A stretch of 64,000 bases of DNA, from the NCBI GenBank assembly GCA_026770705.1, contig JANJGN010000021.1, forward strand, positions 98,084,001-98,148,000. Direction: 5' to 3'. The notes under the pieces are model-generated. The model saw nothing but the letters and a program-made list of their open reading frames with translations. It did not search any database and was not told the DNA's origin. Shown here one piece after another: positions 1 through 64,000 of the stretch (position 1 is its first letter; each line of letters starts with the position of its first letter). Both the position numbers and the translations under genes were made by a program. Source of the DNA: Isurus oxyrinchus (taxonomy: Eukaryota).

Positions 1-1200
1 CATTTCGCGCATCGTGTAAATTGATTCTAAAATTCACCTGTCTGAGACACCAATTTCGGAAACTGTTCAGATGTTTGAAAATCGATAATTCTGACTCCAT
101 GCTAGCATTGACTATGCCGACATTATCATATTAAGTGACGTCTGAATTCCAACATGAACTCACATGCATTCTCGTCTCTATTTTCAGTGTGCCACAGGTA
201 TAGGTCCATCCTAATAATTGGTCTGTATGTAGGTCTATGTAAATTGAGAATTCTTCTTCAGCATTCATATTGAAACCAGACTCAAAACCATCATTATATT
301 TCCCACTTTGTTTCATCTCCCCATTTTTTCCCTTTGTTTTCGCTTTACCCCTCCTCGGCATTTCGTCCCCGTTACCATATTTCATTTTCATTCTTCCCTC
401 CCAGTAATGTACCACTCTATATCATTATCACAGCGAGTTAACTTCTCAATAATGCTTACACCCCTGCTGTGGTTCTATATTTGGCTTCCACTAAAGTGTG
501 CTTCTTATCCTTATGTTTCCTACATCCATCCCAGTCCAAGTACTTTTATTACATTCTAAGTACAACGTCCTCCTATATACCCTGAAAACTCTCACATATA
601 AATTCCCTAATCCATATTTGAGAACAACTTGTTGATTTCAGCCATCAAATTTAGCCTTCCTGAATACATTGCCTCAATCTCAGGCACAATTGCTCCAATC
701 TACTCAACACAAACTGTTTCCTTTTCCAAATCCGACGTCCTTATGAACGGCCCTGTGGAGTAAAAAAAAAAATCATCATTAGATTACAACTATACTTCGA
801 AAAGTTCCAGTGCTTAACCCTTGGCCACCCGTTCTCCACGACATTTCTGCTGCTACCTACCTGTATAACAACACTCCAACCTCCGTCCCCCATTGCGTCT
901 TTTCCGTTCAAACATTACGTTCTCTATCTCTGCACGAGCTCTCTGGAACTCCTCTATCTTTGCTTGCTAAATTCCAAAGTATGTAAACTTCGTTGAAAAT
1001 GGAGGGCAAATACTGTGGTCAGTCATCACCGTATTTGGGTATATCACATAAAGCACGATTGATATGTAAGTTCTATGTACGAAAACTCTTTATTAATCCA
1101 AGTTTCATATCTATCCTCTGAACTGTCCTCTTAAACCACTGTCCTGCGCAATCATCCAATTTCAGGCCCAGCCACAACGCCAAGCAGCATTGCATTCACA
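1..1200 (-). mobile_element. Possible very old non-LTR (RTE-like) reverse transcriptase remnant
   Basis: Mixed minus-strand frames give GFGKGNS (cf. GFRKGRS), RTTAGV (cf. F.T..GVRQG) and TYRPII (cf. TYIRPII) in the expected RT order. There are many stops and frameshifts, so support is weak. Confidence 0.25.
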
Positions 1201-1454
1201 ATGGCCGCGTACCTTTTACTTGAAGTGGGATCAGCAAGCAATAAGATAAACAGCTTTTGTTTCTGATAAATGTAGAAAATTAATGCTGCTGGTATAGTTG
1301 AATGAAGGTCATGCCTGCATTTAGAGAGCAGTTATGTGTTTTTTACTTGTTCACTGTTTATAGCAATAATGCGACTGAAGAGCTGAAGTGTATATTTAAA
1401 TATGGCAACTGAATCATTGGGAATTAATGAAATGTACATTGTTTTACTTCCCTC

Positions 1455-2328
1455 TGTCACGACTCAATGGAGAAAGTTCACTGTAATATCAAGCCCCGTT
1501 CTCCACTGAGCCAACACAAATGTAAGAAATTTGAGCCATCCACCAGATTGCCCAATTCTACCTTATTCTTTAATTTAGTTTAACAGAATATGAACACCTG
1601 GTTTGTAACCTTAATAAGTAAATGACTGTTGGTTCAACAAACTTCCGTTAACCAGTGGAAAAAAGGAAGAAACATGAACTGCTAACTTCTGAATCTACAG
1701 TTTAAAATCTAACCCTTCTCTAAATCCCTACAAGGCACAAAGGGCAAAGAGATGGGTTTTAAGGGTGGGTCAAAACAGTTCAGTAACACCAATTCCGGAG
1801 AACAGGATTCGATAGGTTGATTTGGATTGATGTCTTCCGAATCCTTTACAGTTCTTGTAGATTACACGAGGTGATCTTACACCACATTTAATATTTAGTT
1901 CACTGGATGAGCACTTATCTTACATTGTCTCTAATAATGATTTTCTCCTTTGCCTCTTGAGAGGGATTTATTAGAGAGAAATCAGGCTATAGAGGTATGA
2001 GGAGAAAGAAACAGTTAGTTATTATTGTGGAATTACTGGAATCTTCTACACACAATCCTGTTGCTAATAGGCTATGAGGTACTCTGCTGCAATGTCCTCA
2101 TGCAACATCTACACACCCTTGGTCCTGGACTGCTTTACAGCACCATCCTGTCTGTCATGGCACATTCTGTTCCAGGACTGCAACATTGTCTACATCCCTT
2201 CTCCTATTCCAGGGGACATATCTGTCAAACTTCAGTCATTGTAATCATAATCCACAGTCGAACAGTAAAGGAAAAGAAGATAAGTTCTTTACAACCGTCC
2301 ACCAGAATTAAAAGGGATGTTCCTTACA
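1455..2328 (-). repeat. 3' LTR of the Gmr1-like element
   Basis: Starts with TG at 1455 and is colinear with 7201-7840 (ggaattactggaatctt at ~2030 and ~7778, the same offset). The right boundary (..ccttaca 2328) is inferred from a degenerate polypurine tract and is uncertain. Confidence 0.7.
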
Positions 2329-2509
2329 TGCATGCACCCGTAAAAGAGATGAAACACCATTTCAAAATGGGTACCATTGCAAGACATGTTACACATGGAC
2401 AACAAAACACGAGACTTACTATCATTCCTCCTTCCTCCCAGTTATACAATCTTATGCAATCTTCAGAATTTCTTACTCCTTTAACTTTTTTTTTTAGCAT
2501 TTTGCGCCT

Positions 2510-3872
2510 GGGATGATGAATCTGTGGTCACATTATCTTTACTGACAACATGAACAAAATTCACATCGGAGCTTCAAAAGAATAGATACCATCTAAGCAT
2601 TCCCGCGTTTTGAGGTTTAAACATTTCACTGATCGTCAGTGGGTTATGCTCAGTGTAGATTTGTGTTTCTTCCTTATCATGTCAGACATAAACATCCAAG
2701 TGTTCAAGAGATAACAATAAAGCTAGAGTTTATTTCTTCTATTGTAGAATAACTCCTCTGGTATTGAGCCTGTTTCTTGGAAAAGTACCCCAAGCGCTTC
2801 TCTATCCCTAATTGATCATATTATAATAGGACACCGCTAACCCCCAAGTCACTAGAATCAATTGTCATTTTAAAAGGTTTGGTAAAGTCTGGGGTGGCAA
2901 ACACTGGTTCATTATTGAAGATTGCCTCCAGCTTTGCAATGGCTGCTTGGCATTCTGCTGGCAATGCCACTTTTGCCTATTTTCTTAACAAATTGTTGAT
3001 AGTGCAGTTATGGTGCTGAAGTTAGACACAAACAAACTTAAGTTTCCACACGTTGCCAAACATGTCAGGATTTCTCCTTTAGTTTTAGGAATGTGAAATT
3101 TTATAACTTTTACTGTTTTTGGCACTTGCCCTTGCCCTATGATGTGACTTAGTAAGTTACCCCTGCTTTTGCAAATTCGGTTTTGGCCAGAATTACGACT
3201 AAATCAGCCAACTACAATTGATTAAACAAGCCACCTAATTGCTTTACATGTTCTTCCCATGTGTTGCTATATATTACGAGGTTACCTAAATAAACTATGT
3301 AGTTAGGTACTTCAGCTACGACTTGAATGATATTTCTATGAATTGTAGCTGGGGCGTTTTCAAACCCAAACAGCATAACTACACATTGACACAACCCTCT
3401 TGGTGTTAAAAAGGCGGATATTTATTTAGCCCTTCAGGTCAATAGCACTTATCAGTCCCTCTTCAATAGATCAATTTTAGAAAAAATGAGGCACGGCCAA
3501 CCATATCGATGCAATCTCTAACCGAGGAATTGGGTATGATTCCGTCCACGGTACTACATTCACTTTCTGCTAGTCTGTACAAACTCTAGTGGGTCCATCC
3601 GGCTTAGGAACAAGCAATACCACTGAACTCCAGCCACTTTGGCTAGAATCAATCAATTGATGGCCCAGCTTATACTGGAACTTCGTTTCTAACTGAGGTT
3701 GTTCTTCTTCTGGGATCAACTGATAATGCTGCTTTATCGGCACTGAGTCTCCTAGGTCCACATCATGTTTCGCTAACGTAGTACATCCAGGTGAATTCCT
3801 CCAAATTCCCTTATAATTCATAAGTAACGTTATTAAGTTTTCCCTTAGCCCTTCCGCTAAATATGAGGTCAC
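2510..3872 (-). pseudogene. Gypsy RT-RNase H pseudo-domain
   Basis: ORF-track pieces 3570-3872 and 3212-3394 plus RNase H motif IYTEHNPL...RWYL...HVVSKDNV at ~2510-2660. Multiple stops and frameshifts. Confidence 0.85.
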
Positions 3873-3989
3873 AGTATCTAACTATCCCAGTATTATCGTG
3901 TTGTCTAGTTGAATTGTAGCAGGTTTGATTTGGTACTGTTTACTTCTTTTTCTGCCTTGCCCTTATTTTATCTATCATGCTCCACTACT

Positions 3990-5170
3990 CCGACCACCTG
4001 GCATGCTTGCTCTGTCATATCATCTTCTCTGCGATGATATTACTTCAACATGTTTATGTGATGTAATGTTTTGTTATTCCTATGCTCAGGGGAATCTATC
4101 AGGTAAGCCACTATACTAACTCTCCTAACTATCCTAAAGAGGCCACCGAGTTTTGCGGTTCAGGCGTTTACCTTGCAAAGGTATTGGTACCATCTCCTGT
4201 TGTGAACGTTCTGGCTGAAGTATGTTTGCCTGTCCGTTCTTTCATTTTGGCTTCGGAATTTCTTAAGCGCTCTCATGCTACTTTATATGCACCTGTGAAC
4301 CTTTCGAGAAACTTGGGCAGGTAATCCAACATGTATGTTTCGTCTTTCTGCTTTAGAAATTTTTTCTTAATTACTTCCAATTGACCTCTTATTTCATGAC
4401 CACTGATCAATTCTAATGGATTAGTTCCAGTAGATGCGTTCGAAGAATTTCTGGTAGCAAATAGGAAGAAATGCAATCCCTTGTTCCAATCTTTTCAGCA
4501 ACCATGGCAATGAGCCTTTATCGTGGTTTTGTGATTCTGATGTTATCTCTTTAAAGCTCCCTGTGTCTGTGGGCAATAGGCAGTAGGCTTTCGTTGCTTG
4601 ATAGCCAAATTGCTGATTATGCCTTGGAAAATGTTAGATAAGAAGTCAGGACCTTGGTTAGATTGCATTGCAATTGGTAGGGCATTACGATTGAAAAACT
4701 GAGTTAACTTTTCCACTACCATCTTATCTCTAAATTTCCGTAAATGAATATCTTATGAAATCAGGCTGCCATCCTCATAACTTTAAGGATATGCTAATGT
4801 CCTGCTTTCCTTTTGGGTTATGGGCCAACACAATCTGCTGATACCTGACCTGCCGACTGAATGCTTCTTCACAAGCTGGTATGGGCATTAAAGGTGTGAG
4901 GTTGATCACAAGTTGATTTTTCCTAGTAGCTGACATGTATGACACATTTTACAAAAGTGCACCACGTCTTTATAAAATCTTGGCTAGGTGACATGCCTGC
5001 TTATTGATGCTTGTGTTTTTCATATTCCTACGTGTCTTCCCATAGTGATTCCATGTGCTACTCGCAATCTGTACTTATGATGTTTGGGTGGTACCACTAT
5101 CTGCTGAACAAATGCCCTTTCCCCAATCGCAGACGTATCAAAGTGTCCTCATTCCTCATCAGAACTACCT
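3990..5170 (-). pseudogene. Gypsy integrase pseudo-domain
   Basis: HHCC remnant (AHGITMGRHVG...CKMCHTCQ), LPIAMQSNQG, AYCPQTQGALKR and FLFATRNSSNASTGTNPLELISGHEIRG. Confidence 0.85.
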
Positions 5171-5899
5171 TTTTAATGTAATGGCATTCCAGAAATCATT
5201 CAACCTCAGCTTCACTGTGGCTGACTGCTAAAACGTTTAACACTGAATTTGCTTTCTGAGGATCAATCAATGAAGGCCTGCCAAACACTTCATTTGAATT
5301 ACTCTCTTCCTTAAGTAAGCTTTCCACTACTCTAACATCTGCTCGTAGCATTACTTTCATCGCTGGTGATGGATTTGTTCAGCCACTGCTAGATTCGCTA
5401 CGCATGAGAACTTGTTCTTATAACTGCTCAATCTTTAGCCTCTCTCAGCCTTTCCGTTCTTATGGGTGGAGCTATAAAACTTCACGCCTGACAAAGCTAC
5501 CCAAAGTGTAAATCTACTTCAGCCACGTGTAATGTCTTAGCAACTCTTACAACAACTCAGACAACAAATCATATTCCAATTGCCCTTGGTACAATGGAAC
5601 CGGGATATGCTTTCCACTTGTCCAGTTTAATAATACTTTAGATTTCCTTGAACACTCTTGAGGAAAACTAAGTGATTCTCCCACAAAAGGGTTTTGAGTA
5701 GCCTCCGTTATGGGCTTAACTATATCATTTTATGAAACAGGGTTTATCTTTCCTTTAACAACAACCCATTATATCTCTCATTTTCTTTATTCACTTCACC
5801 TGCAGTGACAGCAGCGGTTACTTCCAGTCCCTTATTGTTGCTGATGGTATAATTTAACTCATGGCATTTTCTTTTTCAATCCCATATTCGCACACACTC

Positions 5900-7140
5900 T
5901 TACGAACTCCAGTAAGCCCTATGGGCTTTCCTCGCAACTTACAGCATTCGGTATGGATGTGTTCCACTTTACTACAATGTAAAAACTTAGGCCTTCGAGT
6001 TTCGCCTCCACGCTCAATATCTTCCCTCCTGATCTGGGGTGGAAATCACGAGGTATTCACATCTATCAATTTCTTTGCCGGCTACTTATCTTCCTTTCAC
6101 TCTCGCACTTCCTGTATTTTTCACATTTCTGGGGGTGATGAAAAAACGGCTTATTTTTTATGGATCAGCTCATAATCGTTAGCTATTACTGCTGCCTGTC
6201 TAGCTGCTGCAACGCTTTGCTCTTCAACATGCGTTCTTAATAAAGATGGTAGAGGGTTTTGAATTTATTTTAGAAGAATGTTCCCTCCGAGAACTTCATA
6301 GGTAGTTTCAAATCCTAAGGCTGGTGTCCGCCTGTCAAAATTATGTTGCTTAATCCTTTCAAATTCACTGTAACTTAGCCCAGGCTGCTTCCTTAATTTC
6401 AAAACATTTGCCTGTATGCTTCAGGGAACAACTCATATTCACTCGTAATGACTTTTTTCATAACGTCACAATCCCTACACACCTTTTCTTACAGTCAAGC
6501 GTATATTTCCCGTGCTCTACCTGTTAATTTGCTCTACATGGGCAATGTGCAGTATCCCTTTGACCTGTTCATCTGTTTAGTTATCTTCGCCAAAAAAAAA
6601 AGAATACATCAACATTGAGATTGTACGAATTTAAGCAACTCCCCATTGGTTAATGACCTGGAAACAAATCCTGCCTCACGTATTTTTTTTTTTACTGTCA
6701 GCATTTTAAGCAGGATTTCTCTATTTTTCTCTTTCCTCCGTTTATAATTTCGCCATATCCAATTCCCTCTGAAATGTCATTTCTCTTTCCTTTCTTGCCT
6801 GTTCCCATTGGACCGTTCTTCCCGCGTGTTCCATTTGAAAAGTCATTTCTTTTTTATTCCATTCCAATGAACCACCCCTTGTAAAAATCAGACTCTCGTG
6901 CATGCTTTCCAGTTTTAAATGATGTGCCATATCATCAATTATATTTGCTTTCCTAGCTTTTGCAGGCAATCCTACTGTTAATGTGTTGCCAATTCGATTA
7001 AACTGGCTATTGGGATCCCTTGTAGTTGCGTCAGGGACACCTCCTCCACTTGCAGGAAAGCTGTAGCAGTTTCTAGTACCACCTGAGTTTTGACAGTACA
7101 AAACTTGTGTTTCCTTTCGCTTTTATTGCTTACTAAATCT
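5900..7140 (-). pseudogene. Gypsy gag pseudo-ORF with SCAN-like capsid segment and zinc knuckle
   Basis: YELVPEAYRQ at ~6410-6445, HVEEQ...QAVIANDYEL at ~6165-6230, CKVEHIHTEC knuckle at ~5945-5980, and an E/R-rich coil in ORF 6742-7101. Confidence 0.75.
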
Positions 7141-7175
7141 ACACTCAAAATGTTCCTTGTGTTTTGATCCAAAAT

Positions 7176-7195
7176 ATCCCGGTCCAGAGCCCAAA
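7176..7195 (-). other. Primer-binding site resembling the tRNA-Pro PBS
   Basis: Minus strand reads tttgggctctggaccgggat 5 nt after the LTR terminal CA. The canonical Pro PBS is tgggggctcgtccgggat. Confidence 0.6.
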
Positions 7196-7200
7196 TAGTT

Positions 7201-7840
7201 TGTCGCGGCTCAGTGTGGATAGTATAGTGTAATATGGAGCCCCGCTGTTCTCCGAGCCACGACAAGTGTGAAATGTTTGAGGAAACCACCACATTGCCCC
7301 AATTCTACAAAAGGTTTTTATGAAAACGAACACAAGATTCGCAAATTCAATAAGTGAATAACGGTTTATTGAACAAACTGTTGTTAACCAGTGGCAAAAT
7401 AAATAAATATGAACTGCTAATTTTAAACTCCGTAACTTAAACTCTACCACTTCTTAAACCTCTAAACAAACATATATAAGACGCATAAAATGCATAAATA
7501 CATGGATTTTAACTGTGGGTTAAAATAGTTCAATAGCACAAATTCCGGAGTGCAGGATTCGATGGGTGGAATTTGATCGATCTCTTCCAAATTTCTTTTG
7601 ATTCTTGTTGACTACACGAGTTGGTCTTCCAGCATATTCAGTATTTCTTTCACTGGTGAGCTCCTGCCTTTCAATGTCTCGAACAGTGATTTTCCCCTTT
7701 GTCACCTGACAGGCGTTTTCAGAGAGGTAGCAGGTTATAAAGTTATGAGGAGAAAAGGCCAGATAACTATTATCGAGGAATTACTGGAATCTTCCGTACA
7801 CAGGAGAAAGAGATTTTAGGTTGCGAACAAGCTTTGGAGG
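7201..7840 (-). repeat. Truncated 5' LTR of the Gmr1-like element
   Basis: Homologous to 1455-~2080. Homology stops where Harbinger-derived sequence begins. Confidence 0.75.
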
Positions 7841-7879
7841 TGTCAGTGGGATAACACAGCTTGCTGCACGCCAAGGAAT

Positions 7880-8640
7880 TCAGTTAGTGAATGCTGCAAT
7901 AATCCGAAGGGAGTGTAATTAAAGCTACTTCGTGTACGATATCCAATGTCAATGGAGAAAGTCCGAGGATTTGCAACGATTATATGTTTGCCCAGGGTGC
8001 ACGGAGGAATAATCTACACGCACGTAATCATTAAGGATCCTGCCGGACAGCCATGCAACTTCCCAAATATAAACATGCCCCAAATCAACCACATGCCGTT
8101 GGTAAGCGATAAAAATCTGCGGGTCAGGCACGTGAGTGCCAGTTACCCGGCCAGCAGTAACGACACAATTATGCTTATGAACTCATGCCTTCACAACTTT
8201 TCACCGGTCCAGATTTCGTAGAGGGCTGGCTTTTGTTGGTAACGGCCATGCACTGAAAAGCTGGCAAATGTCGCCTGTGAGAATGCCCAAACATGATGCA
8301 GTGAGGAGGTACAATGAAAACCATGACTCCACAAGAGCCATAGTTGAGTAGAACATTGGTCCCCTGAAGATGTGAATCCGGAACCCAGAAACACTAGGTG
8401 ACGAATTGCAGTGTTCCCTGTCACGTGTTTCCCTGATGGTCGTTATTCATTGTTCACTCCACAACATCACCATCCAAAGACATGATTTCTTTCAGGATGA
8501 TGACATGCCAGATTTTGGCCAATCCTCCGACAAAAGTGGCGATGATGAGTTGATGGGCCATGGTGGTGCTCCTGCTGATGGCCCTGACCGTGATCGTGTG
8601 GATGGGCTTCACAGCAGGGATGCTTCTATAGTACGCCTGG
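7880..8640 (+). mobile_element. Harbinger/PIF DDE transposase (HARBI1-like) remnant
   Basis: PRVHGGIIYTHVIIKDPAG (cf. FPRVQGAIDCTHVAIKAP), HVSASYPASSNDT (cf. CARYPGSSHDA), EGWLL and RVSLMVVIHCSLHNI (cf. CCALHN). Catalytic residues are degenerate. Confidence 0.85.
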
Positions 8641-9561
8641 CTACTGCTACGGAAAGGGGTTCAGTGAACTGCCTGCCCTCACATTCCCATACTCTGGATG
8701 AGCTGGTCACATCTGTCTTATGAAGCATGCAGGACGGCACCAGAAGAGGCTTCATTGTACCTGGGGACAGTCCCGTCCACACCCGCCCCCTTCTAGTCGC
8801 CTCTCCCCTCGCTCAGATGACACAGACACCTATGCATGGAAAGATGTAACAACTGCAAATACTGAAGGCCAAAATGTGGGAGTTTCGCTGATTGCTCAAA
8901 ATTATGGAGAAGTGAAGATTGACGTTGTTGGCAGAGATTGGCTGAAATTTAAATTGGCTTACATGGAGAAACGGGAAAATGCAAACAGCTTCACGTGTAA
9001 ATGCACGCAATGCATCATCTAATGGATTATCTGACACACCCGTGCGAAGGAGGCCTTTAAATCGGTGACTGCTACTATGTTCCAGGGCAGCTCCTCTAGA
9101 CACAGAGACTGGTCATTCTGCCCTCGAACACTCATTGATCGGTATCAGGGCCTGTAATCCACCGTAGCCGTAAATTCGCAACAATTGTCCTGTAACCCGG
9201 CGCGCCGCGATGGCGGTCCTGCAATTCTGAAGGTTACTAAATTCTGGGTGCGGAAGCCATCATGCGGGCTACCGTATTATTCAGACCCACATAATTGCAT
9301 ATTAGCAAATCATTGCTTCAGTTGCATGATCATATTCGTCTGTTCCTCTACTTCTACAACCTGCATTAAATTATATAAATTGCCGGCTTTGTGGACCGAG
9401 ATCGAGCTGCGTTCATAGGGTGAATTTCATTCTTCCTCGCTGGTATTTTCTTTTGTAGACTGTGTGCGGGTTGGGGGGAAATTATATAGAAAGAATGTGA
9501 TTCCCTCCAGGTTTCCGGCCACCCCGATCTCGCAGATATCTTGTTTTACTGAGGCGTGAAA

Positions 9562-11237
9562 AGGCCCCAGCTATGCCTCTCTCTTTATGGGGTATGTGGA
9601 ACATTCCTTGTTCCAGTCCTACTCCGGCCCCCTTCCACAACTCTTTCTCCGGTACATCGATGATTACTTCGGTGCTGCTTCGTGCTCTCGTCGGGACTTG
9701 GAAAAATGTATTAATTTTGCTTCCAATCTCCACCCCTCCATCACTTTCATGTCGTCCATCTCTGACACTTCCCTTCCCTTCCTTGACCTCGCTGTCTCAA
9801 TCGCTGGTGATAGACTGTCCACCAATATCCATTACAAGCTTACCGACTCCTGCAGCTACCTCGACTACAGCTCCTCACACCCCGCTTCCTGTAAGGACTC
9901 CATCCCATTCTCTCAGTTCCTTCGCCTCCATCGCACCTGTTCTGTGATGCTACCTTCAAAAACAATTCCTCTGACATGTCCTCCTTCTTCCTTAACCGAG
10001 GTTTTCCACCCACGGTCATTGACAGGGCCCTCAACCGTGTCAGTCCATCTCCCGTGCATCCACCCTCACACCTTCTCCTCCCTCCCAGAAACATGAGAGG
10101 GTCCCCCTTGTCCTCACTTATCACCCCACCAGCCTCCGCTATCAAAGGATCATCCTCCGCCTCTTCCGCCAACTCCAGCATGATGCCACTACCAAACACA
10201 TCTTCCCTTCACACCCACTATCGGCATTCCATAGGGATCGTTCCCTCCGGGACACCCTGATCCACTCCTCCATCACCCCCTACTCCTCAACCCCCACCTC
10301 TGGCACCACCCCATTCCCATGCAAAAGATGTAACACCTGCCCCTTCACTTCCTCTCTCCTCACCATCCAAGGGCCCAAACACTCCTTTCAAGTGAAGCAG
10401 CAGTTCACTTGCATTTCCCCCAACTTAGTGCACTGCCTTCGTTGCTCCCAGTGCGGTTTCCTCTACATTGGAGAGACCAAACGTAAACTGGGCGACCACT
10501 TTGCAGAACACCTGTGATCTGTCCGCAAGAATGACCCAAACCTCTCTGTCACTTGCCATTTCAACACTCCAACCTGCTCACTTGTCCACATGTCTGTCCT
10601 TGGCTTGCTGCATTGTTCCAGTGAAGCCCAACGCAAACTGGAGGAACAACACCTCATCTCCCGACTAGGCACTTTACAGCCTTCTGGACTGAATATTGAA
10701 TTCAACAACTTTAGATAGGTCTTGACCTCCCTCCTCCATCCCCACCCCTTTCTGTTTCTTCCCCCTTCCTTTTGTTTTTTTCCAATAAATTTCCCACCTA
10801 TTTCCATTATTTTAAAATATTTTGAAATATTTTATGCTCCCCCACCCCCACTAGAGCTATAGCTTGAGTGCCCTACCATCCATTCTTAATTAGCACATTC
10901 GTTTAGATAATATCACCAACTTCGACACCTATGTGTTCTTTTGTTCTGCTGTCTGTGACATCTTTTGATGATCTGCTTCTATCACTGCTTTTGCCTACAA
11001 CCACACCACACCCTCCACTTCTCTCCCACCACCCAACACCCCCTCCCCAACCCCACCACCTTAAACCAGCTTATATTTCACCCCTTCCTGGGATTCACCT
11101 AGTTCTGTCAAAGGGTCATGAGGACTCGAAACGTGAACTCTTTTCTGCTGCACCGATGCTGCCAGACCTGCTGAGTTTTTCCAGGTAATTCTGTTTTTGT
11201 TTTGGATTTCCAACATCCGCAGTTTTTTGTTTTTATC
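9562..11237 (+). mobile_element. 5'-truncated Penelope-like element (RT, GIY-YIG endonuclease, 3' pseudo-LTR)
   Basis: GPSYASLFMGYVE, FLRYIDDYF, LPFLDL, YLDYSSSHP, SIPFSQFLRL and GIY-YIG CSQCGFLYIGETKRKLGDHFAEHL. Two 1-nt frameshifts (~9946, ~10045) and an in-frame TGA at ~10515. The 3' tail ends ...gtttttatc at 11237. Confidence 0.92.
11101..11139 (+). ncRNA. Degenerate minimal hammerhead-ribozyme motif in the Penelope pseudo-LTR
   Basis: agtt-ctgtcaaa-gggtc-atgag-gactc-gaaac-gtg-aact. Stems I and II pair, but a core G and the GUC cleavage triplet are mutated. Confidence 0.55.
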
Positions 11238-11239
11238 AC

Positions 11240-12310
11240 TGTAGCAACACCGTTCACCAGTCTGCGCTTCAGCCAGTTCTTCTTCTGAGCCAAGGGCTGT
11301 GTGCCAACATTTAATTGAGCTGCTTCTATCATTAACTGACCCATTACGACCATGTACAGTTCTTGGGTAAGAGTTGAGCGCCATCCGGGCAGGGTTGTGT
11401 CTGAAATATTTAGGATCACGGGTAACAGCTCACTGTGTAATTGATCATAATCTCTCTTATATTAATCAATGAGCAAGAGTCCATTTTCCGTTTCTGGGCT
11501 TAATGTCGGCCAAGGCAGCTCAGGTGGCATAGTTGTCGTTAAAGGTGGAGAAGTAGTTTAAAGATCTTTTCATTGAGGTATACTCCCCAAGTCCACCTAT
11601 TTTCGACTGTTACCCACGTTCGTCCATTAATTTTATTCAGACAACAAGTGTTCCAGCGCTGACTATTTTCAGGCTGGCCGGAGGGCTTAGCCGTGGGGGA
11701 CGGTCGAAAAAAGTTCTGTCAGTCAGTCAGTCAGGTTATCCAGCTGTTCTCTAAGGCAGGACTTCCTCCCCATGAGAAGAACAAGTCCCTCCTGCAAAGA
11801 ATTGATGCTCATTCGAGCGTGAAATGGCTTTGGGGCAGGCATAGTCGGCAGCGGGTGGGCGGAGTGGAATACCAGCGCCATAAATGTGTTGGCCCGCAGA
11901 TATAAATTGCATTGACATAACAGCATAAAGATAAGGAATTCACTGAAGCATCAACGGTCCGTTGAAGGAGCGGAAGGGAACGAGGTGGTCCCTGAGAGGA
12001 ACTCGATGTTAGAAATTTGAGTGTGTATCCAAATCGGAATACCCATTGGAAGAATTACGTGAATACTTCCTTATGAAATTGTAATTAGCAAGAAAGTTGA
12101 AAGCCGACGACCAGTGACTCCAACGCCAGAATTTGGAACATGACTCGTTTGTGCCTGGGAATGTTGCCCCATCCTGAAAATGCGTTGCTCTAGAATTATT
12201 ATGCACTCCACTAGTGTGCATCAATTATTGAAACACATTTCTGTTGATGGGTGTTATATCTATGATAAAACCTTTTAATCGCAACCAGCTGATCAACCGT
12301 GCAGAGGGCT
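11240..12310 (-). mobile_element. Possible ancient hAT transposase remnant
   Basis: QLVAIK, HWSSAFNFL (cf. TRWSS.F) and ELAEAQTGERCCYS (cf. dimerization S..ER.FS) in the expected order. Weak. Confidence 0.3.
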
Positions 12311-12899
12311 AGACGGCCAGATGGCAGCCACAGAGGCGAGCTTTGTTTATGAAAGTTGTTATTTAAATAGTGCTATATGAATGCTATTTCCCGAAACATT
12401 CCGAAATTCCGAAACGCCTTCAGAATGTTCTTTTCTCCAAGTGGCCGGCGATTTCAGGCATTACAAATCATCTCAATTCCCTGGATTATATTGGATCGAA
12501 TAATCTCCGCATGATTGCTATAATCCATATTGGAGAACCTTCTATCAATAATTTACATTGAAATATTCCATTGAGATTTCTGTGGTACTGGAACGAAATG
12601 AAAATTTTAGTTTTTGCATATGCGTCATTTCAAAACGAATGGAAAAAGATGACCCAAATTAAATCCGAGCGATAATAATTAGCCATGTTTGTGACGATAA
12701 TAACACTAAATCAATCAATCTGCTTGTGCTTCATAATAGAGGCTATTGTGGTTTCTTTGCTGGTTGATTGTCTGGCTTAAACAATAAATGAAGCAGGGCT
12801 AATGGCATTTCTTGAAACGAATAGCTTAGTTGCAAATCTATTTCCTCTGGCCAGACAGCCTGTATTGATTGGGGACTTATGTATTTGAAGCAACCAGTA

Positions 12900-14330
12900 A
12901 CGTAAAAAGAGTGTCTCAGAAGCTATATGACAAGTTCATTGCCTATTCTGTTGACTTCATGGAAGTATGTGCAGCCAGATTAATAATCGCTTGTGCCTTG
13001 TAATAAAATCTGGCAAGAAGCCTGAGCATTTAATCAACAAGGTTTTCTTTGAAGATCTTTTTTGGAATGTGTATTAAATATGACGCTGATTATCCGCATA
13101 TAGATAAATAACTGTGTCTTCTAATATTCACAATGTAATATTGGATTGCGCCTTACTGCTTAGGTATTTTTAATTATCTTGTGTTTTGCCTGTGAACTCA
13201 GTTAACTTCGTTTTTTCCTTCCTTATAGTCTGCTATAGTGAGATGAATACGGTAGACATCCCAAGTAAATCGAATATTCGAAAGCAATGTTGTCTGAATG
13301 TCAGTGCTCAGGTTGGTTAAAATAATGGCCGCGCCAAAAAGGACCTGGCGACTTTCTATTCTGATTCATATGTCTCAGGTTGTTAATTAAAACATAACAT
13401 AGTAAATGCCGAACGGCCAAATATGTTAAAGGTATTCACAAGTCCAAATGTCGATGAAAATGATTTTTTTTTTACTGAACCAGTTGACCAGCTGACAAGC
13501 AAAGGACTTCAGAAGGTACAAGTTAGTAATTCGGAAATATTTAATTTTACAAGTGTTCGGTGGCCGCAAAACACGGGTTCTGGTCGTAAACGTAAGGTGT
13601 TCGCTTGGATGGAGCTTAGGCTAGCTTGTTAGATATGTCTGCTGTAAGCCGATGAGACGAGATGGTTCGTTTGAAAGAACGACGGCGCACAGACACATGG
13701 TTAATCGTTAAGCGTTTAGAGCACGGATAAACGCAAGTTCAACACACAAATGCCCATGAGGCCTTAGAGCTCAATCCCAGGGTTACTGGTTCAGAGAAAG
13801 CCACGTCAGTAAACTAAAAATTATTGGACAATCTGTTGAGCAAAGCTAACAGCATTTATACATTTTTTTCCCGAGACTTGGAGTTTTCCCCAGGGTTCGC
13901 AATTTACTGTTCAAAATTCATTAAGCAGTTTAGCTCCTGCTTCATAAAAATAAGTGTCGGGAAAAAGGATAATTGGAGCGCAGGACTTGTTGTTATGAAT
14001 AGGTTTGCTTAAGCTTTTCATCAATTTAATTCATCTTCGTTATTAAGTTTTTAATTTTCGCATTAAGATTAGACAATTGTTTTCTTCGAAGCATCAGCAC
14101 AACTGAAACAGGACGCATGCTTTGAAGGAATGCAACACTAGTAAAATAATGCAGGAAACATAAAAAAAAAACCCTAATCGTTAACGGGAGCAGCTGCACT
14201 TCACCAGATGTGTACATTGTCCGGATGGGAGTTGAGGGTTTAAATAAACAGATTTTACCGCTTTGAACGTGACAATTTTTTTTTATCTAAACGAATTCAA
14301 TACAAAGTTTAAACAAATCATTTTATTGAT
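12900..14330 (-). mobile_element. Ancient non-LTR RT remnant
   Basis: SHPDNV (cf. PGPDNI), SMRPVSVV...KIKNLI (cf. NYRPISLL), NKSC..IILF and a GV.QG..L.PLF-like stretch near 13330. Confidence 0.35.
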
Positions 14331-14608
14331 TATATTGCCTATCAAGCAGTTCCATGGTATGTTAAAGATGCCTCACCAATTTTGGGTCCGGATAACAACA
14401 GCCATTCTCTTTGGCAGAGTCTGGCGTGTAAATGCAAATTGAATAGTTTATTTTTTCAAGGGAAGAATGCAATCGCAATTCATAATATTTCGGTCGGTAG
14501 TTCTGTGCTTGAGTATTGCTGAACAGAGAAGCACTTTTGCAGGTTCGACGCATAAGTCATTTCTCAGCAATTAACATTTAATTCTGGTAAATTGTCTCCT
14601 TATTTGAT

Positions 14609-15502
14609 TCAATTACTAAAGTGAGCCAGAGGCTGCCTGACTATATTCTTTAATTCTTCTCCGAATTTACGCGGAGAAACTCTATAAAAAAATGTATTTG
14701 TGCAAGAACTCAAACTCCTAAGCCTATATCCCCACTGTTCAACAATGGTGCTGGGGTGGTTGTAATCTGTCTCTAGAAATGTTATATCTGTAAATTGCAC
14801 AAGTATAAAAATATAAAAACTACCACCCATAACAGTAAGAAACTGCTAGGAATAGGGACAAGTAAAATTATATATTTCCTGCGGTTCTCCATCTCCGCAT
14901 CAGTTTGGTGATGAATATCAGTGTTTCCTCTGAGTCCACTTCGAACTCTATTGGCCAGTATAATATATCTGATTGTCAGAAAATTTAGAAGTAATATCAT
15001 CAAAGTGGCGCAAACGGAATTACAATGGTTTCCATCCACAGAAATGCTATCCATGCTGGTAAGGTGTAGAAACGTGATTTCACACAGCAGTGCCACGGTT
15101 GATTGTCAATTACTTCTCGAGGCTCATACATGAAGTAGATTGGAATATTTTCAAATATGCATAGGAGAATCACTAATGTTGGCACCATAGCTGCAGTTTT
15201 GTCTGTACAATATTTCTTTTGTAACGTTTGGTGGCAAATAGCAATAAATCTATCAAAAGTAAACCCCACCTTTAACCAAACAGAGCTATCAATGGAAGTA
15301 AACAGCAGAGCGAAATTGAGACTGCAAACAGGTGTGTAATTCAAGAATGAACGTGGAAAATATTTCCCTTTAGTTACATACAGCATTATTTGAAATATCA
15401 GGACCATGAGATCAGCTGCTAACTTGGTCACCAGATAATGGGTGATGCATTTTTACAGCCCATATTTTCCACGGGAAAGAATAACGATTGTCACCAAATT
15501 AT
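14609..15502 (-). pseudogene. GPR139-like: GPR139-like class A GPCR pseudogene, copy A, exon 2
   Basis: NLVTIVILSRGK..., LAADL, SVWLKVGFTFDRFIAIC, ENIP, DAEMENRRK, FLLLW, SSCTNTFFY. Three frameshifts (~15457, ~15003, ~14810). The acceptor reads ttgcAA instead of AG. Confidence 0.92.
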
Positions 15503-16554
15503 TTGCAAGATACATTAGTAAATGAAAAACTATCTTTCCCGTTAGAGGATTATCAACTGACAGTTCAGTGTAAGACATTTAATGAATACGTTTTCTGGTT
15601 AGCCAAACCTCACACTATTCCCCCAATATGCCGGATAAGTTTAGCAATTCTGGAAGTAACTAACAGTTTGCTGAGCTGCATCAAAGGGAAATGGAAAATC
15701 AGCAGTCCTTGGCATAATTAGGCGATATCCAGTCGCAACATTTATAATTTGCATCGATCCCCTGGATTACCAGGATCTTTCATCGAAGTTGTGACGAGGG
15801 AATGGGAGAAGTGCCTTCGAAAATGAGCCGCGGGAACCTGAGTTCTGCCGTGAAGAGGGAACTTGGGCTCTTTCCTGTTTTAAATGTGTAGGCTTTTAAT
15901 ATGAGCAGGCTGCTTTGGGTGGAAATGTTCCTAGGGCAGGAATGCTGAAAAATAGATATCCCATAATCCGTCTAAATAATGCTGGGCTGACACTGAGTTC
16001 AATTGAAATCAACAAAACTGCAAGTCATAAGCGGAGGTATATGCAAATAAGTAAGATGGGTTCCTATCCGTAAGTGGGAATGAATATATAACAGTTATGA
16101 ATCTAGGTGTTGACAAAATCTCCCTTTTCCGCCCATTCAGATCAATGAAAGCGGCAATATTAGCCTTACGCAAATGATGTAATTCTGAATGTTTCTATCA
16201 CCTTATTGTTGACCCTGGGGATACAGATGAGACCCTCATCCGCCACTCCCTACCAGACTGATGAAAAGGGCAATACCTTTGCTGTGTTACGGGTGTGAAC
16301 TGGAATTTATAAAAACGACAGTACAACTGTGTCCGGAGTTACTTGATTATCAGTCTTCCTATGTATTTTAATATTTCACAACGGTTAGTGGCTCTAAATT
16401 AATGTGGCGTATGTATATGACGCACTTAAATGCATCAGGTTGCACTGCAAATATTAATGCTAGAAATTTGCCCGCTTTCATGAGCAAACCTAGCGCCAAC
16501 ATAGAACAGCCATTGTAACCACGCTTTTCCATAGTCAGAAACATAACAACAATG

Positions 16555-16653
16555 TTCTGATAATGAGACATACGGGCTCGAAACGTTAAATATGTTCCTC
16601 TCCGCAGATGCTGTCATGCCTGCTGAGTTTTTCCAGCTATTTTTGTTTTGTTT
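16555..16653 (+). repeat. Isolated old Penelope pseudo-LTR/hammerhead tail fragment in the copy A intron
   Basis: ttctgataa...ctcgaaacgtt...gatgctg...cctgctgagtttttccag, homologous to 11101-11200. Confidence 0.75.
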
Positions 16654-16738
16654 AAGAAATATCATTACACCGGCAAGAGTGTAACTGAAAAAAAAATCTA
16701 TAATAAGGAGAATTATTAACTGATGATGAGAGACTTTC

Positions 16739-16808
16739 CAGGAACACCAACTATCGCCAGAACAGGGTAGTAAATATTTTCTATCTGTTGTATTAAAGGC
16801 AGCTCCAT
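16739..16808 (-). pseudogene. GPR139-like: GPR139-like copy A exon 1 (70 nt, phase 1)
   Basis: ATG at 16808 encodes MELPLIQQIENIYYPVLAIVGVP+G, the same length and motif as copy C exon 1. The donor reads GAaagt instead of GTaagt. Confidence 0.9.
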
Positions 16809-16866
16809 GACCAGAGAAAGGCGATGTTGCCTTCTGGTGCTATGAGACTGCTTACATTCTGCTGTC

Positions 16867-16873
16867 ATTTATA
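16867..16873 (-). promoter_or_regulatory. TATA box of copy A
   Basis: TATAAAT about 60 nt upstream of the ATG, positionally conserved with copy C (41869-41875). Confidence 0.6.
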
Positions 16874-16964
16874 ATCGAGAAAGATCTCTAGTGGCATTCG
16901 AACATCGCAAAATGTTTAGCATTGCCTGCATTCGTTGGGATAAAAAGCATAAAGCAAGCCATCT

Positions 16965-17745
16965 GTCTCGCTAGGAACCGGGTTCATGTTGAATTGAATT
17001 CTTCATTTGCAGAGTAAACAGCAAGGAGAGGACCCCTTACGGAGTTCCAAATGAAATATTTCGACATTTACATTGATATTGTAAATTTAGACGAAAAACA
17101 ACTTCTGAAGGTCAAACTATGATTAAGTTGGCATGGAAAACAGCAGCATATTTTGGAGATGGTCCTCTGCTGCTGTGTTGTTAAGGGCACCTCCTTCAAC
17201 CTTTCCTTTATCACAGCATTCTTGCTCGGTGCGTCTATGTTTCGCTTTCCCTTGCATTGATTTATATGCCTTTGCGAGTACCTTTTGAATATGTAACGTA
17301 ACGTAATGCCATTTATTGAAACAGGGTAGCTCTTGGTTCGCAGAAATGTCTTGTTTAGAGATTTGTAAATTTGACATCTATGAAAGAAAATGCAAATAAT
17401 AAAATTATGATCAAGTTACAATGTGTTTCAACAAAGCAAAAGACTATGCCTTCCGCACATAGTCTGATTCACACAGTAAATTGAACCATTTTTAATATAC
17501 ATATTTCAATTTTTCATACGTTCTTCATGAAAACATTCGTAGTTCTCGACGGTCAAATTCAGGATACAGCGTAACAACAACCAATAATCACTATAAATTT
17601 AAGTAGGCTTTCATGTCGAACAATACGGGTTCTAAGTTCGAACTGTTACCGTGTTCCACCTGACAGATGTACTTAATATTCGAGCTGAAACAATGGAACC
17701 AAGTTTTCGCCTGCTCTGTACATGTTGTTACTAGCCAGGAATAGA
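16965..17745 (-). mobile_element. Probable Crypton-type (DUF3504 tyrosine recombinase) fossil with a 142-nt intron
   Basis: Mixed frames: NLEPVLFD...ENYE | GT 17519..AG 17378 | YKSLN..LRTKSYPVSI..QKVLAK..QGKRN..GALNNTAAEDHLQNMLLF..EEFNST*TR. These match the order of CryptonA/ZMYM DUF3504 motifs. Confidence 0.45.
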
Positions 17746-18689
17746 TAATTTTCTGATTAATTTACGTTAATCCAGCGAAATGGACTAAAATGTTATGCTA
17801 ATTTAGCATGTGCAAATTTGAGCAGCTCGATAGAATGAATTCACGTTTGTGGAATATAATTAGGTGATTGGCAGCGTTGACTTCACCGTTATGTTTTTTA
17901 AAATTAATTTAGGGGACGTTAGCATTGCGCAATAGGCGAGCATTTCCTGTTAGCAGTGTCGGATTGAATAGTGTATACATACAATGGTATACATTTGACG
18001 TAATTGAAGCAGAATAGTAAAATTCACAAAAGGTGCAGGTTAAAATCAACCCGTCATTTGAAAATTTCCCTTGTTTCGAACAAGGCGCCGATGAATGTTC
18101 TCTACATTCCGGTTGTTATCACGAAGGCGTTGTCTTTGAAAATGCACAGGAGTTCGCAAATCTATCATTGCCAAGACTGATGATTGTTAACGCGTTCAAC
18201 TACTTATTATGATTTCATCATGTCAGATAAATATGAATCTATCGACAGCAAGCAGTTCATATCATTCGTGTTTGAACCAGTCGTTTCTTCAAGCCTTGAA
18301 TTAATAATGCTCCATAGGCATTATAATTCTTTCGGATAAAACTAGGTATACAATCAAAGTCAAAGAAGGAAACGTGATTGAATGTCTGCTGCCTTTGAAG
18401 GCGTTTCACTATAACTGAAAAAAAACGCAAGCCACAAATCAGAAAGGAAAACCAATAACAGGAAATTCAAAGCAAATCACTCAGTATAAATTAAGAGGAA
18501 CAAACTTAACAGTCTGAATCTAATGGGGGAGTGTGTGCATGTACGTATGTTTAGTTGGTGGAGGGATAGGGTTTGGGGGATTGGTTTTGGGGTGTTGCGC
18601 TCTTGTTTTCCTTTCGACTGCCCATTTAAAAAATGCCTTCCAAACCGATTGAATTTATTGAAAAAATCAGAAGCCCGCAGTGAAATTCC

Positions 18690-19940
18690 GAGGCCAAAAT
18701 TGGTCAAGAAAGTGAATTTTATGACGCCATAAGCGCAACAACTTTCACTCTTTTTTGATTATTCCCGCACGCTTATAAACTAATGCTATGTGTCACTGGC
18801 TTTCAAGCTAGACCCATGTTATTTAGAGATGGATGATGATTTTCATTGGTGGAACCGGCCGGCTGACAATGCTACATCTATGGGCCGCTCATTTAAGACC
18901 CTCCATACAAATGCTCCCGTGCATCATTCGCTGGGTTAATCCGTTCCTTGAGAGTGGCATATTCTTTGCAGAGATGAGCGAATGAAGGAGCAGTGCAGCC
19001 CAATGATACAGCGATGCCTCATTGCACGTTCACCATCAGGCTATTATGGAAAAGGTGCTCTTTTTTCTGAAGATGGCATAATCAGGCCGCTGTACAAAGC
19101 AAGGAGGCTGGACAAATCAGGAATAAGGTGGCATGCATGCACAGATTATTATTGCGATTAAATGTGAAGCAATCAAACTGTAATGAAACTTAGTTTACAA
19201 ATAACCTCCATCCAAGGGCCAGCCCTGAGCCAAGATGGATTGCCGAAGAATCCATCTCTGGGCAGTTGGCAGGCGAACACCCAAAATATGCATTGTCATC
19301 TTCTCCAAAAATCCTCCATCACGAGTACAATTGCATCCATATGGCCCTGGAAGCGTTCGCGATTAGATTCCAGAGGAGAATCAGGCTCGCACAGGGCGGC
19401 AACACCAATGTTACCAGGGATGATGTGACAGACGCGCCCCCAAGCAATCGCCAAACAGCTCTCTGATCGATGCCTCCTTGAGCCAACCCGGATGCTTAGC
19501 CTCTATTTCCGGCCAGAGGAAACCGAGTTGACAGCAGGGCAAAACATGGCCGATATGCCAAGAATTCTACGTAGTTTTCTGTGGTGTATGGAGCAGTCCA
19601 CTCTGTTAATGACTTCTGTCATGTCCCAGGCATTTCAGCACGTGATGAATTCCAAGAAGAAGATGGCAACAACCATTGCGAACCGGATCGAGCATCCGAA
19701 TCATGTATGTTTTCACCTGCGTTTCACAGATCCATCCATGAGCTGAAAGCGGCAGTGGCTAGGCAAGAGGGGGAAGAGGCATACGGAGTAGGGATAGATA
19801 GTCCTATTTTTGTCTTAGCATGCTGTAACAGTGTGTCTGAGCGCCTCAGATATCTCGCCAGGCGTAACAACATTTTTAATACATGTATATAACACTGCCT
19901 TGGAGGAAAGATACCAGACGTGAGCTGGCCAGTTTTATTT
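18690..19940 (+). mobile_element. Harbinger remnant carrying the Myb/SANT-like accessory ORF
   Basis: AQ*YSDASLHVHHQAIMEKVLF..EDG..RP at ~18998-19100 resembles the APRFSDASL..LL.AV...VLFP.DG Myb-like N-terminus. Ends are approximate. Confidence 0.45.
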
Positions 19941-19989
19941 TCAATTACACCAAAATACATTGGAATGTAAAGTATCAATGGTATGTAGA

Positions 19990-20720
19990 CAATTTGCTAA
20001 AGGATATGCATTGATTAAGTGAGTGGCCACAAGAATGGCAGATGGAGTTTAATGTAGGAAAATGTTACCTTCTCCACTTTGACCGGAAGGATAGAAAATA
20101 TGAAAACATATTTATATAACGAGAGATTCCAAATCTTGGTGGTATAGAGGAATCTGAATGTCTTGCTAATTGAATGACAAAATATTAGTATGCATTTACA
20201 TCAAGTGATTAGGAAAGATACTTGAATGTTGGCACTGATGAGAAGTAGAGCAGAATATAGAAGTAGGGAAAACATTTGGAGCTGTACATGCACGCGTGAG
20301 GCGTCATGACGTGCAATGTGTATAGTTTTGGAAAATGTATAATTGAGCTGGAAACAGTTCCAAAAAGGTTCACTTGACACATTCATGAGGTGAAGGGTTT
20401 TTCCGATGACTCCATCTCAATACTTAGGTTAAAAATGTTAGGCCTAAAGGCATTTCAGGTTTGGTGCAGGAGAAGTAATGTAAACGAAACATACGCTGTG
20501 CAGAAGAGAGTTGACAGGATGGTTAACAGGATGATGTTCCCTCTTCTGAGGAAAACTGGAATTGGAGGACACCGTTTCAAAATGAGGTCCCGGTTTTAAG
20601 ACAGTGATATGGACATTGTTTTTCGTCCATCATTAGTATGTGCAATTCTTTCCACAGGATACAGTTGAGGGTGCTCACTGAATTCATTCAGGCTGAGTTA
20701 GATGACTTTTCGATGGACAA
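19990..20720 (+). mobile_element. Degenerate CR1-clade LINE 3' fragment
   Basis: LSEW..WQMEFNVGKC, LE.V.KRFT and GHRFK motifs. Confidence 0.8.
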
Positions 20721-21099
20721 CTCCAATACATTCAAAATATCTTAGACATCTCCTTTTTTGGATCATTGCTGACACTGCAGAGTTAATGACATTAATTTTC
20801 ACAAACATGAGAAGAGGTTGTTCTCTAAATAATTGAACAAAACATACAAGCATTTCATGCTTCAGATTACAGCTTCTCAAAGTAATGTTATTATGTTATT
20901 CAGGTTAGGCAAAACATGGTTTAAGATATATCTATGTATATCATATTCCGCCTTGGTAAAACGCCACAGATTGCATTAGATGTGACTTCTGCAGATGACT
21001 TTTTTTTTACTATGCACCCTACCGGTTAAGTTGGGAACCTTAGAAATAGTGACAATTACTTGGCCATTGCACACAATCTACAAACAACGCAATACATTC

Positions 21100-21530
21100 T
21101 CACGCACCCTCCTGCCCACACCAACCAATGAACATATGCATGTTGCACTACAGACACCAGGAGATGATTACTCACCTAAGATACAGCCAACTGACCGAAT
21201 ATCAATCCCTTTGATTGCCCAACGGCCCTCACAGGCATTACCCTCCCAGTGCGCATCCAACTCAGCTCCCAACCCCAACTACCCAAACCCAGCCGCCACT
21301 ACCGATTTTGCGACTGCGCTACCCACCAGACTGTCCAGCCAGGATTTGGCCTTTGACCCTACGAGCCAGCCTATGGATCCTAGTACCCACACACCTGAGG
21401 CGAATACCGGAAAATGAACCTCAAAACTTACATAACCACGTACATATTCACGCACCCAGCTAAATGCCCAGCCACTCAATAAGCTACCCACTCACTCCAG
21501 CATTCTCCCTGCCACTCACCCAGCGAAATA
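21100..21530. repeat. C/A-rich low-complexity tract (CACC/CCCA)
   Basis: Degenerate cacc/accc/ccca units that produce the P/T-rich ORF 20995-21417. Confidence 0.6.
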
Positions 21531-22356
21531 TGCATTTCTTCAGTGGCACAATAAAACTCTAAGCAACCTAATAAAAATAAAACTAAGCTGAATATCACAA
21601 GTTGAATAGAACGCAGACATTGGATCTCCACTATTCCCCTTCTCCATTGTTCATTATGGATGGCTGCGCCGAGGTACAGCGACAACCGCTAGGGGAGGGC
21701 AGCCAGGACCAGCAACTGGAGCGTCTTGAGGAGCAGAAACCGCCAATAGTGCCTTGGGCAAATATTTAGACTTTTCCGCTGCTGTGCTCATGTGCCTTTT
21801 GCATTATAAGACCTGCGCCCACAAGTATTCGTTGGCTAGGAAGTTTGAACGTCCATGCTCAGATTTGCGATTGTCATCCTTCTCAGAGAACGTTTTCGAT
21901 GCTGACCTCAGTGTGGGACTCTTGAAAGCGCTGCACAATATTCATGCTACCACTGAGGCTGGTCTTTTCCCTTTGTTAGCTCCTGGCATTTGTCAGTGAT
22001 GATTGATACAGCACAATATTACATCTTAACGAAGCACAGCGCTATCAACTCTCCAATTTTGCCCAAGCAAATTGCCACAGCTACCTGATAACCACCCATC
22101 GTGACAAACTACTGCGCCATTGTAAACCACCCTACCTCCCCAACACCACAACCCCCCAACCCTCCCTCCCCAGGACCCGGCTCCCAAGGCCCGGCTGGCT
22201 TTCACCCCCACTGAAATCGCACCCACTAACACCTACATGCCCTCATCCTCGTTTATTCTCCTAATAACCCACTTACCCTCCGGGGGATGCTGATAACCAA
22301 CCTACCATTTCGGTTCTTCGAGGGTGTATTAATTGCCAAAGTTAAAATGCCCATTT

Positions 22357-23287
22357 TTATTTAATTTGTTGAAACCATTTACAATAAGAAAATGAATATC
22401 GTATCAGAATCAATAGAATATAAATCGCATTTTGCAGTTCTTCCCTGAATTTCCTCTGAGAAACTGAATAAATAAACGTGTTTGTGCAGCAACTCAGGCT
22501 CTTCAGGATAAATCCAGATTATTCGAGGATGGTAAAAGCGTAGTTCAAACTTGTTTCTGAAAATTGAGAATCGGTAAATTGTACACATACAAGGTGGGTT
22601 ACAAATACTACCACCCACAAAAGTAAAAAAATCCCGGCTATAGCAAGCAATAATTCCATTGATTTTCTTCGGTTCTCCATCTCTGCGTCATTGCGTTTCA
22701 CACCATAGTTGGTTCCGTGGAGTCCCCGCCTCACTCTATTGGCCAGGACAATGTGCCTGATGGTCAAAGCATTCAGCAAGAAAATCGAAACATTGGGATA
22801 AAGGGGGTTAAAAGTGTGCCAATCAAAAATGCTACGCATAGGGGCGTTGTATACAAGCTTGATATTACGTAGCAGTACCATGGTAGGCTGCTAATTATCG
22901 GCCGAGGTTCATATGCAAAGTAGATTGGAACACATTCTAAAATGCTCAGGGGACACAGCATTGTTATATCCACAGTTGCAGTTTTAGCTGTGTAATACTT
23001 TGTTCGAAGCTTCTGACAACACATGGCTATAAATCGATCAAAGGTGAACGCGACAGTTAACCAGACAGAACTATAAATGGAGAAAAAAATTAAGGCGATG
23101 TTAACACGGCAAATGGGGGTGTAGTTCAGAAGTGAGTATGAAAAATAAACGTCTTTAACCTCATACAGGATTACATCAAATATCAGGACGAATAGATCCG
23201 CTGTGGCCATGGTCAACAAATATCGAGTGATACATTTGGAGAGCTTGCAACGTCCACGAGAGAGAATTACAATTGTCACCAGATTAT
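22357..23287 (-). pseudogene. GPR139-like: GPR139-like class A GPCR pseudogene, copy B, exon 2
   Basis: Intact acceptor ttcttttcAG at 23288. NLVTIVILSRGRCKLSKCITRYL, MATADL, FTFDRFIAMC, DAEMENRRKS, LSCCTNTFIY. One 1-nt frameshift at ~22785 and a premature TAA at 22519-22521 (Q in paralogs). Confidence 0.92.
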
Positions 23288-23499
23288 CTGAAAAGAAAGG
23301 GGAATCAAATTACTAATTCTCTCCAACTGAAAGTAGGGTCAGCCGACAGTTCTTTGGACGAAAATCCATGCTCACTGTCTTTTTTTGTTTTGATCAAACC
23401 TATGTGAAGTGCAGAATCCAATTTCGGAATCGGAAGTACTATTTCAAAATATGGCAATGACACGGACTTGGAGACTGTCAGTATTGCAGAGAACCGAAA

Positions 23500-24300
23500 C
23501 AACCTAGAGAAAGGCGCTATTAAACTTTGAAAAGGGATTGTATTTGGGAAGTGAATTTCAATATACTGAAGTTGATGCACTATGTTTTGGCAGAAAGAAT
23601 ATTCTCTCCGCAAACACCTTAGGAAATAAGTTTCCGGGTGTTAGAGTCGTATAGACGCATAACTCAGCAAAAGTAGCCACTTAGTGTATTAAGACTACAA
23701 ACATCAAACCCACTTTGCTTGTTTGTTTCTTCTGGGATGCAACTCCAAAGAAACCATTTCAAATTAGCATTGATCATTCACTGAGTTCAGTTAATATCTC
23801 TGCTCTGGATGTTATATAAATGATATAAAGACAATCCGAAGTTGTAACCCAGAGTGGCAAGAGTACAGTAACGAGGCATCTATAACGAAACATTGAACAC
23901 AATGAAACTATTTACGTTAAATACGAGAGCACTGGGACGTGCCTCGTCGAAATGTTTAGGATTGTGAAAGGACTTGAAAGGGTTTACGTCGGAAGTATGT
24001 TCCCATTTGCAGGACGGCCTAAAATAAGCTGCTAGTGATGTAAAATTGTCAATAAAGAATCCTGTAAATAATTCAAGAGATGCTTATTTAAATGGGATTT
24101 GAAAAGAATGCATAACTGACTGTCATAAGAAGAGGCAAAAAGCACTTCGGGCGAAACTACCTGAGAACATGAAGGAGAAAGCAATCGAACAGAATCTTAA
24201 TGGAGTTACATGGAAAAGGGCGGAAGAAGATTCGCGTGAAACATGCATAGCGGCACTTTACCGTTGCGACGATTGTCCTATTATTATGCTGAACGTACGT
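23500..24300 (+). mobile_element. Highly degenerate CR1 3' fragment
   Basis: EMFRIVKGLERVYVGSMFP-like segment at ~23950 and a degenerate 3' UTR. Confidence 0.5.
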
Positions 24301-25019
24301 TTCAATACTTTGCAAACTGCCTGTAGCAGATAGCAATTCAGGTAGCAATTGTCCAATGAGAAACATAACTAATGTCTCAGGTCACTGACCTTGCACCAGT
24401 TCTGATGACAGTGATAAAATACTATCTGCTTCTCTGCCGCTTACATGCAGCAACATAGATGAACTGAGGTTTTGCATTATAACAAGAACAGGCTTTTGGC
24501 CGATCTGGATGACACTACAGAAGTGGGTGTGCCATTGATGGGTGATGTTAAATAAAGTGAGTGTGAATAATAACCTAAAGGCCGCCTTTGAAGGACAATG
24601 ACACTTCGTGGCAGACAATTGTAAGGAGTTCGGGGGTTGTATAGAAGATTTCCTGTCGTCTGTTCAGTGAGAAATGGGCCCCCATTCCGCTGCCAGGGGC
24701 AAGGAGCAGGAGACGCGAATCATGCTGAATATTTTTACAGCTAAATATCTGTCACTTTTGGCACATTTGACCATTTGACTAGCATTGTGTTTTGCTTCGA
24801 TTTATCTTAAAATTATGAGGTACAGTTGAAAGTTATAACCTACGTTCTGTCAGACTGAGTTAATTGTTCAACGCAGCAAATATTGACCTTGAGAGGGATG
24901 GGGATTTGGATGATGGCAAAGTCACAACCTAATGTATAACAGTTCGAGGGGCAAAGGAGTCCACGTTAAAGTTGTTATCATTAATTTTTCATACGCCTGC
25001 ATACTTGATTCCAACATTG

Positions 25020-26180
25020 CATCATCAGGGTAGTGTCCTCGGCCTAACCATCTCAGCCGCTTCATCAATAACCATCCTCCATCATAACGTCAGAAGTGGG
25101 GATGTTCGCTGATGACTGCATAATGTTCAGCACGATTCGTGTCTCCTCAGGTACTGAAGGAATCCATGTACAAAATGCAGCAAGACGTCGACAATATCGA
25201 GGCTTGGGCTGACATGTGGCAAGTTACATTCCCGCCACACAAGTGCCAGGCAATGACTATCTCGAACAAGAGAGAGTTCAACCATCACTCCATGGCATTG
25301 CCACTGCTGAATCCCCCATTACCAACACGCTGGGCGTTACCATTGACCAGGAACTGAACTGGAATCGTCATGTAAATATTGTGCCTACAAGTGCAGATTA
25401 GAGACTGGGAATCGCGCGACGAGTAACTCAACTCCTGTATACCCAAAACTGTTTTAGCATCTATAATGCACAATCAGGAATCTAGGACAACGCAGCCTGT
25501 TTGATTGTCACCACATGCACAAACATTCATTCCCACCAACAAACAGAGTAGCAGCAGTACGTACCATCTACAAGATGGTCTGCAGGAATTCACCAAGACT
25601 TCTTGGGCAGGACTTTCCATATCCACGACCACTACCACCTAGAAGGACAAGGGCAGCAGAGAGATGGGGCCATCATTTATTACCCATCCCTACTTCGAGG
25701 GCATTTAACAGTCAACCACATTGCTGGTCTGGAGTCATGTTTAGGCCAGGCCAGATAAAGACAGCGTGTTTCCCTCCCTAAAGGGAATTTTTGATTCGGA
25801 TGAATGTTTATATCAATGGTTTCATGGTCATCGGTAGACTGTTATTCCCAAATTTGTATTGTATTCAAATGCAAACATCTGATCTGGCAGAGTTAGAACC
25901 CGGGGCCCCAGAACATTACCCTGGGTACCTGGATTACTAGTCCAGCGCTAATACCACTACCCTATCGCCTCCCCTTACATACCACCGTTCCTTCACTGTC
26001 GCTGGGCCAAAATCCTGGAACTCTCTCCCTAACAGCACAGAGGGTGTTCCTACACGGCGTGAACTGCAGCGGCTCAAGAAGGCGGCTGACCACCAAGTTC
26101 TCAAGGAAAACTAGGGATGAGCAATAAATGCTGGCCCAGCCTATGAAGCCCATATGCCGTGAATGAATTCTAAAAAAATG
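25020..26180 (+). mobile_element. HER1 LINE 3' portion interrupted by an antisense HE1 SINE
   Basis: QGSVLG, MFADDC and AWADMWQVTF.PHKCQ, plus the conserved 3' tail ...agggatgagcaataaatgctggcc...tgaatgaat. Confidence 0.85.
25668..25974 (-). mobile_element. HE1 SINE
   Basis: Minus strand has a tRNA-derived head (gtagtggtatt...ggactagtaatccag...ggttctaac), the body gactccagacc.gcaatgtggttgact and the HER1-shared tail agggatgggtaataaatg. Confidence 0.85.
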
Positions 26181-29100
26181 AAATTGCGGTAGCAGCCCAT
26201 GTCCGGCAGCCATACAACAGCTGTAATTCTTCTCAATTCAGGGCTGCACTGGGAGAAATAGATCCCGCTTTCCTCAGAGGTTGATCACAAACTATGATTC
26301 TGTGAATGTAACAGGCCGGTTGTTAAAGGGCCGGTCTGCAGGGCAGCTCTTCCAACGTGTCATGAGTTCACAAACGTTAATGGGTGCGACCTTGCAGGGC
26401 TAAATGAAGTTCGTATTCCAATGCCATGTACCCACTGTGCCTATTCGGCATTGTCTGTTCGTGCTTATTTGTTGTTATTGCAGTCTTTCGTGGTTTTTTT
26501 TACATGATAGGCCCAGGATAATCATGCGTTGAGATGGATTAAAATGTCTTCATCATTGACTGATATGGGGCACCTACCTTAATTTCAATCGTGGATGTAA
26601 ATATTGGGATCAAGTGCGCAGAACATATGAAAATGTAATGCAAATGGCATTAACGTAGTCAATCCACACCGTAGTTTTCGCGTAGAATTCTGGGACAACG
26701 CCACTATCTCAATGCCCAGGCGTCTCAATGCCATTGCAACTTACAGCTGAGCATCACAATTTTAAAAGAAATCGTAGAAAAAAACACGCCGTTGTGCAAA
26801 TGGTCAACGTAATGTAACAGACATTTAGCTGTAAAAAAAAAAATCCTTCACTCGCGGCTGCTACTCCTTTGACCCATTAGCGATGGGCGCCATTTCCGCC
26901 GAACAGACGGCATGAAATCTCCTTTACACGGCAACACTACCGATAATATATTCCTACAATAGATTTATCTAATTAAGTTAATTTATGTTCCCCAGCCGCC
27001 TCAGGCTGGGGCCTTATGTCGAGTCCCTCTCTCGGTGGTTCAGGCCTGTGTGCAAATAGTCCAACAGCGTAAACACTCTGCAACTTTAGCAGCTATGTGA
27101 ATAGTAAAGTAGCACACTTTTTGGATCCATTTCGAATCAAGTGGATACATTGAGTGTCTGCTTCCTCTCATTACCCCTTATGTTTCCCTTAGATACTCGT
27201 AGATCATGGTCTATATTAACACTGCTGTTCCAATAACTCCAGAAATTGTATTTTTGTCATGTGTAAGGGGAAGAAAAAAGGCGCAAAATGAGTGAATTTC
27301 ACCATTGCAATTATATTTCATAATGTATAAGTAAAGAGAGATAACGTGAAAAAATCAGAATAGGTTAATAAGAACAAGCAATGAGAATTGCTCTGCAAGG
27401 TCTGGAGAGCTGTTCGCATTGGTCGGGTGAAAGTGGTCGAAATGAACGCTAGGTTAAGAGAGTGCTATTCCATCCTTACTCCCGGGTTCCAAAGTCCACA
27501 CCATCATTTTCAACATGGAAACTTGTCAATGAGTAATAAAGTGTCAGTCAAAGCAAGATTGCGAGAGACTCCTCATGTCCTCCGCCTCTTTGGTTAATGT
27601 GAAGGCCTCTTAGGAACCCTAGAAATACTCAGGAGATGGGCCTCTGGCAAACAAGCTCTCAAAGGCAGAAGAGGCGGTGGAAGATGTGCCATCTGGAATA
27701 TATAAGCGGATCATCTGGCAGACGAAGGCTGCAACAGAACAAACTGTCCAGTAGTCTTGGTTTCCTTGCCAGTGGATCAAGGTTTCGTTCCCCCAAGACA
27801 TGCGTTGTTTTCCAACGGTTTCTCCATTCCTAGAAATGTCACGAGCAGGTGTCTTTCTTTCCGAGCACATCACCCAAGCCCGTCAATGATGATGACAGGA
27901 ACAGGAGTGTGTTGTCCAAAAGCTTGTAGTCATGACCTGGCAATGGAGGTGGCCATCTATGGCCAGTACGGGCAGCTAGCACTTTGATGAGGCAGGGTTG
28001 CCTTCCGGTAGCTGTAACTGCAAGCGAGCAGGCTTCTTTAGGAATCTCTCTGCTCACCCCTTACCTGTCTTGGAAGAAATGACCTAAACATAGAGTGCAT
28101 CACAACTCCCAACTAGATAGCGTATTCCAGCGGGCTCAGTTTCTGCCGTAGAAACACAGAAAATACACAAATAGTAAAGTTCAGGAAGTGTTACATCAGG
28201 ATCCTTATGGACTTATGCGTGATTGAACACACAGGGTGTCATGTTGCTTTTGTGGTCCGAGAACTCAGATGATGTAACATTGACATCACTGCCCTTTGAT
28301 ACCGGGTGAGCTGGACAGCGGCAGCTGAAGGAACTCTGAGCCCCTTATCCATTCTCCTGAAAAGGGAAATCAAAATATGAACGCAGAGGTCAAGGAGTTG
28401 GATTTCTGAACAAGAATGAACTAGTGATACAGCTTCATGAGTTGTCTCTTTGAATAAATGAGCACCTTACCACTCTCTGTGAATTTGGCAAGGAGACCAT
28501 TTGCCACCGTGGTCAGTGTATATTACACCAATGCTAGGCGGCGGCAAAAAAAAAAACCAAGGGACATTGAAACCAACTTGACCAACTTCTCCACGGAGTT
28601 CCGAAGGAGGACAGGGTTATCTTTCTCGGAAGCTTCAATACAAGAGTTGGAAGAGATTTTGATCACTGGACAGAAACAATTGGCATTGAAGAAATTGGAA
28701 ATATCAACCGCAACAGGATTCTCCTTACGAAAGGCGTGGAACATGGGCTTATCATCACCAATACTCTGTTCCACCAGAAGAACAAATATAAATGTCATGG
28801 CAAGCAACATTCACGCTCCAAGCAATGATACGTAACCGATTGCATCATCACCCGTGCCGGGAATCTCAAAGATGTTCACACCACTAGAGCAATGACAGGG
28901 GCTGCTGATGCTGCACCGATTACAGACTTATTCATTCAATTATATCCGTATAATATCATCCCAAATGATTGGTGCAACAGGAGAAATCTCCATAAAATAT
29001 CCATTTAGACGCTCTGAAGCATCCAATCAAGAGACAGAGTGGAACAATGCCTTAGAGAATAACTTTTAAACTTCACACAATAATAAAAGAAGAGGCTCTG

Positions 29101-29921
29101 TCGTGCTGGGATGTCTTTAATTCCAATACCATCAATGACTGCAGAGAGACACGTGTTTTTTTTTTGGTCAGGAAGCAGCAGGATTGCTTTGATACAAAGG
29201 ATTAAGTGATCAACGAACGGATTAATCACAAATGCAAGACTTTCTGCATTGGCAGAAATAATCTTCTGCTGCCTGAGTAGCAAAGTGATCATGGAAATGA
29301 AAGCTGCCAAGGCTTGCTAGAGGAAAGTGCTCAAGGTCTTTCCAAACAAAAAAAAATGTTCATGAGAATCATTTCATCTTCATCCAGGCACCTGGGGAGT
29401 TAGGCCGAACTCGGAGCTGCCAAAGACAATGGAGTTGATAAAAGCCATCATATGAATTAAAAATGACAAAGTAGCAGGAGGTGATAGAATATCCACTGAA
29501 ACATTTAAGCACGGAGCACAGGAACTGTTATGGGGAAGAAAGTGCGTAAGAAGTTATGGTAAGGGAAAATTTATTGAAAAGGGAAGAATTACTTAAAATC
29601 TCGAAGCAACCAGGCCTACCAAGCACATTAACAGTTAAAGGACACCAGGTGAACCTTGCACAGCGTTAATGCCTGTAAGCAACAAAAAGGCTTTGGGAAA
29701 GGTACTGGAGTCCGTGGATGGCAATAACATAGATTAAATGTGCTCTTCAACAGGTAGGAGAAGGATGATGGTCCTAGCTTAGATAGGAGGGAATGTCTCT
29801 GCCTGGGTGAAAATAGGGACATATGATGCATGTTACCAGAGATGTCTGTTTAATGTAAACCTATATGCTGACGAGGTCGCAATCTGGAAACTGTTCTTCT
29901 ACATGACCAATAATTTAGCAG

Positions 29922-30167
29922 ATAAAAACAAAGAAAACTGCGGATGCTGGAAATCCAAAACAAAAACAGAATTACCTGGAAAAACTCAGCAGGTCTGGCA
30001 GCATCGGCGGAGAAGAAAAGAGTTGACGTTTCGAGTCTTCATGACCCTTCGACAGAACTTGACAAGTTCTGTCGAAGGGTCATGAAGACTCGAAACGTCA
30101 ACTCTTTTCTTCTCCGCCGATGCTGCCAGACCTGCTGAGTTTTTCCAGGTAATTCTGTTTTTGTTTT
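29922..30167. mobile_element. Penelope pseudo-LTR fold-back insertion (perfect 105-bp inverted repeat plus 35-nt tail) with a 14-bp target-site duplication
   Basis: Arms 29957-30061 and 30063-30167 are exact reverse complements around a single A at 30062. caataatttagcag occurs at 29908-29921 and 30168-30181. Confidence 0.95.
30065..30103 (+). ncRNA. Minimal type I hammerhead ribozyme-like motif (mirror copy on the minus strand at 30021-30059)
   Basis: AGUU-CUGUCGAA-GGGUC-AUGAA-GACUC-GAAA-C-GUC-AACU. Stem I AGUU/AACU, stem II GGGUC/GACUC, palindromic ACGU stem III, GUC cleavage triplet. The core has U where the canonical CUGA has A. Confidence 0.65.
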
Positions 30168-31009
30168 CAATAATTTAGCAGGTTGCTATCACAAGCTGCA
30201 TTGAGATGGTTCTCCCCTTGCAACTGCTCGAATAAACGATAGTGACCAGTAACTGAGATCCGTTTTTCAAAGTGGCCACAACCGTTTGCCCGCAACCTTG
30301 GTGTTAACATTCGAGCCCAATTGATTGGTGTTGCAGATCTGTAATGAAGAGGATCTGAATGCTCTCAAAAGCACCATGATCGTGGGAATCTTCAAGAGAG
30401 TGGAGAAATCTTATGCTCCGATTTACAAAGGCATCTCCCTGTTGTATTGATTGTAAGATAATAGCAAGACCCCTTTTGAAACGACTTATTAGGTTTGCTG
30501 CTCCAGTCACTTCCTCAATATTAATGTAGGATTTGGCAAGCAACAGCAAGGTCAACATAATTGTTACAGCTCGCCTAATATAAGAAAAATGCTATGAACA
30601 AGATCAATCATTCTACACAATGTTTTTTGACATGGAAAACGGACCTCAACGTTGTAAATTATGAGGCACTCTGAAAGAAAGTGCTGAAATATGGATGTCC
30701 TTCAAAATTCGTCATCACCTTTTGCCTGCATCATGATGACATGCCAGCAGTCATACTTAACAGCTGATCCATTGCAGCCCGTTTTAGATTAATATCGGTA
30801 TGAAACATAGTTAGTGCCCTCCACCATCAACAACCGGAAACTAAAAGAAATTGTTTTTGCAATCTTTCTTGCTGCCATCACCGTCTGACAAGAGACAATC
30901 TCCCTGCTGGAGTCGAGCATATTTATTGAATGCACGGTAAACGATTTCATCTCACATCACTCCAGTCAACAACTAAGAGCACCCCGATATCAGCCATTGA
31001 GCTCCAAGG

Positions 31010-31745
31010 TGCTAATTACACTGGACTACGAGAGAGACTCCAACCATCTCCCCTTGATGATCAATGGAATTACCACCAATGAGTCCCCCAGTGTCAACAT
31101 CCTCGCGGTTACCATTGACCAGAAACTGAACTGGACTAGCCATATAAACACAGTAGCTACAAGAGGAGGCCAATGGCTAGCAATCATGCCAGGAGTAACT
31201 CACCTCCTAACTTCTGAAAGCCTGTCTGCCATCTAAAAGACATAAGTCAGGAGGTTGATGGAATTCCCTACATTTGCCTGAATGAATGCAGCTCCCATAG
31301 CGCTCAAGAAGTTTGACACCATGCAGGTCAAAGCATCCCACTTGATTGGCACTACATCCACAAACATTCAGCCCTATACCACCAACGCACAGTAGCAACA
31401 GTGTGTACCATCTACTAGGTGCACTGCAGGAGTTCACCAACAATCCTTTGACAGCACCTACTAAACCACGACCACCACTGTCTAGAAGGACATGGGCGGC
31501 AGGTCGATGTGAACACTGCCACCACCTCCAAGTCACTTACCATTCTGGCTTGGAACTATATCACCATTCCTTCACTGTTGCCGGGTCAAAATCCATTCAT
31601 AACAGCACTATGTGTGTACCTACCCCACGTGGACTGCTGCAGTTCAAGAAGACAGCTCACTACAACCTTTTCAAGACCAACTAGGGATGGACAATAAAGG
31701 CTGGCCTAGGTAGCAAAGCCCACATCCCATAAATGAATTTTACAA
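31010..31745 (+). mobile_element. HER1 LINE 3' fragment nested in the RTE element
   Basis: NILAVTIDQKLNWTSHINTVA and the HER1 tail ending cccacatcccataaatgaat. Confidence 0.85.
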
Positions 31746-32999
31746 AACTAAGTGGTGTGTTGGAAACGGACTTCCAGGGCGTTGTCGAGTTATTTAATGA
31801 GGCCTTCGAGAATATGGGGCTTACAGGCCACATTCAGAAGACCAAAGTCCTCCATCAACAACCTTCAAATGCACACGACCCAGGCCGCGTTGATTAATGA
31901 AGTGTGCCTGGAAATGTGGACCCCTTACAATTGGAAGTTATATTTCACAGAATGCTAACATACACGAAGAAATCCAGCATCACTTTAAATCTTCTGATAC
32001 AGCCTTTAGGCTGTTGACTTTTCGAAGGTCAAAACATCAAAATGCAAACCAAGCTAATGGACTATCATGCGGTCGTTTTCCCTAACTTACTTTACGGGGT
32101 TCAATTATGGACAACGTGCAGCACACAACTCAAGGCACCGGAGCCCTATCAAAAATTCTGCCAGCGGAAGTTAGTGCATACTAAGTGGGATTGCAGATGC
32201 ACCAACATCCCCGTCCCCACACAAGCAGGCACCACACGCATTGATGCTTTGACCACCCACGATGAGCTTCATTGCGTTCGTCACATAGTTCAGTTGTCAG
32301 ATAGGAGGTTCAAAGGTGGGTCTTCCACTTCAGGTCAGTAAGGGCAGATACTCCAGAGGAAGATAGAAGATGCACGTCAAGGATGTGCTGAAAACCAACA
32401 TGAAGAAAGGCGACATTAACATCAACTCCTGGGAGAACATCGCCCTGGAGTGAACCAGATGGCAGCGGAGCCTATGGAATGGATCCTAACACTTTGAGGC
32501 CTATGGACGACAAAGTGAAGAGGAGACATGACGGCGGCTAAAAGAACACATCATGATCCGAATTAATAATGCAAGACAACCAGTGTCCTAAGTGCCATAA
32601 AGTCTGCAAATCACATGACGTCCCAATTAGTCATCTTCAGACTCATGGAAGACAACCATCCTCTCTTGCAAGGAATAGACAATAAAATTCTTATTTGCAC
32701 ACGGAATCATTGGGCTTAATTACGGTTTCAATGGAAGATAGATGGAAGGAGAAGTTGTATCAGTAGTAATGGGAAGGAAGGAAATGCAACAGGTCACGTG
32801 AAGTAAAAGCGTAGATGGTGAGTGTGAAGGGTGTAGCAAATCCTGAGTTAAAGGATCTCGTGAAAATGCTAAATACGGAGCTGGCAAATGCTTTTAAGCA
32901 GCACGTGATGGGTGTAATTTACAAGAAACATCCCAAAAGTGAAACAAGCTGAGCAGGGAAGCATGGGTGTGAGACGACACTGATGGTAAGCGAATACAT

Positions 33000-33960
33000 G
33001 AAGTCATACAACGGGAGGTTATAAAGATGCCAAACCAATGTTTAACGGATATAGGCAAGGCGGAGTAGATGCGTTATCTGCCACATTTCATAGGTCGTGG
33101 GAAAAAAATATTTCAGCTGGGGACTAGCAAATGGCTCCTGCAATGCCTGCACTTAAGAAGTGTTCAGAACATATCCATAGACCATATATAACAGACCAGT
33201 ACGGTTAATATCAGTGGTACAAAAATAATGGAATCCATGGCAAAGGGGAGAAAAGAAGAGCAAGTAGAAGCGAGGAACAAAATTATGAATAGTCACCATG
33301 AATTTCAAGAGATCAATCTTGCTCGGCAAATTTTAGTGACTTTTTTGTGGAGGTAGGCAATGAGAACATAGGAGATGTAACTTATCTGGATTTTCAAAAA
33401 TACCTTAAATAAGTTGTCCCATAATAGGCCAATGAATAATTTCAGAGAATGTGGATCCATGTGGATTATTAAATTGTTTCAAGACAGAGGGCAGCGGGTG
33501 GGGGTAAACAGTACTTATTTACAATGCCAAATAGAGGGAAACGGTGCTTCACAAGGATCAATACTAGGAGCACTGCTATACACAATTTATCTTCAACATT
33601 TGGACTTTGGAATCAAAAACACGATTTCTAAATTAGTCCATAGCACCAAATTGCAGCGGATAATCAATAATGAGGAGAAATACAAAACTTTTAGACATTA
33701 ATAAGTTTGCCGAATGAGCAAAATGTTCGCAATGAATTGCAACACAAAAAAATTGCGAGGTAGAACATTTTGCTAGGAAGAATAGGGAAGCCATTATCAA
33801 CTTGGAAGCGAATAATATAGATGTAAAGGGAAAATAGACAAGCTGAGTGACAATGGAATAAGTGGTTAAGGTGGCAGAAACAAGATTGCGGGGAGAATGC
33901 AGCATGAACAACAGCATGGAGTAATGAGGCCGAATGGCCCTTTTCGCCGTTCATCCTTTG
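33000..33960 (+). mobile_element. Degenerate CR1 RT fragment
   Basis: YNRPVRLISVV, YLDFQKYLK*VVP and QGSILGALLYTIY. Confidence 0.75.
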
Positions 33961-35849
33961 TGACTTTCCAGCTGTACGACGTTCGCACTCGGAGACAGTA
34001 TAAGGTCTCTCAAAGCTTTGCATGTAACAGTGTAGGTACCCTAGCGGTAAGAAAAGGAATAACTGATGGCAAATAACAGATTATTAAAAGCACACATAGT
34101 TTACGGTTGATAGCGCCAAGTCCTTTTTTTAAAGCGCTTAAGGCAGAAAACTTTTAGCGACGGACACGAGTTAATATTCTTTTCAAACGACTTTGATAAC
34201 CAAATATACATTTAAGCGCTGTTGGCATGAATTAAGTTTTTTTACGAAGTAAACTTTTAGACATAAAATTAATAATAAGTTAACTGACGACATGGCAACT
34301 GTTGGCCCACAGCGTTTCGTCAGCATTCCACTAAAATTTGGAATCTCATGTCGCGGCATATCCCTCAATTATTCATCACTATCAAGCCAGAAAACTCTCC
34401 CTCATTCAATGAAGAATGCAATAGCTTTCTCCAGCAGCTGCAGCAAACGCACCTGCCGAGTTGAGAAGAAGGACAATCCAAATGTCGTAGAATATGCTTC
34501 AGCAGACTGAGAGAGGTCAGGACGGGTTTTATATTTATGCCGGTAATTGCTTGGAGCGTGGCGAAAAAAAAATTGTTTAGCTCTAGGGAAAAGAAAACAC
34601 ATATTTAATAATGATGCTTTAGTAATAACAGAAAGCAGGACAAATTAAAATAACATTGGAAGCAGAGCATTCCTGGCTGCAATGCGTTCGGGGAAAATAG
34701 GCAAATGCATAAGGGTGCGGTTGGTAGCAATGATCAAACGTTGAAAACTAAAAAAGAGATTAGGCAATTAAGGGTTCAAAAGCATCATATATTTGATCTA
34801 ATCAAGAATATTACCACAGCGACGCTACTGTGTTTACACATTAAGCACCAAATAACGAGAATGAGATAGAGGAGAAACTTTGAAGGTGGATTTGAGAACG
34901 ACGCAATACTAGAAAGTAGCGACTCTGGGGGACTTCAACTATCCCAATATAAATTGGAAAAACATCAAATCCAGGGGCAACATTTGGGGAAAATTCCTGA
35001 AACGTGTAAATATAATCTTCTGGAAAAGTATGTCCCCAGAACAATAGACACGAACTAGCGCTGAATCGGGTAATCAGGATTGAAGTGCAGTAGCTGGAGA
35101 TGATTCCAGGTCCAGTGATGCTGGCAATTCAGATGTTCACGTATCAAGTTCCAATGACATAATTGCGGACTTTACTGGTTTTGATATATAATCTTACCGC
35201 AAAAGCGATCCTTTAGCGTATCATTTATTTTCCCGCTTCTGAATGAACTAACCAATTCGTCTAACCCAGTGCTTTCTTTTCTTTTGTAGCCCTTTAATGT
35301 TCTCACCTACAGATATTGATCTAGTTCATTTTGGCAATTACCATTAAACATGCCTCCACCACCCTGTTATTCTGTGCATTTCACATCGCAACGACACGTT
35401 TCCTTAAACAAAAAATCTCACTTCCATCTTGAAACGTTGCCAATTACGATAAATCAGGACAATTTAGAACCTTTAAGCTGAAACAACTACTCCTTATTTA
35501 TTAACTGCGAACGCTTTATGATATTAATGTCGGCATTCATTACCCATGCTACGTTATTAAATATCCATAGTCAGGATAATCCCTTTAATAATTTCTGCTG
35601 TTGGCCTTATCTCTCAGGGAGCATCATAGAGACCATAGCAGTGGCAACCTTAAGCTTGTGAATGAAGCCCCAATTATCAATGAAATTCTAAATTGATTAA
35701 TTAAGGATATAACTCAACAATTAGCTTTGACAGATTTGACACAACTACTTGCTGGGTCACCAACATAAACAAAAAACAGACTGTCTATTTGCTCCCACCC
35801 GCTTCACACGGCCGCACGAATTCAAAATCTACCGCTTTCCAAAGCAGCG

Positions 35850-36700
35850 AACACCAATTGGTCAGATGACAGGAAATAAGCATATAAAAGTTTGTAAATG
35901 CGTAGATCTGCGCATTTACTCAGATTATAGAAAACATGTTTCGAGCACTTATTTCCTGGGTGGCCATTATGAGAAGTAGTCAAAAATATCGCAGTGAATG
36001 GACCTTCTGGAAAAGACAGATCAAACTAACATCCTTCTCACAGACCATGAACCGACCTGCGTTGCTGACGTTTGGGAGCCGCTGCTGTCTTTCTGCAATT
36101 GGTGCCTTCAGTCAGAGATTGATACTCAACGTTAAACAACTCGTCAAACACATCGACAGGTTGTAGGTTTTCAGCCTCAAAGGTGTCCCTCTTCGAACTC
36201 AAATGTTCCCAACTCCGCTTTGGCCAAGAATAGAACACTTGAATACGTTACAACGTAAGTCCGGACAGCAAATTGAAAACCGACTAGAATTGTCAAGCAT
36301 GGTGAACTAAGTGAATAACATCTTTAGTTATCATTACGCTAGTTTGAATTGAGGTAGATATTTAACGGTGTAGATTGATTGATGTAAAGGTATGTATGAT
36401 TTGGGGACTCGGAAAATTGTTCTGCCGGGTTTCAGACTTGTTCTTTCGTTTTGATGTATTTAACCTGGAACATATTGCAACGCGATATGAAACAATGCTC
36501 TTTAAATAATTCTTGAAGTAAGCTCTAGAATGTTCCACAATTCGGTGAGAACATGAGCTGACACTGTATATCCGCCTTTGCCTCATAACCACGAATAATT
36601 TTGGTCTACAAAAAGCTATCAATGTCAGATTTAAAATTAAGAACTGATGCAACAACTGCCGTTGACAGAATCGATTTTGTAACTTCAAACACCGTTGCAA
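35850..36700 (-). mobile_element. Possible ancient hAT transposase C-terminal remnant
   Basis: LLIMATQEISARNMFS resembles the hAT dimerization motif. Weak. Confidence 0.25.
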
Positions 36701-36784
36701 GTAGAACTGATTACTACCTTCGTCCTGACACGTCGGCTTCTAAATGGAGGCTGTAAGACTTCCTCCGATATACATCAGCGGAAA

Positions 36785-36880
36785 TAGTTCAATAATAATA
36801 ATTATTAGTATTGTTTGTATTACTACTATTATTATCGTTCTTATTATCATTTTATTAATATTATTATTATTATTGTTGTT
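36785..36880. repeat. (ATT)n microsatellite
   Basis: Imperfect att/aat triplet run next to the 3' end of a minus-strand HER1. Confidence 0.85.
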
Positions 36881-36884
36881 TCTT

Positions 36885-37410
36885 TCACGAGGTGTGCGCC
36901 ACAAACTATGTCAGAATTTTTTGCCCGTCACTAATTTCCGTTAAGGAAGGCGGTGGAGAAACACACTTTTGACCCATTGCATTCCGCGTGGTGTTGTTGT
37001 GCCCACAGAGCTGTTAAGAAGGGAATTCCGGAATTTGGACCCAACAACAATGAAGATACAACGGTATACTTACAAGCCAGGTATGTGGCTTAGAGGGGAA
37101 CTTGCATGTGGGAGGCTTCCCATTCGCCTGCTGCACTTGTCCTTCTTGGTGGCAGCAGTTGCCGGTTCGGAAGGTGACATTGAAGAATCCGTCTTGCGTT
37201 GTTCCAGTGCACGTTGCATATAACACACAGACCGCTGCTACAGTGCATCGGTGTTGACAGAGTGAAAGTTCAAGGTAGTGGATGGAGTGCCCATGAGGAG
37301 AGTTGATTTGCCCCTGATGGTGTCGAGATTCTTGAGTACTGTTGAACTTGCACTGATCCAGGCAAGTGGAGAGTATTCCATCGCGCTTTTGGCTTGTGCT
37401 TTGTAGGATC
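36885..37410 (-). mobile_element. HER1 LINE 3' fragment
   Basis: Reverse complement of the HER1 tail and C-terminus (TCKFPSKP). Confidence 0.8.
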
Positions 37411-37419
37411 ACAGAGAGA

Positions 37420-40400
37420 GAGAAACATAGGAGCAGAAGTAGGCCATTCAGCCCCTCGAGGGTGCTGCACCATTCAAATTGATGTTGGCTCATCATCTCT
37501 CTCGACGCAAGTTTTTTGTGCTTTCCCCAAATCCCTAGATGCCATTTGATTCTGGCATTCTATCGATCTCTGTCTTCAGCATACTCAATGACTGTGTTTT
37601 CACAGTCCCCCGGGGTGGAGAATTTCAAATACTAAAGTTATCTCCTCATCTCACTCCTAAGAGACTTGTCCCTTACTCTAAAACTATAATGCCTGCTTCT
37701 AGAACACCAAGCCAGGGGAAACAACCTTTCTTCATCTACTCTGCCTGGCCCTTTAAGAAAGTTTCAAGTTTTAATTAGATCATTTTCAATTCTCCTGAAA
37801 TCTAGAGAAAACAATCCCACTCTCTTCAATTTATGCCAATAGGAGAGTTCCGCCATCCTAGGAATTAGCCTGGTGAACTTCCTCTGCACTCCCTCTATGG
37901 TATATATATGTTCCTTAAGTGAGGGGACCAAAACTGTATTCAATACCCCTCGTGAAGTCTAAGCAATTTTCTATACAATTGAAGTAAGGCATCTTTACTC
38001 CAGTATTTAAAATCCTCTTGCAAGAAATGCAATAATTGCTTGCTGCACCTGCATAATCGCCTTCACTGACTTTTGAAGGACACCCTTCTTGACATCAGCA
38101 CACCTGTCTCTCGCCATTTAATAAGTAGTCTACGACCCGATTGCTCCAAACGAAGTGGATAATATCACACTGATCCACGTTACATTCTATTTGTCATACC
38201 CTTGCCCACTCAGTAATCCTAACAAATCCTCTTGAAGCCGCTTTGTGTTGACCTCATAACCTATTCCCACGTAGCCTTTGTCATCAGAAAAAGTGGAATT
38301 GTTACAAAATTGCCACATGCAATCATTAATGTAGAATGTGAATAGCCTAGGCCCAAGTACTGATCCTTGTGGTGTCCCAATGGTCAAAGGCTGCCAACCT
38401 GAGAATGAAGCATTTATTCCTACTCTCCATTTTCTCTCCGTTAACAAATTTTCAATCCATGCTAGAATATTACCCCCTAACTCATGTGTTGTAATTGTGT
38501 TTACTGACTTGTGTGGAAACTTATCAAAAACCTTCCAAACAGCCAAATGAAGCACACCCACTTCCCCAACCCCCCATATCCATTCTGTTGGTAGCGTCCT
38601 CAGAAAACTCCAACAGGATTGTCAGGCATGATTTTCATTAGAAATCCATGTTGACTCTGCCCAAACAAATCAGTATTTTCTACGTTTTCTAGATATTCCA
38701 TCCGTTATGATAGAGTCCAGCATGTTCCTTCCTATTGACTTCAGGCAAACAGACCTATAGGCCCTCATTTTCCATCTTCCACCTTTCTGAAGCATTGGGG
38801 TTGTCTTTGCATGTTTCCTTCCACTCTACAGGGCCATTCCATTATCTGTAGAACTGTGAAAGGTGATCACCAATGCATCCACTATTTCTGTAACCACCTC
38901 TTTCTACATTCTTGGACGTAGATCATCGGTCCAAGAGATTAAGCAAATTTCAGGCACGTTAATTTCTGAAACATTTCTTTTTTTACACACGCTAATTCCT
39001 TCAGCCCCTCATTCTCACTCGTCCCTTGGCTTGCTCTTACCCATTGGAGATTCATTATACCTTCGTCCATGAAGGCAGACATAAAATAAGTATTTATCTT
39101 CTCTTTCCTTTCTCTATTCTCCATTAAACATTCTCCTGTCTCTGCCTGAATTGACGGACATTTGTCCTTGCCAATTCTTTCCTTTTTTCCATGCCAATAG
39201 AAGATTTTGTAGTCCAGTTTTATATGTCTCGCTAGTTTACATTCATATTCAATTCTACCTCACTTTTTCAGTTTCCTAGTCTTCCTTTACTAAATTTTAA
39301 AATGCCCCCAATCCTCAGGCTTACAACGCTTTTTCAGAATCTCATCAGCCTCTTCGTTTGACCTAATACAATCATTAACATCCGTGCTTAGTCACGATTT
39401 ACTCACTTTTGGAATTTTGTGCTCAAAAGAAATGTATGTTTGCTGTAAAGCGCATATTAGTTCTTTAATTGTAACCCACTGTCTGCCTACTGCCATACCA
39501 TTTAATGTGTTCACCCATTCCATTGTAACCAACCTTCATAACTGAATTTGGTTAGTGTTAAGACCCTAGCTTTGGAATTAATCCAATAGTTTTCAAACTT
39601 ATTGAAATATTTGATCTTATTATGTCACTCTTCCTAAAGGAATCTTTTACAACAAGATTTTTATTAGCCCTGTCCTATTGCAAAATGTAAGATCTAAAAC
39701 GGCTTCTTCTCTAATTAGTTCCTCGACATACTGCTCTAGAAAACCATCTCGGACACAATCCACGAATTCGTCCTCCACACCATTAATGTTCAACATATTT
39801 ACTAGTAAAGCAATAAGTGGAAGTGTCCTATGATTACTGAATTACCCTTGTTCCATGCACCCCAAGTTTGTTCATTTAAACCGTGCCCTGCGTTATAGCT
39901 ATGACTTGGTGGGCTGTAAACAACTCCAGCTAATGTTCAACAAAAAACAGAAAATGCTGGAAAAGTTCAGCAGGCCTGACAGTACCTGTGCAGAGAGAAA
40001 AAAGTTAAAGTTTCGAGACCGGATGACCCTTCTTCAGAGCTGAATAGAAGTTACAATGTGATGCAATTTATAGTGTTTGAAGGGGTTGGGGAAGGTGGAG
40101 CTGGATACAAGGCCAGTGATACGTGGAGAAAAAAGAGAGAGATTGACAAAGATGCCATGAACTAAACGACAAAGGTATGGTTATTGCTAGTGCTGTTGGC
40201 CTCTGTTGTTTCTCAGCTTCACCCAAGCTTATTCTCCATTCTGTTCTTCAGATGAAAGATCATCTCTCACTAATCTACTGGTGTCAACTTACTGTCGGCG
40301 CCACCGCACCACCTTTTCCCTTTTGACTGTCCATCCTAAATGAGAAAATTCCTTAAATATTCAGTTGCCAGCCTTCGTCACCCTACCGCCACATTTATCG

Positions 40401-40970
40401 ATTCGTGACATCAATTCACCCACCTTGTTGCAAATTCTGTGTGCATTCAGATAGACTACATTAATTTTTCCCTTTTTAAATATTATTCCTTATTTTGACT
40501 TTATTGTTGCTGGTATTTGTTTCGGGTGCTTCCCAATTTTGTTTACCAATTTTGTACTTCCCTTTATGAGGTTTGATTTTCTCCTATCTGAATTCCATCT
40601 CAGGTTCCTGTTCCCTGACAGGCTAGTCTAAACTCTTATTAATAACACGAGCAAATCTCCCCACATGCATATTAGGCCCTGCCCCGATAAAGCGTAGCCC
40701 TCCTCCTTGTATTGGTCCCAGCTGCCCCAGAACCAACGCATGGGTCCCATAAATCGAACGCCCTCCCTCCTACCATGTGTCCGTTCGACCAACTTTGCTA
40801 TTTCTATACGCACTAGCACGTGGTAGTGGTCATAATCCTTAAAATACTGCCTTGGTGGTCCTGTTTTTCGATCAATTTCCTCGCTCCCTAAAACATATTT
40901 CCACATATGTCATTGTTACCAATATGGATCACGATCTTTAGCTGTTTTCCCTCCGCCTAAAAAATGTCCT
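37420..40970 (-). mobile_element. Long degenerate CR1 LINE (ORF1 remnant, APE, RT, 3' UTR)
   Basis: KVFDKFPH, WIENLL and GTPQGSVLGPRLFTFYIND. The 3' end is at 37420 (cataggagcagaagtaggccattcagccc). An esterase-like ORF1 remnant lies at ~40600-40950. Confidence 0.85.
39938..40190 (-). repeat. Penelope pseudo-LTR fragment inserted in the CR1
   Basis: Minus strand reads ctgaagaagggtcatccggtctcgaaac...cctgctgaacttttccag, a hammerhead core with canonical CUGAAGA. Confidence 0.75.
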
Positions 40971-40974
40971 TTTT

Positions 40975-41310
40975 GATGGCGGGCAGACTTTGGGAATCAT
41001 TAGGTGAGAAAGGTGTCGCATAAATCCCAGCCTTGAACTGCTCTTGGAGCTATATTCTTTATACGGCTGGTTCAGTTCAGCTTCTGGTCAATGTTAACCT
41101 CCAGAATGTTGATCTGCAGAAGTAATACTGTTGAATGTCAATGGGAGATGGTTATATTATCTCTTGTTGGATATGGACATTTCCTGGCACTTGTCCGTCG
41201 AGAATGGCATTTGGCACTGGTCAGCCTTAGCCAAAATATTCTCCAGTTCTTCCTGCAAATAATCATGACAAGTTCACTATTTGTGGGGTTACGCGAGGTT
41301 CTGAACTGAT
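40975..41310 (-). mobile_element. HER1 internal fragment
   Basis: Reverse complement of DQKLN*TS and AKCQ-type segments. Confidence 0.65.
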
Positions 41311-41765
41311 ACATTTGTCACTCTCTTCGCGCAACAGCTGTTAGTACTCCAAAATTCCAACTTCCCTGTATATATATGAGGCTAATTAAAAGTACACAGT
41401 TTACCATAACACTCCCTTGGTGTTGAATTCTAAAAGCTCTTCGACGTCACGTGGACCACACAGCCTTCTGAATAAGCAATGGAGTCAATTTGTTAATGTA
41501 TTTAGTATATTAAAGCAAATAAGAACTAATATTGTTAGTAGTTAAGACAAATAAAATTAACATGTCCCAGCAATTTCATTTATTACGTAAAATTCCCGTG
41601 TATGAACCTAAAGATGAACAATGCTCATCTTTAAAAAATGTTGTACTTTAATTTTATTACTGAAAATGTCAATAAAATATTCTTTGGAATATGGGATAAC
41701 AATAATATCCTGATCGTCTTGCTACTTCAATGAGCAATGTCACCGCAAATTAACCTGATCCCTGG

Positions 41766-41875
41766 CCAATAGTATAGAAAGCGGCTTGTCTAACATGTTT
41801 GTTCAAATGACTGTAACAAATGTCAATCAGCACGTAATGCCCGTGTGCCACTTTTCGTTTCTCTCAAGTATAAAT
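41766..41875 (+). promoter_or_regulatory. Proximal promoter of copy C (CCAAT 41766-41770, TATAAAT 41869-41875)
   Basis: TATA lies 66 nt upstream of the ATG. Short blocks (ggcttg, tgccact, tataaat, cata.cac) are colinear with the copy A upstream region. Confidence 0.6.
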
Positions 41876-41940
41876 ACGCCCTGTTTTGAAAACACATATG
41901 CATGTCCATAACACGAATAGAGAATGCCTCTTGTCATAAA

Positions 41941-42010
41941 ATGGGTCTGCCAATAATCATACAGATAGAAAACATATACTATCCTATTCATGCGGTGATA
42001 GTAGTTCCTG
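41941..42010 (+). CDS. GPR139-like: GPR139-like copy C exon 1 (70 nt, phase 1)
   Basis: MGLPIIIQIENIYYPIHAVIVVP+G followed by a canonical GTAAG donor. Homologous to copy A exon 1. Confidence 0.85.
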
Positions 42011-42749
42011 GTAAGGCAACTACTATCAATTCATATTTCGGTTGACTATGTGTTCTTCTTCTCCTACAGTCGCTCCAATTATAATTTCAGCATGTTTTTA
42101 CCTGCCTTATTTACGGGCAAGCACTACTGCCATGTAAAATCTAAAACAAAATGCTCCAAGTTTGTGCATTGGGCGTTTTGGACCAGATATCGCGAAAGTA
42201 AATAATTGGAGGTTAACAGCGCTTACCATAACATGAGCTCGAGAAACACCTTCAAGGTCACTACATATGCAGTCAAACATGGTCATCAGAATGTTTAGTT
42301 CTCAGAATTCCCCCTCCTCCAGTAGCCATTTTATTGTATCTCGCCGGGATCATCGGCAATTAATTATATTGGATGACGCGGTGGTGCTAAAATTTATTCA
42401 TTATCAAACAATGATTATCATCGATGTTATTTCCCACCTGTCACGACGTGCAAACTGTCCTTCAGTGTCCAACGTGAGTCGAATGCTGTATACAACTCGT
42501 GTATTGTGTTTAATTTCCTATAAGCTAGTTAATTAAGCTGTGCTAATGCTAACGTGGGTAAATATTGAGGGGGGAAAGCTGTGACCATAATGACAACCCT
42601 TCTCTTGCCATGCCTCAGTATAACTATTTTCATTTTTGGTGAACGGCATGTAAAAAGAACATATCAACAGGTAATATGATAGCTATGATTGTGTAATCGT
42701 TTCTTAGTTCATGTAAATAGACGGCAAGCAGCACTTAATAATTTTCACG

Positions 42750-43720
42750 CTTTCCACGAGGCATTAATTTTCAGAATACTTAGCCTGCTCATTGTAAAGC
42801 TACCCTATCTTTTATACCACTGCTGTCGGTGGAGAGCCTTTGATTTACCTTTATCTACCATGTGCTCCCGTTCTCTCGGATTAGCTGAAACATTTATTGA
42901 AGTTGTGCTGGGACATCGGGAGAAAGCCCGTGGAAACTCAATCTTAGGCATGTTATTGCTGCTTTGAAAAGTAAACTTGGGATGGATTGCAGTCGTCAGC
43001 ATCTCACTACGTCTTAAGAATCTGACAACTTAGTGAAATAGAAATTTGCCTTCCTACTTCGGCAGTAGCGGTGTACAAGTTTCAGCCTGTTACCATGCTT
43101 GATTGGTGTTCAGTGCTCTCAGCCCAATTTAACTGACGAGATATCACAAATTAGCGCACTCACGCTTTTCCAAAAGCAATTAAGAACAAAAATTTCGCTG
43201 CGATAAGCACAGGAGACAACAAAACGCGCCGGACATTTCTGACATCGAAATTAACGGACGACATATCTTGGCTTACACCTGAAGACATAACTTTTGAAAT
43301 ACGTCCCTTTATGTGCCTTGGTTAGGTAAATGTAGGACAGCAACGGTATATGAACTAAAATATACCTCAAAGCATCGATACAAATCACCTGATACTACAA
43401 CTTGACATTAGCCCTTTCGGAAAACAGCGCTGATATGACGTGAGCTAGTATCCTGTCTTTCGCATTACTGTTCATAGCGACGATAATATTGTTCAATACA
43501 TTTAATAATATCTTGCAGATTATCCCCAGAAAAAGAAATTTGTGGGTCTTCAAATTATTTGTAGAATGTGTATGCGGTTTTGTTATTGAAGTTTTCGTCA
43601 AGCAAAGTTCAGTAAAGCACAGCGTCCTCTAGAGGAACTCGGTGACCAGCTTCAATGAAATAAGGAACCGCGCATTCCCTTAAACAATCACGCTGAAGAA
43701 TTTTCAATGTCTGAACAATA
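42750..43720 (-). mobile_element. Probable ancient hAT transposase remnant in the copy C intron
   Basis: LKTHKFLFLGIICKILLNVLNNI and TSINVSANPRER...MSRLSILKIN (dimerization-domain-like). Confidence 0.4.
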
Positions 43721-43789
43721 ACGGATGAGTTAAAATCATGATCTCCTTGTGAAACACAGAGAGAAAATGAAAAATTAGGAAAGAGTGGC

Positions 43790-44760
43790 TGTAATAACAG
43801 GAAAAAGTGTCAGAGGTTCGATAACATTAATGTAAACCTACCTAGTCTTCAGAATCTCAGCAAATTGACATAGGGACTGACAAGGTATTAGAGGTGTTGG
43901 CAGGCTTAAAAGGAGGCAAATCTGCAGGTCAAGATGATTTATGTCCCAGACTTCTGAGGGAGGCAAGGGAGGAGATCGCAGGGGCTCTGACCCAAATTTT
44001 TAATTCCTCTCTGGCCACGGGGCAGGTGCCAGATGACTGGAGAACAGTTAATGTGGTTCCACTGTTTAAAAAGGGTTGTAGAGATAAGCAAGTGAACTAC
44101 AAGCCTGTGAGTCCCACATCAGTGGTAGGGAAACTATTCGAGAAAATTCTGAAGGAGAGAACCTATCTCCACTTGGAGAGGGAAGCTTTGATCAGGGGTA
44201 GTCACCATGGTTTTGTCAGAAGGAGGTCATGCCTAACAAATTTGATTGATTTTTTTGAGGAGGTGACCAGGTGTGTAGATGAGGGTAGTGGTGTTAATAT
44301 AGTTTGTATGTATTCCAGCAAAGCCTTTGACAAGGTCCCACATGGGAGTCTTATAAAGAAGGCAATGCACAAGGGATACAGGGTAATTTGTAAGGTGGAT
44401 TCAAAATTGACTTAGTTCTATGATACAGAGGGAGATGACGGAGGATACTTTAGTGACATAGAAGCCAGTGTCCAGTGGTGTAATACAGCGATCTGTGCTG
44501 GGTCCCCTATTATTTGTCATTGATATAAACGACACCATGTGGTGGGTAGGATTAGTGACTTTGTGGATGAAACAATGATTGTCCGGGTGGTTAACATGGA
44601 AGTGGAGTGCCTTGGCCTACAGGAAGATACAGATGCGATGGTCAGATGGGCAGATAAGGGGCGGATGGAATTTAACCCTGAAAAGTGTGAGGTTACACAA
44701 TTTGGAAGGTGTAATTTGACAAGGAAGTATTCAATGAACGTCTATATGCTCTCCAGCGTG
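43790..44760 (+). mobile_element. CR1 LINE RT fragment in the copy C intron
   Basis: ORF 43894-44415: KSAGQDDLCPRLLRE, VPDDWRTVNVVPLFKKG, HGFVRRRSCLTNL, KAFDKVPH. Confidence 0.9.
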
Positions 44761-45093
44761 ACTCGACAATTTGCAGATAAATAATGCTGATCATAATTAG
44801 CCTAATATTTTCTTGTTTTCGAAATAATGTTTCACAACTATTAAGAATCGCACCCTGAAGGAATATTCGATGCTCTATTGGTTGTAAAACGCATTATTCG
44901 ACATTCTACGATCATGAAAGTAGCTGGAGAAATGCGAGTCTTTCTTTTCTTTTTAACAACTTGGTGAAAGATAAAGGGAGACAATTGAATGTCAGAAAGA
45001 AACAAATCATGAATTTTCATATAATTTTCATTATCTCTTGACCCTTCCTTAGATACGGTTTAAGGTAGTAATTACATTTTCTCCTTCTTGCAA

Positions 45094-45987
45094 CGAATTT
45101 GGTCACAATCATCATTCTCTCTCGTTGCAAGTGTGGTCTCTCCAAATGTTACCCGTTACCCGGTAGCCATGGCAGGGGCTGACATCATGATCGTAATATT
45201 TGAAGTGATACTCTATGAGATTAAGGATGCGTACTTTCCTTATACGTTCCTAAACTATACTCCCATTTGTAGTCTCAATATTGCACTGCTTTTTGTTTCC
45301 ATTGATTGTTCTGTCTGGCTAACAGTTGCGTTCACCTTCGATCGATTTGTCGCTATTTGTTGCCAAATTCTGCAAACAAAATATTGCACTTCCCAAACTG
45401 CTGCTGTAGTTATAATAGTTGTGTGTTCAATATGTGGTTTGCAAAATATTCCAATCTATTTTATTTATGAACCACGGGAATTCGTTGGCAATATCCCATT
45501 GTCCTGTTATGTTAAGTCAATCTTCTACACCTCGCCCATTTGGAAAGCATTTTTCTGGTTGGAAACCTTCCTAACTCCATTTCTTCCATTTGTTCTTATT
45601 CTACTGCTCAATGGCCTGACCACAAGGCACATATTGATGGCGAACAGAATCAGAAGTGGACTACGAGGTAACAGCAATGTTCAGAATAAAAATGACCCAG
45701 AGATGAACAACCGCCAGAAGTCGATGATTTTATTGCTCACTATCTCAGGCAATTTTATACTATTATGGATGGTAATTTTCGTATGTTTCCTATGTGTGCA
45801 GTTTGGCGATGTGCAAATTTTTGAAGCTAATTATAACGACCCTTTCACGGTAATAGAACAATCTGGGTATATGCTGAGCTGTTTGAGCTCATGCATGAAC
45901 ACGTTTATATATGCAGTGTCACAGAGCAAATTCAGAGAGCAACTGAAGAATATCATTAAGCATGCCTGGCTCCCTTTACGAATATAA
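45094..45987 (+). pseudogene. GPR139-like: GPR139-like class A GPCR, copy C exon 2 (probable recent pseudogene)
   Basis: Exon 2 in the exon 1 frame reads ANLVTIIILSRCKCGLSKC, then a 2-nt deletion (~45148) shifts the frame. The acceptor is ttgcAA at 45092-45093. Downstream TM2-TM7 is open: MAGADI, FTFDRFVAIC, QNIP, DPEMNNRQKS, FILLW, SSCMNTFIY. Confidence 0.88.
45169..45987 (+). CDS. GPR139-like: Residual intact 272-aa TM2-TM7 reading frame of GPR139-like copy C
   Basis: Open from ATG 45169 to TAA 45987 with AATAAA at 45991-45996. Whether it is translated is unknown. Confidence 0.4.
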   Translation: MAGADIMIVIFEVILYEIKDAYFPYTFLNYTPICSLNIALLFVSIDCSVWLTVAFTFDRFVAICCQILQTKYCTSQTAAVVIIVVCSICGLQNIPIYFIYEPREFVGNIPLSCYVKSIFYTSPIWKAFFWLETFLTPFLPFVLILLLNGLTTRHILMANRIRSGLRGNSNVQNKNDPEMNNRQKSMILLLTISGNFILLWMVIFVCFLCVQFGDVQIFEANYNDPFTVIEQSGYMLSCLSSCMNTFIYAVSQSKFREQLKNIIKHAWLPLRI

Positions 45988-47300
45988 TCAAATAAATTAA
46001 GCATGGTCACGGACCTTAAATGTAACTATATCCTTCAGAGCCCGATTTAAGTTTGTTTTTTTTTCAAATGGCATGTGTACACAGGAATCTCGACGGGAAT
46101 TGGAGCTGCAGTCTAACCACTATATTCGAAGTCTTAGTCTGTGAGATGAAAGATATGAAAGATAGGATTAAGTTACATCAATTGAATAAGACAGGTATCA
46201 GCGAGTTTATTGAAACACATGACTTTGTTCTGCAGAACAGACGAAAATCAATTCGATAAATATATCTCTCTGTTCTCGCTGATACACCTCGAATATTGTG
46301 AAACAGATGCAGATGTGTTTTGAAAACGCTAACTATTTCCTTCACCCGACTAAACTTGTAACTTTTTCCATGCCGCAATTCACCTTTTAAATGAGAAACT
46401 CTGACATGCCGTGAACTTGTTCTCATTTTGATACATTTCACCTTGTAAAATGAAATTTCAAATAAATTCCACTTTGAACAAGCTGATTTTTTAAAAAAAT
46501 CATATTGTCCATCTTCATTGTGGTAGACAATCCGACTTCTCTATTCCACACCTATGGCTTTCAAAGAAACAATTAACTCCTTAATATTTTCTCAAAACAT
46601 AGGTACATGATACAAAAACTTCTGTCTATTCCTGGAGCAAATTCTTTAGAGATATCACCTCAGAAAGCGCTCCAAATAATTCAGAGGCAACATTATTTCA
46701 GCTAATTCTAAATTTCTGTGCATGTAGAATAAGCAAATCGATGGGACTAATTCTGTCACACTTATTTGAAAGAGATATGAATTGTACATGATGATGTTTT
46801 GCGCCACTGATCACTGTAATTTATGGGAGTCGAAATAATTCGCCTGGCATGTCGTCCAATAGAGACTTGAATTCTGACATACTTTCTTTTCCCACAGGAG
46901 AATTTGCAGGACACTTGCGTGAGCTTATGTAAAGGCCTTTCAATATCTATGTATTTTAGACCAAATGTATTTCATATTGCATAGATAACTCTAAATTCCT
47001 GCCCCTCAACTATTGAAAACACCCTTCGACAAAACTTACAACCAATGTTTTCGCCATTGTCAAAAATTGCATTGGAGTTAAACATCAGTGTTTTCCAACA
47101 GAGCACTAAATATCCACCCTCTGATTTATCACCGTGGTTCCCCAAGCAGTCACAATATACAGTAAAACATTAGCTAGAACATTAAAACACTGATTCTATG
47201 ACCTGTCGCAATAACGTTTGAATAAGGAATAATATGACGCTTCTTGCTCCGTCACATTGTGATAGATAACCAATTTACGACATTAACCCGGTGTTCCAGA

Positions 47301-47389
47301 AAGGGTCATGAGGACTCGAAACGTCAACTCTTTTCTTCTCCGCCGATGCTGCAGGACCTGCTGAGTTTTTCCAGGTAATTCTGTTTTTA
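47301..47389 (+). mobile_element. 89-bp Penelope hammerhead-tail insertion with a 7-bp target-site duplication
   Basis: Near-identical to the palindrome arm. ttccaga occurs at 47294-47300 and 47390-47396. Confidence 0.85.
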
Positions 47390-47396
47390 TTCCAGA

Positions 47397-48530
47397 CCAT
47401 GCCTGTGTTGTTAACAGCGCTCAGTTATCATCCCTATTGAATTTATTAGAATCAAAACGGATACGCTCTCTAAATTGTTGCCAATCCATAGCCGAATACT
47501 GGCTCAGAATTTTTTTCCACTGCCTCTCCAAACAATTTATATACAGAGATCGCGGCTGTCCGCAACTGTCTCCCAGTTGTCTGTGTCGATGACAGCTATC
47601 TTCATAGCAGGCTTGCAAGTGTTCATGTAGCGTTCAAAAGGACGGGCCCAGAGGTCAATTGACTGTACAGAACGTATGTACGTATAAAGCCGTCATCGAT
47701 TTGTTGAACGGGCCACAGCCAGCGGAAATGCTTCTGGCTTAGTAATGAGCGGGCACTGAAGGAACTGCTATATTCCAGGACCTCTGAGTTGTTTGGCCTT
47801 GTTCTGCGACGAGATCGCGTCCGTGTAGTGACAAAGTGAAGGAGGAATCTGTTAAACTATTTCTCTTGCTTGGTATGCGTTCTCCAGGTCACACGGCAGT
47901 AGAGAAGTTTAATGGGGATGACAGCCTGGCAGGCCTGCAGTTTTCTGTTGTCCATTAGTGTGCTTCTTTTCCACATTCGCTTACTCATCTTTGAAATAAC
48001 AGTTGTAGCTTTTGCAATGGGCGCGTTCAATTCATCATCAAGTGACAGATTATTGGTTATTGTGGAACCTAAATATGTGAAGCTATCAGCGACATCTAAC
48101 GTAACCCACTGTCAATGCAGGTTAAGGGTGGCATGGCAATGTCTTGGTCCATGATATCTGATGTCCCAATGCAGATAGGCAAACTAATCTCTTTATCGCC
48201 CAGCAAGACTCCGCCCTTTTTCTGTTGATCATATACCTCAGTTTGAAGTGCATGTGTGGCATCATCGAACTAGTTCAAATCTCTGATCAAGACTTTTGCA
48301 CGTTTGCCTTCAATCTCAGTCACTTTTTTTAAGTGTCCATTAGCCCTGATGTAAGTCGACAGTTGGGTATATGAACTGAAGGCATGTTATAGCCAGAATA
48401 TGCCAGAAAGTGTCGTCGCGATAACGAAGGCTGTTTGAAGCCATTGTGGATCTGGACGTTTTCAGACGTTAGCTGGCCACAGCTGATCATGCTGATCATA
48501 TTTTCATATATAGAAAATGTAATGCTGAGA
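47397..48530 (-). mobile_element. RTE-clade LINE RT 3' fragment
   Basis: Minus strand gives FTYLGSTITNNLSLDDELNAPIAKA and an L.ADD-like motif near 48260. Confidence 0.8.
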
Positions 48531-49029
48531 TGTCAAATTTCACAGCTCGAAAATCCAAATCAGAATTGCATCGGATCCATTTCCCCCAATTCATGCCAAA
48601 CATAAAGACGTAAAAGGCATTACAAAAACATGCAATGGACGTCAGATCAGAACGTATTTGAACTCAAAAACAAAGAAGGGATACACCGTTTAAGTGTACA
48701 CATTTAAGTAACACATTTAAGACAAAGGTGACGCGAAAATCTCTTCGCGCTGCTTTACATGGCGTATAGAGCTCCCCGCTCTATACACTGGCTGTTTTTA
48801 TCAGAAGTGAGGCCCGCAAGGGTGAAGCGGCACCGAAAGACAGGATGCATCTCTGATGGTTATTAGCTGAATTCTGCCTGCAGGAAGTTGGTAGGGCCGG
48901 TGGTGGGTGGGGGAGGGTGATGGCGGGGAGTGGTGAAATCATTTGAAAACACATCGATTTTCGGATTCCTTGAGGATTCCCTGAACCTTCACGAGATCGC
49001 CCACCAAGGTTTAAGATAGACATTCAATG

Positions 49030-50600
49030 GAAGAGGTGAAAACAAGGAGAGACGTTTTGTAGTCGCAGCAGCAGAAGCGGCTCTCTAGGCATATAGGAAG
49101 AGAAAAAATTATAAGGCAAGGAACGAAAGTGTAAATGAAGTGAGGGACACCTAACGTCAGAGGGAATCAATAAGTTTTATATAGGCACACAAATAGTGAG
49201 TGGCATTCTTGAAATGTGTGACTAAAAGAACAGTGGGGCCAATTTCGTAATTTACAAATAAAAATGTTTAATACTTGGAGTCAGAGGGCACGACTGAGAT
49301 ACCAACTATGTCCTTTGCACCTGTCTTTACCAAAGAAGGGAACGCTAACAAATTTACAATGACATCATTGGTAGCTGGGCGAATGGATGTGCTGGAGATC
49401 TGCTAACGAGGTGTTAATGTGTTAGAATGGCTAGCTGCACTTAAAGCTGGTACGTCATCAGGACCGTATCGCAAACAACCAATGCTTTATTGTTATTATT
49501 ATTATTATCATCATCATCATCGGTATTACTATCAATTTGTCTTGCGATGTCAGCTTTGCTGACAAAGCCAGTAGTTGCTCACCATCTCCAATAGCCCTTG
49601 AGGAGGTAATACTGAGTGGCATTCTTGAAAAGCTAGAATTCTCCTAATGAAAGCACACCCACAGTGCTGCTTTGAAGGAAGCTCCAGGGATTGAATGAAC
49701 CGCACTGAAGCAATGCTTCTTTCCAAGTTAGGATTCTGTGAAACTTGGAGGCGAGCTTTTAGATCATAGTGTTTCCACATGCATGATGGTCTTCTACTTC
49801 TAGGTGACAGGGGTTGCAGGTTTCGAAAATGCTTTGTAAGCACCTTGGCAAATAGCGGCAGTGCATCTTGCCTACGCTGCTACAGTACAATCGGGGTGCA
49901 CAGGTTGAATGTTTAATGTGTGGTAGCCATGAATCAAATGTTTCCTTCCTTGAATGATGTCATTCATCAGTGTTATTGGAGCGGGACACATTCAGATGAA
50001 TGAAGAGCATTCCAACACACCCCAGTAAGTTGCATGGAGTTGGTGGACAGGCATTGAAACAAGTATTTTTTTTTTTCCCAGAGGTGCTGGCTATTATCTC
50101 CCAATCGCTCATAGATAGGAGGGCTGGTTCCAGAAGACTGAAGAGTTTTAAATAATACACCATTGTTCAAAGAAAAAAAAGGCCCAACGATAAGTCCAGC
50201 AAATACAGAAAAATGTCTTTAATCTCGCTTGTAGGAACATTTTACAAATGATAAATCTGGATAAACTTAACGATCACTACGCCAAATAAAGGTTTATTAA
50301 GGAACGACAGCACAAATTGGCTAAAGCCACTCAAGATTAACGGGACATCTTTAAGTTTACTGATGTGGGAGCAAAGGTTCTTGCTGATGGTAACACTGTG
50401 GTGTATATGCATTTCCAAAGGCGGTTTAATAAAGTACCGCATAAGGGGCCTGTTAACAAAGCTAAAGCCCAGAAAATAAAAGGGAAGTTGTCGACATCAA
50501 TAAAAAGTCGAACAGGAAACAGGACGAGCGTGAACATTTGTTTTTATCGGACTGGACAAAAAATACTGTACCAGTGATCTGTATCGGTGCTATTTATAAT
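49030..50600 (+). mobile_element. Degenerate CR1 fragment split by an antisense HER1 insertion
   Basis: FAPVFTKE and SSGP at 49310-49465, continuing as EDWR-like/TPLFK and VVYMHFQRRFNKVPH at 50130-50440. Confidence 0.65.
49535..50065 (-). mobile_element. Degenerate HER1 3' fragment
   Basis: Reverse complement of the HER1 tail, preceded by an (ATT/ATC)n run at 49490-49530. Confidence 0.7.
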
Positions 50601-50619
50601 GCTATTTGTTCTTATCTTT

Positions 50620-50688
50620 ATGATAATGATGATGATGATGTTGATGATGATAATGATTTATGATGATGATATTGATTATTATTATTAC
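50620..50688. repeat. (GAT)n/(ATT)n microsatellite
   Basis: Direct inspection. Confidence 0.85.
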
Positions 50689-50694
50689 AGAAAC

Positions 50695-52550
50695 AAAGGC
50701 ATAGAAACTAGGAGCAGGATTAGGCCTGTCGGCCCTTCGAGCCTGCTCCGCCATTCATTATGATCATGGCTGATCACCCATATCAATAGCCTACTCCTGC
50801 GTTCTCCCCAAGAGCTATATCTAATTCCTTCTTGAAAACGGACAACGTTTTGGCCTCAACTGCTTTCTGTGGTAGTGAATTCCATCGGCTCACCACTCGC
50901 TGGGTGAGGAAAGTTCTCCTCATCTCAGTACTAAATGGTCTACCTCGTATCCTCAGACTGTGATCCCTGGCTTTGGACTCGCCCACCATCTGGAACATCC
51001 TCCTTGCATTTACCCTGTCTAGTCCTGTCAGAATTTTATACATTTCGATCAGGTCCCCCTTCATTCTTCTGAACTCCAGCGAATAAAATCCTAACCGATT
51101 CAAGTTCTCCTCGGATGTCAGTCCCTCCATCCGAGGAATCAGTTAGGTAAATCTTCGCTGCTCTCCCTGTAAAGCATGAGCATCCTTCCTCAGCTAAGTA
51201 GACCAACACTGCACACAATAATCCATGTGTGGTCCCACCAAAGCCCTGTACAACTGCAACAAGGCATGCCTGTTCCTGTACTCTAATCCTCCGCTAGGAA
51301 GGCCAACATACCATTTGACTTCTTTACCGCCTGCTGCTCCTGCATGCTTATCTTCAGCGACTGGTGTAAGAGGAAACCCATGTCTCGTTGCACATTCCCC
51401 TCCCTCAAATTATAACCATTCAGATAACAACCTGCTTTCCTGTTTTTGTGACCAAAGTCGATAACCTCACATTTATCCATATTATACTACGTCTGCCAGT
51501 CATGTACCCACTGACTCAGCTTGTCCAAATCACGCTGAAGCTTCTCTGCATCCTCCTCACATCTTACCATCCCACCCAGATTTGTGTCATTTGCAAATTT
51601 GGAGACGTTACATTTAGTTCCTTCATCTAAATCATACGTTATCCCACTAGTCACTGTCCGCCATTCGGAAAAATACCCTGTTATTCCTACTCTTTGTTTC
51701 GTGTCTGCCCACCAGTTTTCTATCCATCTCAATACACTACCCCCAATCCCACGTGCTTTAATTTTACACGCTAATCTCTGATCTGGGGCTTTGTCGAAAG
51801 CCTTCTTGAAGTCCAAATAAACCATAACCACTGGTTCCCCCTCATCAAATCTATTAGTTGCATTCTCGAAAGATTCCAGCAGATTTGTCAAGCATGATTT
51901 CCCTTTTATAAATCCATGCTGACTCTGTCCTATTCTGACACTGTTTTCCACATGCTTAGCTGTTAAATCTTTATAATAGACTCTAGAATTTTCCCTACTG
52001 CCGACGTCAAGCTGAATGGTCTATAATTCCCTATTTCTCCCTGCCTCCTTTTTTGAATGGTTGGATTATATTAGCTACCCTCCAATATTTAGGAACTGTT
52101 CCAGAGCCTTTAGAATCTCGGAAGATGAACAACAATGCATCCACTATTTCTAGAACCACTTCCTTAAGTACTCTGGGATGTAGATTATCAGGTCCTGCAG
52201 ATTTATTGGCATTCAATCCCATCAATTTCCCCAACACCATTTCCGTACTAGTATTGATTCCTTTCAGTTCCTCCGTCTCACAAAACCCCGTGTTCCTCAA
52301 TATTGCTGTTATGTTATTTGTGTCCTGCTTTGTGAAGACAGACAAAAGTATGTATTTATTTGGTCAGCCATTCATTTTTCCCCATTATAAATTCCCCTGT
52401 GTCTGACTGTAAGCGGTCTACTTTGATCTTCACCAACCTTTTTCCCTTCACATGTCTAGAGAAACATTTACAGTCAATTTTTATGTTCCCACAAGCTTGA
52501 TCTCATAGCCAATTTTCCTCTTCTTAATCAACCGATTGGTCCTCCTCTGT
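50695..52550 (-). mobile_element. Relatively young CR1 LINE 3' 1.9 kb
   Basis: KSAGPDNLHPRVLKE, QHGFIKGKSCLTNLLE, YLDFKKAFDK, SKFANDT and WNSLPQKAVEA. The 3' end is at catagaaactaggagcagg. Confidence 0.92.
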
Positions 52551-52559
52551 TCCTTATGA

Positions 52560-53430
52560 TTCTTATTATTATCGCCTTTCATCCGTCATTAGTCCAAGGC
52601 TTGGGGGCACTGCGGACAACCTCTCTCAATTCCTTAATATTCTCTGAAGCCTTAATGCCTGTCCATCAATAGGTCAGTCTGCCTTCGGTTATCATCATCT
52701 ATGACATCCTGCGTCTGCCTTGTGTACGTTTTAGAGGTGTTTTCCCTTGAGTTACCTCTCATTTCCCCCCGAAACTCCCTCCTTTTCGCATCACGTGACC
52801 AAAATCTGTGCGCATCCTTAATGTCACTGACTCAGATACGCTCCTCTGAACATCAGCTTTCTCGAGCTCCCACTCCTTTCTTTTCCGTAGGCCCACCACG
52901 ACACACCGTATGAATCCTTTCAATTCTAATACGCCATACTCTTTTAAGTGAGTTCGCAGCGCTAGGGCCCTTGCTAATTCGAGCTTTCATTTCTTTCGTA
53001 GACTCTGTACCTTCCAAATAAATTCGGGCTATAATTCACAAGTGCCATGTTAAGAAGTATTATTAGTGTTATTATTAATGTTAGTAGTTTACTAATTGCC
53101 TTGCCTTGGGTGTGCAGGGTACAATTTCAATATTTTCGTATGGTATAAAACTTGGAAGCATTATTGTCACCATAATCAACGCACGGACTCTGCGTCTCAC
53201 GTTCACGAGCCTTTATTACAGCATATATGCAGGAGGTCAAAGTTACAAACAAGCATTACCCAAGGATTGCCGGAGCTTTGTCACACATCTTATTTCTACA
53301 TTTGTAACTAGGTCAATGATGCAGTCGAGCCCACAGACAAAAAGACACATAAACCGTTAGTACCTCGCATAATCGCGTGGCTGACATTCAGATACTGACA
53401 CCTGCCTCTTAAACCTAACGATTTTAACAT
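52560..53430 (-). mobile_element. Old RTE-like LINE fragment
   Basis: STKEMKARISKGPSAANSLKRVW and FWSRDA (cf. FGHV.R). Confidence 0.55.
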
Positions 53431-53589
53431 CCTGCCTTACTTAGCTAGCTTCCGCTGCTGCTAAGGGCAAATAAATATCTTACAAATATATAAAGTATCA
53501 CAGCAGTACCACGCTTACCCTAACAGTCATCGCCAACCGTCACGTGATTTGAGGATGCGATCTCAGGGTCGCAAATTTCTGCCATGAGT

Positions 53590-53900
53590 CCTAATGTAAA
53601 TGAATGGGTTTATTCTTGATCTGCAGGTCATTGGGTACATGGGGAAGGACATCCGGCCAGCTAGTGGGATCTGGAGTGTAGGATTTGCTTATTTTTCTTT
53701 CTTTCTGTACCACGCTTGCCCTCATAAGAAAGATGTTGCGACTCAAAGCTTGATGCAACTGCACAAATTGTCGCCATTCTGAAAGATTGGTACAAAGCTC
53801 TGCCTTGTCATTAATGTCAATGTTGCGGCACTTCAAGTTGAACGTCAGGTTGCCTTTGAAGCATTTTCTTTGCCCTCCCTTGGAATGTTAGCCATTTCAG
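53590..53900 (-). mobile_element. RTE LINE 3' end fragment
   Basis: QRKCFKGNLTFNLKCRNID and a terminal CPMY..CRS C2H2-like remnant. Confidence 0.6.
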
Positions 53901-53919
53901 ATTCGAGGTGTGGCAAACT

Positions 53920-54620
53920 GTGAGGTGGATAGAGATAGATTTCAAGAGAAGGTAGACAGGTTGGTGTAATGGATGGCATTACAGATGACATTAATTACGA
54001 AGAATTGTGAAGCGATATATTTTGGAAGAAGGACAAAGAGATGATATCACGGAATTATATAATATATCAAGGGAAATATACAATAAAGAATAGACTGTTA
54101 AAAAGGGCAGGAGAGTAGAGCAACCTGATGATATCTGTGCACATATCATTTGGAAATCGAATGATTTGTAAAAGGCATGAATAACAGAGATTCCCCTTTA
54201 TTCACCGTGTTTATTATTACCTCAAATAACTCCAATAAGTTTGTTAAACGCGATTTCGCTTCCAACAAACCATACCGAATCTGCCTGACCCCATTACAAT
54301 TTTCTCAATATCCTTTCATAAAATCCTTAATCTGGTCACCGGCAATTTCCCTGCAGTAGATCGCAGGCTAATGACCTAAAAGTCCATACTTTCTATTCCC
54401 CAGTTTCTTGAATAACTCTGTTACTGTTGTTATTTTCCTATCCAATGGGGTGCATTTCGAATCTAAGGAATCTTGGAAGATTGTCAACAATACCTATAAT
54501 ATCTATGCAGGCACTTATTTAAGACCCTAGGAAGAAAACCACCTGATCATAGAAACTTGTCAGCCTTTAGGTCCAAGATTTCTCCCTGCGCACCTTCGCT
54601 GGCAATGATGCATGTATTAA
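53920..54620. mobile_element. Two short CR1 fragments in opposite orientations (+ 53920-54170, - 54175-54620)
   Basis: FQEKVDRLV...KNCEAIYFG on the plus strand; QIRYGLLEAKSRLTNLLELFE on the minus strand. Confidence 0.6.
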
Positions 54621-54654
54621 GAACAAAGACAAGAAGAAGAAATAGGTGAGAATG

Positions 54655-54865
54655 TTATGACTTGGAACGTTCTCACCATTCCTTTGCCGCCGCTGTGTCA
54701 AAGTAATGGAACACCTTACCTAATAGCATTACGGGTATAGCTAGACCACATGGACAACAGTGGATCTGGAGGGCAGCTCACCACCACATTCTCAAGGGCA
54801 GTTAGTGATGGGCAACAAATGCTGGCCTACGCAGCAATTTTCACAACCTATAAAAGAAAAAGAAA
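54655..54865 (+). mobile_element. HER1 3' tail fragment
   Basis: cagctcaccaccacattctcaagggcagttag.gatgggcaacaaatgctggcc. Confidence 0.75.
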
Positions 54866-54989
54866 AGAAATTACCCAACATACCCAACCATGACCCAAAT
54901 ACAAAACCCTTACCAAACTACCAAGCTCGACACGTCTACGCATCCGCAGAGTCAACAATTCGTTTTTTGACCAAACTTTCAACATCCGA

Positions 54990-55200
54990 CATGGCTACCT
55001 ACCCATCCGACTCCAATTCCCACAACCCCACGCCTCGATCACCCACTCTAACCCCGATACATCCACTCAGCCACCCACTCACACGCACATACTCTCATCC
55101 ACCTAATCATCCAATCACCCATTCGCCCACTCTCCCACTCGTCCAACCCCCGTGCAACTCATCCACTCATCCATTCACTCAGACACACTCTCACTGACTC
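54990..55200. repeat. (CCCA/CACC)-rich low-complexity tract
   Basis: Degenerate tetramer repeats that generate the P/T/H-rich ORF 54760-55197. Confidence 0.65.
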
Positions 55201-55249
55201 GAGAACCTGCTGAGTTCCTTTTACGCCTTTATAACCTTACCTAAGCACA

Positions 55250-56079
55250 AAGTGATGGCACAGCATTTGATAATGACTGAGTTCCTTGAATTTCCAGAGG
55301 GAAACTGAACTACTGGCATAACCTATATTTCCAATTGGTATGTTTGAAATTCAACTCTGACTTCAGGGAAAAGAAGCAACAAGCCTCAAGAGGTTCTTTG
55401 TTTATATAACTTAAATTAAACATTTAATAATTTTTCAACAAATTTAAACACATCCACACGTCTAAAAGTTGCTCCCACAATAACTTTATAACAAATCTCC
55501 AATTTAATCACTCCCAGGTAAATCTTCGCCAAGGCCACAATATCCCATAGACTTTAGCCACACACCAGGCAAAGAACGTTTTATCTTACGAATTCAAACT
55601 GATGTTCCTTGACATGTGTTTCCTTTGCAGACAGTTGTCGGTTTACAGGCTACTTAGATTTGAGACGCCTCTGACTTGCACACACAAACTTCTCTCGGGT
55701 TTTACCTAGCTTTCCCTTCAAAGGTAAATTCTCATTCTATGACTAGGTCTTTGACTTAACGTTTTCTAATAATAAAAGCCCTTTCATAGCACCAATTGTA
55801 TTACTAATATGAACACATTTCTTGGTGTCTCCCAGTTAGATGCAAGTTTTTAATCCCCTCTTTTGAATGGTTTATTCACAAATGCAAATATACTCTTCGC
55901 CTTGTACTTTACTGTTTACGCAATTAACAGCTCAAATCTACTATACTTCAAAGCACCGAGACTATCTGGCGTTAATCCAATTAAACCACACACAGGAACA
56001 CCCACAAACACAGACCCTATTACAAGTCCGATATATAATAATTTCCAATAACGTTATATAAATTAATATCTTCATGACA
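55250..56079. repeat. Probable solo LTR
   Basis: Ends in catgaCA at 56079, with composition like the LTRs at 1455 and 7201. The left end and a TSD were not resolved. Confidence 0.35.
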
Positions 56080-56099
56080 CACGACAGTTGATGTAAACT

Positions 56100-56560
56100 A
56101 ATCTGTTTCCTTTCCGTTCGTTTTAATCACGAGTGTTCCAGATGGATAGCTATGCTGAAGTATTGTTAATGCACCAGAGGCAGGAATGCCCGGCTCAAGG
56201 GTGCAAAACCCTACTATCGCAGTCATTTTAGCAGTCAGCAATGATACCATCAGCTTCGATACTGTCAGAAAAATCTGGGCCATTGCTGATTCACTATCAC
56301 CCGTTATGAGAGCTGCATTAAAAAATGTCGCCCTTCCATTGGTATTTTGCCTGGATTCCCACCTTGAACTCGTTGCATTTTGTGTCTCGTATCTCTGTGC
56401 ATTTACCAACGTTTTTTTTTGTCTCTCGTAAGCATCGTATATTACATCTTGGGATGAATTGCCACAATATAAAATGTTAGGCAATCTGGGTGATAAGAGC
56501 TGCAAACAGTTGAAATCTTTTGCACCTGTTATTTTGAACAAGCAACTATCAAGGACTTGT
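56100..56560 (-). mobile_element. Possible Ginger2/KRBA2-type integrase-like transposase fossil
   Basis: LTVSKLMVSLLTAKMTAIVG...GALTILQ resembles HLTKF..LRPL.SK.A.EVA...FGAP.ILQSDNG. Confidence 0.3.
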
Positions 56561-57380
56561 GATTCACTAAATGATATCTATCTGACAAAAAGTACAAACA
56601 TAACTAAATGGATTTACCAGCCATAATTTCTCAACTTTCAAAAACTAAATTAAATAAAAGATGAGTTTACCACGCAACTCCCACTGTAATTTATATATAT
56701 ACACTTACTTTTCTTGACAATATCGTTCTATTTTGAAGATCTCTGTGATGAACATCGCTAACACGAGCATCAACAATTGTTCAATACCATTTCCCTTTTC
56801 ACCATTCCCAGCGTTCAGTCACAAAACAAGCTTTTTAAAAAAAAATAGACATAATGGTTGAGGGCGGAGTGGGAGGGTGATTGTAGTTGAGGGCTGTTTT
56901 TGCACATTTGGAAGGCGAGGGGGTGATGGCAGATCTCATTGCGAATGATCCTTAACAAAAAAAAGGGGAAGGAATGTATAGAAGGCAAGAACAAGGGGCA
57001 CTTGGGGGAAGCCTAAATAGTGATGAAAAAAGGCTGCATCACACGGTTTCAGGCCTATTGTCTGTTCTCTCGAACAGTTTGGCAATTGCCGCCAATCGGC
57101 GGCAAGGCCAGTTACAGACCAAGATCCCGCTCAGTGGCTGTCGGAGGGTGCGATGCACAAGCTGCAGGTTCTGACAAGGTAACTACCAGCAATTAATATG
57201 GATGCCTGGCGCTGGGCCCTGTCAAATGACCCATCAGATGATCATTCGAGCGCTTCTACTAAACAAAGTGAAGATGTGTGCACTTTCCTGTCTGGTCAGG
57301 CAAGTCAATGTAAATTTTAGCTCATCGCTGCCAAGCATGTCAATCTTCATAGGTGGAGCAATTTTTAAAATAAGCAAGTC

Positions 57381-57672
57381 ATGGAGGGGATGCCATAGTG
57401 GTAATCTCGCTGGACTTGGCTTCGAATCCCGCCACGGCAGATAGTGGAATTTGAATTTTATAATAATCTGGAATTAAAAGTCTAATTGCCGATTGTTATA
57501 AAAACCAATCTGGTTCACTAATGTCCTTCAGGGAATCAAATCTGTCGGCTTACCTCGTATGACCTACATGTGATTCCAGCAATATCGTTGACTCTTAAAT
57601 GCCCTCCTAACAAGCGCAATCAGGGATGCGCCCAACAAGTGACGGCCACATCCCATTAATATAAAAAAAAAA
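57381..57672 (+). mobile_element. HE1 SINE
   Basis: tRNA-like head (tagtggtaatc...ttcgaatccc), tctggttcactaatgtcctt.aggga and tail cacatcccat plus an A-run. Confidence 0.85.
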
Positions 57673-57934
57673 CCATCGCGGCTATGTTAGCGGCCGGATG
57701 TCCCTGAACAGGTACTACACAGTGTCTGCCGGCACTGTCGAGGTCTTGCGTGTTCGGTCGGAACCGTTGGACTGGGGTATTTTAACGACAATTTTAAACA
57801 CATTTTGGCTTAATGCTTGTAAGTTTTCTTTAAACTTTGACATTGCTTTCGCAGTTTCCGACTAAGGGGCTGCTTTTCAAGCTGTCAGCAATTTTGTTAA
57901 TTTAGTTAATTTGGTTGACACAGAAGAGTGACAA

Positions 57935-59367
57935 ACCAGGCATTTACCCAGCAGTGTGGAAAATTGGCCAGATGTTCCCTGCATACAAAAAGCAGCACAA
58001 AACTAAACTGCTAATTACCGCGCCATCAATCGACTCTTGATCATCAGCAAAGTGATGGAAGAGGTCATCAACGGTGCCATCAAGCGGCACTTGCGTCACA
58101 ATAACCTTCTCACTGCTGCTTAGTTTGGGTTCTGCTAGGGCGACTGAGCTCCTTACCTTATTATAGCCTTGGTTCAAGTATAGACAAGAGCAGAACTTCA
58201 GAGATGATGTGAGAGAGACTGCCCTTGACATAAAGGCACAATTTAAACGATGGTGGCATCAAGGACGCCTAGAAAAAAACCGAGTCAATGGAAATAAGGG
58301 GGAAAACTCTCTGTTGGTTGGGGTCATATCTAGCACAAAAGAAGATGGCTATGGATGTTAGAGGTCAATCATCTCTGTTCTAGGACATCACTGCAGAAGT
58401 TCCTCAGGGTAGGGCCCTTGGCCCTACCCTCTTCAGCTGCTTGATTAATGATCTTCTTTCCATCATAAGGTCTAAAGCGAGGATATTCGCTGACGTTCAG
58501 CACCATTCACGACTCCTCAAACACTGAAGCAGTACATGTACAAATGCAGGAGGACCTGGACAATATCCAGGCTTGGGCTGACAAGTAGCAAATAACATTC
58601 GCGCCACACAAGTACTAGGCAATGACCATCTCCAACAAGGGAGTATCTAACCATCATGCATTGAAATTCATTGGCATTACCATCATGGAATCCATCAATA
58701 TCCTCAACCTAGGGATTATACTTCACCAGAAACTGAACTGGATTAGCCATATAAATACGGTAGCTATAATAGCAGGTCAGAGTCTAGGAATCATGTACAG
58801 AGTAACTCACCTTCTGACTCCCAAAGCCTGTCCACGATCCACAAGGCACAAGTCAGGAGCATGATTGAATACTTCTCACTTGCCTGGTTGAGTGCAGCGC
58901 CTACAACATTCAAGAAGCTTGACACATCCAGGGCAAAGCACGCCACTTTTTAGCACCCCATCCACAAACATTCACCTCCTCCACCACCAGCGCACATTAG
59001 CAGTGTGTACCATCTACAAGGTGCATTGCACGAACTCACCACCCTCCTTTGACAGCAGCTTCCAAACACTCGACCACTGCCATCCAGAAGGACCAGGGCA
59101 GCAGACAGATGGGAACACCACCACCTGCAAGTTCCCTTCTAAGCCACTCATCATCCTGACTTGGAAACATATCGCCGTTCCTTCACTATTGTTACGTTAA
59201 AATCCTGGTACTCCCTCCCTAACAACACTGTGGGCGTTCCTAAACCACATGGACTGCAATGGTTCAAGAAAGCAACTCACCACCAGCTGCGGAAAGGCAG
59301 TTGATGGGTGGGCAATAAATGCTGGCCGAGGCAGTGGCTCCCACATCCCATGAATTAATTTAAAAAG
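57935..59367 (+). mobile_element. HER1 LINE RT and 3' tail
   Basis: NYRAINRLLIISKVME, FGFC, ALDIKAQF, VPQGRALGP and IFAD, plus the full tail ending cacatcccatgaatt. Confidence 0.9.
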
Positions 59368-59379
59368 GCATCAGAATTA

Positions 59380-60760
59380 CATCCGTAGGAGATCAGCAGA
59401 TGCTCTATTGTGGCCCTGATGCTTGTATGGCTCTATTTGCATGTTTCTCTGTCGGCCTGGACAACCTCACAGGTGTCATTAGTTATAGTTTCAGTGGTTA
59501 ATCTGCCTCACCATGTAGTCTCCCTTCAATGAATCTGGACAACTGAAAAGGTGTGACATCTGTGAGTCCCTAAAGATGTCCGAGTTGTGACTGCTGCGCT
59601 GTTACCTGGCACACAAACATAGGACCAGCCAATTCTATTGGGACACAAGCTGCACATTGATTGAGTGGAAGTCCTTTATGTTCATGAGGGCGCACGGCTA
59701 TCCAGCTGGATCCTTATTGGCTAGTTACGTGCAGTCAATCGTTCCCTGCACCCGAGGGAATACGGCAATCGCTGCAAATCCTCGGGCTCTATGCGTTTTC
59801 CTTTGGGCATCCCGCATGAAGAAAATGTTACTCGCGGCCGTTTGAAGCATTGCATCTGTGCAGATCTTGATGCAATATGTGTAGCAGTCTGTGTTATCCC
59901 AATGAGGTCTCCACAGGCTGCCTGGAATGAACCTGTTGTGAAGAAGTAAAGTGCTACTATCGCCTTCAACGTGAGAGGCATGGGGTGACTTCCAAGGCAG
60001 TTGGCTGAGATATTCGCTGCGAGCATTTCACAAAGTGATGTAAAATTGACCCTTGAAATTCTGAGGCTTCTTTTGGAATGCGCCTTGCTTCGCTACAGTT
60101 AGTTAAATCTCTGCCTGCATAATTGTGGCGCAATATAAGATCGTCTGCGTCACCATTGAGCTGTTCTGGGTTCTCCTTACCCTCGCGGTCTGACGCTGCG
60201 CTGTCCTCTTCCTGAAAATGTAGCACACTGAAGCCCCCTGTGTTCCCTTCTTCTTAACACCAATCTCCTCCTCCTCCTATTCCTTCTCTCCTCACTCGAG
60301 AATGTGTCTCTAAATAAGACCACAGTTCCCAAATGTTACAGAAACTTCTTACCCCTGGGTAAGAGACAGGACAATAATCAATCAAAAGTCCACACTAACA
60401 GAAGGATGATTCCTCCTCATCAATATATGTCCAAAATGTCACTCTGTTCATTCACGCGAGCACTTCTGAAGTCAATGAAGTGTTAACTGCAAAGCAGAGT
60501 ATCTGGTCTCAGCTGCAGTTTTAAAACCCGCCTAAATATGATTGGTCAATGATAAACGGATTCCCTACCTGCTGCGTACCTCATCCTGAAAGTATATTTT
60601 TGCCTTCTGAACGTATTATAGCGGTGAGCTGGGTTGTTAATGACCTTAATTGGCTTCTGAATTGCAAATTAAATAATGCAAGCACTTTTCAGGCTTCGTG
60701 ACCGGCACACATACGGTATTATCACAAACCGGCATGATGACATCATGAACGGCGCCCTAC
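59380..60760 (-). mobile_element. Harbinger/PIF element, 5' half of a HARBI1-like transposase
   Basis: ALYFFTTGSFQAACGDLIGITQ and FPRVQGTIDCT*..KDPAG...FHSINVQLV. Confidence 0.85.
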
Positions 60761-62699
60761 GTCATCACGCCCCATAATACCTCTGAAAAGAGGCGAACTC
60801 GCAAAGAGCCCCGACCTGCGACAATACAAGTGAGCCCAAAGGATGAAACAGGTGCCTTAATGTTTCGATGAGTTAAGGAACACCAAGAAACTTTAGAATC
60901 AGGTTGAACCTTCACAACTAAATGATCAATAAAAGTAATTGGGCCTAATTGCATGTCATGCCATTCTTCATTTCAAGACAGAAGTATTGATTCCCAAAAG
61001 CAACCACCACTTGAGATTATCCGGCCTTCATTCATTTCTTGCCTCAGAATTTCAAGTAAGCGTGTTGTGGTTTGTTAATAAGGACATGATCAACCACGAG
61101 TCGCCGACTCTAAAGTGGTCAAACCAAAAAGTAAAATGCAAAGGCGCCGATTTTCTCTTGAATCTGAGCGTTCTGGAGGCTGGTGGTATTGGGGGAGGAG
61201 GCTGAGAAAGCGCATAGGGAGTTGGCTGAGAACAGACAAGTAAACTCCAAACAAGGCAGCCCAGAAAGTTTTGCTGTTGATGATATACACTTCAAGTACT
61301 TGAGAATAAAATAAATAAGAGTCCACCAGCAGGACTGCCATATTCGGAAGATGTTCGTCTAACGACGATCTGAACTGACCTTGTTGAGAAATGCGTATTG
61401 AGGCAGTCCCGTGGTGGATACTGCGAGTGGATGTGCGGGAGGCAATAACGGCACTAAAGAAAAGAAGATAATATCACCTTTAAAATGTTTCAAAGTAAAA
61501 TGAAATATATTGGAGTGTTACAAGGGCTGCGCATTTGATAAATGGGCAGAATAGCACATACCCCCTCCTACGGTGAGCGAACGTAAAATTTAATCGATGG
61601 TCTTCCGTCTGAGGTCCCGCCTGCCTCTGCAAAACTTTGCGCTTCAACAGGCAAAGCTGAGGTCGCTCTGGCCGTTCTTTTCTCAATTGAGTCCCATATT
61701 TAGCCAATTATTGACCACTTAAGAGTAGTTTCCCTCCCAGCCTCAAATTTCAGGCTGGCGGGAAGAGTTCAGCGGCACAGGGCGAAGCACGAGAATGAAC
61801 ATCGCTAAGGCCTCCATCTGGAAGGGTGGGGACGTGTGCCTCGATCAGCAGCCGACAGTTGTCATCGGGTACCCCCTCAAATGGTGCAACTTCAACGGGA
61901 ACTCTCCCCCCACCGGAGTCCCGTCTCCAGTCAATTAAACTTGTTGGGCGTGATATCACTGTTGGTAGACAGCATGCACCGGTAGTATTCTCCGCCGACA
62001 TTTGGTACTCCAAGAAGCGAGCTCCCGCCATCCTAAAAATGCAGGCCATCTGGTTACTTCCCAACGCTCATGAAGAACAACCACCTGATGCTGAGATCCA
62101 CGTTCTCAAAGCAGAAACCAAGGAGAAAATCTTCGAACAATACATCTCTTTCAAAATCACAATTATAAGTCGTGCAACTGATTAATCGATTTGAATCTCA
62201 AAATTTAATGATCGGGATATTTAATGACATGGATCACAGAGATTATACATTATTTCAGCATTAACTGAATATTAGGAAAAAATGTTTAAGACCTTAGATG
62301 GAGAAGAATGTTAACTGAATTCAGAAGCCAACTTATTGAGTAGTTTCGTGCCTATTGCACTTGAATTGCAACTAATGGGTGTTTTTTTTTAAGCTCCTTG
62401 ATTCTGGAAATTTGAAGCCTAACAGATGACAAAGGCTGCTTTCAAAATTATTTCGCTCTGACTTCAACAACGCCCCCAGTCTCCACGGTTCACACGTAAA
62501 TTTATTTCTTAAGAAAAGTCTTTTTTGAGAACTAAGCTAGCTGGAGTTCGAATGAAGTGATACCGAATTGGGCCGGGTTAGGGCGAAATGTGCATCGGCC
62601 AAATGCGGCCTCGCTCCCACCGTGAAAGGTAAGGGCGGCAGATACATGGAAACACCATCAAATGCAAATTACCCCGCGCCCCCTTTCTCCTCCCAAAAC

Positions 62700-62905
62700 A
62701 CACACCAGATTTGGAACATTATTGTTGTTCCTTAAGTGTTATAGGGGCAAAATCCCGGAAGCCCTTCCTGAACAGGATTGTGGTTGTTTCCACAGGACAT
62801 GGTTTCAAGAAGTAAGCTCAGCAACTGCTTCTCCAGGGCAATTAGGTACGGGAAATCATGCTGGCCTAGCCAACCATGCCCCATCACATCAGAGAATATT
62901 TAGAA
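62700..62905 (+). mobile_element. Degenerate HER1 3' tail
   Basis: caaaatcccggaa...ggtttcaagaag...agggcaattagg...atgctggcctagcc. Confidence 0.65.
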
Positions 62906-63339
62906 AGTAGGCGTGGAGCTGGTACGGGAAGTTACACAAGAGGATAGGCAAACTTGCACAGGGCAGTCGCAGGTTTCACTCGGGGGGTGGGAGGGGGTGG
63001 GGGCGGTGGCAATCTGGGTGATTCACAGATATTACAAGGAGAATTTTGCGCTCCACCGCCGGCATGTTTGTGGGACAGGACGGTTCGGGTTGGGGGAGTG
63101 TAAAAGTCCTCTGAAGGGGTATCCACCCCAACCTCTGCAATTTTACGCTGGGCTGGCCAATCATATTGGCCGGCAGCTCTCAAATGCGGGACCCTCTCCC
63201 AAATGAGGGGCGGAAGTTTCTCCCCCAGCCAATTAACGCTCGTTAAATCGTGAAATCGCTGCGAGGCAGTCAGTGTCGGCGGGGTACCCATCCTGGAATG
63301 GAAATCCCGCCAGTGCAAAAATCCTGGGCTTAATTTCTT

Positions 63340-64000
63340 ATTTCGAAGTGAGCGACATCACACATTCCCTCATTATAGTCCATCCGCTACCATGTTGCCT
63401 ACTTACTTTTCCTATAGTTATGTATTCTGCTCACAGCATACTTTTTCACCCATCTTTCTATGCTCAGCAAAGATTGATGTATTAATCGAGGTCTCTTCAT
63501 TTAAGTTAATTCCGATTCTCAATAGTTGTGGCCTCAGCGCTGAACCTTGCAGCATTCCATCTGTTACAGGCTCCCAAACTCGAATTCTCCAGGTTATCTC
63601 TACTCTCTGATTCCTATCGAGCATTCTTCCTCCTTTTACTATGATACATTACCCCCTAACACGATGAACCCTTGCTTTGTGTGTTAAGATTTTGTGGGAT
63701 ACCTTATTGTATGACTTTTTAAAAAATCCAAGCATGCTACATAGATTGGCTTTCCGTTATTTTCCTTATTGATTATTGCTCAAAACCTCTAATAATTACT
63801 CTTCAAACATCATTTATCTTTCATGTTGACCGTTTTTGTTAATACTTTGACTTTCTAAATGCATTGCGAATTCTTCTTTAGTAATATGTTACGGGTTTTA
63901 CTCAAAGATTATCGTCAGGCTAACTGGTCTGGAACTCCCTCCATCCCACACTCCTCCCCTTCCTCCACTAATGGTGTCATATTTGTTAATTTCCAATCTG
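63340..64000 (-). mobile_element. Degenerate CR1 RT fragment
   Basis: VTDGMLQGSALRPQL, ACLDF.KSH and RPVSLT. Confidence 0.75.

What the first reader, a model, noticed from the sequence alone, without database searches (positions are those of the whole stretch)
14609..45987. Birth-and-death cluster of an uncharacterised elasmobranch GPR139-like GPCR family with a conserved two-exon, TATA-driven architecture
Seen: three clearly diverged paralogs share unusual signatures: DRF in TM3, N-T-F-(I/F)-Y in place of NPxxY in TM7, D(A/P)EM(E/N)NR(R/Q)K before TM6, and (in A and C) an N-terminus of only ~12 residues. Copies A and C have an identical 70-nt exon 1 with a phase-1 intron in TM1. All three carry lesions at different stages of decay: A has 3 frameshifts and both splice sites lost, B has 1 frameshift and 1 nonsense codon, C has 1 frameshift and the acceptor lost. 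Established: mammalian GPR139/GPR142 are single-copy aromatic amino-acid sensors, and tandem arrays of short-N-terminus class A GPCRs with many pseudogenes typify chemosensory families (OR, TAAR, V1R). Inference: this may be a piece of a lineage-specific amino-acid or peptide sensing receptor repertoire in cartilaginous fish. It is the best candidate here for an undescribed system.
Basis: partly seen in the sequence, partly recalled or inferred. Interest (0 to 1): 0.8.

Follow-up and report, generated by a model that had tools for sequence, protein, structure and literature searches.

The report
Expanded shark receptor family, dead copies
This stretch of shark or ray DNA holds three broken copies of a cell-surface receptor gene that has multiplied many times in sharks and rays, with a fast-changing binding pocket, while its closest frog and newt relative stayed a single gene, so it may be an overlooked chemical-sensing or immune receptor repertoire.

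Summary
The three class A GPCR copies are real and all look dead, but several lesion counts were wrong. Exon 1 of A and C is the same length (70 nt), not identical (51/70). B has no exon 1 in the window. The family is large and elasmobranch-wide: 113 of the top 120 hits are named sharks or rays (16 species), with up to 26 per species, mostly on one chromosome. It is not GPR139 itself. Its sister is a one-per-species amphibian/sturgeon gene (100/99), so it is an expansion, not a lineage-only gene. The basic residue at 6.51, which GPR139 uses to bind Trp/Phe, is kept in 20/20 amphibian and 42/42 other single-copy relatives but in 0/120 close family members. Pocket sites are nearly invariant in amphibian orthologs (pocket/non-pocket ratio 0.06-0.13) but differ 1.2-2.8 times faster than other TM sites between shark paralogs. 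Best reading: a ligand-diversified sensor repertoire under birth and death. Tissue, ligand and dN/dS are untested, so chemosensory versus immune is open. Ten paper searches found no description.

The parts
16809..17108 (-). Copy A promoter region, homologous to that of C; TATAAAT at 16873-16867 with a TGCCACT box 16 nt upstream (same spacing in C)
   Evidence: 0 of 1000 control windows reach the A/C score; promoter activity not tested
16739..16808 (-). Copy A exon 1, 70 nt, phase 1; donor changed GT>GA
14600..15502 (-). Copy A exon 2 (pseudogene): acceptor AG>AA, nonsense 15455-15453, frameshifts ~15004 and ~14810, further stop 14611-14609
   Evidence: 18 of 136 conserved columns altered
22357..23287 (-). 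Copy B exon 2 (pseudogene): acceptor intact, frameshift ~22792, 3-nt loss ~22824, nonsense 22521-22519; no exon 1 found in the window
   Evidence: 18 of 124 conserved columns altered
41641..41940 (+). Copy C promoter region; TATAAAT at 41869-41875
41941..42010 (+). Copy C exon 1, 70 nt, phase 1; donor GT intact
45094..45995 (+). Copy C exon 2 (probable pseudogene, least decayed): acceptor AG>AA, 2-nt deletion ~45150, 1-nt deletion ~45965; open from Met 45169 to stop 45985-45987
   Evidence: 13 of 137 conserved columns altered
43846..44412 (+). LINE-type reverse transcriptase fragment inside the 3083-nt intron of C
   Evidence: RVT_1, E 2.3e-5

Best explanation
The window is part of a cluster of a large elasmobranch class A GPCR family, and the three copies here are dead or dying members (shown from sequence). 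The family arose by repeated tandem duplication of one gene that amphibians and a sturgeon keep as a single copy (shown by tree and search). Intact members are about 324-aa receptors with almost no N-terminus, a TM3-ECL2 cysteine pair, a conserved intracellular face (DRF, D-x-E-M-x-N-R-R/K-K-S before TM6, N-T-x-I-Y) and a highly variable pocket (shown at protein level). Inferred mechanism: each paralog binds a different small peptide or metabolite in the helical pocket and signals through one shared G-protein route, probably Gq/Gi as for GPR139. Together they form a repertoire for varied outside cues, most likely in chemosensory cells of the nose, skin or gut. Copies are gained and lost in each lineage. 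Ligand, G protein and tissue are inferred, not shown. Confidence that the three copies are non-functional is about 0.9; that the family is a ligand-diversified repertoire of some kind, about 0.7; the figure below is for the chemosensory version.
For: Copy number and clustering: 1680 hits among 2495 candidates; of the 120 listed, 26 Heptranchias, 24 Heterodontus, 18 Pristiophorus and 17 Rhinoraja. 22 of 24, 16 of 26 and 15 of 17 share one contig length in Heterodontus, Heptranchias and Rhinoraja. 96 clusters at 50% identity score E<=1e-30. Species-restricted clades occur in the 126-row tree. Pocket variation: between same-species paralogs the 27 pocket positions differ 1.2-2.8 times as often as other TM positions, against 0.06-0.13 for amphibian orthologs and 0.49-0.74 for the second single-copy clade at matched divergence. 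Pocket sites make up 17 of the 30 most variable TM sites in the wide family (p 4e-8), 11 of 30 in the top 120 (p 0.006), 0 of 30 in amphibians and 3 of 30 in the other single-copy clade. Pocket changes are more radical than changes at tolerant sites in 3 of 4 species (BLOSUM<0 in 42-47% against 22-31%). [quoted passage not shown] The wider superclade has chemosensory precedent: Atlas neighbours carry the Srw chemoreceptor domain, and a 'probable GPR139' is among osphradium-enriched genes of a snail (PMC10638732 passage).
Against: There are no expression data at all. The catshark top-50 'brain & olfactory epithelium' list held no GPCR (PMC11979771 passage; a weak test, since single receptor genes are low-expressed). 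In Heterodontus pocket and tolerant sites change alike (0.275 vs 0.29, similar BLOSUM), and in Rhinoraja pocket sites change less often than tolerant ones (0.315 vs 0.391). Within the top 120, pocket entropy is not significantly above other extracellular-half TM sites (p 0.15). Pairs are not independent. Pocket positions were chosen by generic numbering (recalled), not from model coordinates. The 65 wide-set proteins are unnamed and may include pseudogene ORFs or non-elasmobranchs. Without DNA, relaxed constraint cannot be separated from positive selection. All three copies here are broken.
Confidence: 0.4

Rival explanations
1. Same diversified repertoire, but immune: receptors on granulocytes, mast-like cells or barrier epithelia that detect microbial or damage-derived peptides, working like FPRs or MRGPRs.
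For: The same pocket hypervariability, clustering and turnover fit pathogen-driven families equally well (FPR/MRGPR behaviour recalled). Even canonical catshark OR genes are expressed in spleen or stomach rather than the nose.
Against: No expression evidence. The family is not related by sequence to chemokine, FPR or MRG receptors beyond general class A similarity: the top PDB hits are GPR139, PrRP and TRH receptors.
Confidence: 0.27
2. Largely neutral expansion: repeat-driven duplication in a LINE-rich region with relaxed constraint on the pocket, most copies being redundant or on the way out.
For: 3 of 3 copies in the window are broken. The region is rich in retroelements. In two of four species pocket sites do not change faster than tolerant sites. 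Many database entries are 277-278-aa models that lack TM1.
Against: The intracellular half is strongly conserved (0.62 bits in the top 120, 1.08 in the wide set, against 1.45 and 2.59 in the pocket). 50 of 120 hits are full-length canonical proteins with a median of 4.5 changes at conserved columns. The expansion is kept in 16 shark and ray species and has deep subfamilies.
Confidence: 0.18
3. Receptors for a set of endogenous neuropeptides or hormones, as for MIP/sex-peptide, FMRFamide and proctolin receptors in the same superclade.
For: The superclade consists largely of peptide receptors (PMC12208981 section 8; Atlas neighbours). The fold is closest to peptide GPCRs. The invariant pocket of the amphibian ortholog points to one fixed ancestral ligand.
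Against: Receptors for fixed endogenous ligands keep their pocket, as both single-copy clades do. Here 23 of 24, 17 of 18, 25 of 26 and 15 of 17 paralogs have distinct 18-site pockets, against 3 types among 20 amphibians.
Confidence: 0.1
4. Extra copies of a GPR139/GPR142-like L-Trp/L-Phe sensor (the database label taken at face value).
For: GPR139 is the top PDB hit for the family profile and for an intact member. GPR139 is also a two-exon gene (PMC7318219 passage).
Against: R6.51, E3.32, E3.29, D2.61 and N7.39 engage Trp/Phe or agonist in GPR139. Among 120 close members: basic 6.51 in 0, acidic 3.32 in 0, acidic 3.29 in 0, Asn 7.39 in 0, acidic 2.61 in 1 of 119. Copy C scores 22.8 bits against GPR139 but 117.6 against the newt gene. 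Structural identity is 22%, whereas true GPR139 is 70% identical between human and zebrafish.
Confidence: 0.05

Closest known systems
[quoted passage not shown]
   Same: This is that set: copy C is 77% identical to the best Heterodontus entry, and 113 of 120 top hits are named elasmobranch proteins, most with this label.
   Different: The label is an automatic best-hit name (others are called sex peptide, FMRFamide, galanin or vasopressin receptor-like). I found no paper treating them as a family.
Single-copy amphibian/sturgeon orphan receptor (e.g. Pleurodeles P0217, Xenopus tropicalis P0391, Acipenser P0407)
   Same: Sister clade (100/99; 99); about 24-26 residues before position 1.50; D-x-E-M-x-x-R motif in 21 of 21; 31% identity with almost no gaps.
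   Different: One entry per species in 20 amphibians; invariant pocket; keeps K6.51, P6.50, N7.39 and DRY, which the close shark family has lost.
GPR210A/B (Rinne et al. 2019, PMC6504862) and 'Orphan 139-like' (table in PMC5207463)
   Same: Non-mammalian orphan relatives of GPR139/142 reported from coelacanth, gar and teleosts. The second single-copy clade found here (teleosts, sturgeon, bowfin, coelacanth, amphibians, turtles, two sharks) is probably one of them.
   Different: Identity with GPR210 could not be checked because no sequences were given. That paper has 0 mentions of 'shark' or 'cartilaginous'. This clade lacks the D-x-E-M motif (0 of 23) and lies outside the shark-plus-amphibian clade.
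Mammalian GPR139 / GPR142
   Same: Nearest solved-structure relative by profile; no P7.50; two-exon gene.
   Different: About 22% identity; ligand-anchoring residues absent; the family has C3.25 where the aligned GPR139 has none; multi-copy rather than conserved single-copy.
Vertebrate chemosensory or immune GPCR repertoires (OR, TAAR, ORA/V1R, TAS2R, FPR, MRGPR)
   Same: Works like them in genome behaviour: tandem clusters, pseudogenes, lineage-specific clades, short N-terminus, variable pocket with conserved signalling face. The properties of those families are recalled.
   Different: Not a member of any by sequence: only 7tm_1 (66 of 66) and weak Srx (11 of 66) match in Pfam. It derives from the GPR139/MIP/FMRFamide-receptor superclade. 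Expression is unknown.

Membership tests
Class A (rhodopsin-like) GPCR | 7tm_1 domain and seven-helix fold | tested here: met
   7tm_1 in all three copies and 66 of 66 relatives; the model of intact relative P0001 has pLDDT 84.5 and matches peptide GPCRs at TM-score 0.7-0.78
GPR139/GPR142 superclade (with MIP/SPR, FMRFamide, proctolin receptors) | GPR139 is the nearest characterised relative; no P7.50 | tested here: met
   profile vs PDB E 2.7e-17, next 1.2e-12; T7.50 in 99%; Atlas neighbours of the amphibian sister are FMRFamide-receptor/Srw clusters. Foldseek alone does not single out GPR139 (rank 13)
GPR139 orthologs | High identity to mammalian GPR139 (70% even in zebrafish) | tested here: not met
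   22% against 70%; closer non-GPR139 relatives exist
GPR139 orthologs | Basic residue at 6.51 plus acidic 3.29/3.32 and Asn 7.39 for Trp/Phe binding | tested here: not met
   0 of 120 basic 6.51, 0 of 120 acidic 3.32, 0 of 120 Asn 7.39; 6 of 61 basic 6.51 in the wide set (residues)
GPR139 orthologs | Position in a tree that includes GPR139 and GPR142 | not tested
   No named GPR139 or GPR142 sequence was among the usable proteins; trees lack them
GPR210 / Orphan 139-like | Orthology to the named coelacanth/gar sequences | not testable with these tools
   Only Ensembl ids in the text; the supplement gave one table row and no sequences
OR / TAAR / ORA-V1R / TAS2R / V2R | Family-specific Pfam domain or nearest-neighbour relationship | tested here: not met
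   No 7tm_4, V1R, TAS2R or 7tm_3 match in 66 members at E<=0.01; none among the 60 PDB hits shown
Birth-and-death sensory GPCR repertoire (functional kind) | Many clustered copies, pseudogenes, lineage-specific clades | tested here: met
   counts are lower bounds from 120 listed hits, and the genome-wide pseudogene fraction was not measured
Birth-and-death sensory GPCR repertoire (functional kind) | Diversifying selection on pocket sites | tested here: inconclusive
   Protein-level excess of pocket change, mixed against tolerant sites in 2 of 4 species; no dN/dS possible
Birth-and-death sensory GPCR repertoire (functional kind) | Sparse expression in sensory neurons or chemosensory cells; activation by external ligands | not testable with these tools
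   No expression data; supplement searches gave nothing or were unreadable

The most novel reading that the evidence does not exclude
Sharks and rays have an unrecognised, large chemosensory receptor family, possibly outnumbering their known OR, TAAR, ORA and V2R genes. It was recruited from the GPR139/MIP/FMRFamide neuropeptide-receptor branch by amplifying one gene that amphibians keep single, and by discarding the ancestral ligand anchor at 6.51. It would be a vertebrate parallel to the nematode Srw expansion and would help explain how sharks smell with so few canonical olfactory receptors.
Probability: 0.3. Interest if true: 0.9.

Novelty: new variant of a known kind. Interest (0 to 1): 0.65.

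Why it matters
The literature I read describes cartilaginous fishes as poor in GPCRs and olfactory receptors: a 'relative paucity' (PMC8455134 passage), and about 50 olfactory-type genes in the catshark. Here one subfamily alone reaches at least 17-26 distinct proteins per genome in four species, within only the 120 listed of 1680 hits, and it hides under a misleading automatic name. The single-copy Xenopus/newt sister with an invariant pocket gives a handle on the ancestral ligand. Existing catshark tissue RNA-seq could decide nose versus immune versus gut at once. The window itself contributes only three pseudogenes and a conserved promoter.

Tried and rejected
A fourth copy or an exon 1 for B: none by tblastn, exon-1 profile or nhmmer. 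Lesions as pure assembly error: the frameshifts are small deletions, several in short repeats, so some could be consensus errors. However, nonsense codons, splice-site loss and an excess of changes at conserved columns (share 0.19-0.21 against a maximum of 0.18 in 50 intact proteins) argue for real decay; C is the least certain. Rescue of C by a cryptic acceptor: an AG ending at 45064 gives a 330-aa open frame but replaces half of TM1 including N1.50, and a better-looking acceptor 12 nt upstream stops after 26 aa; considered unlikely. The teleost 'GPR139-like' gene as the ortholog: rejected, because sharks have their own copy of it and it falls outside the clade. Foldseek did not discriminate among peptide GPCRs. 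Rfam: 0 matches. Pfam on 63 further ORFs: one RT fragment and one sub-threshold DUF. Cluster-member names could not be looked up, so the 50%-representatives, including the deepest family branches P0193 and P0179, have no taxon; holocephalan, lungfish or gar membership is open. Literature: ten searches found no description; the library lacks most subscription papers, and one shark genome paper asked for by id was not held. Supplements: the catshark sensory paper was unreadable and may hold the decisive expression tables. Whale shark: 12 of 24 files were searched, 0 hits. Skate (one file unreadable), retina atlas and cartilage paper: 0 hits. bioRxiv supplements were not available. No complex prediction or bacterial-genome scan was run, as neither bears on this.
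Full report
Verdict. The window holds three broken members of a large elasmobranch GPCR family that databases mislabel as GPR139. The family shows the genomic and protein-level pattern of a ligand-diversified sensor repertoire. What it senses, and where, is not shown.

What is in the window. Six-frame translation, tblastn and self-blastn find exactly three GPCR copies: A and B on the minus strand and C on the plus strand, 67-68% identical at DNA level, all matching 7tm_1. The rest is largely retroelement debris, with no Rfam match. A and C have a 70-nt phase-1 first exon, 51/70 identical. TATAAAT lies 65 and 72 nt upstream of ATG; a TATAAA falls in the comparable interval for 2.6% of sampled window positions. 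The 300 nt upstream align far above chance (171 vs mean 97, max 133; 0 of 1000), while the next two 300-nt blocks score 101 and 116. 55 of 120 relatives have the same Met-to-N1.50 spacing, which fits a shared first exon, although introns cannot be seen in protein data. B has an intact acceptor but no exon 1 or promoter in the window.

Lesions. From frameshift-aware alignment to intact relatives and the junctions and ends: A has donor GT>GA, acceptor AG>AA, one internal nonsense codon, two frameshifts and a further stop near the end. B has one frameshift, one nonsense codon and a 3-nt loss. C has acceptor AG>AA, a 2-nt deletion after TM1 and a 1-nt deletion near the C-terminus. The share of differences falling on conserved columns is 0.19, 0.21 and 0.19, above all 50 full-length canonical proteins (mean 0.09, max 0.18). 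The absolute counts (18, 18, 13) lie within the range of those 50 (median 4.5, max 21). Real decay is therefore likely, although small deletions in short repeats could partly be assembly error.

Size and spread of the family. Copy C finds 1680 proteins among 2495 candidates; only the best 120 were listed, so the make-up of the rest is unseen. Of the 120, 113 are named, from 16 shark and ray species, and 7 are unnamed. Heptranchias has 26, Heterodontus 24, Pristiophorus 18 and Rhinoraja 17. 22 of 24, 16 of 26 and 15 of 17 entries share one contig length in Heterodontus, Heptranchias and Rhinoraja, which I read as one chromosome each. A full HMMER scan of 50%-identity representatives gives 96 at E<=1e-30 and 175 at E<=1e-10. 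A FastTree of the 120, the three copies and 3 outgroups shows species-restricted clades mixed with cross-species ones; A pairs with a Mustelus protein (99), and C groups with Rhincodon and Heterodontus proteins. This is birth-and-death behaviour.

Where it sits. Among solved structures GPR139 ranks first for the family profile (E 2.7e-17; next 1.2e-12) and for an intact member, but it is distant: 22% in the structural match, rank 13 by Foldseek. Two closer non-mammalian clades turned up. One is a conserved clade in teleosts, sturgeon, bowfin, coelacanth, amphibians, turtles and two sharks; it is probably among the GPR210 subtypes of PMC6504862 (passages read; identity not checkable). The other has one entry in each of 20 amphibian species plus a sturgeon (25 hits among 1675 candidates, the other 4 elasmobranch). 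The shark family plus this second clade form one branch (99 in the 62-row quick tree; 100/99 in the 30-row careful tree) and share the D-x-E-M-x-x-R motif (114 of 119 and 21 of 21, against 0 of 23 in the other clade). Limits: GPR139 and GPR142 are not in these trees, the root rests on unnamed invertebrate-like proteins, family monophyly has only 82/63 support, and the deepest family rows are unnamed. Absence from teleosts and amniotes rests on a word-filtered search.

The pocket. In GPR139, R6.51 binds the Trp/Phe carboxyl and side chain by docking, with D2.61, E3.29 and E3.32 near the amine, and a basic 6.51 is needed for activity (PMC8807744 passages). A basic 6.51 is kept in 20 of 20 amphibian and 42 of 42 other single-copy proteins, but in 0 of 120 close family members and 6 of 61 in the wide set. 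Over 27 generic pocket positions (numbering recalled, anchored on P0001), mean entropy is 0.04 bits in amphibians against 0.40 in their intracellular half. It is 1.45 against 0.62 in the top set (119 of 120 kept by length) and 2.59 against 1.08 in the wide set (65 of 73 kept by length). At matched background divergence, same-species paralogs differ 1.2-2.8 times more at pocket sites than at other TM sites, against 0.06-0.13 for amphibian orthologs and 0.49-0.74 for the other clade. Against this: compared with sites that tolerate change in single-copy orthologs, the pocket is faster in Pristiophorus and Heptranchias, equal in Heterodontus and slower in Rhinoraja, though more radical in 3 of 4; and it is not significantly above other extracellular-half sites in the top set (p 0.15). 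So release of the ancestral pocket is shown; positive selection is not.

How it most likely works. Shown: intact members are compact seven-helix receptors (model pLDDT 84.5) with a conserved signalling face and many different pockets; copies arise in clusters and die often. Inferred: each binds a different small external ligand and uses a common Gq/Gi-type output. I put chemosensory use at 0.40, immune surveillance at 0.27, relaxed neutral expansion at 0.18, endogenous peptides at 0.10 and GPR139-like Trp/Phe sensing at 0.05. The superclade is otherwise known for MIP/sex-peptide, proctolin and FMRFamide receptors (PMC12208981 section 8 and passages). Its use in invertebrate chemosensation has some precedent (PMC10638732 passages; Srw-bearing Atlas neighbours; the origin of nematode Srw from this branch is recalled).

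Is it in print? 'GPR139' + 'shark' gave 4 papers and 'coupled receptor 139' + 'shark' gave 1, none on this family by listing or passage. 'GPR210' gave one relevant paper. Broader searches listed nothing relevant (listings only). Word searches of the main text found 0 mentions of GPR139 in the catshark sensory genome paper (section 13 read) and the catshark chemoreceptor paper, and 0 words beginning 'GPR' in the zebra shark paper; the whale shark paper has no GPR-numbered mention and instead notes a relative paucity of GPCRs in cartilaginous fishes. PMC7318219 was seen as passages. The library lacks most subscription papers, and unread supplements (12 of 24 files) could hold expression data, so 'undescribed' is provisional. 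The proteins themselves are already in NCBI under an automatic name.

Score. Interest 0.65. The window's own genes are pseudogenes, and the kind of system (an expanded, pocket-diversified GPCR repertoire) is known. But this instance appears undescribed, sits awkwardly with the view of sharks as receptor-poor, and is testable with existing RNA-seq and with the single-copy frog ortholog.

Noticed in passing
window 29957-30167: Near-perfect 211-bp palindrome (210 of 211) made of two head-to-head copies of a short interspersed element that also occurs at 11101-11237, 47301-47391, 16554-16653 (inside intron A) and near 39940-40040. It could be a real hairpin insertion or an assembly artefact.
   Followed up: partly
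window 1455-2052 and 7201-7802: Two 600-bp direct repeats (71% identical, both starting TGT) flank ORF fragments that look like a decayed Gypsy-type LTR element on the minus strand. The family assignment is recalled; Pfam gave no hit.
   Followed up: partly
window 9500-10514: Frameshifted ORFs resembling a Penelope-type element (RT followed by a GIY-YIG-like end); the resemblance is recalled and Pfam gave no hit.
   Followed up: no
window 15503-15504 and 45092-45093: A and C show the same acceptor change (AG>AA after TCTTGC) although they are not sister copies in the tree; probably independent transitions, unexplained.
   Followed up: partly
window 45064: A cryptic AG 29 nt upstream of C's dead acceptor would give a 330-aa open frame that bypasses the first frameshift but lacks half of TM1; gene predictors may call C intact.
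   Followed up: yes
P0217, P0388-P0407: An apparently unnamed single-copy orphan GPCR in 20 amphibian species and a sturgeon, with a nearly invariant pocket and unusual S1.50 and N2.50; a good deorphanisation target in Xenopus.
   Followed up: partly
P0355: The Stegostoma member of the single-copy clade is annotated as an isoform of 'transmembrane protein 183A', which suggests a fused gene model and a possible synteny marker.
   Followed up: no
alignment A1: Met50 in TM2 is invariant in 66 of 66 aligned members, and many database models start there (277-278 aa), lacking TM1; these may be truncated models or pseudogenes counted as proteins.
   Followed up: partly

Follow-up and report, generated by a model that had tools for sequence, protein, structure and literature searches.

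The insertion at positions 29908-30181 of the analysed stretch of Isurus oxyrinchus DNA (64,000 nucleotides of GenBank assembly GCA_026770705.1, contig JANJGN010000021.1, positions 98,084,001 to 98,148,000 of the forward strand; hereafter the window) is a coding-free pair of head-to-head 5' pseudo-LTR (pLTR) ends of a Penelope-like retrotransposon. Thousands of palindromes of this kind are present in the genome, and the two arms of each come nearly always from the same source. We think it probable, with some reserve, that the two nicks in the target each serve as primer for reverse transcription of a single uncleaved RNA from two internal sites, and that the resulting cDNA ends are then joined.

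In the window sequence, the segments 29957-30061 and 30063-30167 are exact reverse complements of 105 bp each around A30062, and the left side alone carries a 35-nt tail (29922-29956). Comparison with the parent element assigned the left, tailed arm (29957-30062, minus strand) to pLTR positions 103 to -3 and the right, tail-less arm (30063-30167, plus strand) to positions -2 to 103. The tail, also on the minus strand, corresponds to pLTR positions 104-138, and the parent copies L096-L103 have the same sequence after the arm. The central A30062 is the parent element's own base at pLTR position -3 and not a spacer; since the right arm begins at -2, the centre is a blunt join of two templated ends. 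The outer end of the tail would represent the outer start site of reverse transcription, and the outer end of the right arm the inner start site. An earlier, sequence-only reading of the window had described the exact 105-bp arms, the one-sided 35-nt tail and a genuine 14-bp target-site duplication (TSD), and had proposed a coding-free insertion of Penelope origin. All of this holds. A parent with reverse transcriptase (RT) and GIY-YIG endonuclease carries the same arm and tail, and only the first 100-140 nt of the parent RNA are present in the insertion. The stub is probably dead on arrival and functionless.

The left and right TSD copies, at 29908-29921 and 30168-30181 (both plus strand), match exactly over 14 bp, cannot be extended on either side and are the two occurrences of this 14-mer in the window. 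The host site is an older dispersed repeat (29800-29921 plus 30168-30290), for which 40 matches were scored among 1,282 candidates. A 26-bp stretch precedes the right-flank sequence in 18 of the 19 host-repeat paralogues read and is missing from the window copy. The window copy lacks these 26 bp, and the duplicated 14-mer therefore straddles a deletion junction that is private to it; the deletion is flanked by microhomology, lies at the insertion point and is older than the insertion. Among the sister palindromes, 115 of 127 have a TSD of at least 11 bp, which measures 13-15 bp in 94 of them, and sharing of more than 9 bp was found in 0 of 629 shuffled flank pairs. The TSD of 29908-30181 is a genuine duplication, beyond chance. 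The interiors of the TSDs are 70% A+T. Five large public runs (X19-X23) diverge by ~3% in the unique flanks, for which they probably represent a related species, and their contigs break in the flanking host repeat; the fit of one contig from X19, with the same divergence and probable origin, ends exactly at the TSD end.

A copy of the parent is found in the window itself at 9563-11237 (plus strand). It is 5'-truncated and frameshifted, and consists of the remains of RT and GIY-YIG, the 3' UTR, and the arm and tail at 11101-11237; a Pfam scan of these RT and endonuclease remains in the window yielded nothing relevant. The parent is a 3.3-kb unit coding for RT plus, at the C-terminal end, a GIY-YIG endonuclease, with the arm and tail sitting just upstream of the ATG. 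Eight long-ORF relatives were fetched, six of which (L096-L098, L100, L101 and L103) have the arm both before and after the ORF, ~3.3 kb apart, and in L096 the ATG lies 34 nt past the tail end. A frame of 479 aa in L082 matched RVT_1 (E 4.9e-7) and GIY-YIG (E 5.1e-4, just under Pfam's cut-off). Both domains were also found in L096, in two different frames, and L055, L057 and L063 have the RT and GIY-YIG motifs in one frame with the arm at the end. In the four long-ORF loci checked frame by frame, out of the eight fetched with a frameshifted query, the two motifs are not found together in a single frame. The ORFs of L096-L098 and L100 span 816-817 codons from stop to stop and leave the endonuclease frame soon after the RT domain; this frame loss is probably an effect of selection by the frameshifted query, since in-frame copies exist. 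Overall, the family has the characters of EN+ Penelope-like elements, namely an ORF with RT and C-terminal GIY-YIG, direct and inverted partial-tandem pLTRs, a one-sided tail and a TSD. A Cys-rich stretch of the CxxxCxxC / CxxCxxC type precedes the GIY-YIG motif. According to the accessible portion of PMC8557442, a zinc-finger-like linker between RT and endonuclease is common to Neptune and Nematis, and the Cys-rich linker suggests, at the level of sequence, that the parent belongs to one of these two clades.

Longer head-to-head pairs of the family have one tailed end in four of four cases (L047/48, L062/63, L067/68 and L075), and 1,643 arms retain one of two native upstream sequences. The window also has three arms without a palindromic partner or of greater age: a solo tail-less arm with the G allele and no mirror copy at 47301-47391 (plus strand, 95.6% identity), an older diverged solo arm at 16553-16655 (plus strand, 83% over 78 nt), and an older related arm at 39943-40041 (minus strand, 76% identity) in which hammerhead core position 6 is still the canonical A. 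Apart from this family, a frame at 45064-45987 (plus strand) matched 7tm_1 (E 2.5e-18), and together with similar frames at 15000-15452 and 22519-23309 (both minus strand) it forms a cluster of GPCR-like genes or pseudogenes of the rhodopsin family, apparently without introns. A further repeat family (D1, D3-D6 and D10), which we take to be SINE- or LINE-tail-like, has several dispersed copies at 25173-26175, 31028-31745, 54655-54866 and 58542-59366. The open frames at 38187-38621 (minus strand), 43846-44415 (plus strand), 51487-52020 (minus strand) and 59721-60092 (minus strand) resemble CR1-type LINE RT fragments and a Harbinger-like transposase fragment.

A DNA search of the 4.98-Gb genome scored 40 of 1,373 candidates, which correspond to the window locus and 39 other whole copies with 96-100% identity. 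Each of the 30 copies read has its own TSD, except for L002 and L003, which have a common one. Exact-pattern counts over the whole genome yielded 2,821, 5,875 and 8,155 + 348 + 3 = 8,506 palindromes, the last being a lower bound, and the control patterns read backwards gave 0 matches. In each palindrome, the initial 100-140 nt of the 3.3-kb parent are present twice, head to head. With at least 8,506 such palindromes in the genome, the locus is not a rare but an ordinary one, and its architecture of inverted pLTR, one-sided tail and TSD has already been published. Tandem amplification has carried the element along at G000:C4:91.59-91.78 Mb, where eleven copies of one asymmetric palindrome are found, several of them ~4 kb apart; L002 and L003, 2.7 kb apart and with an identical TSD, are a smaller case of the same kind.

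The variants in the arms bear directly on their origin. Where the two arms of the palindrome have A, the window copies at 11117 and 47307 have G. The arm pairs counted are A/A in 700 loci, G/G in 4,771 and mixed in 111, compared to 1,306 mixed pairs expected under random pairing. Moreover, a two-site haplotype is carried by both arms in 348 loci and by one arm in 3, with ~670 one-arm loci expected. A TSD is present in just one of these 3 loci, L273, where three subfamily sites distinguish the two arms. A same source for the two arms, with rare exceptions, is strongly supported by these counts, and the earlier proposal of one event rather than two insertions holds. The argument for templating that the sequence-only reading had drawn from the A variant does not survive, since the A allele, with its 700 A/A loci, marks a subfamily, which was the very outcome named there as fatal to it. 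The arms are identical in 32 of 40 A/A loci, compared to 29 of 50 G/G or core-selected loci; arm-specific changes accumulate with age, which disfavours ongoing arm-to-arm conversion. As to the insertion having been called very young, the near-identity of arms among the A/A loci indicates a young subfamily, and it is at the subfamily level that the age is demonstrated. A few variants common to both arms occurred once only in the sample.

A C>G change at pLTR position 9 (window positions 30073 and 30051) is present on one arm in 106 loci and on both arms in 76, compared to 15 one-arm loci for a control, the mirror-image change at the adjacent base. In the one-arm loci read, it resides on the tailed arm in 20 of 30 and on the tail-less arm in 10 of 30. 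Position 9 corresponds to the free position 7 of the hammerhead core. The excess may reflect an RT error hot spot, a DNA hot spot or a template switch; an origin as arm hybrids was rejected, because the change is unlinked to the tail haplotype of G/G loci and 0 of the 30 loci read belong to the youngest subfamily. Two further hybrids, L271 and L272 (two-tail / no-tail), were dropped as signs of two-RNA priming for want of a TSD.

The one-sided tail is nearly invariant. From 161 parsed palindromes, 29 picked by whole-length similarity and 5 picked otherwise were set aside, leaving 127 loci unbiased for the tail, 37 of which had been chosen for a mixed A/G allele. Exactly one arm is tailed in 127 of 127 loci, and likewise in 43 of 45, 10 of 10 and 29 of 30 loci of further sets. 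The long arm ends at pLTR positions 135-138 in 118 of the 127 loci, and the short arm at 99-107 in 83, with a full range of 38-113. Five loci with two tails or no tail were seen, four of which have no TSD and look like rearrangements; the fifth, L226, has a 15-bp TSD without a tail and is a true no-tail insertion. The locus L332 (G000:C2:16094445-16097494) is a palindrome with mutually inverted flanks, without tail or TSD, and may be a larger fold-back rearrangement or an assembly artefact.

At the palindrome centres, 172 junctions were collected and 9 were dropped for too little match. In the remaining 163, both arms stop at about -9 to +8, mostly -4 to +2, and the centres fall into 58 with microhomology of 1-5 nt, 23 blunt joins and 82 insertions; perfect palindromes without a loop account for 18. 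The tailed arm reaches further in at 71 junctions, the tail-less arm at 47, and the two are equal at 45, in a set that pools upstream variants and in which single-base calls can be due to chance. Mirror-image centre classes are both present (11 vs 7, 8 vs 8 and 3 vs 2). A pattern search additionally retrieved 542 loci in which one arm is ~15-38 nt short at the centre. Among the first 30 of these, the shortening affects the tailed arm in 24 (including L304, with a tail that ends at 123) and the tail-less arm in 5, and one locus is tail-free, a bias of 24 of 29 (p=0.0005). The centre statistics are thus opposed, 71:47 in favour of the tailed arm at small scale and 24:5 against it at larger scale. 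Loci sharing one haplotype have many different centres and inner-arm ends, and therefore the palindrome was not moved as a unit but rebuilt at each insertion.

Each arm contains a minimal-hammerhead-like motif, one at 30065-30103 (plus strand) with a predicted cut after 30099, and a minus-strand copy at 30021-30059 with a predicted cut between 30025 and 30024. Both were mapped by hand against the motif descriptions in the accessible part of PMC4209133. The motif is composed of a 4-bp helix I, a U replacing A6, a bulged A, a 5-bp helix II with the A/G variant in its loop, and a palindromic 4-nt stand-in for helix III. Compared by hand with minimal type I hammerheads, it has their helix I/II geometry, GAAA, UH cut site and palindromic 15.2-16.2, and departs from the canonical CUGANGA core in having U at position 6, a feature of the 5,875 palindromes counted with that core. 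The presence of the motif on both strands, as claimed from the sequence alone, is thereby confirmed for a minimal-hammerhead-like form with a non-canonical core (A6U). An Rfam search of the window reported no hammerhead at the gathering score, and at E<=10 its matches were confined to generic microRNA hairpins and chance similarities. In the monomer, helix II is part of the minimum free energy fold, and the full hammerhead fold scores +0.8 kcal/mol. An A6C change leaves low but detectable hammerhead activity, according to the available text of PMC3088659. The arm pair folds as a hairpin at -209.9 kcal/mol, and a read-through transcript from either side would get the antisense arm first, so that the motif is predicted to be buried in a perfect hairpin. 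Transcription of the locus, a cruciform in its DNA and endo-siRNAs, the last two suggested in the sequence-only reading, are unsupported by the data analysed and would be hypothetical.

Inspection by eye of the first 50 of 647 and the first 100 of 542 short-centre junctions revealed no clear pile-up at the predicted cut site; their positions are scattered and coincide with microhomologies. Hammerhead cleavage was rejected as the origin of the inner ends, since the arms end ~35 nt upstream of the cut site. From these upstream ends and the absence of a pile-up in the junctions inspected, we infer that uncut RNA served as template. An upstream motif resembling a second cut site occurs in only one of the two upstream types.

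In LINE-1 twin priming, both target nicks prime on one RNA, the junction shows microhomology and the TSD is kept; each cDNA is copied from a different part of the RNA, resulting in an inversion. By contrast, the arms of the Penelope palindrome cover the same part of the RNA, resulting in an inverted duplication with fixed starts. We propose that the endonuclease would cut both strands ~14 bp apart, after which the two 3'-OH ends would prime on one RNA, at pLTR positions ~138 and ~103 respectively, the tail being the distance between the two starts. Both cDNAs would extend until they reach a shared end point around -4 to +2, which is probably the 5' end of the RNA, and the leading tail-less cDNA would finish more reliably than the trailing tailed one. 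The two cDNA 3' ends would then be end-joined, via blunt ends, microhomologies of 1-5 nt or short insertions, with subsequent fill-in. If priming took place in the 3' pLTR, longer ORF-bearing copies with the same one-tail pattern would result.

In vitro, both target strands are nicked and extended by a Penelope protein, which begins reverse transcription at two internal positions delimiting the tail and takes RNA that has not been cleaved as its template (PMC11167929, as far as its available text goes). These activities, combined with one source, one tail and two free centre ends, make two-nick priming on one RNA the simplest account. Against it stands the finding, in the same portion of that paper, of no strand difference in the start site. 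Two loci are also exceptions to twin priming on one RNA, namely L226, with a TSD and no tail, and L273, with a TSD and arms of two subfamilies. The evidence is read from finished insertions, from which the steps of twin priming are deduced, and one RNA molecule and two RNAs of one locus are indistinguishable by haplotype sharing. A stronger version, to which we give an even chance, is that twin priming is obligatory, with an enzyme of two active sites cutting 14 bp apart and starting on a single RNA at points 35 nt from each other. Two hallmarks of the class that have long lacked an explanation, the tail and the inverted pLTR, would then be one footprint, the palindromes an in vivo record of it, and the most active young subfamily would use a weakened, uncut A6U ribozyme. 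In the open-licence literature, as represented by titles and the beginnings of abstracts, we found no published twin-priming account for Penelope elements or such mini-palindromes.

Self-priming or fold-back, in which one cDNA snaps back and is copied into the mirror arm, seems unlikely to us as the origin of the palindromes. Self-priming on an antisense template was proposed for inverted pLTRs (PMC3846280, in the part accessible), and it agrees with source haplotypes almost perfectly common to both arms; the tailed arm is also cut in 24 of 30 larger central truncations, as if it were a snap-back copy of the tail-less arm. However, if the tailed cDNA snapped back, the tail-less arm should never reach further, yet it does in 47 of 163 and in 24 of 30 loci, whereas the opposite pattern is expected from snap-back of the tail-less cDNA, although the tailed arm is the further-reaching one at 71 of 163 junctions. 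The 18 of 163 centres that are perfect palindromes without a loop also argue against fold-back, as does, weakly, the position-9 C>G found on one arm in 106 loci compared to 15 for the control. The version that survives best has two priming sites, in which the tail-less cDNA folds back and its copy switches to a short tail cDNA. Central deletion after insertion, by cruciform repair, could blur a fold-back origin. Of the earlier idea that one arm was copied from the other, the single template is strongly supported, but fold-back and conversion are disfavoured by the centre data. More doubtful still is twin priming by an asymmetric enzyme dimer with two RNA molecules, usually from the same active locus. 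Its best witness is L273, flanked by a TSD and with arms differing at three subfamily sites, and matching arms would likewise be expected if a single locus were active in bursts within one cell. Nevertheless, there is 1 TSD-flanked hybrid compared to 348 matched loci, though L273 shows that the subfamilies are available together, and the dimer needs an extra rule for the near-constant single tail.

That the palindrome is a non-autonomous mobile unit (MITE- or retrozyme-like) spreading as a whole, or that its arms are homogenised by conversion, we consider very improbable. Thousands of near-identical copies, and a few variants common to both arms that occurred a single time in the sample, are in favour of these readings; the many centres and inner-arm ends within one haplotype, the asymmetric ends and the lack of head-to-tail arrays largely refute it, and the build-up of arm-specific changes with age (32 of 40 A/A loci versus 29 of 50 with identical arms) speaks against conversion. 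An artefact of assembly or library fold-back, for which the sister locus L332 with its inverted flanks may be an example, is hardly credible for the window palindrome, given the unique flanks on both sides, the TSD over a private deletion junction, the one-sided tail, and the fact that loci numbering in the thousands each have a TSD of their own and arms that differ in keeping with age. Twin priming on one RNA remains our preferred reading.

The window palindrome resembles the inverted-pLTR insertions of EN+ elements such as Pen2a_Av (available parts of PMC3846280; scheme in PMC8557442), which likewise have head-to-head pLTRs and a TSD around the insert. In Pen2a_Av-type insertions, too, one pLTR is shorter by a tail of 30-40 nt, the pLTR bears a hammerhead and the parent encodes RT and GIY-YIG (PMC3846280, same portion). 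Unlike these, the window palindrome has no ORF between the repeats and only the first 100-140 nt of the RNA, and its TSDs are 13-15 bp long compared to 8-10 bp in Adineta. It also differs from what that text describes in its copy number of at least 8,506, and in arm haplotypes that favour two primings over the self-priming proposed there. The Anolis Poseidon element PAc (PMC11167929, available text) similarly has two internal RT starts bounding the tail, as would be the case here. PAc also nicks and extends both strands, uses an uncleaved template and prefers AT-rich targets, the first two of which are deduced for the shark palindromes. In PAc, however, the hammerhead and the starts lie in the ORF, whereas the hammerhead and the deduced starts lie here in the 5' UTR (ATG 34 nt past the tail), and the parent in the shark window differs from PAc in its CxxCxxC-type linker, as in Neptune and Nematis. 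In the same text, no inverted products are reported for PAc in vitro.

The motif shares with metazoan Penelope minimal type I hammerheads, as given in the accessible part of PMC4209133, the short helix I, the bulged base before helix II, the G10.1-C11.1 pair, the palindromic 15.2-16.2 and the absence of helix III. That source describes motif pairs on opposite strands, 100-700 bp apart; the motif here differs from those motifs in its U6 core and its 5-bp helix II, and its two copies face apart and would pair with each other. Non-LTR retrozymes (bioRxiv 10.64898/2026.07.22.740005, available portion) are likewise coding-free, hammerhead-bearing and derived from Penelope-like pLTRs, but are head-to-tail tandems with a hammerhead per unit, whereas the inverted pair is rebuilt at each insertion. 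An identity as a non-LTR retrozyme was rejected, because the pair is head-to-head and the centres vary among copies of one haplotype. Similarly, a MITE or other non-autonomous DNA transposon was rejected on account of the one-sided tail, the short-arm end at 38-113, the variable centre and the RT-bearing parent.

The origin of the inverted repeats and of the one-sided tail in Penelope-like elements has been left open in the accessible portions of PMC8557442 and PMC11167929. The counts obtained here, namely 348 matched loci against a single TSD-flanked hybrid, exactly one tailed arm in 127 of 127 loci and a cut tailed arm in 24 of 30, narrow the options for the mechanism, and the genome-wide counts yield a direct prediction for the existing in vitro Penelope system. 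In addition, more than 8,500 perfect palindromes of 200 bp in one genome constitute a resource for palindrome stability and dsRNA load.
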